64,000 nt of DNA from Halorarum halobium (GCF_032116555.1 NZ_CP134949.1:2914001-2978000); one strand, 5' to 3'; shown: positions 1 through 64,000, counted from the first letter of the stretch. The notes: generated by a model from the sequence alone, not told the origin. Numbers and translations: made by a program.

Positions 1-66
1 CGTACGATCGTGAATTTCAGGGATCCCGACGGCCGTCGGTTCCAGGTCGTCTCCTCCGAAGAGTAA
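1..66 (+). CDS. C-terminal end of a probable VOC/glyoxalase family protein (runs off the window start)
   Basis: Frame 1 reads RTIVNFRDPDGRRFQVVSSEE*; F-x-DPDG is the typical VOC C-terminal motif. Confidence 0.55.
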   Translation, partial: RTIVNFRDPDGRRFQVVSSEE

Positions 67-151
67 CAGCATCGACGAGAGCGGAGTCGAACCGACAGGA
101 ACGAGTCTCGTGGTGGAAGAGTAACCGCCCCTCCCACGGGCCTATCGTCGC

Positions 152-1114
152 TTACTCCGGATCGACTGCGAGGTACTCGTCGTTGATCGATTCACCACGA
201 AGGAGTGCGAGCGTGTTACCTGCGAGCATGTTGATCCCTCGCTTCCGGTAGTCCTCGGTCATGGCTGCGACGTGTGGCGTGGTGATGACGGTATCCAGTT
301 CGTGGAGGCGGGAGTGAGACGGCAGCGGTTCCGTCTCGAAGACGTCGAGACCGGCTCCAGCAAGCCGTCCATTGCAGATCGCCTCGATCAACGCGTCCGT
401 ATCGACGATGGGTCCCCGTGCGGTGTTGACGAGGATTGCGTCGTCCTGCATCGCATCGAACGCACCTTCATCGAACGTCCCACGCGTCTCGTCGGTGAGT
501 TCCGCGTTTACAGAGATGAACTCGCTCTCGGAGAGGAGGCGCTCGAACGTGACGAGTTCCGTATCGGTGAGCTCCGACTCGATTTCCTGCACGTACGGAT
601 CATACGCGATCGTGTGGACACCGAACCCCGAGAGGAGCTTTCCGACTCGGCGTCCGATGTTCCCGTAACCGTAGATGCCAACCGTCTTTCCGGATACCAT
701 CGTTCCCAGTGGAGCCGTATCCCGCCAGTTCCCATCCCGAAGAAGCGCCTGTGTCGGTCCGACCTTTCGCGCGACGGCGAGGAGGAGGGCAACGGTGTGT
801 TCAGCGACCGAAAGTGCGTTCATTCCGGGCGTATGCGTAACGACGACTCCCCGTTCACTGGCCGCCTCAAGGTCGACGTTGTCGATGCCCGTACCCAGTT
901 TTGCGACGACACCGAGATCGGTCTCTGCGAGGACCGATTCCGTGACCGACAGCCGGGAAGTGGTGAACAGGACGTCCAGACCGTCTAGTGCGTCGATCAG
1001 CGCCCCTTCGCTCGCGTCGATTCCAATCTCGAGATCGATCTCCGGTGTGACTGCGTCCCGCAGGATTTCGTTGGGCTGAACGTCCTGATCGGCGATCGCG
1101 TGCCACGAACTCAT
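152..1114 (-). CDS. D-isomer-specific 2-hydroxyacid dehydrogenase (SerA/GhrB-like)
   Basis: GTGIDNVD, NALSVAEH, Rossmann GIYGYGNIG, NTARG, LDVFETEP and TPHVA motifs. Confidence 0.92.
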   Translation of the reverse strand: MSSWHAIADQDVQPNEILRDAVTPEIDLEIGIDASEGALIDALDGLDVLFTTSRLSVTESVLAETDLGVVAKLGTGIDNVDLEAASERGVVVTHTPGMNALSVAEHTVALLLAVARKVGPTQALLRDGNWRDTAPLGTMVSGKTVGIYGYGNIGRRVGKLLSGFGVHTIAYDPYVQEIESELTDTELVTFERLLSESEFISVNAELTDETRGTFDEGAFDAMQDDAILVNTARGPIVDTDALIEAICNGRLAGAGLDVFETEPLPSHSRLHELDTVITTPHVAAMTEDYRKRGINMLAGNTLALLRGESINDEYLAVDPE

Positions 1115-1168
1115 GCTCGGTTCTCACAGGCCAAGGATAGTATATATTCCCCTTCGTTCGTTTCTCCT

Positions 1169-1936
1169 CTACTGGATCCGCCTCAGCCGATCTCGAACCG
1201 CCCGCTGAACGGCCCCGAATTCGCTCGCGATGCGGACGATCTGATACCCATCCTCAATCGCGCGAGCAGCAGCGTCGGGGTCGCCTTCGATACATCCGAC
1301 GGGGACGCCGGCGTCGAGGCTTCGGGACCGTACCTCCGCGATCCGCCGCTGGAACTCGGGGTCGTCCTTCTCGAAACCCATCTGCACGGACAGATCCGAC
1401 GGGCCGACGAAGGTGAACCCGAGTTCGGGCACCGATAGGATCTCGTCGAGGGTATCGATTGCACTCGCCTTCTCGATCATGACGCCGACACACACCTGCT
1501 CGTCTTCGGTTTGCAGGTATCGGTCGGTGTTACGCCACGTGTTCGTGCGAGCAGTGGAGTTACCTCGCTCGCCCGGCCCGTCCTCGTACGTATACCGCGC
1601 AGCCTCCACACACCGACGAACTTCAGCGGCGGTGTCGATCCGCGGGACGAGAACGTTCCGGACGCCGGTGTCCAGTACTTTGCGCACGAGTGCCGGATTC
1701 GGTTCCGGAATACGGACTAACAACTCCGTGTCGACGAGTTCGGCGGCACGTGACAGGTTCTCGAGAGCGTGGCTGTCCCATGGGGTAGCGCCGTGATGCT
1801 CGTAATCGAGCCACACGAAGTCGAGCCCGAGTTCGCCGTAGAGTTCGACCAGGCTCGGAGCGAACGTGTCCGCGCTCGCGCCCAGAACGACGGTACCCTC
1901 TTCTAGCTTGGTCCGGAATGAGTTCGTCTGATCCAT
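1169..1936 (-). CDS. HpcH/HpaI class II pyruvate aldolase family protein
   Basis: DFVWLDYEH, LLVRIP, VMIE and FVGPSDLS motifs. Confidence 0.9.
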   Translation of the reverse strand: MDQTNSFRTKLEEGTVVLGASADTFAPSLVELYGELGLDFVWLDYEHHGATPWDSHALENLSRAAELVDTELLVRIPEPNPALVRKVLDTGVRNVLVPRIDTAAEVRRCVEAARYTYEDGPGERGNSTARTNTWRNTDRYLQTEDEQVCVGVMIEKASAIDTLDEILSVPELGFTFVGPSDLSVQMGFEKDDPEFQRRIAEVRSRSLDAGVPVGCIEGDPDAAARAIEDGYQIVRIASEFGAVQRAVRDRLRRIQ

Positions 1937-2259
1937 TTACGTAGCCTCCTCGTTATCGGATTAGTATAGGTATTTGGGAAGAGCCAGCAACCACCGGATA
2001 GGCTCTCGTTCGATGGGAATGCCCGGCTGAGGTCCCACGAACGTCCCTGGTCCACACGACGGCGTGTATCGGGAGTGGAGAGGGCGTTGGACCAATGGAA
2101 GCACGTCGTCCGCTCGGGAGGAGCGCTTCGAGGGAACCCCCCACTGAGACACGGTGGACTCGAGGTTGAACGGAGCTCGGGCTAAATCCATCGAATGTAT
2201 TTGAGTACATCAACCAGTACAGTTATAGTGACTCATCATAGAGGCTGAATCGCAATACC

Positions 2260-3333
2260 ATGGCAGAGAATGACGGTTCACAGGGGCAGGTGCACGATTC
2301 GCCCAGTCGTCGGTCGGTCCTTGCCGGCGGTGCGACGCTCGCAGCAAGCGGGATCGCTGGCTGTATGGGTGGCTCAGGTAGTACGGACGGAGGCGGTTCC
2401 AGTGACCTCACCGAGATCCACATGTTGAACCTAGAGGGGTCGATGTTCGTCCCGGTGTTCTTCTACGGACGGGAACAGAACCTCTGGGAAGATCGCGGGA
2501 TCGACCTCTCGATCGAGGTCGCAGGGTTCGGGAAGTTCTCACGAACCTTCTCGGAGGGGCTCGCGACCGGGCTCTCCCCGCTGTCATCGCTTCCGATGGC
2601 GGGGAACCTGGCGGGCGATACGTCCGTCAAGTGTTTCGGCCAGACGATGAACTTCATCAACCAGTGCTTCGTTCAGGCCGATTCCGACATCCAGGAGCCC
2701 GGTGACCTCGAAGGAATGACAGTCGGCGTTCCCGGTCGGGGCTCGTCAACGACCCGATACTACATCGCGCAGTGGGCGGAACTGTACGATTTCGACCTGC
2801 TCGAAGCGCCGGCCGAGATCGTCGATTCGCCGACGTCGACGCTGTACAACTTCCTCGAAAACGACGAGGAGATCGACGCCGGGATCCTCTTCACTGGAGA
2901 CACGATCAAGGCACTCGCGAACGACGACCTACGCTCCATCTACAATCCGGTTCCCGCGTGGAAGGAGGACCACGGATACCCGCCCTCGGTCACGATGTTC
3001 GGGGTGTACGACGAGTTCCTCGAGACGAACCCGGGCGTCGTGATGGACTTCTGGAACGGCTGGGTCGAAGCGGTGGAACTGTTCCGAGACGAGTTCGACC
3101 AGGCGATGAACCAGTATGGGGCAGTCGGGGGAATCGACCTCTCCTCGGACGGGGAAGTCGAACAGGTTCGCAGCCTGGTCGAGAACGGGCAGCTGTTCCC
3201 GACCGAGTGGAACGAGGACTGGATCGAAATGAACGCGAACCTCTTCGAACTCGTCGCACAGCACGGGGGGCTGGAGGCCGCTCCGGGAACGGACCAGTTC
3301 CGGACACACGAACAGATTCAGGAAACCTCATGA
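2260..3333 (+). CDS. ABC transporter substrate-binding lipoprotein (NMT1/SsuA/TauA type)
   Basis: Tat motif SRRSVL and lipobox IAGC; DLEGMTVGVPGRGS motif; first gene of a NitT/TauT ABC operon. Confidence 0.88.
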   Translation: MAENDGSQGQVHDSPSRRSVLAGGATLAASGIAGCMGGSGSTDGGGSSDLTEIHMLNLEGSMFVPVFFYGREQNLWEDRGIDLSIEVAGFGKFSRTFSEGLATGLSPLSSLPMAGNLAGDTSVKCFGQTMNFINQCFVQADSDIQEPGDLEGMTVGVPGRGSSTTRYYIAQWAELYDFDLLEAPAEIVDSPTSTLYNFLENDEEIDAGILFTGDTIKALANDDLRSIYNPVPAWKEDHGYPPSVTMFGVYDEFLETNPGVVMDFWNGWVEAVELFRDEFDQAMNQYGAVGGIDLSSDGEVEQVRSLVENGQLFPTEWNEDWIEMNANLFELVAQHGGLEAAPGTDQFRTHEQIQETS

Positions 3334-3367
3334 ACCGCCGTCGGGAAGCAGGAGCTAACGCAACCAG

Positions 3368-4201
3368 ATGACAACAAACGCTCGCTCAACGCGGTCGACG
3401 GTGACCGAGAGACTTCGTGACTCGCGGCTGTACCAGCCGAGTTTGATCGCGATCGCGCTGTTTCTTGGGGGGTGGCAGCTCGTCTCCCAATCGTTCGACC
3501 CATCCGTGTTCCCCGGGTTAGCACTGCTCGCGGATAACATATGGATGGTCCTGACGGAGGAGACCCAGTTCGGGTTCATCGAGAATCTGCGTCCCTCAGT
3601 TATCCGGATCGCGGTCGGGTTCAGTCTCTCTATGATCATCGGAGTCGTTCTAGGGACGAGCATGGGGATTTATCCCGTGTTCGAGGAGTACGTCACCGCC
3701 CCCGTGATGGCGGTAATGACGTTCCCCGCGGTCGTGTGGGCGTTCCTTGGTGTTCTCTGGTTCGGAATCACCGACTACGTCGTGTCGATATTCGTGATCA
3801 CGCTCGCGGTGGCCCCGTACGTGGCAGTGAACATCTGGAAAGGGGCGGAAGCCGTAGACCACGAGATCGTCGAGATGGCGGAGACCTTTGAAGCGTCCCG
3901 CATCAGCAAGTGGCGGCACATCCACATACCGCACCTGCAGCCGTTCACGTTCTCATCGGCACGGCTCGCGTTCGCGCTCTCGTGGAAGATCTCGCTGATC
4001 GCGGAGGTGTTCGGCGCGACCTCCGGAGTGGGATACGTCGTCGACTACTACTTCCAGACGCTCCGGGCCGATATGGTCATCGCGTGGGCACTCCCGGTCA
4101 TGATCGGGATGTTCCTCGTCGAGCGGATGTTCAAACGCCTGGAAGAGCGGTCGTTCGAATGGCGTCCCGAACTCGAGGAAAGCGCCGGACAGAGGCGATA
4201 A
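3368..4201 (+). CDS. NitT/TauT ABC transporter permease
   Basis: Multiple TM helices, EAA-like loop EMAETFEAS, C-terminal AEVFGATSGVG. Confidence 0.9.
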   Translation: MTTNARSTRSTVTERLRDSRLYQPSLIAIALFLGGWQLVSQSFDPSVFPGLALLADNIWMVLTEETQFGFIENLRPSVIRIAVGFSLSMIIGVVLGTSMGIYPVFEEYVTAPVMAVMTFPAVVWAFLGVLWFGITDYVVSIFVITLAVAPYVAVNIWKGAEAVDHEIVEMAETFEASRISKWRHIHIPHLQPFTFSSARLAFALSWKISLIAEVFGATSGVGYVVDYYFQTLRADMVIAWALPVMIGMFLVERMFKRLEERSFEWRPELEESAGQRR

Positions 4202-4203
4202 CT

Positions 4204-5043
4204 ATGGAACTCAAGATACGCAATCTCACGAAAACGTTTGAAGAGCCCAGCGGGGACCGACTTGTCGTCCTCGACGACATCAGCTTCCCCGTCGAAGTAG
4301 GTTCCTTCACGAGCATCATGGGCCCGTCCGGATGTGGCAAGTCGACGCTACTGAACATCCTCGCTGGGCTCCATACGTACGATGACGGGAAGATCGAGTG
4401 GGAGGGGAGTGTCGTTGATCCGGGGGATCTCCCGGTCGGGTACGTCTTTCAGGAGCCCCGTCTCCTGAACTGGCGCACCGTCGAGGACAACATCAAATTC
4501 GCACTCAACGCCCAGGGGGTTCCCGAGAAAGAACACGAGGATCGGATTCACGACGTCCTCACGACCGTCGGACTCGCGGACGAAAAGCAGTCATACCCAC
4601 TCCGTCTCTCGGGTGGGATGCGACAGCGCGTCGGCATCGCCCGCGCGCTAGCCGTCGATCCGGATATCCTCCTGATGGACGAACCGTTTAGCGATCTCGA
4701 CGAACTCACCGCACGAAATCTTCGCGACGACCTCATCGAACTCTGGCAGGAGACAGGAAAGACCATCGTCTTCGTGACCCACGACATCAGCGAAGCCGTC
4801 TACCTCTCCGATGAGATCAAGTTCCTGGACACGATGGGACTCCTGTTCAACGAGGTCAGCATCGACCAGCCCCGTCCACGGAAGCCGAACGACTCCGAGC
4901 TGCTCCAGATCGAGTCCGACCTCATGGACACGTTCTTCGCTCGGATGGAGGAGATCGACGCCAACGAGGCGATGACGCGGGACGACGAAGACGCCGAACG
5001 GACCTCACAGGCCGCCAGTTCGGGGGGCCCCGATGTCGTCTGA
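4204..5043 (+). CDS. NitT/TauT ABC transporter ATP-binding protein
   Basis: Start at ATG 4204 (MELKIRNL); Walker A GPSGCGKS, signature LSGGMRQ, Walker B LLMDEPF. Confidence 0.93.
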   Translation: MELKIRNLTKTFEEPSGDRLVVLDDISFPVEVGSFTSIMGPSGCGKSTLLNILAGLHTYDDGKIEWEGSVVDPGDLPVGYVFQEPRLLNWRTVEDNIKFALNAQGVPEKEHEDRIHDVLTTVGLADEKQSYPLRLSGGMRQRVGIARALAVDPDILLMDEPFSDLDELTARNLRDDLIELWQETGKTIVFVTHDISEAVYLSDEIKFLDTMGLLFNEVSIDQPRPRKPNDSELLQIESDLMDTFFARMEEIDANEAMTRDDEDAERTSQAASSGGPDVV

Positions 5044-5875
5044 GACCGAACCAGGGGCAACGGCCCGGGGGAGCGCGCTCGGCCGGTCGCTTCCCGAAAA
5101 CATCCACGGGAAGGCTCTCGCCCGCGGCAAGCAGATCCTCGTCCCGTTGTTCGTACTGGTCATCATGTGGCACGTCGGGGCGGTCCTGCTCAGAGACCCG
5201 ACCCAGCTTCCCACTCCGGCCGCGACGTTCGCCCAGACGTACGAGGTCTTTACCACGACAGACTTTCGCGGGCTGACCGTCGTCCATCACCTCCAGCTGA
5301 CGCTCCAACGGGCACTCCTGTCGAGCACCGTTGCGATCGTCCTTGCGATGGCCGGCGGTATCCTGATGTCGACCAACGAACTCTTCGAGGACTCCGTGGG
5401 CAGCTGGTTGCCGTTCTGGATGACGACGCCGACGGTTGTCATCATCCTGCTCGCGATGGTCTGGTTCAGTTTCAGCGAAACGGCAGTCTACTTCGCGGTC
5501 ATCGTCGCGTCAACGCCGTTCGGCACGGTGAACATGTGGGAGGGTGCAAAGGACGTCGACACGAAACTGCTGACGATGGCTGATACTTTCGATGCGAGTT
5601 CGGCGAGTGTCTGGCGGCACATTTACCTGCCGCACCTCCTCCCGTATTTCTTCGGAAGTTACCGATACGTCCTCGGGATGGTATGGAAAGTCGTCGTGCT
5701 CGCCGAGGTGTTTGGGCTTTCCTCCGGGATCGGGGCGATGTTCCGGTACTACTTCCAGCAGGGGGAGATCATCATGGTCTTCGCCTACCTGATCCCGTTC
5801 ATCGTGATCGTCCTCACGATCGAATACGGCGTGTTGAAGCCGCTCGAAACGTATCTGTTCCGCTGGCGGGACTAG
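5033..5875 (+). CDS. Second NitT/TauT ABC transporter permease
   Basis: Paralogous to 3368..4201 (WRHIYLPHL, AEVFGLSSGIG); overlaps the ATPase stop. Confidence 0.9.
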   Translation: MSSETEPGATARGSALGRSLPENIHGKALARGKQILVPLFVLVIMWHVGAVLLRDPTQLPTPAATFAQTYEVFTTTDFRGLTVVHHLQLTLQRALLSSTVAIVLAMAGGILMSTNELFEDSVGSWLPFWMTTPTVVIILLAMVWFSFSETAVYFAVIVASTPFGTVNMWEGAKDVDTKLLTMADTFDASSASVWRHIYLPHLLPYFFGSYRYVLGMVWKVVVLAEVFGLSSGIGAMFRYYFQQGEIIMVFAYLIPFIVIVLTIEYGVLKPLETYLFRWRD

Positions 5876-5929
5876 CGCTACCGTTCCATCGAAGGCAGGT
5901 TGCGGTTCGACCTTTCCCTGTGGACCCGT

Positions 5930-6607
5930 TCAGATGTCGCTTCCGAACTCGTGGTACACCCGAAGGATGTCCGCGTTGGTCACGTCCGCGGGCCCGCCGT
6001 GATGACAGAGGACCGTATCGATCGCCAGGTCCGTTAGCCGTCCGATGGATTCGTGTGCCGTCTCGAGGTTCGGCGTCATTTCGAGGTTCGGCCCCCCGAA
6101 TCCACCCTCGTTGTACAGCAAGTCCCCCGCGATGAGAACGTTCTCCTCCTCGAAGTAGAAGACGAGATGCCCCGGTGCGTGGCCCGGCGTGAAGATGGCC
6201 CGAAGCGGGCCTGCGTGGGTCCGGAACCGAGCGCCATCCGTGAGTTCGAGGTCGACGGAGACTCCCGGATACGGCTCCTCAGGGCGCTTCAACATTTTCA
6301 CCTCACCACTAACGTACGGGGCGGCATACTCGTGTGTGACGATTTCTGCCTCCGTTCGTTCGGCGACGGGGGCGAGACATCCCAGGTGGTCGTAGTCCTG
6401 GTGAGTCAGGACGATCGTATGGACGTCCTCGTATGAGAATCCGTGCTCGGCAAGTGCATCAGCGAGGATGTCCTCGTCGCTGGGGCCGCCGACGTCGAAC
6501 AGGAGGAGGCCACGGCGCGTCTCGACGCCGGTAATGTAGAACGTCCGTTCGTTTCCGAAGTACGTTGTTTCGACTGGGAAAACGTATACGTGGTCGCGTA
6601 TCTCCAT
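5930..6607 (-). CDS. MBL-fold metallo-hydrolase
   Basis: THQDYDHLG (variant of HxHxDH), TPGHAPGH, AGD and CHHG motifs. Confidence 0.88.
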   Translation of the reverse strand: MEIRDHVYVFPVETTYFGNERTFYITGVETRRGLLLFDVGGPSDEDILADALAEHGFSYEDVHTIVLTHQDYDHLGCLAPVAERTEAEIVTHEYAAPYVSGEVKMLKRPEEPYPGVSVDLELTDGARFRTHAGPLRAIFTPGHAPGHLVFYFEEENVLIAGDLLYNEGGFGGPNLEMTPNLETAHESIGRLTDLAIDTVLCHHGGPADVTNADILRVYHEFGSDI

Positions 6608-7514
6608 ATCCAGACCTCTACAGCGAACTCCTTAACGGTTCTGTCATCAGTAATCTTCGGCCGTTCCGTGATCGTGTCCAAAAAATCAGTGTGTCCGGAC
6701 GGACTGCCGAACACTCCCGCAAAAACAGAATGTCCACTGCTTGCGGGCGAGGACGGCAGTGATCTCCCGGGTCGCCCGACTGACGACGTTCTAACGTTGC
6801 TCGCACGCCGAACTGAGTCCGCTTTCGAGTAGTGTTCAAATAATCTGATTCCACGCGAAGACGAACGCTTACTGACCAGTTCTCGACGACCTGGTTTCGG
6901 CATGGATGGAAATATTTGAGAACCGTCTTGTTCGACGTTTTGGTTTTCAGAGAACACGTTTCCGCCGTCCCGATTCCCGCGGAATTCGTGCTGGAACGGA
7001 AGCCCGTACCAGTGTCAGGCTGCCTGCAACGACGACGTGCCGTCGACGAGAAAGACCGCGTCGTTGACGGGATATCTCGCGAAGTTCGGTCCGGACAGTT
7101 CGGTCGGGGGCTGTTTTTAGTCATGACTATTCGGCGTGGGACAACCGAATGGTGGTGGATTGACAGCGGCGTGCGGCCAGTATCGCTCGTCGTCGAGCGG
7201 GACCACGGTCTCGTCGACTGGGACGTGATCCGGATCAGTACCACCATTCGACCGTCGATCGGCGTACCGAATCCGGTTGTAAACGGGCGAGCGACGACGA
7301 TCCACACTATACCTATCAAATATATGCTATATATGAATGGGATAGTTCTGCCGGAGATGGGACTCGGTGTCACGGCGACCTTCCACGATATGAAGAATAT
7401 GATTACTGCATGGATTCAGTATATGTGGGCATCATTCGGTGGCAGTTCCTCGTCGATCACCGGATACAACAGGCGAACTATGGAAGGTGGAACCGATTTA
7501 TGCAGCGGTCGATG

Positions 7515-7904
7515 AGTCGATCGATTCGTGATCCGACGGACTGTTCTCACACTCGGGACACCGCGTCGTGATGATCGGCACCCGGATCCGGGAGCGGACC
7601 CGCCGTCCTGCACCTACCGGTCGAACTCAATCTGCAGGGTTCGATACCCAGCGACCCTGGTCGCTGCTGGACACTGGAGTGCAATGAGCAGCGTATTTCG
7701 ATGTGAGTAGTCGTGAACGCGGCTCTGGACGGCGAGCCACCGCTCGAACTGCTCGCTCGCTCTCGCATCAGAGATTCCGTCCACGAGTTCGTGTGCCCAT
7801 GTTTCGATCGTGCTGTGCATCTCGTCGTCACGGTCGTCCGAGTCGGTGAACGAAACCGGTGCCTCCGGCTCGTCCAGTGTGGCGTCAGTGAATTTTGCAG
7901 GCAT
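7515..7904 (-). pseudogene. Truncated ArdC-like ssDNA-binding domain gene of haloarchaeal plasmids
   Basis: HDYSHRNTLLIALQCPAATRVAGYRT, in-frame stop at 7614-7616, frameshifted continuation PIITTRCPECENSPSDH, then similarity is lost. Confidence 0.75.
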
Positions 7905-8614
7905 TTCTTTCTCGCTCCGCACCCATCGGGAGCGGATAAACTGGCTGTGCTACCTCACGGATACTGGCCTGTGATACGTCAGACACTCCTCCCCGTACTC
8001 TTCCATCTCGAGTGCTCGTAGCGTCAGGACGCAGGAACGTGTTGATCGAAACACAAGACATACTCAAAATACGATAATTCTCGGTTTATAATTTTTTGTG
8101 GGTATATAAAACAGCATATTCGCTTGTAGGTTCATTCTCGGATTAGCGTCCGTGGAGAGACTGTCTTCCGGAGGGAGCAACCGTCAATCGGCGAAGAATG
8201 ATCGAAGAGACCGTCGAACTGCACCACAGCGACGAGTGAGTATTCACTCGAGGAGAGCAGGTGTGTTCCCCAGGCCTTTGACAGAGTTGTCATCAAGACT
8301 GTTCCCCCTGTTGTATCGGAGTACTGCGTTTTCCTAACGAAAGCTCAGTTCAGGTAGTGCCGTAGCATGACGAGAAGTGATTCGTTCTACTCGATCCCGA
8401 ATGCTCTGCCACCATACATAATCCAAAATTCATAATAGTATAATGTATAACTAAATTTTTATGCTTCTGTGGATCCAGCGTCACCATGGCTCGACAATCG
8501 GCTGCTCCACACACAGCGCAAGCACTGGTAGTGCCTCGTGACTCGACGAGACGAACCATGGGGCAGCGATGAGCCACCCAAATCCTGATTGGAGGGGACG
8601 CCATACGGATTCGT

Positions 8615-8857
8615 ATGAGATCCAGCCGAGGTCGGAGACGCGGTCGAGCCAAGATCGCGCTCGGACTCTCGATCCTGTTCGCTGTCGGCCTCGTCGGCTA
8701 TTTCGCCCTCGCCGGGACGCCGGTCACTGGTATGCTCCTCGGAATCCTCGTGGTTGGGGCTGGTGGCTGGGAGTACCGCCGAACACTCCAGGACGTTCGA
8801 ACCGCAGAGCGCTACGAAGCAGAGGCCGAAGCGAGCGCCCGAGAGGGTCGGCGCTAA
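8615..8857 (+). CDS. Small membrane protein, two TM helices
   Basis: Basic N-terminus, two hydrophobic stretches, charged tail. Confidence 0.55.
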   Translation: MRSSRGRRRGRAKIALGLSILFAVGLVGYFALAGTPVTGMLLGILVVGAGGWEYRRTLQDVRTAERYEAEAEASAREGRR

Positions 8858-8920
8858 GCGGCTGTCCAGAAAAGACGCGTATCGCGATGAACCCATTCTG
8901 GGGTGAGTGACACGCGCTTT

Positions 8921-9973
8921 TTATGACGGGGATCTATCGGAATCGAGCGTGGCCTCGATCGGGTCCCCCTCCTCATAGAGGTGACACGCCACACGTCGAT
9001 CATCGGCAACGTCCCGCTTTTCCGTGAGCGGAGGGACCACCTGATCACAGACATCGCCGATGTACTCCGAGCAGCGATTCTTGAATCGGCAGCCGGTCGG
9101 AACGTCGATCGCGTCACCGACTTCGCCCTCGAGCTCGACACGTTCTCGGTCCGCACGCGGGTCAGGGACCGGGACGGCATCGATGAGCGAGCGCGTATAC
9201 GGATGTTTCGGGTCAGTGATGATCTGTTCTGTTGGCCCCTGCTCGACGATCTTCCCCATGTACATGATCGCCAGTCGATCGCACATGTGCCGGAGGAGCG
9301 AGAGGTCGTGACTGATGTAGACGACGGAGACGTTGAACTCGTCAGTGAGCCGTTCCAGCAGCGAGAGGACGCCCGCCCGCAGGCTGACGTCGAGCATCGA
9401 CACCGGTTCGTCGGCGACGATGAAGTCCGGATCGATGACGAGCGCCCGTGCGATGGCGAGCCGCTGTCGTTGGCCACCGGAGAGCTCGTGAGGGTACTGG
9501 TCGAAGAACTTTCGCGCCGGCGTCAGTTCAGCGAACTCGAGCGCCCGCTCGACCCGCGCCTGCTGGTTCGGAACGTCGTGGATTCGGAGCGGCTCGACGA
9601 CGGTGTCATAGACCGTTCTGAGCGGATTGAGACTTTCGAACGGGTCCTGGAAGATCATCTGGGCGTTCTGCCGGAAGTCTGCTAGTTCCGACCCACTCTT
9701 CTGTGCGATGTCTTCGCCGTCATACGTGATCGAGCCGTCTGTCGGGTCGTAGAGCTTCACGAGCGACATCCCTGTCGTCGTCTTCCCACACCCGGACTCG
9801 CCTGCAATCCCGAACGTCTCCCCTCGGCGTAGTTCGAACGACACGCCGTCGACGGCGTGAACACGCCGAGGCTCACGGCCACGAACCCGGTTCATGACGT
9901 CCGTGAGGAGGCCACTCTCGACGTCGAAGTGTTTCTGGAGCTCCTCGACCTCGACGAGCGTCTCATCACTCAT
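8921..9973 (-). CDS. Oligopeptide/dipeptide ABC transporter ATP-binding protein (OppF/DppF type)
   Basis: Start MSDETLVEV at 9973 overlapping the upstream stop; GESGCGKT, LSGGQRQ, HPYT, GCRFKNRC...VACH. Confidence 0.93.
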   Translation of the reverse strand: MSDETLVEVEELQKHFDVESGLLTDVMNRVRGREPRRVHAVDGVSFELRRGETFGIAGESGCGKTTTGMSLVKLYDPTDGSITYDGEDIAQKSGSELADFRQNAQMIFQDPFESLNPLRTVYDTVVEPLRIHDVPNQQARVERALEFAELTPARKFFDQYPHELSGGQRQRLAIARALVIDPDFIVADEPVSMLDVSLRAGVLSLLERLTDEFNVSVVYISHDLSLLRHMCDRLAIMYMGKIVEQGPTEQIITDPKHPYTRSLIDAVPVPDPRADRERVELEGEVGDAIDVPTGCRFKNRCSEYIGDVCDQVVPPLTEKRDVADDRRVACHLYEEGDPIEATLDSDRSPS

Positions 9974-11006
9974 GGGAGATCCCTCCCAGCGAGCCGCCGT
10001 CATCCTGCCACGTCTCGGCTTGGTTTGCGACCGGCCGCAGCGCCGAATCAACGTCATCCGTGTGATGACAGTATGTTCGGAGCGACTCTCGCTTCTCCTC
10101 CGGTGGAGCGACCTCGGTGCACTCACTCGTGGCCATCGGACAGCGCTCCGCAAACCGGCATCCCATCGGTGGGTCATGGAGATCAGGTGGATGTCCGCCG
10201 ATCGTCACGAGATCTTGATCCGCCATCTGAATGTTGGGGAACGCACTCTTCAGGCCGATCGTGTACGGATGATATGGCTGTTCGAATATCCGCTCTGCAG
10301 GGCCTTCCTCTGCGACTTTACCGGCGTACATGACGACGACGCGATCACACGTCTCGGCGACGACCGCGACGTCGTGTGTGATCACCATCATCGACGCGTT
10401 CGTCTCCAGCTGGATCTCGTTGATCCGTTTCAGGATCTGATCCTGCATGATGACGTCGAGCGCCGTCGTCGGTTCGTCTGCCAGGATGAGCGACGGTTCG
10501 AGGACCAGTGCCATCGCAATCATCGCTCGCTGGCGCATCCCACCCGAGAACTGGTGTGGATAGTCGGTCTGGCGGTCGCGGTCCAGCCCGACGAGGTCGA
10601 ACATTTCGTCGATTCGATCCTGGGCATCAGTTTGGCCCATCGCCGGATGGTGGGTATCGATCGCTTCCATGATCTGTTCACGGATGGTGTAGACGGGGTC
10701 GAGCGCGTTCATCGCCGACTGAGCGATCATGGAAATTTCGTCCCACCTGAGTTCGCGTCGACGACGATCGGGCATGTCGGTAAGATCCTCGCCATCGAAT
10801 CGGATTTCCCCGCCGTTGATGTAGCCGTTCGGGGGGAGGATGCCGATGATTGCCTTCGCCAGCGTGCTCTTTCCACAGCCGCTTTCACCAACGATCCCGA
10901 GATTCTCGCCGGCCTCGATATCGAAGCTGACGCCGTCGACTGCTTGTACTGTTCCCTCGTCCGTCTCGTAGTAGACTTCCAGATCCCGTACCTCGAGCAT
11001 CGTCAC
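9966..11006 (-). CDS. Oligopeptide/dipeptide ABC transporter ATP-binding protein (OppD/DppD type)
   Basis: [35 protein letters not shown]. Confidence 0.93.
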
Positions 11007-11040
11007 TGTCGTTCACCTCCACACGGTGCCGTCACTTGAT

Positions 11041-12021
11041 TCATTGTTCCACCTGGAGTTCAGGATTCACGATCTCCTCGTAGCCACGACCGATGAGGAA
11101 CCCACTGATCACGACCAGTGCGATACAGATCCCGGGCGGCACGAACCACCACCACGTGCCTTCGGCCATCGCGCTGTACGAACGAGCACTCTGGAGCATC
11201 ACACCCCAGGACACCGTTTCCGGGTCACCCAGACCGAGGAACGAGACGCCTGCTTCCGTGATGATGGCCCAGGCGATTGCAAACGAGCCGTAGAGGAACG
11301 ACATCGGCAACACGTTCGGTGCGATGTGCCGGGAGATGATCCGCCAGTTGCTTGCACCGGACACCCGTGCCGCTTTCACGAAGGACCGCTCCCGAAGCGA
11401 CAGGACGAGCGAGCGAATGACTCGGGCTGACGTCCGCCACTGGAGCAGGACGAACGCGAAGATGATGCTGTCGAGCCCGGGCCCGAGAACGGTGACGAGA
11501 ACGATCACGGTCGGGAGCAGCGGAAGTCCGTAGACGAAGTCGACGAGCCGCATCAGCACGTCGTCGACGTACCCGCCGTAGTAGCCCGCAGTGAGCCCGA
11601 CCATCGTCCCGATTCCCACCGTCATCAACGCGGCGATGAAACCGACGATGAGCGCCGGTCTGGCCCCGTAGATGAGCTGGCTGAAGATGTCGTATCCCTC
11701 AGCCGTCGTGCCGAGCAGGAATCCGCCCTCTCCTCCGAGGAGCGACGGTTCCATCCACTTTGCGATCAGGACCCCATCCGACTGGTACAGTCGTGCCGTC
11801 GGTTCATGGGGTGCGAGCAGAGGTGCGAATAGTGCAATGAGGATGAACGACGCGAGGACGCCCATCGCAGTGACGACGAGCGGGTCGTCAGTCAGGACCG
11901 CCCATTGTTGGCGAATCGTCTCCTTCCAGAGCCGGAGATTCCGACGCCACATGCTGACCGTTTCATCCGGATCGTATTCGTCGATGTCGTCGAAGATCGT
12001 TCGATCGTGTTGTTGGCTCAT
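11041..12021 (-). CDS. Peptide ABC transporter permease (OppC/DppC type)
   Basis: Start MSQQHDR at 12021; LLGTTAEGYDIFSQLIYG, EAGVSFLGLG, SWGVML motifs. Confidence 0.92.
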   Translation of the reverse strand: MSQQHDRTIFDDIDEYDPDETVSMWRRNLRLWKETIRQQWAVLTDDPLVVTAMGVLASFILIALFAPLLAPHEPTARLYQSDGVLIAKWMEPSLLGGEGGFLLGTTAEGYDIFSQLIYGARPALIVGFIAALMTVGIGTMVGLTAGYYGGYVDDVLMRLVDFVYGLPLLPTVIVLVTVLGPGLDSIIFAFVLLQWRTSARVIRSLVLSLRERSFVKAARVSGASNWRIISRHIAPNVLPMSFLYGSFAIAWAIITEAGVSFLGLGDPETVSWGVMLQSARSYSAMAEGTWWWFVPPGICIALVVISGFLIGRGYEEIVNPELQVEQ

Positions 12022-12026
12022 TGTGT

Positions 12027-13004
12027 TTAGTCGTACGTGACGCGCGGGTCGAGGATCCCGTACAGGAGGTCCGCGACGAAGTTCATGACTACTACTGACA
12101 GTGCAAGTACGAGGAACGTCCCCTGGGCGACGGGATAGTCCCGACGGAGGACTGCACGGATCATTTCCCGTCCGATGCCTGGCCAGCCGAACACCGTTTC
12201 GATCAGCACGCTCCCACCGATAGCGAATCCAATGGCGATCGCTGCTGCCGTCAGCACCGGGAGCATCGCGTTCCGTGCCGCGTGTTTGAACATGATCGTG
12301 CGATCCGACAGTCCCTTCGCGCGGCAAATCTCGATGAAGTCCTCTGAAAGCGTCTCGAGCATGCTGTTGCGCATGATCAACAGGGGGTATCCCAGATAGT
12401 AGAACGAGAGGACCAGCATCGGAGCGATGAGATGGTGGAGGAAGTCGGCCGAGAACACCATCTCGAGAAATCCTTCAGGCTCGGTGCCGATGCTCGTCAT
12501 CCCACTCATTGGGATGACACCGAACTTCGCTCCGAACACCCAGAGGACGAGGATACCGACCCAGAAGCTCGGGATGCTTCGACCGACGAGTGCCGTCACC
12601 ACGGTCGTCTTCTCGAACTGGGAGCCACGATACCAACCGGCGAGCACGCCCAGCGTCACGCCCATGCCGTACGCCACTATGAACGCAGAAAGCATGAGCA
12701 CGAGCGTGTTCGGAAGATAGTTCACGAGGATGTCCGTGACGGGCACGTTGGTCGTGAATGAGCGGCCAAGGTTCAGCGTCGCTAGATTCTCCAGATAGCG
12801 GAGGTACTGCACCCAGAGCGGATCGTTCAGCCCGTAACTCTCGATGATGCTCTGTCTGACCTCCGGCGTCAGCTGGGGCGAAATGATGTAGGACGTCGGA
12901 TCCCCGGGCATCAACCGGAAGAGCGCGAACAGAGCGGTCGCGATCGCCCAGATGGTGACGAAGAGCTGGATCGTCCGACGGACGACGAAGTTTGCTTTGC
13001 CCAT
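12027..13004 (-). CDS. Peptide ABC transporter permease (OppB/DppB type)
   Basis: MPGDP, YGLNDPLWVQY, RAKGL, HAARNA, IETVFGWPGIG, RDYPV motifs. Confidence 0.93.
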   Translation of the reverse strand: MGKANFVVRRTIQLFVTIWAIATALFALFRLMPGDPTSYIISPQLTPEVRQSIIESYGLNDPLWVQYLRYLENLATLNLGRSFTTNVPVTDILVNYLPNTLVLMLSAFIVAYGMGVTLGVLAGWYRGSQFEKTTVVTALVGRSIPSFWVGILVLWVFGAKFGVIPMSGMTSIGTEPEGFLEMVFSADFLHHLIAPMLVLSFYYLGYPLLIMRNSMLETLSEDFIEICRAKGLSDRTIMFKHAARNAMLPVLTAAAIAIGFAIGGSVLIETVFGWPGIGREMIRAVLRRDYPVAQGTFLVLALSVVVMNFVADLLYGILDPRVTYD

Positions 13005-13231
13005 CGATACGTATTACCTCCGGATTCGGTCCCGTGGTGCTGCATTGGGATCTGTCGAACACTCACCGAGACGGCTGGGCCGATCACGGATCGAACCGGG
13101 CGGTCTGATCGAGTCTGTGGAGAGCAAGGAACCCCTCACCATGTAACAGGGTACCGTAGCGCAAAATTGTACATAAATCCTTTGGTGTCAGCAACCCACT
13201 GCTGCGACGGCCCCGAGCGGGCACTCGTCGG

Positions 13232-14707
13232 TCAATCCGTCACACAGAGTGTCGCGGATATGCTGATTGCGGGTGTCGTAACGGCGTATGGGATCGTCGA
13301 TCGATGTTTCTCACACGTTCCGGTCAGGGTTTCGCGAGCCGATCCGATTGCGGAGATCGTCTGAAGATCGGGAAGAGACACCTCAAGCAGCCCGTTTGTG
13401 ACAAGCCTGTCACTGCCCTCGTGTCGGAGACGGTATCCCTCTTCGATCGGGAATCGGACCGTCTGTGAGGTACTCTCATCGTCGTACTCCGCAGGCGTCG
13501 TCTCCTCGATATCTTTGGCATACAGCGAACTCGGGGGAAGGCCACTCGCTCGCTTCGTCCGCGTGGCTTCGTTCCCGAATCGAGGCGTCCCGAATCGAGT
13601 CACACGCAGATCCATCCCATCCTGGAGTTCATCGAGAGACGCACCTCCGGGGTGGACGCTGAGATGGCGTGCATGGATCCGAGGCGGCTGGTCTAACCCG
13701 AGACTCGGAATGAAGTTTCCGGCAGGGTGAGCGTTTTCTTCGATCGCGGACGAGGTATCGTACATCCGATTGCGGACGACGCCGTTTTGAATCAACGAGA
13801 CTGGGTGACACGGTCGTCCCTCCGCATCGTATGCCCGAGCCGCCCAGGACCCCGGTTCGACGGTATCGTCGACCGAGAGCAGAGCAGACGCGACCTGCTC
13901 TCCAGGTTCGATCGAGCTTGCACCGATGTATGCTGTATCGATCTCCAGATAGTGAGCAAGCTGATGGATGAGCTCACCCGCCGCGAGTGGATCGAGGATC
14001 ACATCCACCGACTCGGTTCGGTCGACCGTGGTCGAGGGGGTGTCGGCGACCCGGCGTGCGCGTGCAGCGAGTCGGTCGAATCTGGGTGCAAGCGTCTCCA
14101 GAAACGAGCTGCCGCTCGTCGACCCGAAGTGGTCGCGAACGGGTTGACCGTCCGTCGGGACGATGACCGTGTCAGCAGACGCCCGTTCGGTGGTCGTACT
14201 GACGGCCGTTCCGTTGGTCGTCATCAGTACGGACTCAGCCAGTTCGTCGCGGTAGGTACTCCGAGTTCGTTCGACAGACAGGCCGTCTATCGCCGTCTGG
14301 ATCGCGCGCTGGATGCGATCGACCTTCTCCTCGGTATCCACATCAGCAAGCGATGTGCTATCAGGTCCCCATCCAGGATGGCTAGCACACACGGTCGTTC
14401 CGGCGTCGACGGATGCGGGTCGTGACTGTGCCAGAAGCCTCGCTGATCGAATTGACCGTTCGATTTCGGTGTCGAGCTGTGATTCGTCCACCATCGTCGT
14501 ATACCGATAATCGGCCGTACCGTCGGTGAACTGGCGCCACCATACGCCCGAATGAACTGTGTCAGTTTGCGTTCGAACACCAGCGTCCGTGATGACAGCG
14601 TCGGTCACCTCACGTGTGATCCCACCGACTTCGGCATATGACACGGCGTCATTCGATTCGAACCGGGACTGAACCCAGTCGACCGCGTCGATCACCGATT
14701 CATCCAT
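13232..14707 (-). CDS. TldD/PmbA family metallopeptidase, atypical active site
   Basis: Likely start MDESVIDA at 14707; YDAEG, LIQNGV, HQLAHYLE at the HExxxH position, C-terminal GTCEK. Confidence 0.78.
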   Translation of the reverse strand: MDESVIDAVDWVQSRFESNDAVSYAEVGGITREVTDAVITDAGVRTQTDTVHSGVWWRQFTDGTADYRYTTMVDESQLDTEIERSIRSARLLAQSRPASVDAGTTVCASHPGWGPDSTSLADVDTEEKVDRIQRAIQTAIDGLSVERTRSTYRDELAESVLMTTNGTAVSTTTERASADTVIVPTDGQPVRDHFGSTSGSSFLETLAPRFDRLAARARRVADTPSTTVDRTESVDVILDPLAAGELIHQLAHYLEIDTAYIGASSIEPGEQVASALLSVDDTVEPGSWAARAYDAEGRPCHPVSLIQNGVVRNRMYDTSSAIEENAHPAGNFIPSLGLDQPPRIHARHLSVHPGGASLDELQDGMDLRVTRFGTPRFGNEATRTKRASGLPPSSLYAKDIEETTPAEYDDESTSQTVRFPIEEGYRLRHEGSDRLVTNGLLEVSLPDLQTISAIGSARETLTGTCEKHRSTIPYAVTTPAISISATLCVTD

Positions 14708-14887
14708 TGGCGATGCTCGTAAGGCCACGCCGATATAGCTGTCCCCTTCTGCGTCTCGGCCCGATGACAGTTCATTCTCCGAACGAGCTCCCCGTGTGCT
14801 GGCCGGGCGACTCGAGATTGAGACGAAGCTCACCAAAAAACCTGGGAAACACTTATGCGGTCCCCAGCGACTTTTTCGGTCAGCCTC

Positions 14888-16084
14888 ATGAGTAGAGACT
14901 ACGTCGTCATCGGTGGCGGTATCTATGGCGCATACGTCGCGTGGGAACTGGCGAAACGAGATGAGGACGTATTGTTGCTGGAGAAACGGCAACTCGCGAA
15001 CGAAGCCTCCGGTGGGCCGGGAAAACGTGGTGTCAGAGCGAACGGGCGAGACCCGCGTGAACTCCCGCTCATGCAGACCGCCTACGACATCTGGCCACGG
15101 CTTTCCGACGAGATCGGCGAATCGATCGGGTACGAACGGGTCGGCGGTCTCGAACTCATCGAGCGTTCCGTCCCGGAGCTTCACGCGTCATCGCTGCAAA
15201 GTGCCCCCGCACAAGTGTGGCTGCAACGCCAGTATGAGATTTCTTCGAAGATCTTGAGCAGAGAGGAAGTCATTCAGAAGGAGCCGCACGTAAGTGATGC
15301 AGTACAGGGGGCGATCTACTGTGAGAACGATGGCGTCGTCGATCAGACCGCGGTGACACGGGCAGTCGGTGCGGCTGCTGCCCGCGAGGGCGCAGAGATT
15401 CGAGAAGGTGTCGCAGTCGCTGGACTCGACGTGAACGAGCAGCAGGTGACGGCGGTGCGAACTGATGACGGAGAGACGATCGAAGTCGGCGATACAGCAC
15501 TGCTTCTTTCGAATAGCCACGCACCGGAGTTCCTGAAGCGAGAACTCGACATCTCCCTTCCCGTGTGGAACTTCCTCCCACAGGTTCTGCTCACCGAACC
15601 GGTCGAAGAGATGCCCATCTCACACCTGATCGGCCATTCGCACCGGTTGCTCGCAATGAAGGGACTACCCGATGACAGGCTCATGATCACCGGCGGCTGG
15701 CCTGCAGAAGTCACTCACGGTGGCGACGGGGTCGGTCGGCCCATCCCCGAACAGGTAGAACAGAACTTCGCCCAGGCCGAGGCGGTCTTCCCCGATATTT
15801 CAACTCTCGAAATCGACGAGATCGCGACCGATCATCTGGAATCCTGCACGCTCGATTCGCTTCCGATCATCGACCAGTATCCCGCCGCGAAGAACCTGAT
15901 TGTGGCCACCGGCTGGACCGGACACGGATTCGCGATTTCGCCGGCGGTCAGCGAACTGCTCGCACAGTGGGCAGCGGAGCATCAGCGACCATCGTTGCTG
16001 CGTCCGTTTTCGCTGCAACGGTTCACCGGACGCCGCCAAGGCGCTCCAGAACCGACTGAACCGACGGCCGAGAGTTCAGTCTGA
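14888..16084 (+). CDS. FAD-dependent oxidoreductase, DAO/sarcosine oxidase beta family
   Basis: Start MSRDYVVIGGGIYG (GxGxxG), EASG, C-terminal ATGWTGHGFAISP. Confidence 0.9.
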   Translation: MSRDYVVIGGGIYGAYVAWELAKRDEDVLLLEKRQLANEASGGPGKRGVRANGRDPRELPLMQTAYDIWPRLSDEIGESIGYERVGGLELIERSVPELHASSLQSAPAQVWLQRQYEISSKILSREEVIQKEPHVSDAVQGAIYCENDGVVDQTAVTRAVGAAAAREGAEIREGVAVAGLDVNEQQVTAVRTDDGETIEVGDTALLLSNSHAPEFLKRELDISLPVWNFLPQVLLTEPVEEMPISHLIGHSHRLLAMKGLPDDRLMITGGWPAEVTHGGDGVGRPIPEQVEQNFAQAEAVFPDISTLEIDEIATDHLESCTLDSLPIIDQYPAAKNLIVATGWTGHGFAISPAVSELLAQWAAEHQRPSLLRPFSLQRFTGRRQGAPEPTEPTAESSV

Positions 16085-16266
16085 GCAACGAGCCGAGCCC
16101 GCAATTCTCCCAGGTCCGTTCCGGAGTCGTGAATAGTCGTTGGCAAACAGGCCGCTCATTCCAGCCAAGACTGTCCCCGCCTGGCGGTAGCGGCTCCGGT
16201 CAAGATCGGAATCAGTAGGGTGCCAGGAGTTCAGTTCGCTGCGATCGTGAAACCGTCCGACGTCGG

Positions 16267-18225
16267 TTACTGATCGCTCGTGTCCGTGCGGTCGTCGAAC
16301 CAGCCGACGATCCGTTCGAGTCGATCAATGACGTGTGCCGGTTCTCCCCCTCGAGAGAGTTCGTGTCCCTCCCGTGGGTACCGAACGAACTCAGTGTCGA
16401 CACCGCTCCGTTTCAGAAACGTGAACAGCATCTCGGCGTTATTGATCGGCGCAACGTAATCCTCCTCACTATGCAAGAGCAGCGTCGGTGTCGACACCTC
16501 GTGAGCGTGCGCGACCGGTGAGCGCTCCTGATACAGTTCGGGGTCTTCCCATGGCGTGGCGTCGAGTTCCCATTCCATGAGTTTGTGGCAGGTCGATGAG
16601 CCATCGAAACTCGCCAGGTCGTAAACCCCGCGCTGGGCCACGGCGCCCGCGAACCGATCCGTGTGACTGACGATCCACGCCGTGAGGTAGCCGCCGTAAC
16701 TGCCACCGGTGACGAAGAGTGCCTCCTCGTCGACGTACTCGTGCTCCACGACGACGTCCAGCCAGGTCATGATGTCACGATAGTCGATCCCGCCCCAGTC
16801 ACGTTTGATCGCTTGCATGAATTCCTGCCCGTAGCCGGTCGAGCCATGTGGGTTACACCAGCAGACGACGTAGCCGGCCGCAGCAAGCGTCTGGAACTCG
16901 TGCCACATCGTCCCGCTCGTGGTCCACATCGCGTGTGGACCACCGTGGACTTCGAGGATGAGCGGATACGTCCCGTCGGGATCGAACCCGGGCGGCGTCA
17001 GTATCCAGCCTTGGATCTCCGTTCCATCCTCGGCTTCGAACCTGAGTTCTTCCGGTTCCGAAAGACGCCGCTCATCGAGGAGTTCGCCGTTAGCCCGCCT
17101 CACGCGATCGAGTTCGTCGTCGGCTTCTGCTGCGTAGTAGAGATCGCCCGGTGAGTCCCACTCCGATTTGAGCAGGCATACGCCGTTACTGGACACGTCG
17201 AACTCGGTGATCGTCCCGGTTGCACTCCGTGCGACTTCGGTCGGATGCGCCGTGTCGTCTCCTTCAGTTGCGAATAGGGTGTACCCCCCTGCGTCGGGGA
17301 CGACGAAGTACACTCGTTCCCCAGATGGGTCCCACTGGATCGAGGTGCTTCGTGCCACTGTCCGATTGAGTGACTCCGTGACCACCGTCGTGTCACCGGT
17401 CGATCTATCGAGGACGGCGATCTGGGTTTGCCGCATCGACCGGTTTTCTGTGGGGCCGTAGGTGTACGCAAGTCGGGCGGGCGTTGCTGCCAGGTCCGGG
17501 TACCACGCGTCTGCCTCCGTTATCGAGTCGACGACAGTCTCCACCGTATCCGTCCTCACGTCGTGAGCGATGATCTCGTGTGTCCGGTAGTCGGTTTTCC
17601 GTGTGTAGTAAAGCGTGTCATCGTCACCCCACTCCGGACAGGTGTGGTCAGTCGCTTCGGTCGTGAGTCGACTGACCGATCCCGAGTCACGGTCAAGCAG
17701 ACACACCTGCGTCCGGGACTCGTCGAAATATCCCTCCGACCCGCGATAGATCGTTCGGGAAATCACTCGCGGATCAGGTGAATTACCCGAATCGGCTCGG
17801 ACACCGGGACGACCATCGCCGCTGGGAGCCGACTTCGGGTCGACCCGCTGGATGAATGCGATCGTTTGTCCGTCCGGAGACCATCGCGGGGTCGATACCG
17901 CGCCGTCGACAGCCGTTACCTGCTCGATGGACCCGCTCGTAGCCGAATAGATCCAGAGATCAGCACCCGGTTGCTCCGAAGCCGTCGACGCGACGGCGAG
18001 GTGGTCTCCCGATGGACTCCAGCGGAGTTCCCGTTCGGCACCCTGCGTGAGACTCACGCGTTCACCGTCCGCACCTGACGTCGTATCGATTCGAAGCGAG
18101 GTCTCGTAGGCGCGATCCGACTCCGGACGTCGTTCGATGACGGCGATTCGGTCCCCCTCCGGCGAAAACTGCGGATTCTGAAGCATCCGCAGATCGGTGT
18201 AATCAGCGGCTGTAACGCGGTTCAT
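16267..18225 (-). CDS. S9 family (acylaminoacyl/dipeptidyl) peptidase
   Basis: Beta-propeller repeats (WSP), VHGGPH, nucleophile GGSYGG, catalytic Asp (EEDY) and His (EGHE). Confidence 0.93.
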   Translation of the reverse strand: MNRVTAADYTDLRMLQNPQFSPEGDRIAVIERRPESDRAYETSLRIDTTSGADGERVSLTQGAERELRWSPSGDHLAVASTASEQPGADLWIYSATSGSIEQVTAVDGAVSTPRWSPDGQTIAFIQRVDPKSAPSGDGRPGVRADSGNSPDPRVISRTIYRGSEGYFDESRTQVCLLDRDSGSVSRLTTEATDHTCPEWGDDDTLYYTRKTDYRTHEIIAHDVRTDTVETVVDSITEADAWYPDLAATPARLAYTYGPTENRSMRQTQIAVLDRSTGDTTVVTESLNRTVARSTSIQWDPSGERVYFVVPDAGGYTLFATEGDDTAHPTEVARSATGTITEFDVSSNGVCLLKSEWDSPGDLYYAAEADDELDRVRRANGELLDERRLSEPEELRFEAEDGTEIQGWILTPPGFDPDGTYPLILEVHGGPHAMWTTSGTMWHEFQTLAAAGYVVCWCNPHGSTGYGQEFMQAIKRDWGGIDYRDIMTWLDVVVEHEYVDEEALFVTGGSYGGYLTAWIVSHTDRFAGAVAQRGVYDLASFDGSSTCHKLMEWELDATPWEDPELYQERSPVAHAHEVSTPTLLLHSEEDYVAPINNAEMLFTFLKRSGVDTEFVRYPREGHELSRGGEPAHVIDRLERIVGWFDDRTDTSDQ

Positions 18226-18320
18226 CTACGGGTCTGACTGATGGAGAGGGGTGATAAATAGATTATGAAGGGTCGAATCGTTGATGCATCACCGAAGAAC
18301 GGCGATGAAGGTGAGCGAGC

Positions 18321-20030
18321 TTAATTCGACGGTGCGTGGACGAAGCCGTCGTCGTCCCACGTGTAGCCCGCTTCCTCGAGGCGCGTTCGTCCATGATCGA
18401 CACCCTCCTCGAACTGCTTGACGTCCGGATTGTAGTACTGGCCGAACGCCGGCGAGACGAGGTTGTCCGCGATTTCGGGCAGGCCGTACTGGATCTGTTC
18501 GACGATCGGCGTTCGCGGAATGCTGTTCACGATCGCCTGTCGGACAGCGACGTCATCGAGTCCGGACCGTCGCGTGTTGATCGCGACTTCCCAGAATCCG
18601 GTGCCCGGCATCGTCACCACGCTGATGTCCTCAGCGCTCCGGTTGTTATCGAGCTGGCTTCCGATCCGGCTGAACGGCAGGTAGTTGAGGGTACCCTCTC
18701 TGAGCATCTGCCAGCTCGTCGAGGATTCCGGGATGATCTGCCAGATTCGCCGGTTGAACTTCGGAGGCCGCCAGTGAGCGTCGTTACTTTGGAGGCTTAG
18801 TTCCGTGCCCTGATCCCAGTACTCGACTTGGAACGGGCCACTCCCGACGGGCTCGCTCACGGCGGTGTTCAGGGGATCGTCCCGCGTTTCCCAGATGTGT
18901 TTCGGGATGATCGGCAACTGTGAGGAGAAGATCGCGTGAACCGGACCTGGCGGGTCCGAGAACGTGATCCGAACTTCGTTTTCTGACAGCACCTCGGTGC
19001 TCTCGACACGCTCCCAGCGTTCCTTGTACACCGGGACCTCGTGTTCGGCCATGTAATCGAGGGTGAACGCGACGTCCTCCGCGGTGAGCGGCTCCCCATC
19101 GTGCCATTCGTGTTCGCGCAGCGTGAACTCCATCACGTCGCGAGACGGTCGATTCCAGTCGGTAGCGAGACTCAACTTGGCAGAGGGCTCGAAGTTCTCG
19201 TCTAATCTGACCAGCCGATCATAGAGGACCTCGAACGTCCGAATCCGCTGGGCTTCCGTCTGATGGCTCAGGACGTTCAATGACCCGATCGTCTGTGGCC
19301 AGGCCCCGCGCAACTCCCCGTCCTCGTTGTCGACCTCGATCGAGGTCATGTTGTAAAAGGAGTTGTAGTTGAACTTGGTCGGGTGATCGATCCAGCCGCT
19401 CACCTGGCTGTTGTTGTACGCCATGATGAACGGCATCCAGTTGATCGGGTTCGTCGGGCAGTCCCGGGTGACGATCCGTTGGATTTCGTGGAGAACATCG
19501 GCCCGCTCGCCCGCGTCAGTCAACTGCCCTTGCTCTTCCAGCAGCGGATCAAGTTCCGCGTTCTCGTACCCGGTGTAGTTTCCGTTCCCCGGATCCGTGT
19601 TGTCCGAATGGAAAAAGCGGGGCATTCTGAGCCCCGGATCCGCGAGCGTCCGTCCCCACGTGGCCAGGTCGAAATCGTGTTCGCTCAAGGCCTTCGTCAC
19701 GAGCGTCCCCCACTCGAACACCTGAACGCTCACGTCGAGCCCCAGCTCCGTCAGCTGCTCGCCGATCAGGTTGATCGTGTCGTGCCGCGCGGGGTTGTAG
19801 TCCTGCGGATTGTTCAAATAGAGGTACTCTGGGAGCTTCTCGCCCGAGTCGGCCGACGAACTCCCGGATCCACTCTCATCCGGTGACCCCGATTGGTCCC
19901 CATCACCCGAACAGCCTGCCAGCACGGCCGTTCCGAGTGTTCCGCCCGTTCCCGCCGTTAACTGGAGAAATCGCCTGCGGTCGAACTGGCCGGGCGACTG
20001 GTCGTCATGGGGCATGCTGTCTTTCGACAT
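18321..20030 (-). CDS. Peptide ABC transporter substrate-binding lipoprotein (family 5)
   Basis: Tat DRRRFL, lipobox LAGC, WHDGEPLTAEDVAFT, PVGSGPF, VRQAI motifs. Confidence 0.92.
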   Translation of the reverse strand: MSKDSMPHDDQSPGQFDRRRFLQLTAGTGGTLGTAVLAGCSGDGDQSGSPDESGSGSSSADSGEKLPEYLYLNNPQDYNPARHDTINLIGEQLTELGLDVSVQVFEWGTLVTKALSEHDFDLATWGRTLADPGLRMPRFFHSDNTDPGNGNYTGYENAELDPLLEEQGQLTDAGERADVLHEIQRIVTRDCPTNPINWMPFIMAYNNSQVSGWIDHPTKFNYNSFYNMTSIEVDNEDGELRGAWPQTIGSLNVLSHQTEAQRIRTFEVLYDRLVRLDENFEPSAKLSLATDWNRPSRDVMEFTLREHEWHDGEPLTAEDVAFTLDYMAEHEVPVYKERWERVESTEVLSENEVRITFSDPPGPVHAIFSSQLPIIPKHIWETRDDPLNTAVSEPVGSGPFQVEYWDQGTELSLQSNDAHWRPPKFNRRIWQIIPESSTSWQMLREGTLNYLPFSRIGSQLDNNRSAEDISVVTMPGTGFWEVAINTRRSGLDDVAVRQAIVNSIPRTPIVEQIQYGLPEIADNLVSPAFGQYYNPDVKQFEEGVDHGRTRLEEAGYTWDDDGFVHAPSN

Positions 20031-20108
20031 GGAGCAGAGTATTCAATCAGCACCACTTATATTTTTCCCTCTCACGCCCAGTATTCCGACGCGGGCAGGC
20101 GGCATTCC

Positions 20109-21275
20109 TCACTCGTCAAACCGGTCCATAGAGAGCGCTTCGGCGCCCATCAAAGGTTCTTTGTCTGCGAGCTGTCTCGCGATTGTTCTCCCTGCGGCCG
20201 GCGCCAACTGGATCCCGGAGGTACTGAATGCGACCAGTGCGAACCCGTCGACCGCGGTGGTGCTCGCAATCGGGTTCCCGTCCGGAGTCGCAGATCGAAC
20301 GCCGACCCACTCGTCAACGACCGACGAATCGGCCAGTTCCGGGAGGATCGAGTCGATGGCTTCCCAGGCACCCGAACGAAGATCGTCCGGGACACGCTCT
20401 GGAACGTCGCTCGGCTGGAATTCAGTCGCCACGTCCCACCCACCTGGGTTGTTGCCGACCAGAACCGTTCCGTCCTCCTTGACGCCGCGGAAGCCGTAGC
20501 CAGTCTCCACCTCACTGATGCTCATCAGGGTGTGAGGAAGCGGACGCGGTGGTTTCAGTTTGAGGACGGGCGCAAGCGTGTGCCTGACAGGAATGTCGAG
20601 CCCAACCATTCGGGCAACCTCGACGTTCCATGGGCCGGCAGCTGAGACGACGCTATCAACGACGATCTCACTCTCGGCTGTCTGGATGGCAGTGACTTCC
20701 CCATCGCGAACCAAGATATCCTGAACCGGCGTGTGTTCGTGCACCTCGACTCCGTTGCTGCGGGCGCGGTTAAGAAACTCCGTGCAGATTTCCACCGGGG
20801 AAACGTACCCGACTTTCGGTCGATAGATCGCCCCTTCGATCGCCGAGTCATCGATGAGGGGGGCGGCGAGTAACTCCTTCAGCTCTGAGGGTTCGAGGAA
20901 CTCCATGGGAATCTCGTCCGTGTTCGTGGTGAGTTTCGAGTCGTCGCTCGGCTCGCTGTCGGCCACTGAGCGACGAAGCCGAGTTGCCTCCTCGACGGAC
21001 GTTGCGAGTCCGAGTCGGCCGATCTGTTCATACCGAATTGACGTGTCCGTTTCGGCCATGAATCGGTTGTAGAGCCCCATGGCGTATCGTTTCATCCGAT
21101 ACTGCACCGAATCCCCATAGTAGCCGAACAGCGCGAACGACTTCGCAGTCGTTTCGTTCGCGACTGACCCTCGTTCGAGGATCATGATCGACGCGTCCGT
21201 CAGTTCGCTGAGGTGGTACGCGACGCTCGCACCGGCAATTCCGCCACCGATGATAGCAACGGTTTCGTTGGACAT
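20109..21275 (-). CDS. FAD-dependent oxidoreductase, DAO/sarcosine oxidase beta family
   Basis: IIGGGIAG, AAGPW, WVGVRSATPDGNPI, GIQLAPAAG. Confidence 0.9.
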   Translation of the reverse strand: MSNETVAIIGGGIAGASVAYHLSELTDASIMILERGSVANETTAKSFALFGYYGDSVQYRMKRYAMGLYNRFMAETDTSIRYEQIGRLGLATSVEEATRLRRSVADSEPSDDSKLTTNTDEIPMEFLEPSELKELLAAPLIDDSAIEGAIYRPKVGYVSPVEICTEFLNRARSNGVEVHEHTPVQDILVRDGEVTAIQTAESEIVVDSVVSAAGPWNVEVARMVGLDIPVRHTLAPVLKLKPPRPLPHTLMSISEVETGYGFRGVKEDGTVLVGNNPGGWDVATEFQPSDVPERVPDDLRSGAWEAIDSILPELADSSVVDEWVGVRSATPDGNPIASTTAVDGFALVAFSTSGIQLAPAAGRTIARQLADKEPLMGAEALSMDRFDE

Positions 21276-21531
21276 GCGTACAGGACCACTACACGGCGCT
21301 CATATAGCTATTCGCCCGGCAGGCGAGCGCTGTACGGTTCGAGTAGGCGAGATGCTCGAGACCTGCTCGAAGATACTGTTTTGACACACTCAAAAGAATT
21401 CAGGAAATATCGACCCGAAATCGCGGGGTTCCCTCGGCTCGTACTTAACTGAAGGAATAGTACGATTATAGATATAGAAAATAAAATATACTGGAGAAGA
21501 ATAAAATTCTGAATTTGATATTTCACACATA

Positions 21532-21538
21532 TTTATAA
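21532..21538 (+). promoter_or_regulatory. Putative TATA box of the leaderless IclR gene
   Basis: TTTATAA 23-29 nt upstream of ATG 21561, in an AT-rich divergent intergenic region. Confidence 0.55.
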
Positions 21539-21560
21539 TGCTCCCGTCGCATGGGCCTCC

Positions 21561-22331
21561 ATGGGTTCGAATTCACGGACGATCAAATCGGTCGAGAACG
21601 CGCTCGACATCATCGACGTACTGAAAGAGCGTGACGGGGCAACCCTCTCCGAACTCGCAGACAGCGTCGGCCTCTCTCCCGGGACCGTCCACACATATCT
21701 CACGACGTTTGCCCAGCAAGGGTACGTCGACAAACAGGGAGGAAACGAGTACGCACTCGATCTCGAATTCCTCCATCTCGGCTCTCACATCCGCGAACGG
21801 ATTCCGATCTACAAACACGGAAAAAGTGCCGCGGACGAACTCGCATGGATTACGGGTGACGTCACCCAGCTCGCGGTTGAATCAGGCGGCGTCGTCCACA
21901 TTCTGTACTCGACACGCGGAGACAAAGAGTCGCTGAAGGGACCGACCCCGAGCGGTGGAACCCTCCCGATGCACGTCACCGCTGCAGGGAAGGCAATCCT
22001 CGCGGAGCTGCCCGACGCGCACATCGAGTCGATCATCGACGAGCACGGGCTCGAGCCCTTCACGGAATACACGATCGCCGATCGAGCGGTCCTGGTCGAC
22101 GAACTGTCATCAATTCGCGAGACCGGATACGCACGAAACGACGAGGAGCAAACGATCGGAGCGACGACCCTCGCAAAAGCCGTTCACCGACCGGATGGAA
22201 GCGTCGTTGGCTCAATCGGCGTGAGCGGAACTGTCGGCCGATTCGAGACGAAAGATACTGACACGCTGGTCAGCGAACTCACCGAAGCGGCAAATCAGAT
22301 CGAGATCAATATTCACAACGAGATCGGATGA
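21561..22331 (+). CDS. IclR family transcriptional regulator
   Basis: N-terminal HTH (LSELADSVGLSPGTVHTYL), HVTAAGKAILA, IRETGYA motifs. Confidence 0.93.
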   Translation: MGSNSRTIKSVENALDIIDVLKERDGATLSELADSVGLSPGTVHTYLTTFAQQGYVDKQGGNEYALDLEFLHLGSHIRERIPIYKHGKSAADELAWITGDVTQLAVESGGVVHILYSTRGDKESLKGPTPSGGTLPMHVTAAGKAILAELPDAHIESIIDEHGLEPFTEYTIADRAVLVDELSSIRETGYARNDEEQTIGATTLAKAVHRPDGSVVGSIGVSGTVGRFETKDTDTLVSELTEAANQIEINIHNEIG

Positions 22332-22728
22332 CACGGCCCCCTGGCCGAGGCTGGGAACTCGGTTGTAATGCCCATTACAGCTGTATCGGTGTAATTACTG
22401 CACCAACTGGCCCGCATGATGAGAGAACACATAAGATGGAATTATACTATATTAGATAGTCATGACTGTTTCTATAGTAGAGATCTCGTCGGGGGTGTAC
22501 TCCGGAATCGAAAGTCTCGGACCTGAAACTTCGATCTTCTCGATTGTACCTGATCTGGATTCTGAGAGTTGAAAAGGAGAATTCCGGAGAATATCACGGG
22601 TAGAACAGCTTAAGTGGCAGATTTGCCTTCCAGAATAATATTTTGGATGTAATTAATAGAAATATTATATTGAGGTGGACGAAGCACAAGAGCATCATGT
22701 TGAGGGGTGCACTCCATCGTGGAGCGCG

Positions 22729-23005
22729 TTACTCCGGGATGTTGACGCCGTTTATTTCGAATCGTGCACCGCCAGTCGGCCCTGACGTCGCCAGAATCGT
22801 CCAGCCGTGTGCCCTGGCGATCTGTCGAACGATCCCGGGTCCAAGACCAGTACCGTCCTCCGCGGAGGTATACCCACGGTCGAACACGCTCGCGCGTTCC
22901 TCGGGGGAATCCCTCGGTCGTCGTCTTCGACGTAGAATCCGCCCGACGGTGACCTGCACCTCCGCACCACCATGTTCGACGGCGTTCCGAAAGAAATTTT
23001 CGGCT
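22729..23005 (-). pseudogene. Frameshifted C-terminal HATPase_c fragment of a sensor histidine kinase
   Basis: Across frames: ENFFRNAVEHGG (N box), FYVEDDDRGIP (G1), GTGLGPGIV (G2), GGARFEI; no upstream sensor or HisKA domain. Confidence 0.8.
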
Positions 23006-23322
23006 TTGTTGAAATCCTATTAGTTCGACACTCTCGTCGCTGGAACGGCCGATGGGTAGGTTTGCGAAAGATAACAGTAGTTTCAATTCCTATTATTTCG
23101 GATATCTTCCTGCGTCCCTGAGACTGTTCCGTCCTCTCGGGGTCTATCCTCTATCTGACTTTGGTATACGTCAGGTCGAAACGTGTTCCCATTCAGTATT
23201 ACTTATCAGTCATCGTGAATACGATTTCTTTATTCAGAGGGGTGGCTGAAAAATTAGTTCAGTCTGTTGCAACTGGCCCGACTGGGAGCACGAAGAGAAA
23301 TCGCTCGTGGGAGTGGTTTGTA

Positions 23323-23799
23323 TTAGGCTTCTGAAGTCGCGTTACCGTTGCAGCGGCGACCAAACAGTCTGGTACTTCGACGGGCAACCACACCGACCGT
23401 GAATCCGACTAGCCTTATCGGGATTCCCCACAGAAGAGCGAGGAACAGAGCAGTACTAAGAGTTTCTAACGGACCAACAGTTTCGAAGTGCATCGCTGTC
23501 GCACCGAAGAGTCGGTGAAGTTTACTCGGTGAAAAATGTTCGATTGTCATCCCATATCGAGCAAGACCGATGCCAAAAATCGGACCCATAACCAGAATAG
23601 TTGTCGGTGCCAATCCGGCTTTTTTGGCGCTTAAAGCCGCGGACACCGCTACAAGCAGAATGATACTGATAATCGCAACGGCCTGTGGACCTGTCCCGAA
23701 CGCGCGTGCGACCCATTGTCCGGGAGTGAGGGCATCGCCTACCACCACGTGTTCGATATGACTGTAACCATACGTGGTGGATACGAGTAGACCCGTCAC
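23323..23799 (-). CDS. Hypothetical membrane protein (start uncertain, may be decayed)
   Basis: Several hydrophobic segments; the frame stays open upstream of the GTG without an ATG; lower GC than its neighbours. Confidence 0.4.
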   Translation of the reverse strand: MTGLLVSTTYGYSHIEHVVVGDALTPGQWVARAFGTGPQAVAIISIILLVAVSAALSAKKAGLAPTTILVMGPIFGIGLARYGMTIEHFSPSKLHRLFGATAMHFETVGPLETLSTALFLALLWGIPIRLVGFTVGVVARRSTRLFGRRCNGNATSEA

Positions 23800-24161
23800 G
23801 ATTGCCGATATGGGGGCACACAGGACTGCTATCGTCGACAGCTCTCGTCTTGTGCCGAAGATTCCGTTCCAGATGGACGTAAGCAGATGTCGGGTTGTGA
23901 GAGTACTTCTAATGGAGCGGCTTTCTGGAGGGATATCTTTCCCGGAGGGGATAGTAGCGGATATACTATTACCCTTATTATAGTTTTCCTGTCGTATCGA
24001 TCACTCTCCCGTGAATCGATTCGCCGCATTCACAACGGCTGTTATCAGACGGTTCGTTCAGTTACGAAGTGGAAAATAACTACCCCGTGAACAGTTCTTG
24101 GCACCTGCGATCAGAACCCTCCCAGTCGAGGTGAGCAGCCACGCCGCGCAACCCCCCGCGT

Positions 24162-24292
24162 TTACCCGCTGGCGTCGAGACCGGATTCATTTTAGCCCGG
24201 ACCGGGCGCTCGGGGTGCGGAGAGCGCCCGCACGCCCGGAATGGTCGGTCGCGAGCGACGCGGAGGGCGGCAGCGGCGAGCGGGGCGTGCCG
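24162..24292. repeat. Copy 1 (partial) of a structured GC-rich non-coding element
   Basis: Shares TTACCCGCTGGCGTC, CGCCCGCACGCCCGGA-TGGTCGGT and an identical 28-mer (24265-24292 = 60606-60633) with copy 2; internal hairpin 24203-24211/24222-24230. Confidence 0.85.
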
Positions 24293-24410
24293 TCTCGTAC
24301 TATCTGTCCAGCCGGCCACGTCGCTCGGTGAGCCATCGACAGTCCTGGTGGACTCAGAACGGGCGAGGCCGCCTGATATCGCTCGTAGAGCTGGTGGACC
24401 TCGTCGTCGA

Positions 24411-24630
24411 CCGCCGCCGCGCGTTCTGCGACCGATTTCGGCAGGTCGAGCGCGCCCGTCATCCGTATCAGTTCGCCACAGGCGTGTGCGAGATTCCGCT
24501 CGGCTATCGAGTCGAACCGGGCGCGGTTGTGTTCGCGACGCAGCCGGCAGAGTTGGGCGCGTTTTCGGCGTGTGAGCCCGCTGTTCGAGTCACCCGAACC
24601 AAAGCCGATCCCGGTGGAGCGTCCGCGATT
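24411..24630 (-). pseudogene. tfb: Fragment of transcription initiation factor IIB (B-linker and start of cyclin repeat 1)
   Basis: NRGRSTGIG...RRKRAQLCRLRREHNRARFDSIAERNLAHACGELIRMTGALDLPKSVAERAA matches the TFB pattern GLST.IG...RLR....R.....ERNL..A..EI.RM..AL.LP..V.E.A. Confidence 0.75.
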
Positions 24631-25316
24631 CTAAGCTCGCGGACCAGTACATTACAGTCATAGGACTGTAATCATTAAGATGGTATTGCCCCAGTGGGGA
24701 GAACACACTGTCCGACAATATCGGACGTTCGGGCGGTGGGACGCGCTCCGGAGGTGAAACAGAATTACCTTTGTATGGGCCACGAAGACGAATGATCCGA
24801 ACGACAATTGCTCGAAATATGTCTCATCCCAGCCCAAGAAGAGACTGGCTGAACGGATCTGGTCCGATAATACCGAAAGCACACGACGTGCCAAGTCGGT
24901 ACGCGACTGCCACATGGTTTCGAGTGGTACAGGCCTCAACCAGTTAGTGGTGTGATCTCGGGACGACATGGAGTGATACCCTTTGAGGATGGATACGGTA
25001 GCGATTTCCAGCAGTACTCCCTAGTTGATCGTCCGAAAGTGAAAGAGACTCCTCGATAATCGCTAGACTGCGATTGGAAAAGATCGAAGGAAGAACAGAG
25101 GTGATGTCCCCGTATGAAGGGTCGTTGAATCCAAACTGTACGACATTACCGGATGCGATAGTTTCCTGGCTACAGAACAACAGTTCCAAAACGCTGGATT
25201 ATCCCGTGCATTTTCTCGTGGCCAATGTTACAACCCACCCTGCCGAGAGATAAAGAGTTATATGATATAGACATCAATCCGACTGTATCCAGGTCGCCCC
25301 TGCTAACCAGACAGAC

Positions 25317-26351
25317 ATGAAAGCGATTGTGCAGACGGCAGCTGAGGAGGTAAGGGTAGAGGATCGTGACAAACCGACGCCTGGCCCAGACGGAGTACTC
25401 GTTCAAGTCCACTCCGCAGGGCTCTGTGGAAGCGACGCCGGGGCCTATAGCTACGAGGGTGGGTACGAGTGGATTCCAGTCCCTCGGATAATGGGCCACG
25501 AGTACTCGGGCGAAGTCGTCGCCGTCGGCGATAACGTTGACCGGTTTGAGATTGGACAAAAGGTCGTCGAAGAGCCAATTCACCACTGCGGTCACTGTTT
25601 CCAGTGCCAGAACGGGCAGGAGAACGTGTGCCAAAACTTCTCGATTACTGGGATGCACACCGACGGCGCGTATGCTGAGTACACGACAGTTGAGCAGCGC
25701 CATCTCCACGCCGTTCCCGAGTCAGTGCCCCTTGAGTATGCAGCAGTCACGGAACCGACGAGCATTGCGACCAGAGCGGTCTTGGAGCAATCACGTCTCA
25801 AGCCCGGTGACACGGTCCTCGTGGAGGGCCCTGGACCGATCGGCATACTAACCGCGGTGATCGCGGACTCCATCGGCGCGAACGTAGTCGTGTCAGGCCT
25901 CAATAAAGACGCGAAGTATCGGCTTCCGCTCGTCGAACAGCTGGGGTTGGCGACGGTGAACATAGAGGAGCGAGAGTTGGAGTCGATCGTCGACGAACGA
26001 ACTGATGGCCTCGGGTTCGATCTCGTGTTCGACGCGACGGGGCATCGAAGTGGCGTTGAACTCGCCATCGATGGGGTTCGAAAAGGCGGCCAGGTTGTCG
26101 TTGTTGGGATTCCGGCTTCAGCAAGCGAACTCTTTTTCGCTCCGCTTGTCCGGGGAGAGATCGATATGAATACTTCGTACGGGTCAAAGTGGCGGAATTT
26201 TGAACAGGCGCTCCGCCTGATGGAGAACGACACGATCGATATCGAGGGAATAATCGATACGTCGTGGGACGTGGAAGATGCCGGTGCGGCGTTCGATGCC
26301 TTCCTCGCCTCCGAGACGTGCAAGCCGGTGTTTCAATTCACGGACGAATAG
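25317..26351 (+). CDS. Zinc-dependent MDR alcohol dehydrogenase (candidate 2-keto-3-deoxy-L-rhamnonate 4-dehydrogenase)
   Basis: CGSD, GHEYSG, structural Zn motif CGHCFQCQNGQENVC, GPGPIG; specific activity inferred only from the adjacent rhamnonate dehydratase-like gene. Confidence 0.85.
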   Translation: MKAIVQTAAEEVRVEDRDKPTPGPDGVLVQVHSAGLCGSDAGAYSYEGGYEWIPVPRIMGHEYSGEVVAVGDNVDRFEIGQKVVEEPIHHCGHCFQCQNGQENVCQNFSITGMHTDGAYAEYTTVEQRHLHAVPESVPLEYAAVTEPTSIATRAVLEQSRLKPGDTVLVEGPGPIGILTAVIADSIGANVVVSGLNKDAKYRLPLVEQLGLATVNIEERELESIVDERTDGLGFDLVFDATGHRSGVELAIDGVRKGGQVVVVGIPASASELFFAPLVRGEIDMNTSYGSKWRNFEQALRLMENDTIDIEGIIDTSWDVEDAGAAFDAFLASETCKPVFQFTDE

Positions 26352-26548
26352 CGTCAATAGAGATCATTCGAACGGTAGCCGTCGTGTTGGTGCGGTCCGT
26401 TCCTCGGAGATGGTCCCCCGAGACCATCGCAGTTTTCTCGATAGAGCCGTTCGAGACGTCTTCGACGGCGTCGATACCTCGCCGCTCCACAAAGACTTAA
26501 GTCACTGTTACGCGCAATCATGGGATACGGGCAGCGCCCGGGTGCACG

Positions 26549-27754
26549 ATGGAAATTACCGACATATCCGTAACGAAAGTGAGTACCGACTCTTGGGGCG
26601 AGTTCGTTGAATTCCCCCTCGTTACCGTGATGAGCCAGTTCGACGAATACCGAAACTCAGACGGAGACAATCCGCAAGCCCGACGCAACTGGATGGGGCC
26701 AGTTGGTGACGTGGTCGTAGAAGTCGAAACGGACGCAGGGATTACCGGGACAGGTCACGGGAACTGGGCGACCGGCGCCATCGAGACCATAGTCGAAGAG
26801 ACGCTCTCGAAGCTCGTCGTCGGGGAGGACCCGGGCGAGCGCGAGCGACTCTGGGATATGATGTACCGGGCGACGATTCCATTCGGCCGCAAGGGGGCCG
26901 CCGTCGAGGCCATCAGCGCCGTTGACCTCGCACTCTGGGACATCGCGGGCAAGGAAAGTGGAAAGCCGGTTTATGAGTTGCTCGGCGGCCCGGTGAAGGA
27001 CGAGATCCCCTGTTATGCGAGCAATCTCCATCCCGTCGACATGGAGACGCTCGAACGAGAAGCGATGGAGTATGCCGAGAACGGATTCGAGGTGATGAAA
27101 CTTCGTTTCCGACACGGACCCGAGGCCGGCCGTAAAGGGATGAAAGAAAACGAACAGATCGTCGAGACTGTTCGAGACGCTGTCGGCGACGAGATCGAGA
27201 TTGCCGGTGACGTATACATGGGCTGGACGGTCAAGTACGCCAAGCGCATGGTCGACCGCCTCGAACCGTATGATATGGCGTGGATCGAAGAGCCTGTTAT
27301 CCCGGACGACATCGATGGATACGCGGAAGTCAGAGAGGCGGCGCCGATGCCAATCTCCGGTGGGGAGCACGAGTTCACCCGCTGGGGCCACAAGGAACTT
27401 CTCGAGCGCGACGCCGTCGACATTCTCCAGCCGGATGTTCACCGCTGTGGTGGCCTAACGGAACTGCAGCGAATCGATGCCTTGGCGAGCACACACGGCG
27501 TCCCAGTCATCCCGCACACGGGGACGAATCCACACCTTCACTTCATCGCCGCGTCCAGAAACGCCCCGATGGCCGAGTACTTCCCGATTCCGGAGTGGTA
27601 CCGGGAGCAACAAGAGGAGAAGGAGTCGACGTACGCAGATGCGATATACGCCGATCCGCCAAACGCCGAGAACGGCGTTATTCCGCTCCCGACGGGTACC
27701 GGCCTGAGTGCCGAACTCAACCGTGAAGCCCTGGACCACTTCGCCGTCGAGTAA
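26549..27754 (+). CDS. Mandelate racemase/enolase superfamily acid-sugar dehydratase, L-rhamnonate dehydratase-like
   Basis: LWDMMYRATIPFGRKG, AISAVDLALWD, KLR..HGP..G..G..EN, DVYMGW, WIEEP, GEHEFTRWG, QPD, VIPH, all typical of the RhmD subgroup. Confidence 0.85.
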   Translation: MEITDISVTKVSTDSWGEFVEFPLVTVMSQFDEYRNSDGDNPQARRNWMGPVGDVVVEVETDAGITGTGHGNWATGAIETIVEETLSKLVVGEDPGERERLWDMMYRATIPFGRKGAAVEAISAVDLALWDIAGKESGKPVYELLGGPVKDEIPCYASNLHPVDMETLEREAMEYAENGFEVMKLRFRHGPEAGRKGMKENEQIVETVRDAVGDEIEIAGDVYMGWTVKYAKRMVDRLEPYDMAWIEEPVIPDDIDGYAEVREAAPMPISGGEHEFTRWGHKELLERDAVDILQPDVHRCGGLTELQRIDALASTHGVPVIPHTGTNPHLHFIAASRNAPMAEYFPIPEWYREQQEEKESTYADAIYADPPNAENGVIPLPTGTGLSAELNREALDHFAVE

Positions 27755-27756
27755 CT

Positions 27757-28785
27757 ATGTCTGAAATCAGCTTCGAGTACAACATACCAGTGTTCGCCGG
27801 CGCGCCAGAGAGCGGGTCGGAGCCGGTACACCGTGACACGCCCTGTTATGAGGAACTCAGTTGGAGCCGCACGAAAACGGCGGTTCAGAAGGCCGAACGA
27901 CTCGGATTTGAGACCGTCTGGGCACCGGATCATCTCATGCTCGGCCGCGACCACGCCGAGTACGAGTGCTGGACGCTCCTGTCGGCCATCGCCGGGTTCA
28001 CCGACGACGTTAACGTTGGGTCGCTGGTGTTGTGTAATGACTACCGGAATCCGGCGCTCGTTGCCAAGATGGCCGCGACGCTTGATGTCGTCTCCGAAGG
28101 CCGCCTCGAGCTCGGTCTCGGTGCGGGATGGCACGAGCCCGAATACGACGCATACGGGTGGGAGTTCCGTGATGGCTTCGAGCGATTGATGCGCCTGGAT
28201 GAGGCCATTCGGGCAATGAAGCGTCTCTGGTCGGCGGGCAGTGAAGGAGCGAGTTTCGACGGCGATCACTACCAGATCGAGGACGCCTACTGTGTCCCGG
28301 CACCGGTACAGGAGCCGCACCCGCCAATCCTCGTCGGCGGTCAGGGCGAGGAGGTGACGCTCAAACTCGTCGCGAAGCATGCCGACGTTTGGAACACTGA
28401 CGTGTTCAACGGCGATGTGGACACGCTGACCCACAAGACCGGCGTCATCGAAGACCACTGCGAGACGGTCGGTCGTGACCCGGATGAGATCGAGTATTCG
28501 TGGGACGGTCACGTCATCTGTACCCGCGATGAGACGAAGCTCGATCGGCTACTCAACCGGATGCTACCAATTCAATTCGAGACTGAGTACACCGACCAAC
28601 CTGACATCGAAACGAAGGAAGACGCCCGCGAGTACTTCGTCATGGGGACGCCAGAGGAGTGTGCTGCGGCCATCGAAGACCGCATCGAGGTTGGCGTCAC
28701 CAAGTTCCAGGGGTGGTTCGTCGACTTTCCCGACGCCGACGGGATGGAACTGTTCGCCGACGAAGTCATCCCGGAGTTCACCTGA
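27757..28785 (+). CDS. LLM-class (probably F420-dependent) oxidoreductase
   Basis: AERLGFETVWAPDH, YRNPALVAKMAATLDVVSEGRLELGLGAGW, PPILVGG, HADVWN; starts 2 nt after the dehydratase stop. Confidence 0.9.
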   Translation: MSEISFEYNIPVFAGAPESGSEPVHRDTPCYEELSWSRTKTAVQKAERLGFETVWAPDHLMLGRDHAEYECWTLLSAIAGFTDDVNVGSLVLCNDYRNPALVAKMAATLDVVSEGRLELGLGAGWHEPEYDAYGWEFRDGFERLMRLDEAIRAMKRLWSAGSEGASFDGDHYQIEDAYCVPAPVQEPHPPILVGGQGEEVTLKLVAKHADVWNTDVFNGDVDTLTHKTGVIEDHCETVGRDPDEIEYSWDGHVICTRDETKLDRLLNRMLPIQFETEYTDQPDIETKEDAREYFVMGTPEECAAAIEDRIEVGVTKFQGWFVDFPDADGMELFADEVIPEFT

Positions 28786-28983
28786 GGGAACTGCCCGCGT
28801 TCGCGTCGATATTGGCGACAGAGTACGCGAGTGATCCCGCCCAATCACGCGTCTACATCCGACGCCAACACCCGTTCTACCCTCCCCTGGATCACCGATA
28901 ACGAGACCAACTTGCCGGCCACTGTGTCGCTCTCGGTTCGACCTGCGTTTGGCCCAGAAGGAAGGGGGACGTAATCCAGCGCG

Positions 28984-29829
28984 CTACGACTCCTTGTCGG
29001 TGATCGATGCCGTGGATGCTTCCACGTATGCCGGTTCGAAGATGGTGTCCCAATCTTCACGGAAGATATCATCTTTTGCTTCGCGGACAATCTGTTGGGC
29101 ACCATCTGACAGAGGATATTCCACCTCGTCGAAGAGTATCGCCGATTCGATGCGCAAATGTCCCAGTACGAAGTCGCGAGCGGCCGCTTCGGGGACACCC
29201 ATTTCGACCGCTGTGTCGAGCCCTTCTCGGATGATCGTAAGACAGGTCGCAGTGAGTGTTTCCCCGAGAGCCGGTTCCAGGATGGCCATCTGCTCGGTGG
29301 TCAAACGATGGGCCTCGTCGACCGGGGCGTAGATGTCTCTCGCTATCGACTCCCCGACGTCGTAGTCCGATTCCGGCCCTTGTTCCAGCGCACAGACGAT
29401 GTTTTGTTCCGCCAGACCGCGTCCCCCGAAGAGGTCGGCCTGGGCCTCTCGGTCGGTTTCCGTTGCGAAGAGTTGCGGGTGACACGGATGGCTGATGAAA
29501 TACGTCACGTCGTCGCGTTCGTGCAAGACTCCCGCATGCGCGGCGGCGGGATCGAGTAGGAAGATGACCGTCCCTGCATCAAGGTGGGGAACTATCTCTT
29601 CGGTCAGGTCGCTGATTACCGTATCCGGAACTGCGAGGATCACGACGTCCGCCCCGGGGAGCGCCTCATCCTGGGACATCGGGGAGAGACCCCGTTCGGA
29701 AAGACGTTCGTGCCCTTCGGTACTCGGTTCGACACACCGGAGGTTGTAACTGGACACTCCGCCCAACTGGTCGACGATCCGGCATCCCATTTTGCCGCCG
29801 GCTCCCATGACTGTAATGGTGGTTGGCAT
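28984..29829 (-). CDS. apnO: D-apionate oxidoisomerase-like NAD-binding protein
   Basis: GAGGKMGCR, LDPAA, HPCHP, DLFGG, QNIVCAL.QGPE, HR.T.EQMAILEP.L.ET, GVPE.AARDF.LGH motifs as recalled for ApnO; alternative ATG at 29844. Confidence 0.8.
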   Translation of the reverse strand: MPTTITVMGAGGKMGCRIVDQLGGVSSYNLRCVEPSTEGHERLSERGLSPMSQDEALPGADVVILAVPDTVISDLTEEIVPHLDAGTVIFLLDPAAAHAGVLHERDDVTYFISHPCHPQLFATETDREAQADLFGGRGLAEQNIVCALEQGPESDYDVGESIARDIYAPVDEAHRLTTEQMAILEPALGETLTATCLTIIREGLDTAVEMGVPEAAARDFVLGHLRIESAILFDEVEYPLSDGAQQIVREAKDDIFREDWDTIFEPAYVEASTASITDKES

Positions 29830-29973
29830 GACGATATCGTCCATTGACTCAACGGGTATTTATAATCTTGCGTTCCTCACAGCTCGACCCGCGAGTCTCG
29901 TACTGCTGCTGGCACATCCTCGGGCACCCACTCTCGACTGATTCGACCTCCACCGACCCTGTTCACCGGTAGA

Positions 29974-30002
29974 TATAAATTCGAATCTTCGGATTTTCCG
30001 AA
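29974..30002 (+). promoter_or_regulatory. TATA box plus inverted-repeat operator upstream of the GH127-like/ABC operon
   Basis: TATAAAT at 29974-29980 and palindrome TTCGGA-ttt-TCCGAA at 29988-30002, just before ATG 30008. Confidence 0.5.
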
Positions 30003-30007
30003 CGGCA

Positions 30008-31720
30008 ATGACTGACGACTCGCCGGCAGAGACGAAACAAGTACCGGATACGCTCCTCTTGGAGGATCACGCAAAGCTGGGACTGAACGCACTCACTGGC
30101 TACGTTGACCAGCGACGGGATCACATGCCCTATTTCTACGCCAATCTGAAGGCTGACCCGGCGAAACTGTGCCACTCCCGATGGGATTACGGTTCGTCCG
30201 TAGGTCGTCTCACATCGTCGTTCGCACTTGCACGAGAGATGACGAAGAGCGACGACGGGGCAGACGTGGAGGAGCGCCTCCGTGAGAAGCTCCTCGATTT
30301 CTTCGAGGATGACGGTCTCAACTATCGCCAGGGGTCGGAATCGTACGAAAAGGTCGCGAACATGCACGACCAACGCTCAGTGCTTCTCGGTCTGGTTGGG
30401 TGGGCCCTTTCAACCGACAGCGAGGAACCCCGTGAGGCCGCCGCAGATCTCTGTGCCGGTCTCAAGCGGATCGCAGAGAAGGGGAACAATCACGATGTCG
30501 ACAAGGATGACTTCTGGTACTTCCCTTCGGCCGAACATCCCCGTGGCGGCTGGCAAGCCGACGATATGATCTACCTCGGCATGTCGGTCGACCCTGCACA
30601 CACGAGCGCTCGCATGATCGACCCGCTCGTGAAATTTTACGAACTCACGGGCAATCAGGACGCGCTCGATCTGGCAGAAAACTTCGCCCGCCACACCGTC
30701 GAGTACAGTGGCGCCTTCAACGCCGACGGGAGCTTCAACGACGGCCACGAGTTCCGATTCGGTCACTTCCACAGTCGGACGGTCAGTGTCGCGTCCATTG
30801 CCCGCTACGGAGCCATCACCGGTGACGCGTCCTACCTCACTTGGGCGGAGAACATCTACGACTGGATCCTCGATCAGGGGACGGCATTCGGCTGGTTCCC
30901 GGGAGCACTCATCGAGACCAAGGCCCACCACCACGAAACCTGCACCCTCACCGACATCATCGAGATCGGTATCACGCTCGCACGGAACGGGTACGAGGAG
31001 TACTGGGACGACGTCGAGCGCTTCGTCCGAAATCACCTGGTCGAAACGCAACTCACGGAAAACGACTGGATCGTTGAGGGGGAGGAGTCGATGAACGACG
31101 AGGAGTGCGTCTTCACAGACGTTGGAGAGCGCTCGCTCGGGGCGTTTCCGGGATGGGCCGCTCCGCACGATTTCGTCTGTGACGTTGACCACATGAACGA
31201 CATCATGACGTGTTGTGTCGCCTCCGGCGTTCGCGGACTGTTCCTGGCGTGGGACAACGCCGTCACCGACGAAGGAGACCACCTCGCGGTAAATCTGCTC
31301 GTGAACCGCCAAACCGAGCAACTGGACGTCGAAAGTTACCTCCCCCACCACGGACGACTCGAACTCACAGCCAACGTCGATCTTGACGAGGTTCGTGTTC
31401 GCATCCCCCAATGGGCTGAGAATTCGGAGGTGCTGCTCGAGCGGGAGGATGACGAGCAGACCCCCGAATGGCGCGGGACGTTCGTCACCGTTCCCGACCT
31501 GGCAGAGGACGAATCCGTCACGATCACCTTCCCGGTCAAGGAACGGGAATCGACCGAAGCCGCCTGGAATCGTGACTTCGCCGTCGACTGGCGCGGAGAC
31601 TCCGTCCGCTCCATCTCTCCGTCGGGAACGCATTACCCGCTATACGCCGATCGAGAAGTGTACGACGACGTTCCGATGCGAACTGTCTCGACCGACCGTC
31701 GACGGACCTTCAGTTGGTGA
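30008..31720 (+). CDS. GH127/GH146-like glycoside hydrolase (beta-L-arabinofuranosidase/aceric acid hydrolase fold), cytoplasmic
   Basis: GHFH, HETC, E-R...N and CC..SG motifs of Zn/Cys glycosidases, then SYLP..G and VRIPQWA; no signal peptide. Confidence 0.7.
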   Translation: MTDDSPAETKQVPDTLLLEDHAKLGLNALTGYVDQRRDHMPYFYANLKADPAKLCHSRWDYGSSVGRLTSSFALAREMTKSDDGADVEERLREKLLDFFEDDGLNYRQGSESYEKVANMHDQRSVLLGLVGWALSTDSEEPREAAADLCAGLKRIAEKGNNHDVDKDDFWYFPSAEHPRGGWQADDMIYLGMSVDPAHTSARMIDPLVKFYELTGNQDALDLAENFARHTVEYSGAFNADGSFNDGHEFRFGHFHSRTVSVASIARYGAITGDASYLTWAENIYDWILDQGTAFGWFPGALIETKAHHHETCTLTDIIEIGITLARNGYEEYWDDVERFVRNHLVETQLTENDWIVEGEESMNDEECVFTDVGERSLGAFPGWAAPHDFVCDVDHMNDIMTCCVASGVRGLFLAWDNAVTDEGDHLAVNLLVNRQTEQLDVESYLPHHGRLELTANVDLDEVRVRIPQWAENSEVLLEREDDEQTPEWRGTFVTVPDLAEDESVTITFPVKERESTEAAWNRDFAVDWRGDSVRSISPSGTHYPLYADREVYDDVPMRTVSTDRRRTFSW

Positions 31721-31924
31721 ACCGAGTGGATCTGAACGGACTCCCTCCAGTGGGGCCGGAGTCGCGATCTGTGGCCGTCCACTGATCCATTGCCACCTGT
31801 TCTGTCTCTCACAGCACACGGAACCCCCCGTCGTGAGTACCGGTGAAGAAATAGCAAGCAATCCGAATATTTATGAACGGTCATAATACTTATATGGGTT
31901 GCTATAGAGTACCAAGATGTAGCC

Positions 31925-33316
31925 ATGCAAGAGGATTCACCTCTTAGTCGACGTAGAGCACTGCAGGCAATGGTTGCCACGGGGGTTCCACTGGCCGCCG
32001 GTTGTCTCGGCGGAGGCGACGGCACCGAGACGCCCGACAGTTCCGGTGGAGGTTCAAACAGTGACGGCAACGGCGAATCGGATTCGAATGACAATCAAGG
32101 AGGCAACTCCAACACGGAGATCAACTTCTGGGCGAAAGAACCCTCTCTCGAGGAGTTTATCCGGGAGCTGGCGAACGATTACGATGGGGCGCAGGTGGAC
32201 ACCAGTATCGTCCCCGAAGCTGACCTCGCCACGGAACTCAACTCCGCCCGGGCGGCGAACACCCTTCCGAACGTCGTTCAGTCCGCGATGGTGACGGGCC
32301 AGTTGATGGTGGAAAACGACATCACCGCGAACGAGCAGGCGACCCAGATCATCGAGGATCTGGGGGAAGACGACTTTTACGATCAGGCGCTCGCTCTCGT
32401 CAGCGCACCTGACGGTGGGTACTTCTCCGTCCCACACAGTATCGACATTCAGACGCTCGGGTGGCGAACGAGCAAGTTCGAGGAGGTCGGTCTCTCGGAA
32501 CCGCCGACGTCGTGGGAAGGGATCGAGGCCGCAGCCGAAGCCTTCCACGATCCAGACAATGACGAGTACGGGATCGGGATCGGAAGCGCCCACCACCGCT
32601 TCACTCGGCAGTGTTTTCAGCCGATCGCGCTCTCGAACGGCGCGCGCGTGTTCAACGAGGACGGCGAGATCATCTTCGACAATCCGGAGATGGTCGAGGC
32701 GATCGAGTTCTACGCGATGCTCCAGAGCGAATACGGTATCCCCGGCGATCACGACCACGTGCCGGTGTTCAACGCCTACGTGGACGAAACCATTCACTTC
32801 CTGTCCTTCTCGTCGTACATCCTCGGGTTGATCACCGACAACGGTGGCGAAGAGATGGCGCGTGACACGAATGCTGCGTTCACGCACAGCTCCAGCAACG
32901 GTGAGGCGGCCGCGGGTAACGCGACGCTGTTCACCGTCTTGGACTCGAACGCACAATCCCAACTCACCGCCTCCGAGGGCTTCGTCGAGTACATGTACAC
33001 GGGCGATGCGTACGTGGAGTGGCTGCACGACAACCTGGGCGCGTTCGGTCCGACACGCAAGTCGGTCTTCGAGAGCGACGCCTACCAGGACCACGACAAC
33101 TGGGACATCTGGGAAGAGGATCTGCAGGAGCGACAAGAGGTAATGGATTCGACGCTCCAACGGTTCGGCATCGTTAACGGAACACCCCAGACTGGGATCG
33201 GCGCTATCACGAGCCAACTCCTGATCGCCGAAGCGGTCAGTCGAGCCATCGACGGCGAAAACGCGAGCGACGTCGCTTCAGAAGTTGCAGACAAGATGCG
33301 AAACGCTATAGAATAA
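31925..33316 (+). CDS. Carbohydrate ABC transporter substrate-binding lipoprotein
   Basis: Tat SRRRAL, lipobox AAGC, Ser/Gly/Asn linker, PPTSWE motif of family 1 SBPs. Confidence 0.92.
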   Translation: MQEDSPLSRRRALQAMVATGVPLAAGCLGGGDGTETPDSSGGGSNSDGNGESDSNDNQGGNSNTEINFWAKEPSLEEFIRELANDYDGAQVDTSIVPEADLATELNSARAANTLPNVVQSAMVTGQLMVENDITANEQATQIIEDLGEDDFYDQALALVSAPDGGYFSVPHSIDIQTLGWRTSKFEEVGLSEPPTSWEGIEAAAEAFHDPDNDEYGIGIGSAHHRFTRQCFQPIALSNGARVFNEDGEIIFDNPEMVEAIEFYAMLQSEYGIPGDHDHVPVFNAYVDETIHFLSFSSYILGLITDNGGEEMARDTNAAFTHSSSNGEAAAGNATLFTVLDSNAQSQLTASEGFVEYMYTGDAYVEWLHDNLGAFGPTRKSVFESDAYQDHDNWDIWEEDLQERQEVMDSTLQRFGIVNGTPQTGIGAITSQLLIAEAVSRAIDGENASDVASEVADKMRNAIE

Positions 33317-33339
33317 AGACGTCCTCCCCCTATACTGCA

Positions 33340-34254
33340 ATGAACCTTATTACAAACGCGTTTCCGGTACTCGGAATCAGAAATCCGCGGAACATGACGA
33401 TCGAGGAAAAAGAGAAGTTCCTCGGTTATGCGCTCATCCTTCCGTCCATCCTCCTGGTGGGGATCGTGATCATCTACCCCCTGGTGTTCAACGCGTACCT
33501 CAGTTTTACCGAGGTGCCGTTGAACCCGGCAGAGTCACCAACGTGGGTGGGACTCTCGAACTATGACTCGCTCCTCCAGAGTTCCCAGTTCTGGGATTCA
33601 TTCAAAACGACGATCATCTTCACGTTCTTCTCGGACCTGTTCGCGCTGCTGATCGGATTAGCTGCCGGACTGCTGCTTCGGCGACAGTTTCGGGGAAGGC
33701 GGTTCGTCAGAGGACTCGTCCTGCTACCGTTCATCACGCCGGTGATCGCAGTGACGTTCACCTGGCAGTGGATGTTCGAACCCGTATACGGCGTCTTCAC
33801 GATGTTGTACACCACCCTCACCGGTGCGTCGACAGCTCCTGATATTCTCGGTCAAAGCGACACTGCGGTGTGGGTCGTTATCCTCTACAGCTCGTGGCGG
33901 TATTACCCGTTCGCCTTCCTGATGTTGATCGCCCGTCTCCAGGCGATTCCCGGGGAAATGTATGAAGCGGCGAAGATCGACGGGGCCAGTCGTTTCTCAC
34001 AGTTCAAGGACATCACGTTTCCCGAGATCAAGTACATCCTCGGAACCATCTTCATCCTCCGGTGGGTGTGGAACTTCAACACGTACGCGGACGTCTGGCT
34101 CGTCTCAAGCGAGGTGACGACACTGCCCATCTTCACCTATCAAACCGCATTCTCGACCTTCGAACAGGGCATGGCATCGGCCATCTCAATGATCCTGTTC
34201 GTGTTCTTGATGATCTTCGTGTTCGTTTACGTCTCGGTGGTGATAGAATGGTAA
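33340..34254 (+). CDS. Carbohydrate ABC transporter permease
   Basis: WVGLSNY, LQAIPGEMYEAAKIDGAS (EAA motif); start may be 33394. Confidence 0.93.
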   Translation: MNLITNAFPVLGIRNPRNMTIEEKEKFLGYALILPSILLVGIVIIYPLVFNAYLSFTEVPLNPAESPTWVGLSNYDSLLQSSQFWDSFKTTIIFTFFSDLFALLIGLAAGLLLRRQFRGRRFVRGLVLLPFITPVIAVTFTWQWMFEPVYGVFTMLYTTLTGASTAPDILGQSDTAVWVVILYSSWRYYPFAFLMLIARLQAIPGEMYEAAKIDGASRFSQFKDITFPEIKYILGTIFILRWVWNFNTYADVWLVSSEVTTLPIFTYQTAFSTFEQGMASAISMILFVFLMIFVFVYVSVVIEW

Positions 34255-35201
34255 ACGACGACGCCCAGACGGACGGGGGCCGATCGATCGAGGACGGATC
34301 GCCCCTCGCGACAGTACTCCACAACACCAGGTCCGCGTTCGCCATGGTGTTCAAGCGCCAGAGCATCGAGCAAAGCATCTGGGAGAAACTGGCGTTCTAC
34401 GCCGGAATCGTGGGCTTGCTCGTGTTCACGCTGTTCCCGTTCTACGTGATGCTCCTGACGAGCATTACCTCGAGTGCCGAACTCTACTCGATTCCGTTCG
34501 ACATCGTCCCGGAGACGTACACACTCGACCACTACAGCTACGTCCTGCTGTCCGAGGATTTCCCGTTCCTCACCTACTTCACCAACTCGTTCATCGTCGC
34601 CTCGGTAACGAGTGGTCTGGCGGTGATCGTCGCGACGTTCGGCGGGTATAGCTTCGCCCGACTCGACTATCCGGGACGGAAACTCATCGCTCGCCTCGTG
34701 TTGGTCGTCTACCTCTTCGGCGGGATCGTCCTCGTCGTCCCGCTCTTTCGCGTGATCGCCGCACTGGGCCTCATCGACACGCTGGGCAGTCTGATGATCA
34801 CCTATCTCGTCATCGTCTTACCGCTATCACTGTATCTCCTGGGGAACTACTTCAGGAGCATCCCCGAGGAGATAGAGGAGGCGGCCTTGGTCGACGGCTA
34901 CTCGCGATTGGAGACGATTTTCTACATTACGCTCCCGCTTAGCGCACCCGCAATCGTCGCCGTGTTCCTGTTCGCGTTCATCATCGCGTGGAACGATTAC
35001 TTGTTCGCGAGCATCTTCCTCGACTCCCCCGAGAAGTACACCCTCATCATCGGGGTCGAGTATCTGAACGTCCAGTACACGCGGGTTTGGGGTCGAATCA
35101 TGGCGGCATCGGTGGCGACGAGCGCCCCGATCATCGTCTTCTTCCTCTACCTGGAGAAGTACCTCGTCGAAGGACTTACCACCGGGGGAGTGGAGGGCTA
35201 A
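34248..35201 (+). CDS. Carbohydrate ABC transporter permease
   Basis: Start MVNDD at 34248 overlapping the upstream stop; IPEEIEEAALVDG, AWNDYLFA. Confidence 0.92.
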   Translation: MVNDDAQTDGGRSIEDGSPLATVLHNTRSAFAMVFKRQSIEQSIWEKLAFYAGIVGLLVFTLFPFYVMLLTSITSSAELYSIPFDIVPETYTLDHYSYVLLSEDFPFLTYFTNSFIVASVTSGLAVIVATFGGYSFARLDYPGRKLIARLVLVVYLFGGIVLVVPLFRVIAALGLIDTLGSLMITYLVIVLPLSLYLLGNYFRSIPEEIEEAALVDGYSRLETIFYITLPLSAPAIVAVFLFAFIIAWNDYLFASIFLDSPEKYTLIIGVEYLNVQYTRVWGRIMAASVATSAPIIVFFLYLEKYLVEGLTTGGVEG

Positions 35202-35205
35202 TCAA

Positions 35206-36372
35206 ATGAGCGAGGAGAAACACCAGTCCACGTTGCTCCAAGAACGGGACGGTGATGCATTCGAGTCGGGTGAGAGTGCCGCCGTCGAACTCGCTGACGT
35301 CAGGAAAGAGTACGGAGACATCGTCGCAGTCGACGACATCGATCTCCGGATCGAACCGACCGAGTTTTTCGTGTTACTCGGCCCGTCCGGCTGTGGCAAG
35401 ACGACCACCCTCCGAATGGTCGCCGGGCTCGAAACACCGACTAGTGGTCGTATCTCGATCGGGGACGAGGAGGTCACTGACATGCTCCCCCGCCACCGTG
35501 ACATCTCGATGGTGTTCCAGAGTTACGCGCTGTATCCACACAAGACCGTCAAGGAGAACCTCCGGTTTCCATTGAACAAGATGGATCTCTCGTCGGCCGA
35601 GAAAGCCGACCGAATCGCTGCAACGGCGGAGATGCTCGAGATAGACGACCTCCTCGAAAAAACTCCAGGGCAGTTGAGCGGCGGACAACGACAACGCGTC
35701 GCCGTCGGTCGGACCGTCGTCAGGGAACCGAGTGTATTCCTGATGGATGAACCGCTGAGCAACCTTGATGCCAAACTACGCGTCCAGACCAGGAGCGAAC
35801 TGCGACAACTCCAGCAGGAACTCGAGACGACCACGCTGTACGTGACCCACGACCAGGAGGAGGCGATGAGTCTCGCCGACCGGATGGCGATCATGAACGA
35901 CGGCGACATTGAACAGGTCGGGACGCCCCAAGAGATCTACGAGTCGCCGACGAACGCGTTCGTCGCTGGCTTCCTCGGGGAACCCGCAATTAACTTCCTC
36001 CCCGTGACCGATCGGACCGGAGGCAAGATCGTCGTCGGGAGCCTTCCCACAGGCGTGTTCGGAGATACGTTCCCGGTGGAGACAGAGCGGTTCGGCATCC
36101 GGCCAGAAGACATCGACGTCCTGGACTCCATGGACGGCGAGTGGGAAGACGTCGACGGGAAGAGCGCTCCCGTGGAGTTCACGGTACGATTCATCGAACC
36201 GCTCGGGAACTCATACGAAATCGAACTCACGAGAGAGGAAACCTCGTTGAAGGCTCACACTGTCGATCTGCCCGCCTCCGTCGAAGAGGGCTCGACAGTT
36301 CCGATCGTCTTCGACCTGCAGAACGTGCTCGCCTTCGATGCGAACGGCGATACCATCACTACGGAGGAATAA
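35206..36372 (+). CDS. Sugar ABC transporter ATP-binding protein (MalK type)
   Basis: GPSGCGKT, MVFQSYALYPH, LSGGQRQR, DEPLSNLDAKLR. Confidence 0.94.
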   Translation: MSEEKHQSTLLQERDGDAFESGESAAVELADVRKEYGDIVAVDDIDLRIEPTEFFVLLGPSGCGKTTTLRMVAGLETPTSGRISIGDEEVTDMLPRHRDISMVFQSYALYPHKTVKENLRFPLNKMDLSSAEKADRIAATAEMLEIDDLLEKTPGQLSGGQRQRVAVGRTVVREPSVFLMDEPLSNLDAKLRVQTRSELRQLQQELETTTLYVTHDQEEAMSLADRMAIMNDGDIEQVGTPQEIYESPTNAFVAGFLGEPAINFLPVTDRTGGKIVVGSLPTGVFGDTFPVETERFGIRPEDIDVLDSMDGEWEDVDGKSAPVEFTVRFIEPLGNSYEIELTREETSLKAHTVDLPASVEEGSTVPIVFDLQNVLAFDANGDTITTEE

Positions 36373-36375
36373 TCC

Positions 36376-37518
36376 ATGGCGAACGTCACTCTCGACGGGA
36401 TCACAAAGATCTACGACGACGCGAAAGGGACGGAAAGGGCGGTAGACGACATATCACTGGCGGTCGACGAGGGAGAACTCCTCGTGCTCGTCGGCCCGAG
36501 CGGTTGTGGAAAGAGTACGACGCTCCGGTTGATAGCCGGCCTCGAGGCCGTGAGTCAGGGGGCTATCGAGTTCGATGAATCCGAGGTCCAGACGCTGACC
36601 CCGAGCGACCGGAACGTCGCAATGGTGTTCCAGAACTACGCGCTCTATACGAAGATGACCGGCGAGCAGAACATCGAGTACGGGTTGAAACACTCGATGG
36701 ACATCCCGGAATCGGAACGGAAACGGCACGTTCACGAGACCGCTGAACTCCTCGGTATCGATGATCTCCTCGACGACCTGCCCGCAGAGATGAGTGGCGG
36801 ACAGAAACAACGAATCGCGCTCGCCAGAGCCATCGTTCGCGACCCTGCCGTGTTCTTGCTGGACGAACCGCTGAGTAACCTCGATGCGAAGCGGCGTGCC
36901 CAGATGCGGACCGAAGTCCAGCGAATTCACGAGGAGATCGATGTAGCCACGATCTACGTGACCCACGACCAGAAGGAGGCTATGACGATGGCCGATCGCC
37001 TCGCCGTCATGAACGACGGGGAAATCGAACAAATCGCACCCCCTGAGGAGGCCTATGACGACCCGAACAACCGCTTTGTCGCCACGTTCCTGGGTAGTCC
37101 GGCGATGAATGTTCTCGAGTGTGAAACGGAGCGACGTGGCGAGGAGGTGCAGTTGATCAGTTCGGCGAACAAGCGACCACTCCAGCACCTCCCGCGGGAA
37201 CTGGTCCCGGAGGAGTACGACCGGAGTCACCTCGACGTCGGTTTGCGCCCGGAGGACCTCAAGTTATCCACGGACACCAACGAGTACCCCGCGAACGCCG
37301 AAGTCGTCGTCTCCGAGTACCAGGGGAAGGAGAACTTCGTCTACCTCGACTTCGACGGCATCGAGTTGACCGTCCGAACCGGCGACGGTACCGATCTGCG
37401 GCAAGGAATGACGGTGAGTTTCACCGTCGCGCCGGCGAACGTCTACCTCTTCGACCCCGATTCGGGAACGTCCCTGAAGACGCGCTCAGCCGTGCGGGAA
37501 CCGGCGATCGTCGACTGA
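36376..37518 (+). CDS. Second sugar ABC transporter ATP-binding protein (MalK type)
   Basis: GPSGCGKS, MVFQNYALY, MSGGQKQR, DEPLSNLDAK. Confidence 0.94.
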   Translation: MANVTLDGITKIYDDAKGTERAVDDISLAVDEGELLVLVGPSGCGKSTTLRLIAGLEAVSQGAIEFDESEVQTLTPSDRNVAMVFQNYALYTKMTGEQNIEYGLKHSMDIPESERKRHVHETAELLGIDDLLDDLPAEMSGGQKQRIALARAIVRDPAVFLLDEPLSNLDAKRRAQMRTEVQRIHEEIDVATIYVTHDQKEAMTMADRLAVMNDGEIEQIAPPEEAYDDPNNRFVATFLGSPAMNVLECETERRGEEVQLISSANKRPLQHLPRELVPEEYDRSHLDVGLRPEDLKLSTDTNEYPANAEVVVSEYQGKENFVYLDFDGIELTVRTGDGTDLRQGMTVSFTVAPANVYLFDPDSGTSLKTRSAVREPAIVD

Positions 37519-37888
37519 TCGAACGATGATGGCTCAGTTTCGAAGGTTCGGCGTTACTGAGACGCACCCATAACTGAGTCAGGATCCTTCCTCGACGCCG
37601 AAGAAACCGTCGCGACGACCGGTCGCGAACTGCTCCACGAGGCACTCATTTTCGGGAGCGGCGGGACCGTGCGTGTCCAAGACGGCGATCGGTCGCCGTC
37701 AATCCCTCTTGATCCATACGCGGATGTCACACCCGAGGACGCCCCTGCGCCCGGATTCAGTACCGGACACGTGCCATCGGCGACCCGGCAGTGCGAGACG
37801 ACGCCGTCGCCGAGTCGTCGACGACGTTCACCAAGAATACGGACAGTAGCAATTCTTATCACCCTCCGTCGAGACCAGAAAACGTCAC

Positions 37889-38548
37889 ATGAGCAGTGTA
37901 TGCTTCTTCCACACGGGAGCAGTGCTAACGGAGACGTTCGACGAACTAGCATCGGAATACATTCCGGACACCGAGTACTACCACATGGTAGACGAAAGCG
38001 TCATCGACGAGTTGCTCTCGGAGGGCGCGTTGACGCCCGGGATCACACAACGGATCTGCTCACAACTCACGCTCGCCGAGCAGGCGGGGGCGGACGTCGT
38101 CCTTGATACCTGCTCGAGCACATCCCCCGCGGTGAACGTGGCCCGGCAAATCGTCGATATTCCGATCGTCAAGATAGACGATCCGATGACGGAACGGGCA
38201 GTCGAAGTCGGTGACCGGATCGCAGTGATCGCGACGGCGGCGTCGACACTCGAACCGAGCACTGAACTGGTCGAGCGCAAAGCAGCCCGGACCGACAGAC
38301 CCATCGAGATTCAGTCGTCGCTCGTCGACGACGCGTTCGAAGCACGCCAGAACGGTGAGACGGAGCGTCACGACCGGCTCGTCACCGAACGCGCTCGCGA
38401 GGTCGCGGACGACGTCGACGTGATCGTGCTGGCGCAGGCGTCGATGAGCCACCTCGAGAACGAACTGTCTGAAGAGACTGGCCTGACGGTGCTCTCAAGC
38501 CCCGACTTAGCGATGGAGCGGATCGCAGACATCGCCCACTCGTCGTAG
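37889..38548 (+). CDS. Asp/Glu/hydantoin racemase family protein
   Basis: GADVVLDTCSS, IAVIAT..ST, DVIVLAQASM, VLSSP. Confidence 0.8.
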   Translation: MSSVCFFHTGAVLTETFDELASEYIPDTEYYHMVDESVIDELLSEGALTPGITQRICSQLTLAEQAGADVVLDTCSSTSPAVNVARQIVDIPIVKIDDPMTERAVEVGDRIAVIATAASTLEPSTELVERKAARTDRPIEIQSSLVDDAFEARQNGETERHDRLVTERAREVADDVDVIVLAQASMSHLENELSEETGLTVLSSPDLAMERIADIAHSS

Positions 38549-38653
38549 CGTCCGCGTCCTCCCCGGCTGGACGTGTTATGAACACCGGGCGAAAGCCGCC
38601 AGGATGGTCAAAAGTTATGAGACTCGAATCAGTCATGGAGAGGTATACCACGC

Positions 38654-39916
38654 ATGGAGAGAATTAGGGCCCGCTATCGGATAGAGACACCATATCCACT
38701 CGACGAAGCAGCAGCAGCGATAGCCGGTGAACAGTCCTCGGGAACGTTCGTCGACGTCCCCGCCGAGACGGAGTCGCTCCAGGAACGACACGGCGCCACG
38801 GTCGAGGAGATAACCGAACTCGAAACAGTCGAGGAACCGACCCTCCCTGGCGCACGCACGCCGGCGGAGATCGACGATTCGGACGGGTATCGCCGTGCGG
38901 AAGTCGTCGTCTCGTATCCCGGGGAAAACGTCGGAACGTCGCTCCCGAATCTGGTGACGACTGTGGGCGGAAACCTCTTCGAACTCCGCCATTTCTCCGG
39001 ACTCCGGCTGTTCGACATCGACGTGCCAGCCGCACTGGCAGATGCGTACCCGGGTCCGCAGTTCGGTATCGAGGGCACGCGTGAGATCGTCGACGTGTAC
39101 GACCGGCCGCTCATCGGGACGATCATCAAACCCAGTGTGGGCCTCTCTCCGGCGGAGACCGGTGAGCTCGTCGGGGAGTTGCTAGAGGCGGACCTCGATT
39201 TCATCAAGGACGACGAACTCATCGCAAGCCCGCCGTACTCGCCCGTCAAGGACCGCGTGACCGCGGTGATGGGGGCTATCGACTCGTATCGAGATGAGAC
39301 GGGCAACGAAGTGATGTACGCCTGTAACATTACAGGCGACGTGGACGAGATGCTCGAACGACATGACGCCGTCGTCAACGCGGGCGGCAACTGCGTCATG
39401 GTGAGTATGAACAGCGTGGGGCTGTCTGCACTGACTGAACTCCGCAAGCACGCGGACGTCCCCATTCACGCCCACCGGAACGGCTGGGGTGCACTTTCAC
39501 GCTGTCCCGAACTCGGATACGAATATCAGGCGTATCATCAGTTCTTCCGACTGGCTGGAGCAGACCAGATGCACGTCAACGGCATCCGGAACAAGTTCTG
39601 TGAATCCGACGAGTCCGTGATCAAGTCCGCGAAAGCGGTGCAGACGCCCATCGCGTCGGACGACGACGTCGCGATGCCCGTGTTCTCGTCGGGACAGTGG
39701 GCCGACCAGGCGGCCGATACCCACGAGGCGCTCGGGAACGTCGACTTACTGTACCTCGCCGGCGGCGGCATCCTCGGTCATCCGGACGGTCCCGCGGCGG
39801 GCGTGGATCACCTCAAACAGGGATGGGAGGCCGCCATGAAGGGCATCCCGTTAGACGAACACGCCAAGGACCACCAAGAACTACGCGTGGCCCTCGATCA
39901 CTACGAGAGACGATGA
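38654..39916 (+). CDS. RuBisCO-like protein (form IV); putative 3-oxo-isoapionate-4-phosphate transcarboxylase/hydrolase or decarboxylase
   Basis: AGEQSSGTF, GPQFGIEG, GTIIKPSVG, DFIKDDE, HAHRNG, GGGILGHPDG; translationally coupled to a DUF1537 kinase. Confidence 0.9.
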   Translation: MERIRARYRIETPYPLDEAAAAIAGEQSSGTFVDVPAETESLQERHGATVEEITELETVEEPTLPGARTPAEIDDSDGYRRAEVVVSYPGENVGTSLPNLVTTVGGNLFELRHFSGLRLFDIDVPAALADAYPGPQFGIEGTREIVDVYDRPLIGTIIKPSVGLSPAETGELVGELLEADLDFIKDDELIASPPYSPVKDRVTAVMGAIDSYRDETGNEVMYACNITGDVDEMLERHDAVVNAGGNCVMVSMNSVGLSALTELRKHADVPIHAHRNGWGALSRCPELGYEYQAYHQFFRLAGADQMHVNGIRNKFCESDESVIKSAKAVQTPIASDDDVAMPVFSSGQWADQAADTHEALGNVDLLYLAGGGILGHPDGPAAGVDHLKQGWEAAMKGIPLDEHAKDHQELRVALDHYERR

Positions 39917-41292
39917 CGGACACTGACCTCCTCCTCGCCTACTACGGCGACGATATCACCGGGTCGACGGACGCACTGGAAGGGCTGGCGCGAAATGGCG
40001 TCCGGGCAGTCCTCTTCCTCGCCCCGCCCGACTCCGACGACCTCGACGAGTTCGACGGGATTCAGGCGGTGGGCGTCGCGGGACGCAGTCGTTCGATGAC
40101 GCCGGACGAGATGGACGAGACCTTGCCGTCGGCGTTCGAGTCACTCGCAGCACTTGACCCGCCGCTCGTCCACTATAAGGTATGTTCGACGTTCGATTCA
40201 GCCCCCGAAATCGGAAGCATCGGCCACGCGATAGACCTCGCCCAGGACGTCTACGACTCACCGTTCGTCCCCGTATCACAGGGCTCGACGGTTCCACACG
40301 GCCGGTACGTCGCGTTCGGGAACCTATTTGCGGTCCAGGACGGGACGCCGTACCGGATCGACCGTCATCCGACGATGAGCGACCACCCGGTGACGCCCAT
40401 GTCGGAGAGCGACCTCCGTCGCCATCTGGCAGAACAGACCGACCGGTCGATCGGCACCGTCGACGTTCGCAGTTTGGCGACCGTCGACTCGGCAGTCGAC
40501 TCTCTCGACGAAGCGACGGACAACCACGAGATCGTCGTGTTCGACGGGATCACGACCGATCACCTCGAGACGATTGGACGGGTCCTCTGGGACCGGGCGA
40601 CGAGCGAGTCCGATCCGCTGTTTGCCGTCGGGTCGTCCGGCCTCGAACACCACGCGCTGTCGAGCCGATGGGACGCGCTCGGAGAGATCGACCGCTCCCA
40701 GTCCGTTCTCGAGCCACGGTCCCCCGTCGACCGGATCGCGGTGATGTCCGGCAGTGCCTCGCCGGTGACTGCCCGTCAAATCGAGGTCGCCGCGGAGACC
40801 GGATTCACTATCATCGATCTCGAGACGGCACGTCTCGTCGACCCCGCAGAAGCGGCGGACGCGCGCGCGATCGCCGTCGAAGCTGCGGTTCAGGCCATCG
40901 ACGGCGGCCAGAGCGTCGTGCTCGCGGCCGCTCGCGGCCCTGACGATGCCGCAATCGCCGAGACACGACTACGATTCGAATCGGTCGATAGCGACGAGAC
41001 GCTCGGTGCGGTACTCGGTCGGGAACAGGGCGAAATCTTCCGTCGCGTGCTCGAGGAGACCGGAATCGAACGCGCCTGTGTAGCCGGTGGTGATACGAGT
41101 GGCTTCGTCGTGCCAGCACTGGACGTCACGGCGCTAGAGCCCATCGCGCCAACCGCCCCGGGTGCTCCTCTGTGTCGCGCCGCGAGCAATGACCCAACGT
41201 TCGATGGCCTCGAGTTATCGCTCAAGGGCGGTCAGACCGGCGACGATGACTACTTCGAACTCGTCCGACGGGGCGGTGTCCCCGCGGAGTAA
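39913..41292 (+). CDS. oiaK: Four-carbon acid sugar kinase family (DUF1537), 3-oxo-isoapionate kinase-like
   Basis: ATGA overlap with the RLP stop; YYGDDITGSTD, HYKVCSTFDS, RHPTMS.HPVTPM.ESDL, AGGDTS, LKGGQ. Confidence 0.82.
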   Translation: MTDTDLLLAYYGDDITGSTDALEGLARNGVRAVLFLAPPDSDDLDEFDGIQAVGVAGRSRSMTPDEMDETLPSAFESLAALDPPLVHYKVCSTFDSAPEIGSIGHAIDLAQDVYDSPFVPVSQGSTVPHGRYVAFGNLFAVQDGTPYRIDRHPTMSDHPVTPMSESDLRRHLAEQTDRSIGTVDVRSLATVDSAVDSLDEATDNHEIVVFDGITTDHLETIGRVLWDRATSESDPLFAVGSSGLEHHALSSRWDALGEIDRSQSVLEPRSPVDRIAVMSGSASPVTARQIEVAAETGFTIIDLETARLVDPAEAADARAIAVEAAVQAIDGGQSVVLAAARGPDDAAIAETRLRFESVDSDETLGAVLGREQGEIFRRVLEETGIERACVAGGDTSGFVVPALDVTALEPIAPTAPGAPLCRAASNDPTFDGLELSLKGGQTGDDDYFELVRRGGVPAE

Positions 41293-41590
41293 GGCGTCCC
41301 GACGTACCGACGCTGCTGATCGAACGAATCGTCACCCCCGGTTCGAAGACAGCCACGCGACGTCTCGTCCGTTCCGGTTCCGGGATCCCTCTCGTTGAAC
41401 CCATGGTATCGTCGGGGTGCCGACGTACGTTCTGACGGTCGATGAGAGTCCCGGACGATAGATCCCAATCCGGATGGTGATGAATCTGTTACGTCCCGTT
41501 CTGCGTCGACGGTAGTGTTTCAGTGAGCGAACACCATTGGTATCCATCAGGCACCGAAAGGCATATCGTGAGCAGATGAAACTAATTTCC

Positions 41591-42466
41591 ATGGATATTG
41601 TCGTTACGGGCGCCGTTGGACAGACGGGGAGCTGGACCGTGGACCATTTCGCTGATATGGGATACGAGGTACTGGGCCTCGACCTACGGCGACCGCCTGG
41701 TGACCGGTCGAACGTCGATTTCCGTCCGGCAGACGTGACCGACCAGGGCGATGTCCTCGAATTCATCCTCGACGCTGACCCCGACACAGTGATTCACTTC
41801 GGGGGACTACGAAGCGATCGCGGCTCGGACAACGCGATCTTTCACACGAACGTCCAGGGGACGTACAACGTATTAGAAGCGGCCGGACGGACGGACGCGA
41901 ACGTGATCTGGGCCTCCAGCGAGGCCGCATACGGTCGGTTCCTCCCGGACAATCCGGTCGAATACCTCCCGATCGATGAATCACATCCGGTGCGACCGAA
42001 GAGACCGTACGGCACGTCGAAACTCCTCGGCGAAGAGGCCGGCAAAGCGGCGTCCAGACGATACGGGATTTCCGTCGTCTCACTGCGAGCGACTTACATC
42101 CGCTACCCCGGTGAGTACTGGACGGGGATACTCGAATCCGACGACGAAGATCGACTTGGCGAGTCCGGAAATCTCTGGAGCTACGTCGACATTCGCGACG
42201 TACTCGCCTTCATCGAGGCGGCCATCGAGACCGACCTCGACGGGCACGAGGCGTTCAACGTCTCTGCCGTCGATAACCGTGCCGGTGCCCCTACACGGTC
42301 CATCGTCAAAGCGATGTACGGTGACCTGCCCGACCGTTGTGACATCTCCGGCGAAGAGTCAATCTACTCGATCGAGAAGGCCCGCAACCTTCTCGATTGG
42401 ACGCCCGCGCACCGATGGCGGACCGCGGCTGAGGAGGAATCTTACACCCCCTCCTTCCTAGAGTGA
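41591..42466 (+). CDS. NAD-dependent epimerase/dehydratase (extended SDR)
   Basis: VVTGAVGQTG, NVQGTYNVLEAA, ASS, YGTSK (YxxxK), YVDIRD. Confidence 0.88.
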   Translation: MDIVVTGAVGQTGSWTVDHFADMGYEVLGLDLRRPPGDRSNVDFRPADVTDQGDVLEFILDADPDTVIHFGGLRSDRGSDNAIFHTNVQGTYNVLEAAGRTDANVIWASSEAAYGRFLPDNPVEYLPIDESHPVRPKRPYGTSKLLGEEAGKAASRRYGISVVSLRATYIRYPGEYWTGILESDDEDRLGESGNLWSYVDIRDVLAFIEAAIETDLDGHEAFNVSAVDNRAGAPTRSIVKAMYGDLPDRCDISGEESIYSIEKARNLLDWTPAHRWRTAAEEESYTPSFLE

Positions 42467-42934
42467 TCAATGGGGTCGCCGGGGCCTCCGCACTGATACT
42501 CACGAACGAGACAATGTTCGACGAGAAGGGGAACGGTGCATTGGTGTTGCGCAGCGCCGAGCGGATCTCCGTTCAGGTTCGGATGCACGCCGGCGGCGGG
42601 TTCCACTCGGTCGATCGAGTCACCGAACGAACGACTCGAAAGCCGTTGTCAATCGAGGACGTTCGATCACCGCCTCCTTCGAGTCGTGGTCACTGATCCC
42701 GCCCGACGTGCTCGGTGTCAACCTCGATTACGACCCGAAAGGCCGAACCATCCGACCGTGATGAACAGTGCGTCGAGGCGTTCTACAACGAGGGACGACG
42801 GGGTGGCTCTGCCGAGTCACAGGTCCGGTGGCAAGAGCGATCAGAATCTGCTCACCCGTCGCCGTCGATTTCGCGAGCGGTCCGAGACGGCAGATCCCAA
42901 CCTATAAGCGAGTTTCCAGCGAATCCCCGACGAC

Positions 42935-45900
42935 ATGCCATCTCCTCCCCGGATATCGGAACGTCCAACGGTCATCGCTCCGAAAGTAGAGTACGAGAGG
43001 GCACCGAACAACGTGGTTCCCAGCGAACCGCGATTTTCGTGGCAGGCGAACGCCGACCGGCGAGGAGTCGTCCAGACTGCATATCGGGTCATCGTCGGCC
43101 GGACGAGAGACGATGTCGTAGAGAAACGGGGGTCACTCTGGGATTCGGGGAAAGTGGACGGATCCGATTCGACGTCCGTCGTGTACGACGGTGTTCCCCT
43201 GGAGGCGGACAGCGACTACTACTGGAGGGTGCGGATCTGGGACGAGGACGACCGACCCTCGAAATGGTCCGACCTCTCCAGCTTCTCGACTGCGCTCTCC
43301 GGCGAGCACGAGTGGGATGGCGAGTGGATCAGCTACCAACCGGGCGCCGGCGACTCGAACGGCTACCGGAGTCGCTGGCATCCCGCCACCAAGGACCCCG
43401 AGGAGTGGGTACAGGTCGACCTCGGTGAGTCGCGTCCGATCACGCGGATCGAACTCCATCCGGCGTCGCCGTGCGACGGTCCGGAGACGCCCGATGGCGT
43501 GGTGGTCTCGAACGTCTACTCGATCGACGATGACCTTGAGAGCGGTCCCAGGGGATTCGGGTTCCCCGTTCGCTACCGGATCGAGGTTTCGGACGACGAG
43601 ACGTTCGCCCAGTCGAGCGTCGTCGTCGACAGAACCGAGGAGGCGCAAGCGAACCCGGGGACCGATTCGCGCTCGTTCGACGTGAACACGACCGCACGGT
43701 ACGTCCGGGTCGTTGCCACCGACCTGTACACGTTCGATCCGGCGACTCCTCCAAGAGACCGGTTTGGCCAGCTACGGACCGAGTTTGCCCCGGAGGCCTA
43801 CGGGTCGTGGCAGACCTTCGCCCTCGCCGGCCTCGGAGTGTACAACGGCGGTGAAACCGACGTCGCAGCCGACCGGCCGGTGACCGCATCGTCCAGTGTC
43901 GAGCGAGAGGGGTGGGGCCGATCCAACCTCGTCGACGGATGGTACGCGTCGCGGACGGCGGCCGCCTCACCGCTGTTTCGGACCGACGTGGCGCTCGATG
44001 GAGATGTCGTACGTGCCAGAGCGCACGTCTGCACGCTCGGGTACGGTGAACTGTATGCCAATGGCGAACGAGTGGGTAACGAGGTTCTCAACCCAGGGTG
44101 GACCGAGTACGACGAGCGGGCGCTGTACAGCACGTACGACCTCAGTGAACACCTCGAAGCGGGCGAGAATGCACTGGGCCTCTGGCTCGGGCGGGGATGG
44201 TTCTCGAAGAACGCGCAGGGATGGACGGGCTTCGGTTCGCCGCGTGCCCTCCTGCATCTGACCCTCGAGTACGCGGACGGTTCGACCCGGACGATCGGGA
44301 CCGACGAGTCGTGGACGGCGACGGAGAGCCCCATCGTCGAACACGACCTCTACGATGGCGAGCGGTACGACGCCCGCCTGGAACAGCCGGGATGGACGGA
44401 ACCAGATTTCGACGGCGAATGGGAGTACGCGACGGTCGTCGAGGGCCCGGACGGGGAGCTCACACCCCAGCGACTCCCGCCGATCCGCGTGACGGAACAG
44501 ATCGATCCGGTTGAGGTTCACGACCACGAGAAGGGCCCGATCTTCGATTTCGGCCAGAACCTCGTCGGCTGGGTGGCGATCAACGTACACGGCGCTGACG
44601 CCGGCGACGAGATAACGATTCGGCACGCAGAGACCCTCCTGGACGATGGAAGTCTCGCGATGGGAGATCTCCGAACGGCCGACGCGACGGACACCTACGT
44701 CGCTGCCGATTCGAGCCGGGCAACTTACCGACCTCGATTTACGTACCACGGATTCAGATACGTGCAGGTGTCGAACTACCCGGGCGATCTCTCGACGGAC
44801 GACCTACGCGCACACGTCGTCCATTCCGATCTCGACCGGATCGGTTCGTTCGACTGCTCGAATACGGACCTCCGTCAAGTGCAACGGAACGCGATGTGGG
44901 GCCTTCGGGGTAACGTACACAGCGTCCTCACGGACTGTCCACAGCGCGACGAACGGTTCGGCTGGACCGGCGATAACCACATCGCCGGCCGGTCACTGAT
45001 GTTCAACTTCGACGCGGCGCTGTTTTACGAGAAGTGGATGAACGACCACGCTGACGTCCAGTCGGACCACGGCTACGTGGCGGACACGATCCCGTACGGC
45101 TATGGATCTACGCCAGAAGACCCGACCTGGGGCATCACGCAGGTCACCATTCCCTGGCACCTGTACCGGCACTACGGTGACCGTGGCGTCCTCAAGCGTC
45201 ACTACGAACGGATGCGTCGGTACGTCGACTACTGGGATGAACAGTCGAACGACGGGATCATTCCCGACAAGTACGGGAAATACGGTGACTGGCTCGCGTT
45301 CGAAAACGCCGACGGGCGACGGGGACTGCCGTTCGACCTGTTCAATAGCGCGTTCCATTACCACACGACGAATCTGTTCGCGAAGATAGCGACGACGCTC
45401 GGAAACGAGGCTGACGCCGCCACGTATCGACGGCGCGCAGAACACATCGCTGACGCCATCAACAACGAATTCTTCCGAGCTGATGAGGCGCGGTACGGAC
45501 CTGGAACGCAAGCATCGTACACGGTTCCGCTGTTCGTGGGACTCGTCCCGGACGAACACGTGAACGACGTCGCCACGCGGTTGGCTGAGACTGTCCGTTC
45601 GGACGGTTGCAAACTGAAGACCGGCTTCCTCGGCACACGTCCGCTCCTCCATACCCTCGTCGACCATGGGTACGAGGAGATCGCCTACGAAGTCGTGAGC
45701 CAACCGGAGCAGCCCGGATGGGTGTACATGGTCCGGCAGGGCGCGACGACGATGTGGGAGCGCTGGGACTCGGACTCCCGGATCGGTTCCGGGATGAACT
45801 CGTTTAATCACTCTCCGTTCACGTTCGTCTCCGAGTACCTCTACGAGGCGATCGCCGGACTCCGACTGGGCGACGATCCAGTCACTGACCATGCGACGGT

Positions 45901-46225
45901 CGCACCGACGCTCGTTGACGCCCTCGACTGGGCCGAAGGGCAGGTGGAGACGCCCAACGGCGAGTTCACGGTGGCCTGGGAGCGGACTGACTCCGACCGG
46001 GGATACGAACTCTCCACGACAGTCCCATGGAACACGACCGCAACGGTTCGCCTGCCCGGTGCGGCTGACTCGCTCGTCACCGAGTCCGGCACGCGACTCG
46101 CTGGGACGACCGGTGACGTTCCGGACGGTATCGACGCTGTTCGCCAAGAGGAGGGCGATCTCGTCGTCGAAGTCGGTTCCGGGACGTACCAGTTCGCCGT
46201 TGAATCGGAGCAGCCCTCCCGCTGA
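42935..46225 (+). CDS. GH78 alpha-L-rhamnosidase with an inserted discoidin/F5-8-like domain
   Basis: PRFSW, LWDSGKV, DFGQNLVG, FTYHGFRY, TDCPQRDERFGWTGD, GATTMWERW, MNSFNH; no signal peptide. Confidence 0.92.
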   Translation: MPSPPRISERPTVIAPKVEYERAPNNVVPSEPRFSWQANADRRGVVQTAYRVIVGRTRDDVVEKRGSLWDSGKVDGSDSTSVVYDGVPLEADSDYYWRVRIWDEDDRPSKWSDLSSFSTALSGEHEWDGEWISYQPGAGDSNGYRSRWHPATKDPEEWVQVDLGESRPITRIELHPASPCDGPETPDGVVVSNVYSIDDDLESGPRGFGFPVRYRIEVSDDETFAQSSVVVDRTEEAQANPGTDSRSFDVNTTARYVRVVATDLYTFDPATPPRDRFGQLRTEFAPEAYGSWQTFALAGLGVYNGGETDVAADRPVTASSSVEREGWGRSNLVDGWYASRTAAASPLFRTDVALDGDVVRARAHVCTLGYGELYANGERVGNEVLNPGWTEYDERALYSTYDLSEHLEAGENALGLWLGRGWFSKNAQGWTGFGSPRALLHLTLEYADGSTRTIGTDESWTATESPIVEHDLYDGERYDARLEQPGWTEPDFDGEWEYATVVEGPDGELTPQRLPPIRVTEQIDPVEVHDHEKGPIFDFGQNLVGWVAINVHGADAGDEITIRHAETLLDDGSLAMGDLRTADATDTYVAADSSRATYRPRFTYHGFRYVQVSNYPGDLSTDDLRAHVVHSDLDRIGSFDCSNTDLRQVQRNAMWGLRGNVHSVLTDCPQRDERFGWTGDNHIAGRSLMFNFDAALFYEKWMNDHADVQSDHGYVADTIPYGYGSTPEDPTWGITQVTIPWHLYRHYGDRGVLKRHYERMRRYVDYWDEQSNDGIIPDKYGKYGDWLAFENADGRRGLPFDLFNSAFHYHTTNLFAKIATTLGNEADAATYRRRAEHIADAINNEFFRADEARYGPGTQASYTVPLFVGLVPDEHVNDVATRLAETVRSDGCKLKTGFLGTRPLLHTLVDHGYEEIAYEVVSQPEQPGWVYMVRQGATTMWERWDSDSRIGSGMNSFNHSPFTFVSEYLYEAIAGLRLGDDPVTDHATVAPTLVDALDWAEGQVETPNGEFTVAWERTDSDRGYELSTTVPWNTTATVRLPGAADSLVTESGTRLAGTTGDVPDGIDAVRQEEGDLVVEVGSGTYQFAVESEQPSR

Positions 46226-46334
46226 CTGCGCCCAAGACACGCCTGAACGATGGTTGTGGGCGATCCGTTCGGATCTTCGAGCCGGATACCCCCTCGCTTT
46301 ATTAGAATCCATCTCTCGTGTCTATCCGTCTGTC

Positions 46335-47636
46335 ATGAGCGAACAGTATGGACACGAACGCGAGTTCGTTCGAACGTTCTTCACGTCTCCGACCGCGGTG
46401 AAGGGGGAGGACGACTCCGCCAAGATGATCCGCAGCGCGGCCGGACTCCGCGGGCTCCAGGCCCCCGACGTCTGGGTCCCCGACAACGAGGACGCGACCG
46501 CGCCCGCCATGCGTGAGGAGGGCGTCGAGAACATCGTCGAGGTCGTCGCCGAGCACGGTGCCGAGTTCCCCGGCGAGATCCACCCCCGCGTCGTCTGGCA
46601 CCGCGACAGCCCCACCACGCGTCACTCGGGGTTCCAGCAGATCATGGAGATCGCCGACCCCGACAACGGCGCGGTCGAGCACGTCGACGGGTTCGTCATT
46701 CCGGAAGTGGGTGACGTCGACGACTGGAAGAAGGCCGACGAGTTCCTCACCATCGTCGAGACCGAGCACGGACTGGAGGAGGGGAGCCTCTCGATGTCCG
46801 TGATCGTCGAGAGCGGCGAGGCCGAACTCGCCATGGCCGACCTCCGCGAGGAGATGGGCAAGCCCTCGAACAATCTCGAACGGCTGTTCATGCTCGTCGA
46901 CGGCGAGGTCGACTACACCAAGGACATGCGGGCGATGACGCCGACCGGCGAACTGCCGCCCTGGCCCGAACTCCGGCACAACACCTCCCGCGGTGCCAGC
47001 GCCGCCGGCCTGATCGCCGTGGACGGCCCGTACGACGACATCCGCGACGTCGAGGGCTATCGCGACCGGATGCGGGACAATCGGGCCAAGGGGATGACCG
47101 GCATCTGGTCGCTGACGCCCACACAGGTCGAAGTGGCGAACACCGACCCGCTCCCGCCGACAACCGGAAGCTGGCTGCTCTCGGTCGGGGACGACGAGGT
47201 CGACCTCCCCGCCGAGGGCGACCGGGCCGTCTACGACGGCGAGGACCTCTCGCTGGCGGAGACCGACGACGGGTACGTCCTGGGTGTCGACGGCGACGAG
47301 CACGAACTGGACGCCGACGGCCTGCACGAGGAACTGCTCGACCGCATCTCGTACGTGCCGAGCATGGACGACATCGTCGACTCGATGGAGGAGTTCGAGG
47401 CCGCAAAGGAGGCGGGCAGGGGCGCGATCGCCATGACCCAGTCCACGACGCTCGTCCTCGACGGCGTCGAGGTGGCGTTCAGCACGGATCGGATGTGGGA
47501 CGAGGCGACCTACCAGGCGGCCCAGACGCCGATCACGCTGTTCCAGGACGTCTACGAGCACCGACCCGACCAGCACGCGGAACTCGAGGAGATGTACGGC
47601 CCCGACGTCGTCCAACGGGCGAGGAACCTCGGATAG
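46335..47636 (+). CDS. aceB: Haloarchaeal malate synthase (MSH)
   Basis: 433 aa from ATG 46335; REFVRTFFTSPTAV.GEDDSAKM, APDVWVPDNEDATAP, VDGEVDYTKDMRA, MWDEATY, as recalled for Haloferax AceB. Confidence 0.9.
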   Translation: MSEQYGHEREFVRTFFTSPTAVKGEDDSAKMIRSAAGLRGLQAPDVWVPDNEDATAPAMREEGVENIVEVVAEHGAEFPGEIHPRVVWHRDSPTTRHSGFQQIMEIADPDNGAVEHVDGFVIPEVGDVDDWKKADEFLTIVETEHGLEEGSLSMSVIVESGEAELAMADLREEMGKPSNNLERLFMLVDGEVDYTKDMRAMTPTGELPPWPELRHNTSRGASAAGLIAVDGPYDDIRDVEGYRDRMRDNRAKGMTGIWSLTPTQVEVANTDPLPPTTGSWLLSVGDDEVDLPAEGDRAVYDGEDLSLAETDDGYVLGVDGDEHELDADGLHEELLDRISYVPSMDDIVDSMEEFEAAKEAGRGAIAMTQSTTLVLDGVEVAFSTDRMWDEATYQAAQTPITLFQDVYEHRPDQHAELEEMYGPDVVQRARNLG

Positions 47637-47687
47637 TTCCGTCCCCGGGAGGCGATGCCGGTCCGCTCGACGATCAGCAAGTCGGTA

Positions 47688-50600
47688 TCAAACGATCGCT
47701 TCGTGAACCTTCTCGATGGGATGAGACACGCGCTCACCGTATCGGTCGTCGAGTTGTGTCCGACATGATGCCCCCGGTGCCACGACGCTCTCACCCGGAC
47801 TTCGGTCCACCTGGTCGTACAGGATCCGTCCGATGGCCTTCGAGAGGTCGTAGTGTTCGGCCTCGTATCCGAAGGAGCCAGCCATGCCACAACAGCTGGA
47901 GTCGAGGGAGTCGACTTCGTATCCGACCGCCCGTAACACCGCTGCGGTGTGGTGGTCGCGGTTCAACGCCGACTGGTTGCAGTGGCCATGGTACGTGAGG
48001 TGTTCTCCGGACACACGGAACTCGATCTCGTCGTACACTCGATACGTGTTCAGGTACTCACATATCCCGTAGGCGTTCGCGGAGACGGTCCGAACGTCCC
48101 CGCCGGAGAGTAGGTCGAGATACTCGTCCTGGAACATCGCCGCATCCGACGGCTCGACGAAGACGACCGACCATCCATCCTCGAGGAAGGGTGCCAGCGC
48201 GTCGACGTTAGTCGACGCCCGGTCGCGAGCCTCGTCCAAGAGACCCATCGAGAACGCCGCTCTTCCGCTCGGTTCGACTTCACTGGGAGCGAGGACTCGA
48301 ACGTGGACGTTTGCCTCCTCGAGGACGTCCACGGCGGCCTTTCCGGGTTCGGGGTAGCTGTAGTTCGTGTACGTGTCCGGAAACAGGAGGACTTTGTCGC
48401 TCGAGGCATCGATCGAGACACGGTTCTCGCGGGACCGCGCCCAGTCGACGAATGTCTCTCGCCGAAACGTGGGCGTATCGCGCTCGGCTGCGATACCGAA
48501 CAGCCGTTCTCCGAGGAAGTCGGCACCGGGAAGCTGTTGCATCCAGTTCGAGAGCGGCGCGAGGTTGCTTCCGATGGCACTGACTCGGTCGACGTTGGCA
48601 AACAGTCGCTCGCGAACCGTGCGTCCCGCCTCCTGATGGTATTCGTGTTTCACTTCAGCCTTGAGTTTCGCCAGGTCGACACCGGTGGGGCAGTCGCTCT
48701 TACAGCCCTTACAGCCCACGCAGAGGTCCAGGACCTCCGTCTGGAATCGTTCGGAGTACAGTTCCGATTCAGGGAGTTCCCCACTGATCGCAGCGCGGAG
48801 AAGGTTCGCCCGGCCACGCGTCGTCTGGATCTCCTCGTTGGATGCACGGTAGGTCGGGCACATGACGTCGCTACCCGTCTGGCGACACGTCCCGCATCCG
48901 TTGCAAAGTTCGACGAGATCGGAGAACCCACCTTCGTCGGTGAAATCGAGCGTCGTCTGTGGCTCAAGCGACTGATAGTCCGCGCCATACCGGAGGTTCT
49001 CGCGCATGTCGGCACCGACGCCACGTTCGGAGTCCGGCCCGATGTCATCCGGCCCGTCGCGGTAGACGACGTTACCAGGATGCATGTCCCATCCGGGATC
49101 GAAGGCTGTCTTGACCGCCTTGAACGCTGCCCAGAGATCTTCACCGTACATCTTGGGATTGAATTCGGTGCGAGCCATCCCGTCGCCGTGTTCGCCCGAG
49201 AACGCACCGTGGTGTTCGAGTACCAGGTCAGTCACGTCTTCGGTGATCGAGTGCATCGTCTCGATGCCCGCCTCCGTCTTCAAGTTCAGAACGGGGCGGA
49301 TGTGAAGCGTTCCCGACCCAGCGTGGGCGAAGTAGGCAGCCGAGGTACCGTGGGTGTCGAGGACGGCTTCGAACTTCTCGACGTACTCGGCCAATTCGGC
49401 CGGCGGGACCGTCGCATCTTCGATAAACGGGTACGGCTTTGGGTCCCCTTCGAGTGACATGAGTAGAGGGATGGCCGCTTTTCGCAATTTCCAGATGTCG
49501 GCCTGGTCCTCGTCGGTGTACGCTTCGACGACATCGAACGCGTTACCGTCATCGAGAAACCGTTCGTTGGTCGCGGCGATGGCCGCCTCGAAATCGTCGT
49601 GGAGTTCCGAGTCGTACTCGAGCATCAAGGCGGCCGCCGTTCCTTCAGGTAGGGGTTCGACGTACTCGGCATACCCGTCCGACTCGGAGGCGAGCCGGAA
49701 GACCTCATCGTCCATCAGTTCGACGGCGCTGACGTCGTACTCCAGGGCGACCGGAACCGCCTGCATCGCCTTGACCAGATCGTCGAAACAGTACAAAGCG
49801 AGCGTCGTCGCCTCGGGCACGGTCACCAGTGAGATCTCGGCTTCGACGATGACGCCCAGCGTGCCTTCTGCGCCGACGAACAGTTTCGCGAGGTTGATCA
49901 CCTGCTCGCCGTCTTCGTTCTCGTAGATCACCCGGTCGAGATTGTAGCCGGACACGCGGCGTTTGAGTTCGGGGTAGCGTTCGGCGATCTCTTCTTCATT
50001 GTCCTCGACAAGTTGGCGAACGGTCTCGTACACGTTGGCCTCACGGTCGTCTTTCCCGACGATGTGGTCGTATTCCTCGCTATCGATGACGACCTCACGG
50101 GCGTGGAGGAGGGTACCGTCGGAGAGCACGGCCTTCACTTCTTCCGTATACGCGTCGGTGATGCCATAGCGCACGGAGTGTGCACCGGTCGAGTTGTTGC
50201 CGATGCCGCCACCGACGGTCGCACGATTCGACGAGGCGGGGTCCGGCGCGAACTGTAGTCCGTGCTCGGCCAGCACCGCGTCGAGGTCGTCCTGGACGAC
50301 GCCCGGTTGGATCCTCGCTCGCTGCTCGTCGGGGCGAACGTCGAGCACCTCGTTCATGTGTCTGGACATATCAAGGATGACACAACCCGGGCCGACAGCC
50401 TGACCCCCGAGAGATGACCCCGTTCCCCTTGGCATCACCGGGACATCGTGGTCCGTCGCTACCTCGACTGCCGTCTGCACGTCCTCGACCGAGGTGGGAT
50501 AGACGACGCCGGCGGGCCGAGACTGGTAAATGCTGCCGTCCGTGGCGTAGAGAATTTGTGCGTATTCGTCGAAGCGAACGTCACCGGCAACTGCGGCTCC

Positions 50601-50720
50601 GAGGTCAGTCGCGAGCGCCCGATACTCCGGAACGACATCGTCGACTTCACGATCGAGATCTGAAGGATTGGCCGGCGATTCTACTGGCTGTACCGACGGC
50701 TCTCGCTCTTGGGCGCCCAT
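47688..50720 (-). CDS. FAD-binding plus Fe-S oxidoreductase (GlcD-GlcF/Dld-type fusion; glycolate or lactate dehydrogenase-like)
   Basis: YATDGS, PRGTGSSLGGQ, GAEGTLG, HAGSGTLH, SGEHGDG; ferredoxin motifs CNGCGTC and CVGCKGC..DCP; CCG motif CCGMAGSFG. Confidence 0.9.
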   Translation of the reverse strand: MGAQEREPSVQPVESPANPSDLDREVDDVVPEYRALATDLGAAVAGDVRFDEYAQILYATDGSIYQSRPAGVVYPTSVEDVQTAVEVATDHDVPVMPRGTGSSLGGQAVGPGCVILDMSRHMNEVLDVRPDEQRARIQPGVVQDDLDAVLAEHGLQFAPDPASSNRATVGGGIGNNSTGAHSVRYGITDAYTEEVKAVLSDGTLLHAREVVIDSEEYDHIVGKDDREANVYETVRQLVEDNEEEIAERYPELKRRVSGYNLDRVIYENEDGEQVINLAKLFVGAEGTLGVIVEAEISLVTVPEATTLALYCFDDLVKAMQAVPVALEYDVSAVELMDDEVFRLASESDGYAEYVEPLPEGTAAALMLEYDSELHDDFEAAIAATNERFLDDGNAFDVVEAYTDEDQADIWKLRKAAIPLLMSLEGDPKPYPFIEDATVPPAELAEYVEKFEAVLDTHGTSAAYFAHAGSGTLHIRPVLNLKTEAGIETMHSITEDVTDLVLEHHGAFSGEHGDGMARTEFNPKMYGEDLWAAFKAVKTAFDPGWDMHPGNVVYRDGPDDIGPDSERGVGADMRENLRYGADYQSLEPQTTLDFTDEGGFSDLVELCNGCGTCRQTGSDVMCPTYRASNEEIQTTRGRANLLRAAISGELPESELYSERFQTEVLDLCVGCKGCKSDCPTGVDLAKLKAEVKHEYHQEAGRTVRERLFANVDRVSAIGSNLAPLSNWMQQLPGADFLGERLFGIAAERDTPTFRRETFVDWARSRENRVSIDASSDKVLLFPDTYTNYSYPEPGKAAVDVLEEANVHVRVLAPSEVEPSGRAAFSMGLLDEARDRASTNVDALAPFLEDGWSVVFVEPSDAAMFQDEYLDLLSGGDVRTVSANAYGICEYLNTYRVYDEIEFRVSGEHLTYHGHCNQSALNRDHHTAAVLRAVGYEVDSLDSSCCGMAGSFGYEAEHYDLSKAIGRILYDQVDRSPGESVVAPGASCRTQLDDRYGERVSHPIEKVHEAIV

Positions 50721-50936
50721 ACACTCGATGGCTAACCGAACCTACAAACGCTTTACGATGACATGTGTTCGCTGCTCGGACTGACGGACGGAGAGACGAC
50801 ACCACAGCGTGGTAACCAGATTATCTATGCCCACCGGCCACACTCAGGAGTACGGCCTCCGAACCGGAATGAGCCAGAATCCGGATATGCCGGATGGTAT
50901 CCGTGCGGGAGCGTGTTCTCGGTGTACGTTGCACTT

Positions 50937-51316
50937 CAAGCACCAGTGGAGGCGACGAAGGCTTCCCTCACGATCGTGGAGAATCTTCGGAGATCCGATG
51001 GCTCTGATGGCGCTGAATCGACAGACCGACTCGAGATGCTGTCATGAATCGCCCACGACCACCTTGCAGACGCAAAAAGAGGAGTATTCGGTCAGGGACG
51101 GCGACACGTAGCACGAGCGCACTCGGTTCTTTTAGCTGTAGGAGCCGAACAAAGCTGAGGATTCGAACATTCGAGGTGAGGGAACCGGAGATCGCGGACA
51201 TCACCGGCCGAACGGGCGAACACGCCACCAGCACGATCGAGGAGGACGGCCATTTGGCAATTCTCTCTCAGACCAGCGATTCCCCGAATGAAATCGACGG
51301 AGACGGTCTCGATTGA
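50937..51316 (+). pseudogene. Degenerate IclR family regulator, N-terminal half
   Basis: With stops and frameshifts: QAPVEATKASLTIVENLR...IAHDHL..KEEYSVRDG...FEVREPEIADITGRTGEHATSTIEEDG, colinear with the intact IclR downstream (QVPIKAAKVAHEIVELLR...AHDYL...EEYLVKEG...FEVTKPEIDELAEKTGEHANLMIEEHG). Confidence 0.75.
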
Positions 51317-51586
51317 AGCTGGCTCGAGAGTGTACGAACCACTGACTGCAAAGAGCACTCTGAGGCCGTCGATAAACGGGCGGCCTGCATCGATCCCAGT
51401 CTGTACTACCGGGATAGCAGATGCGACGGAGGACAGAACGCAACGGACCGGTACTGTGAGTCGACTTGCTTGGCGAAACGTTCAATCCCGACACCGAAGC
51501 ACCGAGACAGATCGTGTGAGAACGTGCCGGCACTTCAATCCGACATTCCCGGAATGATTTTGCCGGTGGAGTCCAATCGTCGATCA

Positions 51587-52345
51587 ATGTCGAATCAAGT
51601 TCCGATCAAGGCCGCAAAAGTGGCCCACGAGATCGTCGAATTACTCCGCGAACTCGGGGGTGCGCGCGTTTCGGAAGTCGCAGAACAGATGGACATGCCC
51701 ACGAGTACCGCGCATGATTACCTCCGGACGCTCGAACAGGAAGAGTATCTGGTGAAAGAAGGCAGCCTCTATCAGATTAGCACTCGATACCTCCAGCTAG
51801 GGGAACAGGCTCGCCTCCGCCGAAAGGCGTTCGAGGTCACCAAGCCGGAGATAGACGAACTAGCCGAGAAAACCGGTGAGCACGCCAACCTCATGATAGA
51901 AGAGCACGGGCGTGGCGTGTTTCTGTACAAGGCCCGTGGGTCCGTCGCCGTCCAACTCGACACGCACGCGGGTATGCGCGTCCCGCTTCAGACGACGGCG
52001 CTCGGGAAGTCCATGATGGCCCATCGACCGCGCGAAGAAGTGGAGGCTATCCTCGACCGGCACGGCATGCCGAAGGTGACCGAGAGCACGATCACCAGTC
52101 GAGAGGCGCTGTTCGATGAACTCGATCAGATTCGAGAGCGGGGGTACGCATACGATGACGAGGAACGCGTAAAGGGGATGCGTTGCATCGCCGCGCCGAT
52201 CATCGGCGAGAATGAACGCGCGATCGCCGCCGTCAGCGTCTCGGGCCCCAAGAGTCGGATGCGAAAAGAACGGTACACCGAAGAGGTCCCGGAACTGGTC
52301 CTCAGCAGTGCTAACGTTGTCGAGGTGAATCTCACGTATTCGTGA
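51587..52345 (+). CDS. IclR family transcriptional regulator
   Basis: Start MSNQVPIK at 51587; HTH VSEVAEQMDMPTSTAHDYL, TALGKS, IRERGYAYDDEE, AAVSVSGP. Confidence 0.93.
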   Translation: MSNQVPIKAAKVAHEIVELLRELGGARVSEVAEQMDMPTSTAHDYLRTLEQEEYLVKEGSLYQISTRYLQLGEQARLRRKAFEVTKPEIDELAEKTGEHANLMIEEHGRGVFLYKARGSVAVQLDTHAGMRVPLQTTALGKSMMAHRPREEVEAILDRHGMPKVTESTITSREALFDELDQIRERGYAYDDEERVKGMRCIAAPIIGENERAIAAVSVSGPKSRMRKERYTEEVPELVLSSANVVEVNLTYS

Positions 52346-52458
52346 GTCTTCGGCGGTTGGCGTCGGGATTCGGGCCGATACGCTGCTAGCGTTCGGGATA
52401 CGCTGCTCAGTGAAACACAACAGTTAGGAGGGTGTGGCCTGACCACAGGGAGGAGACG

Positions 52459-53316
52459 ATGCAGTTTGTTCGCTACACCAACGGTAGCAACGCACAATGG
52501 GGCGTTTGTCAGGACGACACGATCGTACCGGTCGCTGGTCTCCGAGAGGAGGTCTCCTACCAGCAGTTGACCGACTCCGGCTTCCTGCGACTCGTCGAGA
52601 ATGCGGTCAAGGCTGCAGGATCGAATTCGGTCGCCGTCGACGAGACCCGGATCCTGACGCCGGTTCCTCGCCCCGGGAAGATCGTCTGTGTGGGACTCAA
52701 CTACCACGACCACGCCACAGAGCAGGACGAGGACGTCCCCGAGCGCCCGCTGTTGTTCGGGAAAGCAAGTACTTCGGTAACCAATCCGAGAGACCCCATC
52801 GTGCACCCGGCGGACCTGGAGCAAGTGGACTACGAGGTCGAGCTCGGCGTTGTGATCGGACGCACTGCGAAGGACGTCTCAGCGAGTGACGCCCGCGACT
52901 ACGTCGCCGGATATACGGCGATAAACGACGTCAGCGGGCGCGATGCCCAGTTCGTCGACGAACAGTTCTACCGCGGGAAGAGTTACGATACGTTCGCACC
53001 AATGGGTCCAAGCCTGGTACCGGACGAGTACCTCGAACCAGACAGCCTTGATGTGGCGTGTCGAGTTAACGGCGAAACGAAACAGTCATCCAACACGAGC
53101 GAATTCATCTTTGCCGTCGACGAGCTCATCGAGTACATTTCCGGGATCACGACGCTGCGTCCCGGAGACGTCATCTCGACGGGAACGCCCGGTGGCGTCG
53201 GGATCTTCCGGGATCCGCCCGAACTCCTGGAACCAGGCGATACCGTCGACGTCGAGATCGAGGGGATCGGGACGTTGCGGAACCCGGTCGTCGCTGAGAG
53301 CGACCCTGGGGTCTGA
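52459..53316 (+). CDS. Fumarylacetoacetate hydrolase family protein (candidate 2,4-diketo-3-deoxy-L-rhamnonate hydrolase)
   Basis: KIVCVGLNY, DYEVELGVVIG, NDVSGRD, GKSYDTFAPMGP, TGTPGGVG; GGAGG upstream of ATG 52459. Confidence 0.9.
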   Translation: MQFVRYTNGSNAQWGVCQDDTIVPVAGLREEVSYQQLTDSGFLRLVENAVKAAGSNSVAVDETRILTPVPRPGKIVCVGLNYHDHATEQDEDVPERPLLFGKASTSVTNPRDPIVHPADLEQVDYEVELGVVIGRTAKDVSASDARDYVAGYTAINDVSGRDAQFVDEQFYRGKSYDTFAPMGPSLVPDEYLEPDSLDVACRVNGETKQSSNTSEFIFAVDELIEYISGITTLRPGDVISTGTPGGVGIFRDPPELLEPGDTVDVEIEGIGTLRNPVVAESDPGV

Positions 53317-53422
53317 TCTCGATCCTGGCCCTCCCTGGGTCCGGGGACCCAACTACGCCGGTTTTGAACTCAGACAGTTGTCACACCCCAACGTTTAGTA
53401 GCATATCCTCGGTTCTCCCGTC

Positions 53423-54292
53423 ATGGTACTAGATTCGCACACCCATGCGTGGGGCCCCGCGAGCGATGAGCACCCGTGGGTCAACGGACCGCTCCTCGAC
53501 CGGGTGGATGAGTTCGAAGTGCACACCGTGTATACCGCGGACCGATTGCTCGACGATATGGATCGCAACGGCATCGATGAGGCCGTAGTCGTGGGGTACC
53601 CGATCTGCGACTGGACTGATAACTGGTATACTATCCGGGCGGTCGAAGACAGCGAGCGGTTGTCCGGTATCGTCATGATCGACCCGTTTGCCGACGACGC
53701 GAGTGAGCAGTTTAGGGAGTGTATGGCCGTCGACGGCGTCATCGGAATTCGGCTGGGCGGAGCGTGCCCGTACGATCGGATGTGGGAAACATTCGACCCG
53801 GACGTATCGTGGCTGCGAGAGACGCTCGACGAGACGGCGTTTTGGGAGACCGCCGTCGAAACCGACGCAGTCGTCCAGCTCCTCTGTGACCACAGGCAGC
53901 TCGATCAGGTGATTGACATCGTCGAGACCTATCCCGAACTGACCTACCTGATCGACCATTTCGCACACGCCGGTCCGGACACGCCGAAAGACGAGGGAAC
54001 GTTCGCGCAGTTCGAACGACTCGCCGAATACGAGACCGTTGCCGCGAAAATCTCCGAGGTTCCCCACATGTCGGAGCTGGGTTTTCCATACGGCGACATG
54101 CACGCCCACGTCGCGTGGCTCGTCGACCGATTCGGTAAAGAGCGAGTGATCTGGGGGTCTGACTACCCGAACGTCAGTGATGTGGCCACCTACGGCGAGG
54201 CGTACCACTGGCTTCGATCCGTCGATTGTCTCTCCGAGACGGATCGACGGTGGCTCAGGGGCCGGTCGTTCCGACGGCACGTCGGCCTCTAG
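53423..54292 (+). CDS. Amidohydrolase_2 family protein (candidate sugar lactonase, L-rhamnono-lactonase-like)
   Basis: DSHTH, IDH, AAKIS, RVIWGSDYP motifs. Confidence 0.85.
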   Translation: MVLDSHTHAWGPASDEHPWVNGPLLDRVDEFEVHTVYTADRLLDDMDRNGIDEAVVVGYPICDWTDNWYTIRAVEDSERLSGIVMIDPFADDASEQFRECMAVDGVIGIRLGGACPYDRMWETFDPDVSWLRETLDETAFWETAVETDAVVQLLCDHRQLDQVIDIVETYPELTYLIDHFAHAGPDTPKDEGTFAQFERLAEYETVAAKISEVPHMSELGFPYGDMHAHVAWLVDRFGKERVIWGSDYPNVSDVATYGEAYHWLRSVDCLSETDRRWLRGRSFRRHVGL

Positions 54293-55776
54293 TCCCTGGC
54301 CGTCACGTCGGGCCGGTTGCCCCAGTCCTCCTTGGCTCCCACACCGTACATCGAGGTCTCTCGAACGCTACGTCGATGTTGGACACGACAGTATCGTCAT
54401 CGAACCGAGCGGCCATGTGCTGGTTCAGCGCGAATACGAACGGTTGCTCGCGATGGAGCAGTATCGTCACTTCGCATCCAATCGCGTCGAGTTCGAGGAA
54501 TACATCTATGGGTTGCTTGATCACGAGGCTCTCGGGGACGCGTCATGCGACGGTTCGGGGGAACGGATTGCATGATTGCAGATCACAGCCACTGCCAGCT
54601 ACGGACGCGTGGGTTCGAATTACACGCGGGGGCCGTCCGTTCCTCTCGTCCGGCAATTCCGGACGGTGGGTCCCCAGCGTGAGTACCAATATGAAGTCAG
54701 TCATCCGTATTTGTGCAGATAGGGCACCCGTTGGGAGTGTCCGACTCCGGTTCGTTACTCTCCAGGCGGTTCGCACTGAGGAGTCGGACACGACAATGCT
54801 TCCGAAATAATCGGATCCATTGTCACGGTGGATTTGACTGCGGCTGCGACGTCGCCTGGCTCGCCAACGTATTGAGTTGCAACGGTGTTTTTCGACGTCC
54901 TCCCAGTCGTCCACGACCATGTTTCGAAATCGTGCCGTCTCGACGGGTCCTACACAGGGGGCGTTCTCCGTCACGCCGGTCGGCCACTACTCAACTGCCA
55001 CTTGCCGAGTGAGATTCGACACCGCAGCTTTCGACCCACAGTCGGCTACCGAGTCGATCCAGCGGCAAGTCCTCGCTGAGCGGAGCTGTTGACGATGCGC
55101 CCACATGGACTTTCTGGAGACAGGGAAGAGCGAGTTTCGAGCAGAGGAATGGTCCCAGGAAGTTGACGCCGAGTACGACATTCGAGTATCCGATGTTTAG
55201 CTCAGTGACGCGGGTGCATGCAGCGATTCCGCGTTATTGGCGAGGATATCCAGGCGATCGAACTCCTCGGCGTCGTATCGACGAGATCGCTGACGTCCTG
55301 ATCTGTCGAAACCTCCGGCTCACGAACCACCGCCGTTCTGCCGTCGGCACGGATCCGTTCGACCGTGGTGCCGGACGCATGCTCGAGTCATGGGCCATCC
55401 GTGATCTCGGCGACGACAGCGGTCGTCTTCTCGTGTACAGTCCGTTCACTCGGGTCGTCGTTCTCTCGCCATCCTCGTCGAGGGATGTCTTTGTACGCCG
55501 CCAATCCCGTCCGAGCTCCCGTTCCGCACGGTTCGTTTTTCGATTCGATGACGCCTCTGTGAACTCGAGCGAGGATGCGTTCTCAACCGAGCGGTTCCCA
55601 CATAGCCACTACCCGGAACCCGAGGTGGTTGGTGTTTGATGTGGACAAACGACCATGAACGGCCCAACCGGCATCATCGAACAGTGAGGCGTTACACGCG
55701 TATCTTTGTAATTTAGAACGGCTCTCCCGGAGACGATATCTGAGTTGTCATCAGCGTCCCCATCGCAATCGTTCGA

Positions 55777-55989
55777 TTCGACCCAGCCGATGGTTTCCCC
55801 AGAACGGGTCACAGACACGAACCAGATGCTCGAACAGTCGATGGCCGAGGACATCTTCTCTACTCGAGCAACTGGCCCCACCAGACGCTCGAGTCGGCAA
55901 CGTGGGCGTTCACCAACCCGGCGTTCGACGAGGACCTCCGGACGGCCATCCTCTACGAGAACGCCGAGGAATCCCCGGGATCTATCTGA
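55777..55989 (+). pseudogene. C-terminal remnant of an amidohydrolase family gene
   Basis: STQPM...MAEDIF, frameshift, YSSNWPHQTLE...LRTAILYENAEE, resembling the conserved SSDWPH...ILxxNA ending. Confidence 0.55.
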
Positions 55990-56345
55990 GCTCGAACCAG
56001 CACACCGAAACGGCGGACGTGAACGACCTGGAACCGGGGAACGGCATGGACGTGAAGGTCGACGGGATCGAGATCGCGCCGTTCAACGTCGACGGCGAGT
56101 ACCACGCCCTCAGCAACCGGTGGCCCACCAACGTGCGCCGCTCTGCAAGGTTGGTGAGAAGACGAGAACGGTGAGAAGTGCTGGAACGAGAACCGTGGTG
56201 GCTTTACCGACGCACCAGCAGTCACCTGCCCGTGGCACCTGTGGGGGGATCGATCTCGAGAGCGGCGACATGAGACGTCCGGCACGTGTATCGGCGTGTT
56301 TGACGTGAAAATGGATGACGACAAGGTGCTTGTGGACGGTTGAGA
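55990..56345 (+). pseudogene. Frameshifted Rieske [2Fe-2S] ferredoxin
   Basis: DLEPGNGMDVKVDGIEIAPFNVDGEYHALSNR(W)PHQRAPL, later TCPWHLWG.IDLESG; first Cys lost and several frameshifts. Confidence 0.7.
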
Positions 56346-57131
56346 CGCTAGTCGTCCGACAGGTCGCGTTCAAAGTCGCGACTCTCACGGGATTACGACC
56401 GCTGTTGGCCCGATTTCACAGTGTCTGTCCGTGCGCTGAAATAATTGTATGAAGGTTGATTGTTCTGGTGTATGCATTCTTAATCGATATATCTGGCACT
56501 CTTCTGGCTCCCATGGATTTCGTGGTGAGATTGGATCAGCTGCGATGAGAGATTTTCGACAGTTCCGGTGCGCTATTGACGAACGCCACTGCATCAGTGG
56601 GATAGATACGCCGTGCTACAGTGTGTCGTTCGAAACCGATCCGCGATTTTTCCATTATACTGGCCCAAATTGGCTATTTTTCGAACGTATCTGAATCGAG
56701 AGTCGGCACTAGCACCGTCTGTTGTCAGATTGGTCCAGAGAGATTGGATAAGCCCCTACTACTGAGCTCGCACACGATACCCCGTAGCGGTCATTCAGCT
56801 GTACCCTGTTGCAGACGATCAGTCGACACTGCTTGGAGAACTGATTGTAATTCTACTATAAATTATGTTTTATATGTGTGGATTCTCGATGTGGATTGCG
56901 AGCGATACTACCGTGCGTGAGAGTGGCGACGAATATCTTCGCTCCAGCCGGATATCGAAACTCCGTGATCAACCCTCACCGATCGGACGATGCCGACGAT
57001 TCAATCGGATGGCTGAGAGCAGGAGACGGCCGAGGGATCGTTCGACGGTGAGTAAACGGACGACGTGGGTTCGTTGTCGAAATCGGATACACAGTCTCCG
57101 TCCATCACGCGTGGACTCGTCTCGTGTGGGG

Positions 57132-57506
57132 TCAGTTCGAGTGACTCAGTGCCTGAAGCTCCCGAACCCGATTTCGAATCGTCACCGGCGTCACGTCCGC
57201 TAAGTCAGCGAGTTCCGCCTGCGTGACCCGTTCGGCCAGCTCGATCCCCGCGACGTAGACACACGCTGCGGCGACCCCGTTGGGATTTCGACCGTTCGCG
57301 ATACCCGCATCGACCGCATCACGAGCAAGTCGCTGTGCCCGCTGTTCGACCGCAGACGCGAGTCGCGCCACGAGTTCGGGTGGCTGGCGAGGCTTCGCAT
57401 CGAGTCCGAGTTCGGCGTTCAGCACCCGATATCCCAGCCGCACCTTCGGCTCCTCACACCGCGCGACCTCTGCAACCTCTGCCAAGGGACATCGACTGCG
57501 CTCGTG
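57132..57506 (-). pseudogene. tfb: C-terminal fragment of transcription initiation factor IIB (end of cyclin repeat 1, cyclin repeat 2 and HTH)
   Basis: LAEVAEVAR...YRVLNAELGL...GRNPNGVAAACVY...TQAELADLADVTPVTIRNR; no N-terminus; apparent internal deletion. Confidence 0.8.
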
Positions 57507-57629
57507 TTAACCAACACAATCCGCGAATCCATAGGATTGTTGGTTAAGACGATGAGGCGACTCCCGTGCCTGCTGACTGTAACACTACTCGAAACTTCTT
57601 TATATATAATTTTCGTACTATGTTACACT

Positions 57630-58553
57630 GTGCTCAGGCGCATCGAACTCGAGGTCCTCGCCACGGTCGACCGCGGCGACACGATCTCCGAGCTCGCGAT
57701 GAAGCTCGACCACAGCGAGAGCTACCTCTCCCGTGCCGTCGCCGACCTCGTCGAGAAGGGGCTCGTCTACACGGAACGCGACGGCCGCCGAAAGCGAGTA
57801 GTCCCATCGGATGCTCGTACTGTCGAACTCTACCAGGACCTCGTCCGCCAGCACTCCCACATCGACTTCCCCGAGCTGCTGACCGGCAAGGCACTCGAGG
57901 TGCTGTACTACATCGACCAGCCACGAACAGTCTCCGAGATCGCCGACCGGAGCGACAACTACCGCAACACGGTTAACCGCGTCCTCAAACGGTTTCGCGA
58001 CCGTGGGCTCGTCGGGACGGCCGACGGCCACTACGAGTTCAACGCCGACCTCGACCGCCTCCACGCGTTCGCACGTGAACTCGCACACCATCTGCATCGC
58101 CACCGCCTCGAAGCCGTCGCCCCGAAGGGCACGATTCTCTGGGAGGACTACGACGAATTCCTCGCCCAGGCCGAGACGGAGATCGACGCGGAGGCGTTCC
58201 ACGAAACCGGTCTCGCTCGGTTCGCGGCCTTCGACCTCCAGTTCCTGCTCACCGGCCACCGGTACTACGTCTACTCCAAGGAACTCAATACAGTCTCACC
58301 AGCGGAGCTGTGTTGTCACACGCTGTTAATCGACGACGGCAGCCGCCACCGCTCGTACTGTCTCCTCCTGCTCAGCCACGTCGATGTCGACGAGGAGAAC
58401 CTCCGAGAGCAGGCGGTGAAGTATGGCCTCGACGACGAAATCGACGCCTTGCTTCGCTACCTCGAGACGCACGGCGAGGTCGATGACGAGCGGCTCCCGG
58501 AGTGGAACGAGTTCCAGGAGCTGGCGGCTGACTACGAGGCACGACTATCCTGA
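57630..58553 (+). CDS. Tandem winged-HTH (MarR/ArsR-like) regulator, probable antitoxin-like partner of a nucleotidyltransferase
   Basis: GTG start at 57630; two HTHs (ISELAMKLDHSESYLSRAVADL and VSEIADRSDNYRNTVNRVL); acidic C-terminal domain. Confidence 0.8.
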   Translation: MLRRIELEVLATVDRGDTISELAMKLDHSESYLSRAVADLVEKGLVYTERDGRRKRVVPSDARTVELYQDLVRQHSHIDFPELLTGKALEVLYYIDQPRTVSEIADRSDNYRNTVNRVLKRFRDRGLVGTADGHYEFNADLDRLHAFARELAHHLHRHRLEAVAPKGTILWEDYDEFLAQAETEIDAEAFHETGLARFAAFDLQFLLTGHRYYVYSKELNTVSPAELCCHTLLIDDGSRHRSYCLLLLSHVDVDEENLREQAVKYGLDDEIDALLRYLETHGEVDDERLPEWNEFQELAADYEARLS

Positions 58554-58590
58554 GACCGAACTTCGTCGCCAGCCGTGGCGTCAGCCAGCG

Positions 58591-59025
58591 TTAGTTCGGA
58601 TCGTAGGGATTCGTCGCTGTTTCGAGCCGATAGACGTCCTCGACTGCATCAAAGTCGTCGTCGAACGCATACAGGTAGCCGAGCCCCTCGGTTTGCATAT
58701 ACGCCAGAATGCAGGCATCGACGAAGGAGAGGGGTTCGTGTTGGCGAAAGATGGCCTTCCCTGTCGCGAGGGCGTCGGTGGTGAGTGAGTCGATGTGGAA
58801 GCGGGCGTTTTCTTCGATGCGATCAAGGAGATCGACGGCTGCGTCGTGGCCGGCGTGGGACGTGAGGTCGTTGAGCGTTTCCGCGAGGACGTAGTCCAGG
58901 ACGACTGCTTCGGGTAGCGTTCCATCGTCGATGCCTTGGAGCACCGGGAGCGCGGCATCGTGGGAACTATCGCGCTGGTATGCGGCGGAAAAGAGGACCG
59001 TCGTATCGATGAGTGCCCGAGGCAT
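58591..59025 (-). CDS. PIN-domain (VapC-like) toxin
   Basis: LIDTTVL, VLAETL, LSFVDA, AFDDDF acidic PIN residues. Confidence 0.9.
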   Translation of the reverse strand: MPRALIDTTVLFSAAYQRDSSHDAALPVLQGIDDGTLPEAVVLDYVLAETLNDLTSHAGHDAAVDLLDRIEENARFHIDSLTTDALATGKAIFRQHEPLSFVDACILAYMQTEGLGYLYAFDDDFDAVEDVYRLETATNPYDPN

Positions 59026-59277
59026 TTACTCGACGTCGACGCCCCAGGCGTCGTGATCACTCGTTACATCGGTCGGCTCCTCACCAGCGTAGCCGTCGAA
59101 TTCGGCGAACGTGCCCGTTTGTTGTTGGATGAACTGTACTCGAATACTCCCGTCATCTTCGATCTGCCAGCGGAGTTGGTCGCCGTCGTCGATATCGAGT
59201 TCACGCCGAATCCGGGCGGGGATGTTTGCCTGGTTTCCAGACACCTTGCTTTCGGCGTCGATTCTGTCGCTACTCAT
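59026..59277 (-). CDS. AbrB/MazE/SpoVT family antitoxin
   Basis: Start MSSDRID at 59277; NIPARIRRELDIDDGDQLRW; abuts the PIN start. Confidence 0.88.
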   Translation of the reverse strand: MSSDRIDAESKVSGNQANIPARIRRELDIDDGDQLRWQIEDDGSIRVQFIQQQTGTFAEFDGYAGEEPTDVTSDHDAWGVDVE

Positions 59278-59537
59278 ATCTCCTAATGGGTGATCGGCCG
59301 TGAAAAGTCTAGTGTGCCGCCACACTACTTTCGATTTGGGTGCTCATTTTTCGTTCGGCCGCGGCGCATTCTCGTACTTGACCATCTTCGCGGGCTTGTC
59401 GGAGATGGTGTCGTAGATCTGCTGGAGCGTCTCTTCCGCGGCGAGCAGGTTGTGGTCGTCGAGGAACTCCCGGCACGTTTCGCTTCTCCCTTCACAGCGA
59501 CGCTATCCGCTCGCCGTCTCCGGATTCAACAGAGCAG

Positions 59538-59926
59538 TTCAAACTGATCACAGGCCGCGACGACGACATCGAGGACATGAATGTGCTCGTACAGGCCGGC
59601 CTCGAGTACGACGTCGTCCGAGAAGAACTCGAAGCCCAGATCGAACGCCCGGGTGACGATTAGTTTGCCACGTTCGCGAACGAGGCCCTGGTCGAACTCG
59701 AGGAGCGGTACGGGGTGACCACGCCGATCGAGGGCCGCGTCCAGGAGCTCACGAATAGGTACTACCGGGGCTCGAAGTCCTCCAGGCACTCGACGAACCG
59801 ATGACTGTCGACGACCTGGCCGCCGAACTGGAGCTGGATACCGACGAGGTTCACGACAGGATCGCGTATCTCTCGGCGTTCGACCGGGTCCAACGAGAGG
59901 GCGACACAGTCCGTCCCGTGGAGTAG
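59538..59926 (+). pseudogene. C-terminal half of a DUF6036-like nucleotidyltransferase
   Basis: FKLITGRDDDIEDM (K...R..D..D motif) through to a wHTH-like tail; premature TAG at 59661 and a 1-nt deletion in the G run near 59770. Confidence 0.7.
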
Positions 59927-59937
59927 TCCGCTCACGA

Positions 59938-60225
59938 CTATGGGGAGGGAAGGCGGCCGTCTGGTCGGGGAACGCGGCCACGCTTGATCTCGTGATCGAC
60001 GCGACGCAGGTGCTTCCAACCGCCTTCTGGTGAGCGCTGCTGCCAGTCAGGGCAGGTACACGACTCGTCGATGACGTCGGCTTCGTACCTGTTGCCGGAC
60101 GCGGACTGTACCTCGTAGCGGCCACCTTTCGAGAGGAGCGAGACGTCCATCGCTTCGGCGACGGCACGCTTCGTGCGGGGCTCGAGATCGTCCTGTGACT
60201 CTGCGTTCTCGTCGACGACCAGTCG
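59938..60225 (-). pseudogene. SWIM zinc-finger protein of haloarchaeal plasmids, degenerate
   Basis: YEVQSASGNRY...CTCPDW...GGWKHLRRV (third Cys replaced by Trp); native start missing. Confidence 0.7.
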
Positions 60226-60341
60226 GTCGCGAACGTCGGCGTGTCCACACCCTCGACCCCGTCCGCATCGCGCTCGGCTGCCTGCTCGAATCCCTGTTCA
60301 TCCACCGAAACGACGTCACTGATGGCGTTCTCACTAGACAT
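60226..60341 (-). pseudogene. N-terminal stub of a haloarchaeal plasmid DNA-binding (RPA/OB-fold-type) protein
   Basis: MSSENAISDVVSVDEQGFEQAAERDADGVEGVDTPTF resembles, from recall, the VVSVDEQAFEQ...VVDETPEF N-terminus; fused out of frame to the SWIM remnant. Confidence 0.5.
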
Positions 60342-60410
60342 TGGTCTCACTACGACCGAAGGCGCTCACTCGGCGTCTTCGTTCGACACCACGACTCTCC
60401 AGCCGTGGCT

Positions 60411-60638
60411 CTCACACCGACCGACAGGTCCGCGCGCCGCTCGCGCCAGATGTCTGGTCACCCAGCCAGCACCGCGCGCCGACCCGCCCAGCGCGACCGT
60501 CCAGCGGAGTAAGCGCAGCGGGTGAGCCCGCGAACCCCTGGGCTTACCCGCTGGCGTCCAACCAGACGCCCGCACGCCCGGACTGGTCGGTGACGAGGGC
60601 GCGCTGGGCGGCAGCGGCGAGCGGGGCGTGCCGGTGAG
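60411..60638. repeat. Copy 2 (fuller) of the structured GC-rich non-coding element
   Basis: Nested inverted repeats 60484-60495/60600-60611 (12 bp perfect), 60496-60504/60583-60591, 60516-60529/60540-60553, 60553-60558/60565-60570; homologous to 24162-24292. Confidence 0.85.
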
Positions 60639-60798
60639 GATATCCTGTGTATCCTTGGGAGCTACAGACGACACAACGGGTATCGGCATCAAACCCCGAT
60701 CACCCAGTGCAGACGGTGGCACTGACACGAGGTGTCGCTGCCGCTTATCAGTAGTCCCCAAGAACAATCCATCATACCGATTCGCCGTGTAGATGGAG

Positions 60799-61845
60799 TT
60801 ATTCTGCGAGTGGGAGCTGGACAACGAAGACGGCGCCCATCGGCTCATTGTCTTCCGCCCAGATCTCGCCCCCGTATTCGGTGACAAGCGTGTCTACAAG
60901 GTAGAGGCCGATTCCTGTGCCAGGACTTCCGAGCCCTCGCTGCCCTTTGCCGAAAACGGTGTCTTTGTGATCGTCGGAAATTCCGGACCCGTTGTCGGCG
61001 ATTCGAACTTCAACCTCGTCGTCTCGGACCTCACACGAAACCTCGATATGAGGGGTATCCGCGTCATTGTGTTGGACAGCGTTGTTGAGGAGGTTCCGGA
61101 AGACCGAACTGAGCATACTGTTCGCAGCGACCTCCACATCAGGCGGGGGGGTTTCCAGGACGAACTCTGCCTCCGGGAAGGACTCCTCGCGAAGCGACAG
61201 CTCGGTTTCGAGGACTGAACCCAGTGGCACGGGTTCCACGGTAGGCGCTTCATCTGAGACAACCGTTTCCACGTACTCACGCGCGACCTCGGTCAGTTCA
61301 ACGACGTGTTCCCCGCTGGCAAGAATATTCTGCAGGTAGTCGCGGCCCTCGTCGTCGACGTGGTCTTCGAGCAGTTCTGCCCAGCCGAGTACGACCGCCA
61401 TATCGTTGCGGATATCGTGCCGAACGATCCGATTCAACAGTTCAAGCTCTTGCTCGCGACGTTTTTGATCCGTGATGTCGGTGGAGATACCGACGATCTC
61501 CGAGACGTTCCCCGCCTCATCTCGGAGGATAACTTGCCGAGTGAGCGTCCATCGGACCGAACCATCCGGGCGAACGATGCGCCCTTCATACTCGGTGTCA
61601 CGGAGTTCGCGGGTTGATTCCTCGATGTTTGCACGAACACGCTCTCGGTCGTCGGGGTGAATCGTCTCGATCAGTGTATTGATGTCGTCTTTGATTTCGT
61701 CGGGTGGGATCCCCCAGACCTCCTCGAATCCGGCACTGATGTACTCGAATTCCCCGGGCTCGGACGCTGTCCAGAGAGCCACGCCGTCGAGTTCATCGAA
61801 AAGCGACCGAAAATCACGATGATTACCAAGCGAGGAGTTGTTCAT
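60799..61845 (-). CDS. Soluble PAS-domain sensor histidine kinase
   Basis: PAS/PAC (IHPDDRERV, RPDGSVRW, DITDQK), H box RHDIRN, NLLNNAVQH, DNGSGI, GTGIGL. Confidence 0.92.
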   Translation of the reverse strand: MNNSSLGNHRDFRSLFDELDGVALWTASEPGEFEYISAGFEEVWGIPPDEIKDDINTLIETIHPDDRERVRANIEESTRELRDTEYEGRIVRPDGSVRWTLTRQVILRDEAGNVSEIVGISTDITDQKRREQELELLNRIVRHDIRNDMAVVLGWAELLEDHVDDEGRDYLQNILASGEHVVELTEVAREYVETVVSDEAPTVEPVPLGSVLETELSLREESFPEAEFVLETPPPDVEVAANSMLSSVFRNLLNNAVQHNDADTPHIEVSCEVRDDEVEVRIADNGSGISDDHKDTVFGKGQRGLGSPGTGIGLYLVDTLVTEYGGEIWAEDNEPMGAVFVVQLPLAE

Positions 61846-62231
61846 ACGGTTTCCTGTAGCCCAAATCGGATAAATTCTGGTTCGACTCTGTTGAAATCCT
61901 GTTGGTTCATCACTCTCCCGACTGAAACAGCCGCTGGGTAGACTTATGCTAGTGGTGAGGTGACATGAAACATGTCGATGTAAAATCGAACCGGTGAAAT
62001 TCGTGGTCTGGCTTTCGCTATCGTGATGGTCTATTTTCGGTCAACGTAATCAGTAGATTCACATGTGTACTTACCGATCATCCTCAGATCTGTCCCAGGT
62101 CGAGGGTTTCAACTGAGCTAAGTACATTTACCTACACTCTCGTGGAGGCACAACGGGATTTGATTGAATATGAGTCGGCACTGGCTGTACCGATCTAGAG
62201 GGTTAAGTCTGAGTAACGTCTCCTACTGCCT

Positions 62232-62906
62232 ATGACAGTGACTGCGGAACTCCTCGTCAGTTCCCCCTCGCTTCCGTTCGTTAGTTTCGCAGAATCGTTA
62301 CCGTCCAATCAGCTCGAATGTGAACACGGCCTGTGTCTCGGCGGGGACTCTCAGGTGTTCGTCGTCCATCTCGACCCAGCTGATGGTGTTACCGAAGACG
62401 ATCTCGTTGCTCTCGATGAAGTAGTCGGGACGACCCCCCTCGGACGCGAGAGTGGCAGGGACGTCTATCAGCTCGACGTCGAACTGGAGGATACTGTTTC
62501 GGAAGCGTTCGTTCCCGGACAGTTCGCGAAGGCTCAAACAGAACCGACGACCATCATCCCGGAGGGATGGTACGAAACGAAGATTTTTCGGGATTATGAG
62601 TCGCTCAATACTATGCGGAAGCATTGCGATGAGCACGACATCCGGGTCGATCTTCTCTCGATCACGCAGGACTCTCCGTCCCCGGACGAGCACTCACCGT
62701 ACGGGTTAACTGCCCGGCAATACGAGGCACTGGCGCTCGCTATCTCTCGCGGATACTACGATAATCCCCGACAGGCTACAGCCGGCGACCTGGCAGAGGA
62801 GATGGGTATTTCTCAACCCTCGATGTCGGACCTTCTTCGCCGAGGGGAGCGCCAGTTACTCACGTCGACGATCGGCACACAGCCACAGCAGACGTTCCAT
62901 ACGTGA
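62232..62906 (+). CDS. Bat-type (HTH_10) helix-turn-helix transcriptional regulator
   Basis: C-terminal GLTARQYEALALAISRGYYDNPRQATAGDLAEEMGISQPSMSDLLRRGE. Confidence 0.9.
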   Translation: MTVTAELLVSSPSLPFVSFAESLPSNQLECEHGLCLGGDSQVFVVHLDPADGVTEDDLVALDEVVGTTPLGRESGRDVYQLDVELEDTVSEAFVPGQFAKAQTEPTTIIPEGWYETKIFRDYESLNTMRKHCDEHDIRVDLLSITQDSPSPDEHSPYGLTARQYEALALAISRGYYDNPRQATAGDLAEEMGISQPSMSDLLRRGERQLLTSTIGTQPQQTFHT

Positions 62907-63045
62907 ACCACTCACTGAGTCTCTACTCGGATAGTGCTATCTAGTACGCACCATATGGAGTGTTCGGACTCGGCGAAGGGACTTAAATGGGGTTTTAGAA
63001 TAGCATCGAATCCAAATGGCGTGCGGTCTACATTCAACTGTAGAA

Positions 63046-63897
63046 ATGGAAACCGTCACGCTAAACAACGACGTGGAAATGCCGATCCTCGGATTCGGTA
63101 CGTACCAGATCAGGGATCTCGCAGTCTGTGAACGAAGCGTCTCCGACGCGCTCCGTACTGGGTATCGTCTCATCGATACGGCGGCCGGGTACGAGAACGA
63201 AGAGGCCGTCGGTAGAGCGATCGAAACGAGCGGTGTGGCGAGAGAGGACGTGTTCGTCACCACGAAGCTCTGGATACAGGACGCTGGCTACGAGAGCACG
63301 AAGCGGGCGTTTGAACGGTCACTCGATCGACTGGGACTGGACTATCTGGATCTGTATCTGATCCATCAGCCCTTCGGTGACGTTCATGGCTCATGGCAGG
63401 CAATGGAGGACCTCTACAACGAAAACAAGATTCGAGCGATCGGCGTTAGCAACTTCCACCCGGATCGCTTGATCGACCTGATCGTCCACAACGAGGTCGT
63501 CCCCGCAGTCAATCAGATCGAGACACACCCCTTCTACCAGCGGACCGAAGACGCTGAGTTCCTGAGCGAGCATGAAATTCAGCACGAGTCCTGGGGGCCA
63601 TTCGCTGAAGGACGGAACAACCTCTTCGAGAACGACGTGCTGGTTTCGATCGGCGAACAGTACGGCAAATCGGCTGCACAGGTCGTGCTTCGGTGGCTGA
63701 TACAGCGAGAAATTGTTGCGATTCCCAAGTCAGTCCATGCGGAGCGGATCGTCGAGAACTTCGATATCTTCGATTTCGAATTGAATAATGAAGATATGCA
63801 CACGGTCTTGGAGCTAAATGAGTCTGAATCTCTGTTTCCTGACCACCGAGATCCGGAATTCGTCAAACAACTGAGTGAAGTGGAGGCCAATACCTGA
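63046..63897 (+). CDS. Aldo/keto reductase (2,5-diketo-D-gluconate reductase-like)
   Basis: Start METVTL at 63046; [36 protein letters not shown]. Confidence 0.93.
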
Positions 63898-64000
63898 GCG
63901 CTCACGAGCGCCAACTCCCCCTCAGTTCCACCCAGTCCTCGGCTGCTTTCCGATCGGACCGACACTGACGTAGTGGCTGAATCGGATGCTGACAGCCGTC

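Follow-up and report, generated by a model that had tools for sequence, protein, structure and literature searches.

What does a haloarchaeon degrade with a RuBisCO-like protein (RLP) whose gene lies among genes for glycosidases and a sugar transporter? The window (the whole stretch of 64,000 nucleotides of Halorarum halobium DNA that was analysed) carries such a gene in a block of about 22 kb that sits exactly within a split L-rhamnose (rhc) cluster. The preliminary description had read the block as an archaeal D-apionate pathway with built-in glycolate disposal. In our analysis the archaeal ApnO/OiaK/RLP route and an RLP other than OiaX held up, whereas the built-in disposal and the argument from locally missing isomerases did not. 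With a single RuBisCO-like enzyme the island probably degrades both apiose and aceric acid, two rare branched sugars of plant pectin.

A predicted sugar-degradation block within the L-rhamnose cluster

All genes named in the preliminary description (ApnO-like, RLP, DUF1537 kinase, aceB and GlcDF-like) were found as intact open reading frames. It had left out the GH127-like hydrolase, the sugar ABC transporter, the racemase-fold gene, the extended SDR and GH78. The features are as follows.

25317..26351, +, rhcE orthologue, 2-keto-3-deoxy-L-rhamnonate dehydrogenase, left half of the cluster (69% to Haloferax gibbonsii rhcE)
26549..27754, +, rhcD orthologue, L-rhamnonate dehydratase (76% to H. 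gibbonsii rhcD)
27757..28785, +, rhc-cluster LLM oxidoreductase, F420-type (84% to its H. gibbonsii counterpart); marks the left edge of the insert
28984..29844, -, ApnO-like protein, candidate D-apionate oxidoisomerase (PF16896; 47% to C. necator F8GV06)
30008..31720, +, Zn-Cys glycosidase resembling GH127/GH146 but in a subfamily apart (weak PF07944)
31925..37518, +, sugar ABC transporter: binding protein 31925-33316, permeases 33340-34254 and 34248-35201, ATPases 35206-36372 and 36376-37518, all +
37889..38548, +, one-cysteine Asp/Glu-racemase-fold protein (PF01177)
38654..39916, +, form IV RLP of non-OiaX type (OiaX model, active-site residues, trees)
39913..41292, +, DUF1537 kinase, OiaK-like (ATGA-coupled to the RLP; OiaK is the best NCBIfam model)
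41591..42466, +, extended SDR (PF01370)
42935..46225, +, GH78 alpha-L-rhamnosidase (profile matches)
46335..47636, +, haloarchaeal malate synthase AceB (NF041315, 830 bits, cut-off 780)
47688..50720, -, FAD/4Fe-4S GlcD-GlcF-type fusion (profile matches; 67-74% homologues beside aceB); right end of the insert
51587..52345, +, rhcR-like IclR regulator, right half of the cluster (70% to the IclR that precedes rhcF in H. gibbonsii)
52459..53316, +, rhcF orthologue, 2,4-diketo-3-deoxy-L-rhamnonate hydrolase (76%)
53423..54292, +, rhcC orthologue, L-rhamnonolactonase of the amidohydrolase type (72%)

In H. gibbonsii the counterpart of the LLM gene directly precedes rhcR. That the block was inserted into the L-rhamnose cluster is, taken jointly with our whole best explanation, an evenly balanced proposition. 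An rhcB orthologue was not found in the genome, where the best match reached 36%. The extended SDR, which has a 52% homologue within the pectin region of genome G406, is a candidate aldose dehydrogenase for rhamnose and/or apiose, and the RhcC orthologue could possibly stand in as an apionolactonase.

The probable apionate entry, the kinase and the RuBisCO-like protein

The metal, NAD and substrate residues of ApnO are kept in the window protein. By motif matching between the alignment and the residues listed in PMC13753588, its E39, D74, D98, H119, H122, F139, E190, E195, F225, H229 and S246 correspond to E32, D68, D92, H113, H116, F133, E183, E188, F218, H222 and S239 of AaApnO. Its identity of 47% to F8GV06 falls in the range of characterised ApnOs (39-80% to AaApnO). 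By these features it is a candidate for converting D-apionate to 3-oxo-isoapionate, and we consider it rather likely that apionate is a real substrate of the island. Other acids on which AaApnO acts as an oxidant are L-rhamnonate and, as listed in Table 1 of PMC13753588, erythronate, ribonate and lyxonate (all four from that paper). As searches of the genome gave no match to ApnL, to GH140 or to GH2/GH106/GH137-like queries, and only 23-27% matches to an ApsD query, the supply of apionate and the outer trimming are unexplained.

The motif KDDE (185-188) and a serine (Ser161) at the K177 position, both mentioned in the preliminary description, are present in the RLP. The latter position is Ser, Ala or Asn in 63 of 63 in-group RLPs and so does not separate OiaT from OiaX. 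With E26, N107, K159, K185-D-D-E188, H274, R275, H307 and K314, the RLP keeps the equivalents of all of E60, N123, K175, K201, D203, E204, H294, H327 and K334, in what we take to be their RuBisCO numbering and roles. At the equivalents of E60, N123 and H327, OiaX-named proteins carry D, G and Q, the window RLP E, N and H. The OiaX model NF042437 gave 496 bits, under its cut-off of 700, compared to 775 bits for a Shinella protein named OiaX and 446 bits for C. necator F8GV07, the RLP of an apionate operon that serves here as proxy for OiaT (the characterised OiaT is from Xanthobacter). Among the NCBIfam matches there was no OiaT model. Of 49 diagnostic columns, 36 agree with the F8GV07 clade, 7 with OiaX and 6 with neither. 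Haloarchaeal RLPs form a clade (100/99) which, in the careful tree, is sister to the F8GV07 clade at 96/94, with OiaX-named proteins in separate clades; an AU test did not reject a clade of haloarchaea plus OiaX (p=0.095). The careful tree sets the RLP apart from OiaX, and places it beside, not inside, the clade of the OiaT proxy. Below the model cut-off, with E/N/H retained, in a clade of its own and with 7 of 49 columns in common, the RLP was rejected as an OiaX, with the AU value above as a caveat. Its closest resemblance is to the apionate-operon RLP of C. necator. It is a candidate transcarboxylase/hydrolase, and its chemistry is quite probably OiaT-like rather than OiaX-like. Since the RLP is not of the OiaX type and its clade is sister to that of F8GV07, a route from apionate to 3-phosphoglycerate and glycolate is likely.

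The preliminary description had also argued for OiaT from the absence of tetrose-phosphate isomerases. Locally this absence is not diagnostic, because the Shinella OiaX cluster also lacks them and EryH/EryI often lie apart from apn genes (PMC13753588). Genome-wide absence is the better argument: the 99.9% complete genome gave no match to the RpiB family and no tblastn match to R. etli LerI or DerI, and it contains one TIM. In the related haloarchaeal locus L021, pyruvate kinase and enolase lie between the kinase and ApnO, which, together with the lack of LerI and DerI in the present genome, favours an OiaT-type RLP.

The kinase overlaps the RLP gene by the ATGA that had been reported (39913-39916). 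It scored 457 bits with OiaK (NF042436), 184 with OtnK and 73 with DtnK; the first value is below the cut-off of 700, yet OiaK leads the other models by over 270 bits. Identities are 44% to C. necator OiaK F8GV08 and 31% to OtnK. An RLP is present in 7/9 ApnO-bearing haloarchaea, and the present genome is the only one among 401 Halobacteria searched in which RLP, ApnO and racemase occur together. As 3/12 RLP-bearing haloarchaea have neither ApnO nor racemase, the kinase-RLP pair must have further entries.

Window aceB shares 1269 identical bp with a second copy (C1:1636631-1637929). It has no aceA neighbour, as had been noted; aceA lies elsewhere (C1:2551470-2552735, stop to stop). The GlcD-GlcF-type fusion, with 245 bits against the GlcD model TIGR00387 (cut-off 568), is a candidate glycolate dehydrogenase. 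Between glycolate and L-lactate, glycolate is the more likely substrate, given the pairing with aceB, from which this role is deduced, and LUD-type L-lactate genes elsewhere in the genome. The aceB-GlcDF pair recurs at 11 of 40 haloarchaeal aceB loci, 10 of these 11 genomes had no match to the window RLP, and near 20 other haloarchaeal RLP loci we found aceB in no case and an intact GlcDF in one. A second pair in the same genome, the core copy, has an FAH-family neighbour. In haloarchaea the pair is common as a unit of its own, and the idea of a built-in glycolate disposal that marks the pathway was not supported.

A GH127-like hydrolase and a racemase-fold protein as a probable second entry

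The racemase-fold protein has invariant C75-S76-S77, H161, Q183 and S185. A two-cysteine Asp/Glu racemase was rejected, because only C75 is invariant and the second site reads LAQAS, LAQGS or MAQAS. The protein is a candidate aldose-ketose isomerase for aceric acid. Its gene directly precedes that of the RLP, here and in Paenibacillaceae, and GH127-like hydrolase, racemase-fold protein, RLP and kinase form a conserved cassette, present in Paenibacillaceae and in metagenomes, that mostly lacks ApnO and lies among rhamnogalacturonan-II (RG-II) enzymes. A close GH127-like gene was found in 7/151 Paenibacillaceae, with racemase and RLP right behind it in 7/7; an RLP occurs in 14/151, and in none of the six whose GH127 genes all belong to the distant group. 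Of 10 Paenibacillaceae genomes with the cassette, 7 gave no ApnO match; the remaining three have ApnO in another cluster, together with an additional RLP that takes a different place in the tree. Among 57 metagenome clusters with a GH127-like gene, those at >=36% identity contain the racemase (22/31), RLP (15/31), kinase (13/31) and ApnO (1/31), while each of the four is absent (0/26) from the clusters below 36%. The core cassette contains no dehydrogenase, and neighbours in related loci are GH2, GH78, GH106, GH95, GH42 and a GDSL esterase. In the loci L070 and L169 there is, in addition, a set of isomerase, split transketolase and FGGY kinase that resembles the non-oxidative apiose route, so that a substrate other than apiose is required for the cassette in these loci. 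Against an aceric acid entry, some haloarchaea have close racemase orthologues but no GH127-like gene; the orthologue occurs there with the RLP (G115, G340) or with a kinase and a class II aldolase and no RLP nearby, and more remote homologues are found in mannosidase or amino-acid loci. Apionate is probably not the sole substrate, and an ApnO-independent entry (GH127-like plus racemase-fold) probably feeds the same kinase and RLP. That this entry is for aceric acid we favour by a little.

The GH127-like protein, a candidate aceric acid hydrolase, has the barrel and beta-sandwich fold of GH127/GH146 (model pLDDT 93; best Foldseek matches GH127/GH146, all at 13-16% identity) and the Glu/3xCys zinc site, its invariant E310, C312, C402 and C403 presumably acting as in HypBA1. 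Against the proposed role, the alignment of its barrel with AGE-family epimerases (Z 23.2, rmsd 3.5, 353 aligned) is just as good as that of the whole chain with GH127 (Z 21.3, rmsd 4.1, 459 aligned). BT1003, the known aceric acid hydrolase, is a GH127 (PMC5698469, PMC13501991). BT1003 (5mqo) ranked 21 in the Foldseek list, did not turn up in the profile search, and is no close relative.

Proposed route, rival readings and known systems

With substrates and products assigned from gene identities, residues, phylogeny and co-occurrence, we propose, at about even confidence, that the island uses the core of RG-II side chain B (aceric acid-rhamnose-apiose) via one kinase and one RLP. The ABC transporter would import the AceA-Rha-Api fragment, from which the GH127-like enzyme would free aceric acid, and GH78 would cleave rhamnose from apiose. 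Rhamnose would yield pyruvate and L-lactate by the rhc diketo-hydrolase route, for which orthology was found. Apiose would be oxidised to apionate, with the extended SDR and RhcC as candidates, and ApnO would form 3-oxo-isoapionate. The racemase-fold protein would convert aceric acid, without redox change, to the corresponding 2-ketose, a methyl homologue of 3-oxo-isoapionate. Next, the kinase would phosphorylate the primary hydroxyl adjoining the ketone, and the RLP would shift the carboxyl group and hydrolyse the C-C bond in the OiaT manner. The products would be 3-phosphoglycerate together with glycolate where apionate is the source, and with lactate where it is aceric acid. The GlcDF-like protein and AceB, which are a generic pair in haloarchaea and would have been recruited to the island, could dispose of the glycolate. 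Archaeal catabolism of L-aceric acid without carbon loss, through a new GH127-like hydrolase, the one-cysteine isomerase and the kinase and RLP that would also process apionate, is put forward tentatively.

Kinase and RLP might instead serve D-apionate alone, forming 3-phosphoglycerate and glycolate, in which case the GH127-like protein would be a beta-L-arabinofuranosidase or an apiosidase, and the racemase-fold protein would have an accessory part. We hold this to be unlikely, for most cassettes lack ApnO (7/10 Paenibacillaceae genomes, 30/31 metagenome clusters) and the core has no dehydrogenase, yet passage from apiose to the 3-oxo-acid requires an oxidation. It would agree with the intact ApnO residues, the frequent RLP in ApnO-bearing haloarchaea, a GH127-like gene 1.5-3.5 kb from ApnO in G406 and G407, the missing GH140, which may call for another apiosidase, and aceB in 4/6 other ApnO-positive RLP genomes against 0/5 ApnO-negative ones, kin not being independent in this count.

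An RLP acting as decarboxylase (to a ketose-1-phosphate, then an aldolase) or as oxygenase (O2 on the enediolate, as is reported for the hamamelose RLP), with glycolate genes serving another source, is improbable: the E60/N123/H327 equivalents are kept, the score is under the OiaX cut-off and no LerI or DerI was found in the genome. The AU value, a class II aldolase at C1:2406461, the FAH-family neighbour of the core aceB-GlcDF copy and, from the literature, a hamamelose-use RLP tied to 3-phosphoglycerate and glycolate (as cited in PMC8914248) and the cleavage of 2,4-diketo-3-deoxypentonate to pyruvate and glycolate (PMC12994016) speak for it. The other glycolate source could be, for example, the rhc diketo-hydrolase route on a pentonate. 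We give equally little credence to unbranched acids (erythronate, ribonate, lyxonate) as true substrates, where ApnO would be a bypass dehydrogenase and OtnI would be replaced by the racemase-fold protein, acting on 2-oxo/3-oxo-acids as an isomerase. The activity of AaApnO on all three acids, and racemase, DUF1537 kinase and class II aldolase together in Haloprofundus and Haladaptatus, would suit this reading, but the kinase is far nearer OiaK than OtnK or DtnK and the tight link to a glycosidase and pectin hydrolases would be left unexplained.

If our preferred reading, RG-II chain B breakdown, is true, both branched sugars of this chain are handled by one RuBisCO-like enzyme, testable enzymes become available for a missing step of pectin turnover, a widespread and so far unassigned racemase-fold family gains a new reaction, and carboxyl-transferring RuBisCO-like chemistry extends to archaea and to a second substrate. 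With both entries, the transporter and the glycolate and lactate disposal routes in one near-complete genome, the organism is a good test case. A literature search, with most subscription papers outside its scope, found no catabolic route for aceric acid, no paper joining haloarchaea with apiose and rhamnogalacturonan, and no description of these haloarchaeal RLPs.

Compared to the Haloferax rhc cluster, the window has rhcE, rhcD, the LLM gene, the rhcR-like IclR, rhcF and rhcC at 69-84% identity, but it is split by the 22-kb insert and lacks an rhcB orthologue and a mutarotase match. With BT1003 of B. thetaiotaomicron, which acts on RG-II chain B, the GH127-like protein has in common the GH127/146-type fold and Zn-Cys motif, and GH2 and GH78 enzymes surround its gene in related loci; in contrast, it belongs to a separate Paenibacillaceae/haloarchaeal subfamily, at 14% identity, and BT1003 is not its best structural match. 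Oxidative route 1 of D-apiose degradation (OiaX decarboxylase, Rhizobiaceae, NF042437) has the same RLP branch, the same kinase family and ApnO, whereas the window RLP scores below the cut-off, has E/N/H for D/G/Q and lies in a separate long clade, and the genome has no LerI, DerI, ApsD or ApnL orthologues. Oxidative route 2 for D-apionate (ApnO-OiaK-OiaT) was reportedly set out by Carter et al. in 2018. It is relayed in PMC13753588 and PMC6302742, and the window resembles it in the catalytic residues of ApnO, the OiaK-like kinase, the lack of tetrose-phosphate isomerases in the genome and an RLP whose sister group includes that of the C. necator N-1 operon (F8GV06/F8GV07/F8GV08). Unlike that route, the window belongs to an archaeal host, at 44-54% identity and with a kinase below the OiaK cut-off; it has an ABC transporter and glycosidases, not an MFS carrier, and adds a second entry gene of racemase fold and adjacent glycolate genes. 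The apiose route is known from bacteria; new here are the archaeal case and the two candidate entries feeding one RLP.

Genomic setting of the block

All genes named in the preliminary description of the window were found intact, and the ATGA overlap between the genes for the form IV RuBisCO-like protein (RLP; 38654-39916) and the DUF1537 kinase was confirmed at 39913-39916. The genome of Halorarum halobium (3.68 Mb; completeness 99.9%) has a chromosome of 68% G+C, and the 53-60% measured across a region of about 120 kb holding the window suggest that this region is an acquired island. The encoded proteins are acidic and have haloarchaeal orthologues, as expected of a haloarchaeon. In Haloferax gibbonsii, rhcE and rhcD of the L-rhamnose diketo-hydrolase (rhc) cluster, an LLM gene, an IclR gene and rhcF are contiguous. 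Their orthologues in the window (69-84%) lie on both sides of the block, with rhcC on the right, and the limits 28984-50720 set for the pathway in the preliminary description are, as read from the sequence, those of an insertion. Neither an rhcB orthologue (best match 36%) nor a mutarotase was found in the H. halobium genome. The F420-type LLM oxidoreductase gene at 27757-28785 is a conserved member of the rhc cluster here and in H. gibbonsii (84%), and the IclR gene at 51587, tried as a glycolate regulator, was rejected as such, being an rhc-cluster orthologue. Farther to the left, 13232-21275 is a peptide-use region with a TldD-like protein, two DAO-type oxidoreductases, an S9 peptidase and an Opp-type transporter, whose binding-protein ORF (18321-20030) covers just positions 5-284 of 368 in the matching Pfam model, a possible sign of truncation.

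The ApnO-like protein of the window shares 47% identity with a protein of C. necator N-1 annotated as D-apionate oxidoisomerase and retains the metal, NAD and substrate residues given in the accessible part of PMC13753588, where erythronate, ribonate, lyxonate and L-rhamnonate also appear as substrates of AaApnO. The kinase scored 457 bits with the OiaK model, 184 with OtnK and 73 with DtnK, in each case under the cut-off. Queries with ApnL, GH140 and outer chain-B enzymes gave no match in the H. halobium genome, and the organism would thus be a cross-feeder.

Affiliation of the RuBisCO-like protein

According to the accessible part of PMC6302742, the RLP of A. radiobacter K84 decarboxylates (OiaX type), whereas that of X. 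autotrophicus carries out transcarboxylation/hydrolysis (OiaT type). As references in the trees, these two RLPs were represented by stand-ins: three proteins named OiaX at NCBI and F8GV07 of C. necator. The F8GV07 gene sits between those for ApnO (F8GV06) and OiaK (F8GV08), in an operon that includes an MFS carrier, and its product is probably an RLP of the OiaT route. This assignment draws in part on the MFS carrier and on the start of route 2 (OiaT) at apionate, as described in the accessible part of PMC13753588.

With the OiaX model, the window RLP scored 496, Shinella OiaX 775 and F8GV07 446. The three OiaX sequences carry D, G and Q at the positions matching E60, N123 and H327 of RuBisCO, and the window RLP keeps E26, N107 and H307. 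Among 49 alignment columns that split the three OiaX sequences from the ten-member F8GV07 clade, both groups having been drawn from the tree, the window RLP agrees with F8GV07 in 36, with OiaX in 7 and with neither in 6. Trees were calculated in a quick version with 66 sequences and in a careful version with a subset of 32. In both, OiaX stands apart from the haloarchaeal and F8GV07 clades, and the haloarchaeal RLPs form one clade that is sister to the F8GV07 clade (SH-aLRT 91 with 66 sequences; 96/94 with 32). However, an AU test on the 32-sequence tree did not reject a grouping of haloarchaea with OiaX (p=0.095), and topology alone is therefore not decisive.

Two residues were tried as markers. 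Serine at the K177 position was rejected as a discriminator between OiaT and OiaX, lysine being found there in no in-group sequence. Trp versus Ser/Thr after SSGQ follows ApnO operons in most bacterial sequences outside OiaX and was dropped, all haloarchaeal sequences having Trp.

The absence of tetrose-phosphate isomerases, which had been taken as an argument for OiaT, holds at the level of the genome: no RpiB-family gene was found genome-wide, queries with R. etli LerI and DerI gave no match, and there is one TIM gene. Their local absence is not a valid argument, because the Shinella OiaX cluster also lacks them and the accessible part of PMC13753588 places them often away from the pathway cluster.

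Malate synthase and the GlcDF-like protein

The preliminary description had made glycolate disposal by malate synthase (aceB) and the GlcDF-like protein part of the RLP pathway. This was not borne out: near 20 other haloarchaeal RLP loci (sets of 11 and 9; up to 10 kb per side, some shorter), aceB was found at none and an intact GlcDF-like gene at one. Nor can aceB without an aceA neighbour serve as a sign of the pathway, as aceA lies elsewhere in the H. halobium genome and aceB-GlcDF pairs are common. The aceB gene was found in 60 of 151 Halobacteria, and in 40 neighbourhoods inspected out of 63 places outside H. halobium, it was accompanied by isocitrate lyase in 22, by a full-length GlcDF-like fusion (67-74%) in 11, by a GlcD-only match in 1 and by isocitrate lyase and the fusion together in none. 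Since 11 of 40 aceB loci carry the pair and 10 of the 11 genomes concerned lack a match to the window RLP, the aceB-GlcDF pair is a generic haloarchaeal unit. Its constant linkage to malate synthase favours glycolate as the predicted substrate of the GlcDF-like protein. LUD-domain genes are located elsewhere in the H. halobium genome; in H. volcanii, deletion of such genes impairs growth on rhamnose (PMC8305020, as far as accessible). The co-occurrence of aceB with ApnO (4 of 6 other ApnO-positive RLP genomes versus 0 of 5 ApnO-negative ones) lends weak support to the glycolate link, and another possible source of glycolate is a pentonate processed by the rhc route (PMC12994016, accessible part). 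The methylaspartate cycle was rejected as a role for aceB, there being no MAAL_C match above the cut-off. In three haloarchaea with two malate synthases (L139/L154, L141/L144 and L145/L156), one gene lies by isocitrate lyase and the other by a GlcDF-like fusion, apparently an acetate copy and a glycolate copy.

In H. halobium itself, aceB and GlcDF are paired at a second place as well, and aceA is linked to neither pair. The two aceB copies (window 46354-47622; C1:1636643-1637911) are 100% identical over 1269 bp, the only repeat of at least 500 bp at 99% or more among the matches listed, and differ beyond both ends. They are oriented differently to their GlcDF partners, which are 71% identical in DNA. 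GC3 of the island copy is core-like (0.92) versus 0.68-0.77 in its neighbours, and aceB paralogues in three other genomes share 83-84% identity. The identity of the two copies could reflect gene conversion or an assembly error.

Two probable entries into the RLP pathway

Among 401 Halobacteria, the RLP was found in 12 genomes, ApnO in 9 and the racemase-fold protein of the window in 5. Six of the RLP genomes have ApnO alone, two the racemase alone, three neither and one, H. halobium, both. A further haloarchaeon outside this sample (G406) has RLP, ApnO, racemase and hydrolase on one contig; its contig C11 (L031, L068, L258, L259) holds an RG-II-like enzyme set of about 60 kb with GH106, several GH78, GH2, fucosidases, a BNR protein, a GDSL esterase, a GH127-like protein, ApnO and racemase-RLP-kinase. 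ApnO-like genes in two haloarchaea without a match to the window RLP (G143:C9:662117; G305:C11:26310) may work with another decarboxylase. In several haloarchaea (L019, L021 and L022), an SDR, a VOC/glyoxalase protein and a 260-aa protein without Pfam family precede RLP-kinase and are perhaps a third entry route.

The order GH127-like hydrolase, racemase-fold protein, RLP and kinase seen in the window recurs in Paenibacillus and Cohnella loci with GH78 nearby and without ApnO. A close GH127-like gene is present in 7 of 151 Paenibacillaceae, with racemase and RLP immediately behind it in all seven (one copy, in G508, is on a short contig, and L064 lacks the kinase); in the family as a whole, 14 genomes have the RLP and 8 a close racemase, and none of 6 having only the distant GH127 group has the RLP. 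Of 10 cassette genomes, listed without completeness values, 7 gave no ApnO match; in the remaining three, ApnO lies in another cluster that has an RLP of its own, and this RLP groups apart from the cassette RLPs in the trees. Two Cohnella genomes (G402, G403; L252, L253) have two cassettes and a separate apionate RLP cluster, hence three RLPs of this branch each, and the apionate cluster of G402 contains GH140. In a distant GH127-like subfamily (L065-L067), present as two tandem paralogues, the partner genes encode a PhyH dioxygenase and an enolase-family protein in place of the RLP cassette.

From metagenomes, 80 of 95 related loci were retained and formed 57 clusters at 90% identity. With a threshold of 36% identity, chosen after an identity gap was seen, the 31 clusters at or above it contained racemase in 22, RLP in 15 (one distant, 29%), kinase in 13 and ApnO in 1, and the 26 below it none of the four. 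For clusters with at least 4 kb on each side, the counts were 12, 10, 9 and 0 of 17, versus 0 of 6 below. Cassette neighbours include GH2, GH78, GH106, GH95, GH42 and a GDSL esterase, and in a pectin locus of Rufibacter the order is RLP-kinase-racemase, with no ApnO. L070 and L169 also have an isomerase, a split transketolase and an FGGY kinase, a set like that of the non-oxidative apiose route.

As the core cassette contains no dehydrogenase, the substrate has to be as oxidised as a 3-oxo-acid from the start. BT1003, an enzyme of family GH127, frees aceric acid (3-C-carboxy-5-deoxy-L-xylose) from chain B of RG-II (PMC5698469 and PMC13501991, accessible parts). The racemase-fold protein would shift the carbonyl of aceric acid from C1 to C2, yielding HOCH2-CO-C(OH)(COOH)-CH(OH)-CH3, which is 3-oxo-isoapionate with one methyl added, and kinase and OiaT-like RLP acting on this ketose would form 3-phosphoglycerate and lactate (L-lactate by our reading of the Fischer projection). 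We infer such an aceric acid route through the cassette. Alongside His161, Gln183 and Ser185, the racemase-fold protein keeps a single invariant Cys, the second Cys being absent; a Cys base for aldose-ketose isomerisation has a precedent in RpiB. An Atlas search with this protein returned a family name only. The GH127-like hydrolase has the GH127/146 fold and the invariant E310/C312/C402/C403 site. Against the proposed route, this hydrolase is only 14% identical to BT1003 and no nearer to it than to arabinofuranosidases, and its barrel resembles AGE epimerases equally well. The structure searches pointed to no single substrate, with BT1003 absent from the 50 VIA matches listed. Moreover, the hydrolase is missing beside close racemase orthologues in G115 and G340, other close orthologues stand with kinase and class II aldolase, and distant ones lie in unrelated loci. 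The missing matches to ApnL, GH140 and the outer chain-B enzymes and the additional substrates of AaApnO weigh on the same side. In Haloprofundus and Haladaptatus (L121:5527-8648; L122:5687-8660), racemase-fold protein, DUF1537 kinase and class II aldolase stand together without RLP, possibly as a version of this entry that involves decarboxylation; both sets adjoin a 330-aa gene without Pfam family.

Within the texts accessible to our literature searches, we found no paper describing aceric acid catabolism or linking aceric acid with RuBisCO, none describing haloarchaeal form IV RLPs and none tying apiose use to haloarchaea and rhamnogalacturonan. The pathway of the block is probably an archaeal variant of the known RLP routes for branched sugar acids, one that is likely to conserve carbon and to have two entry points.
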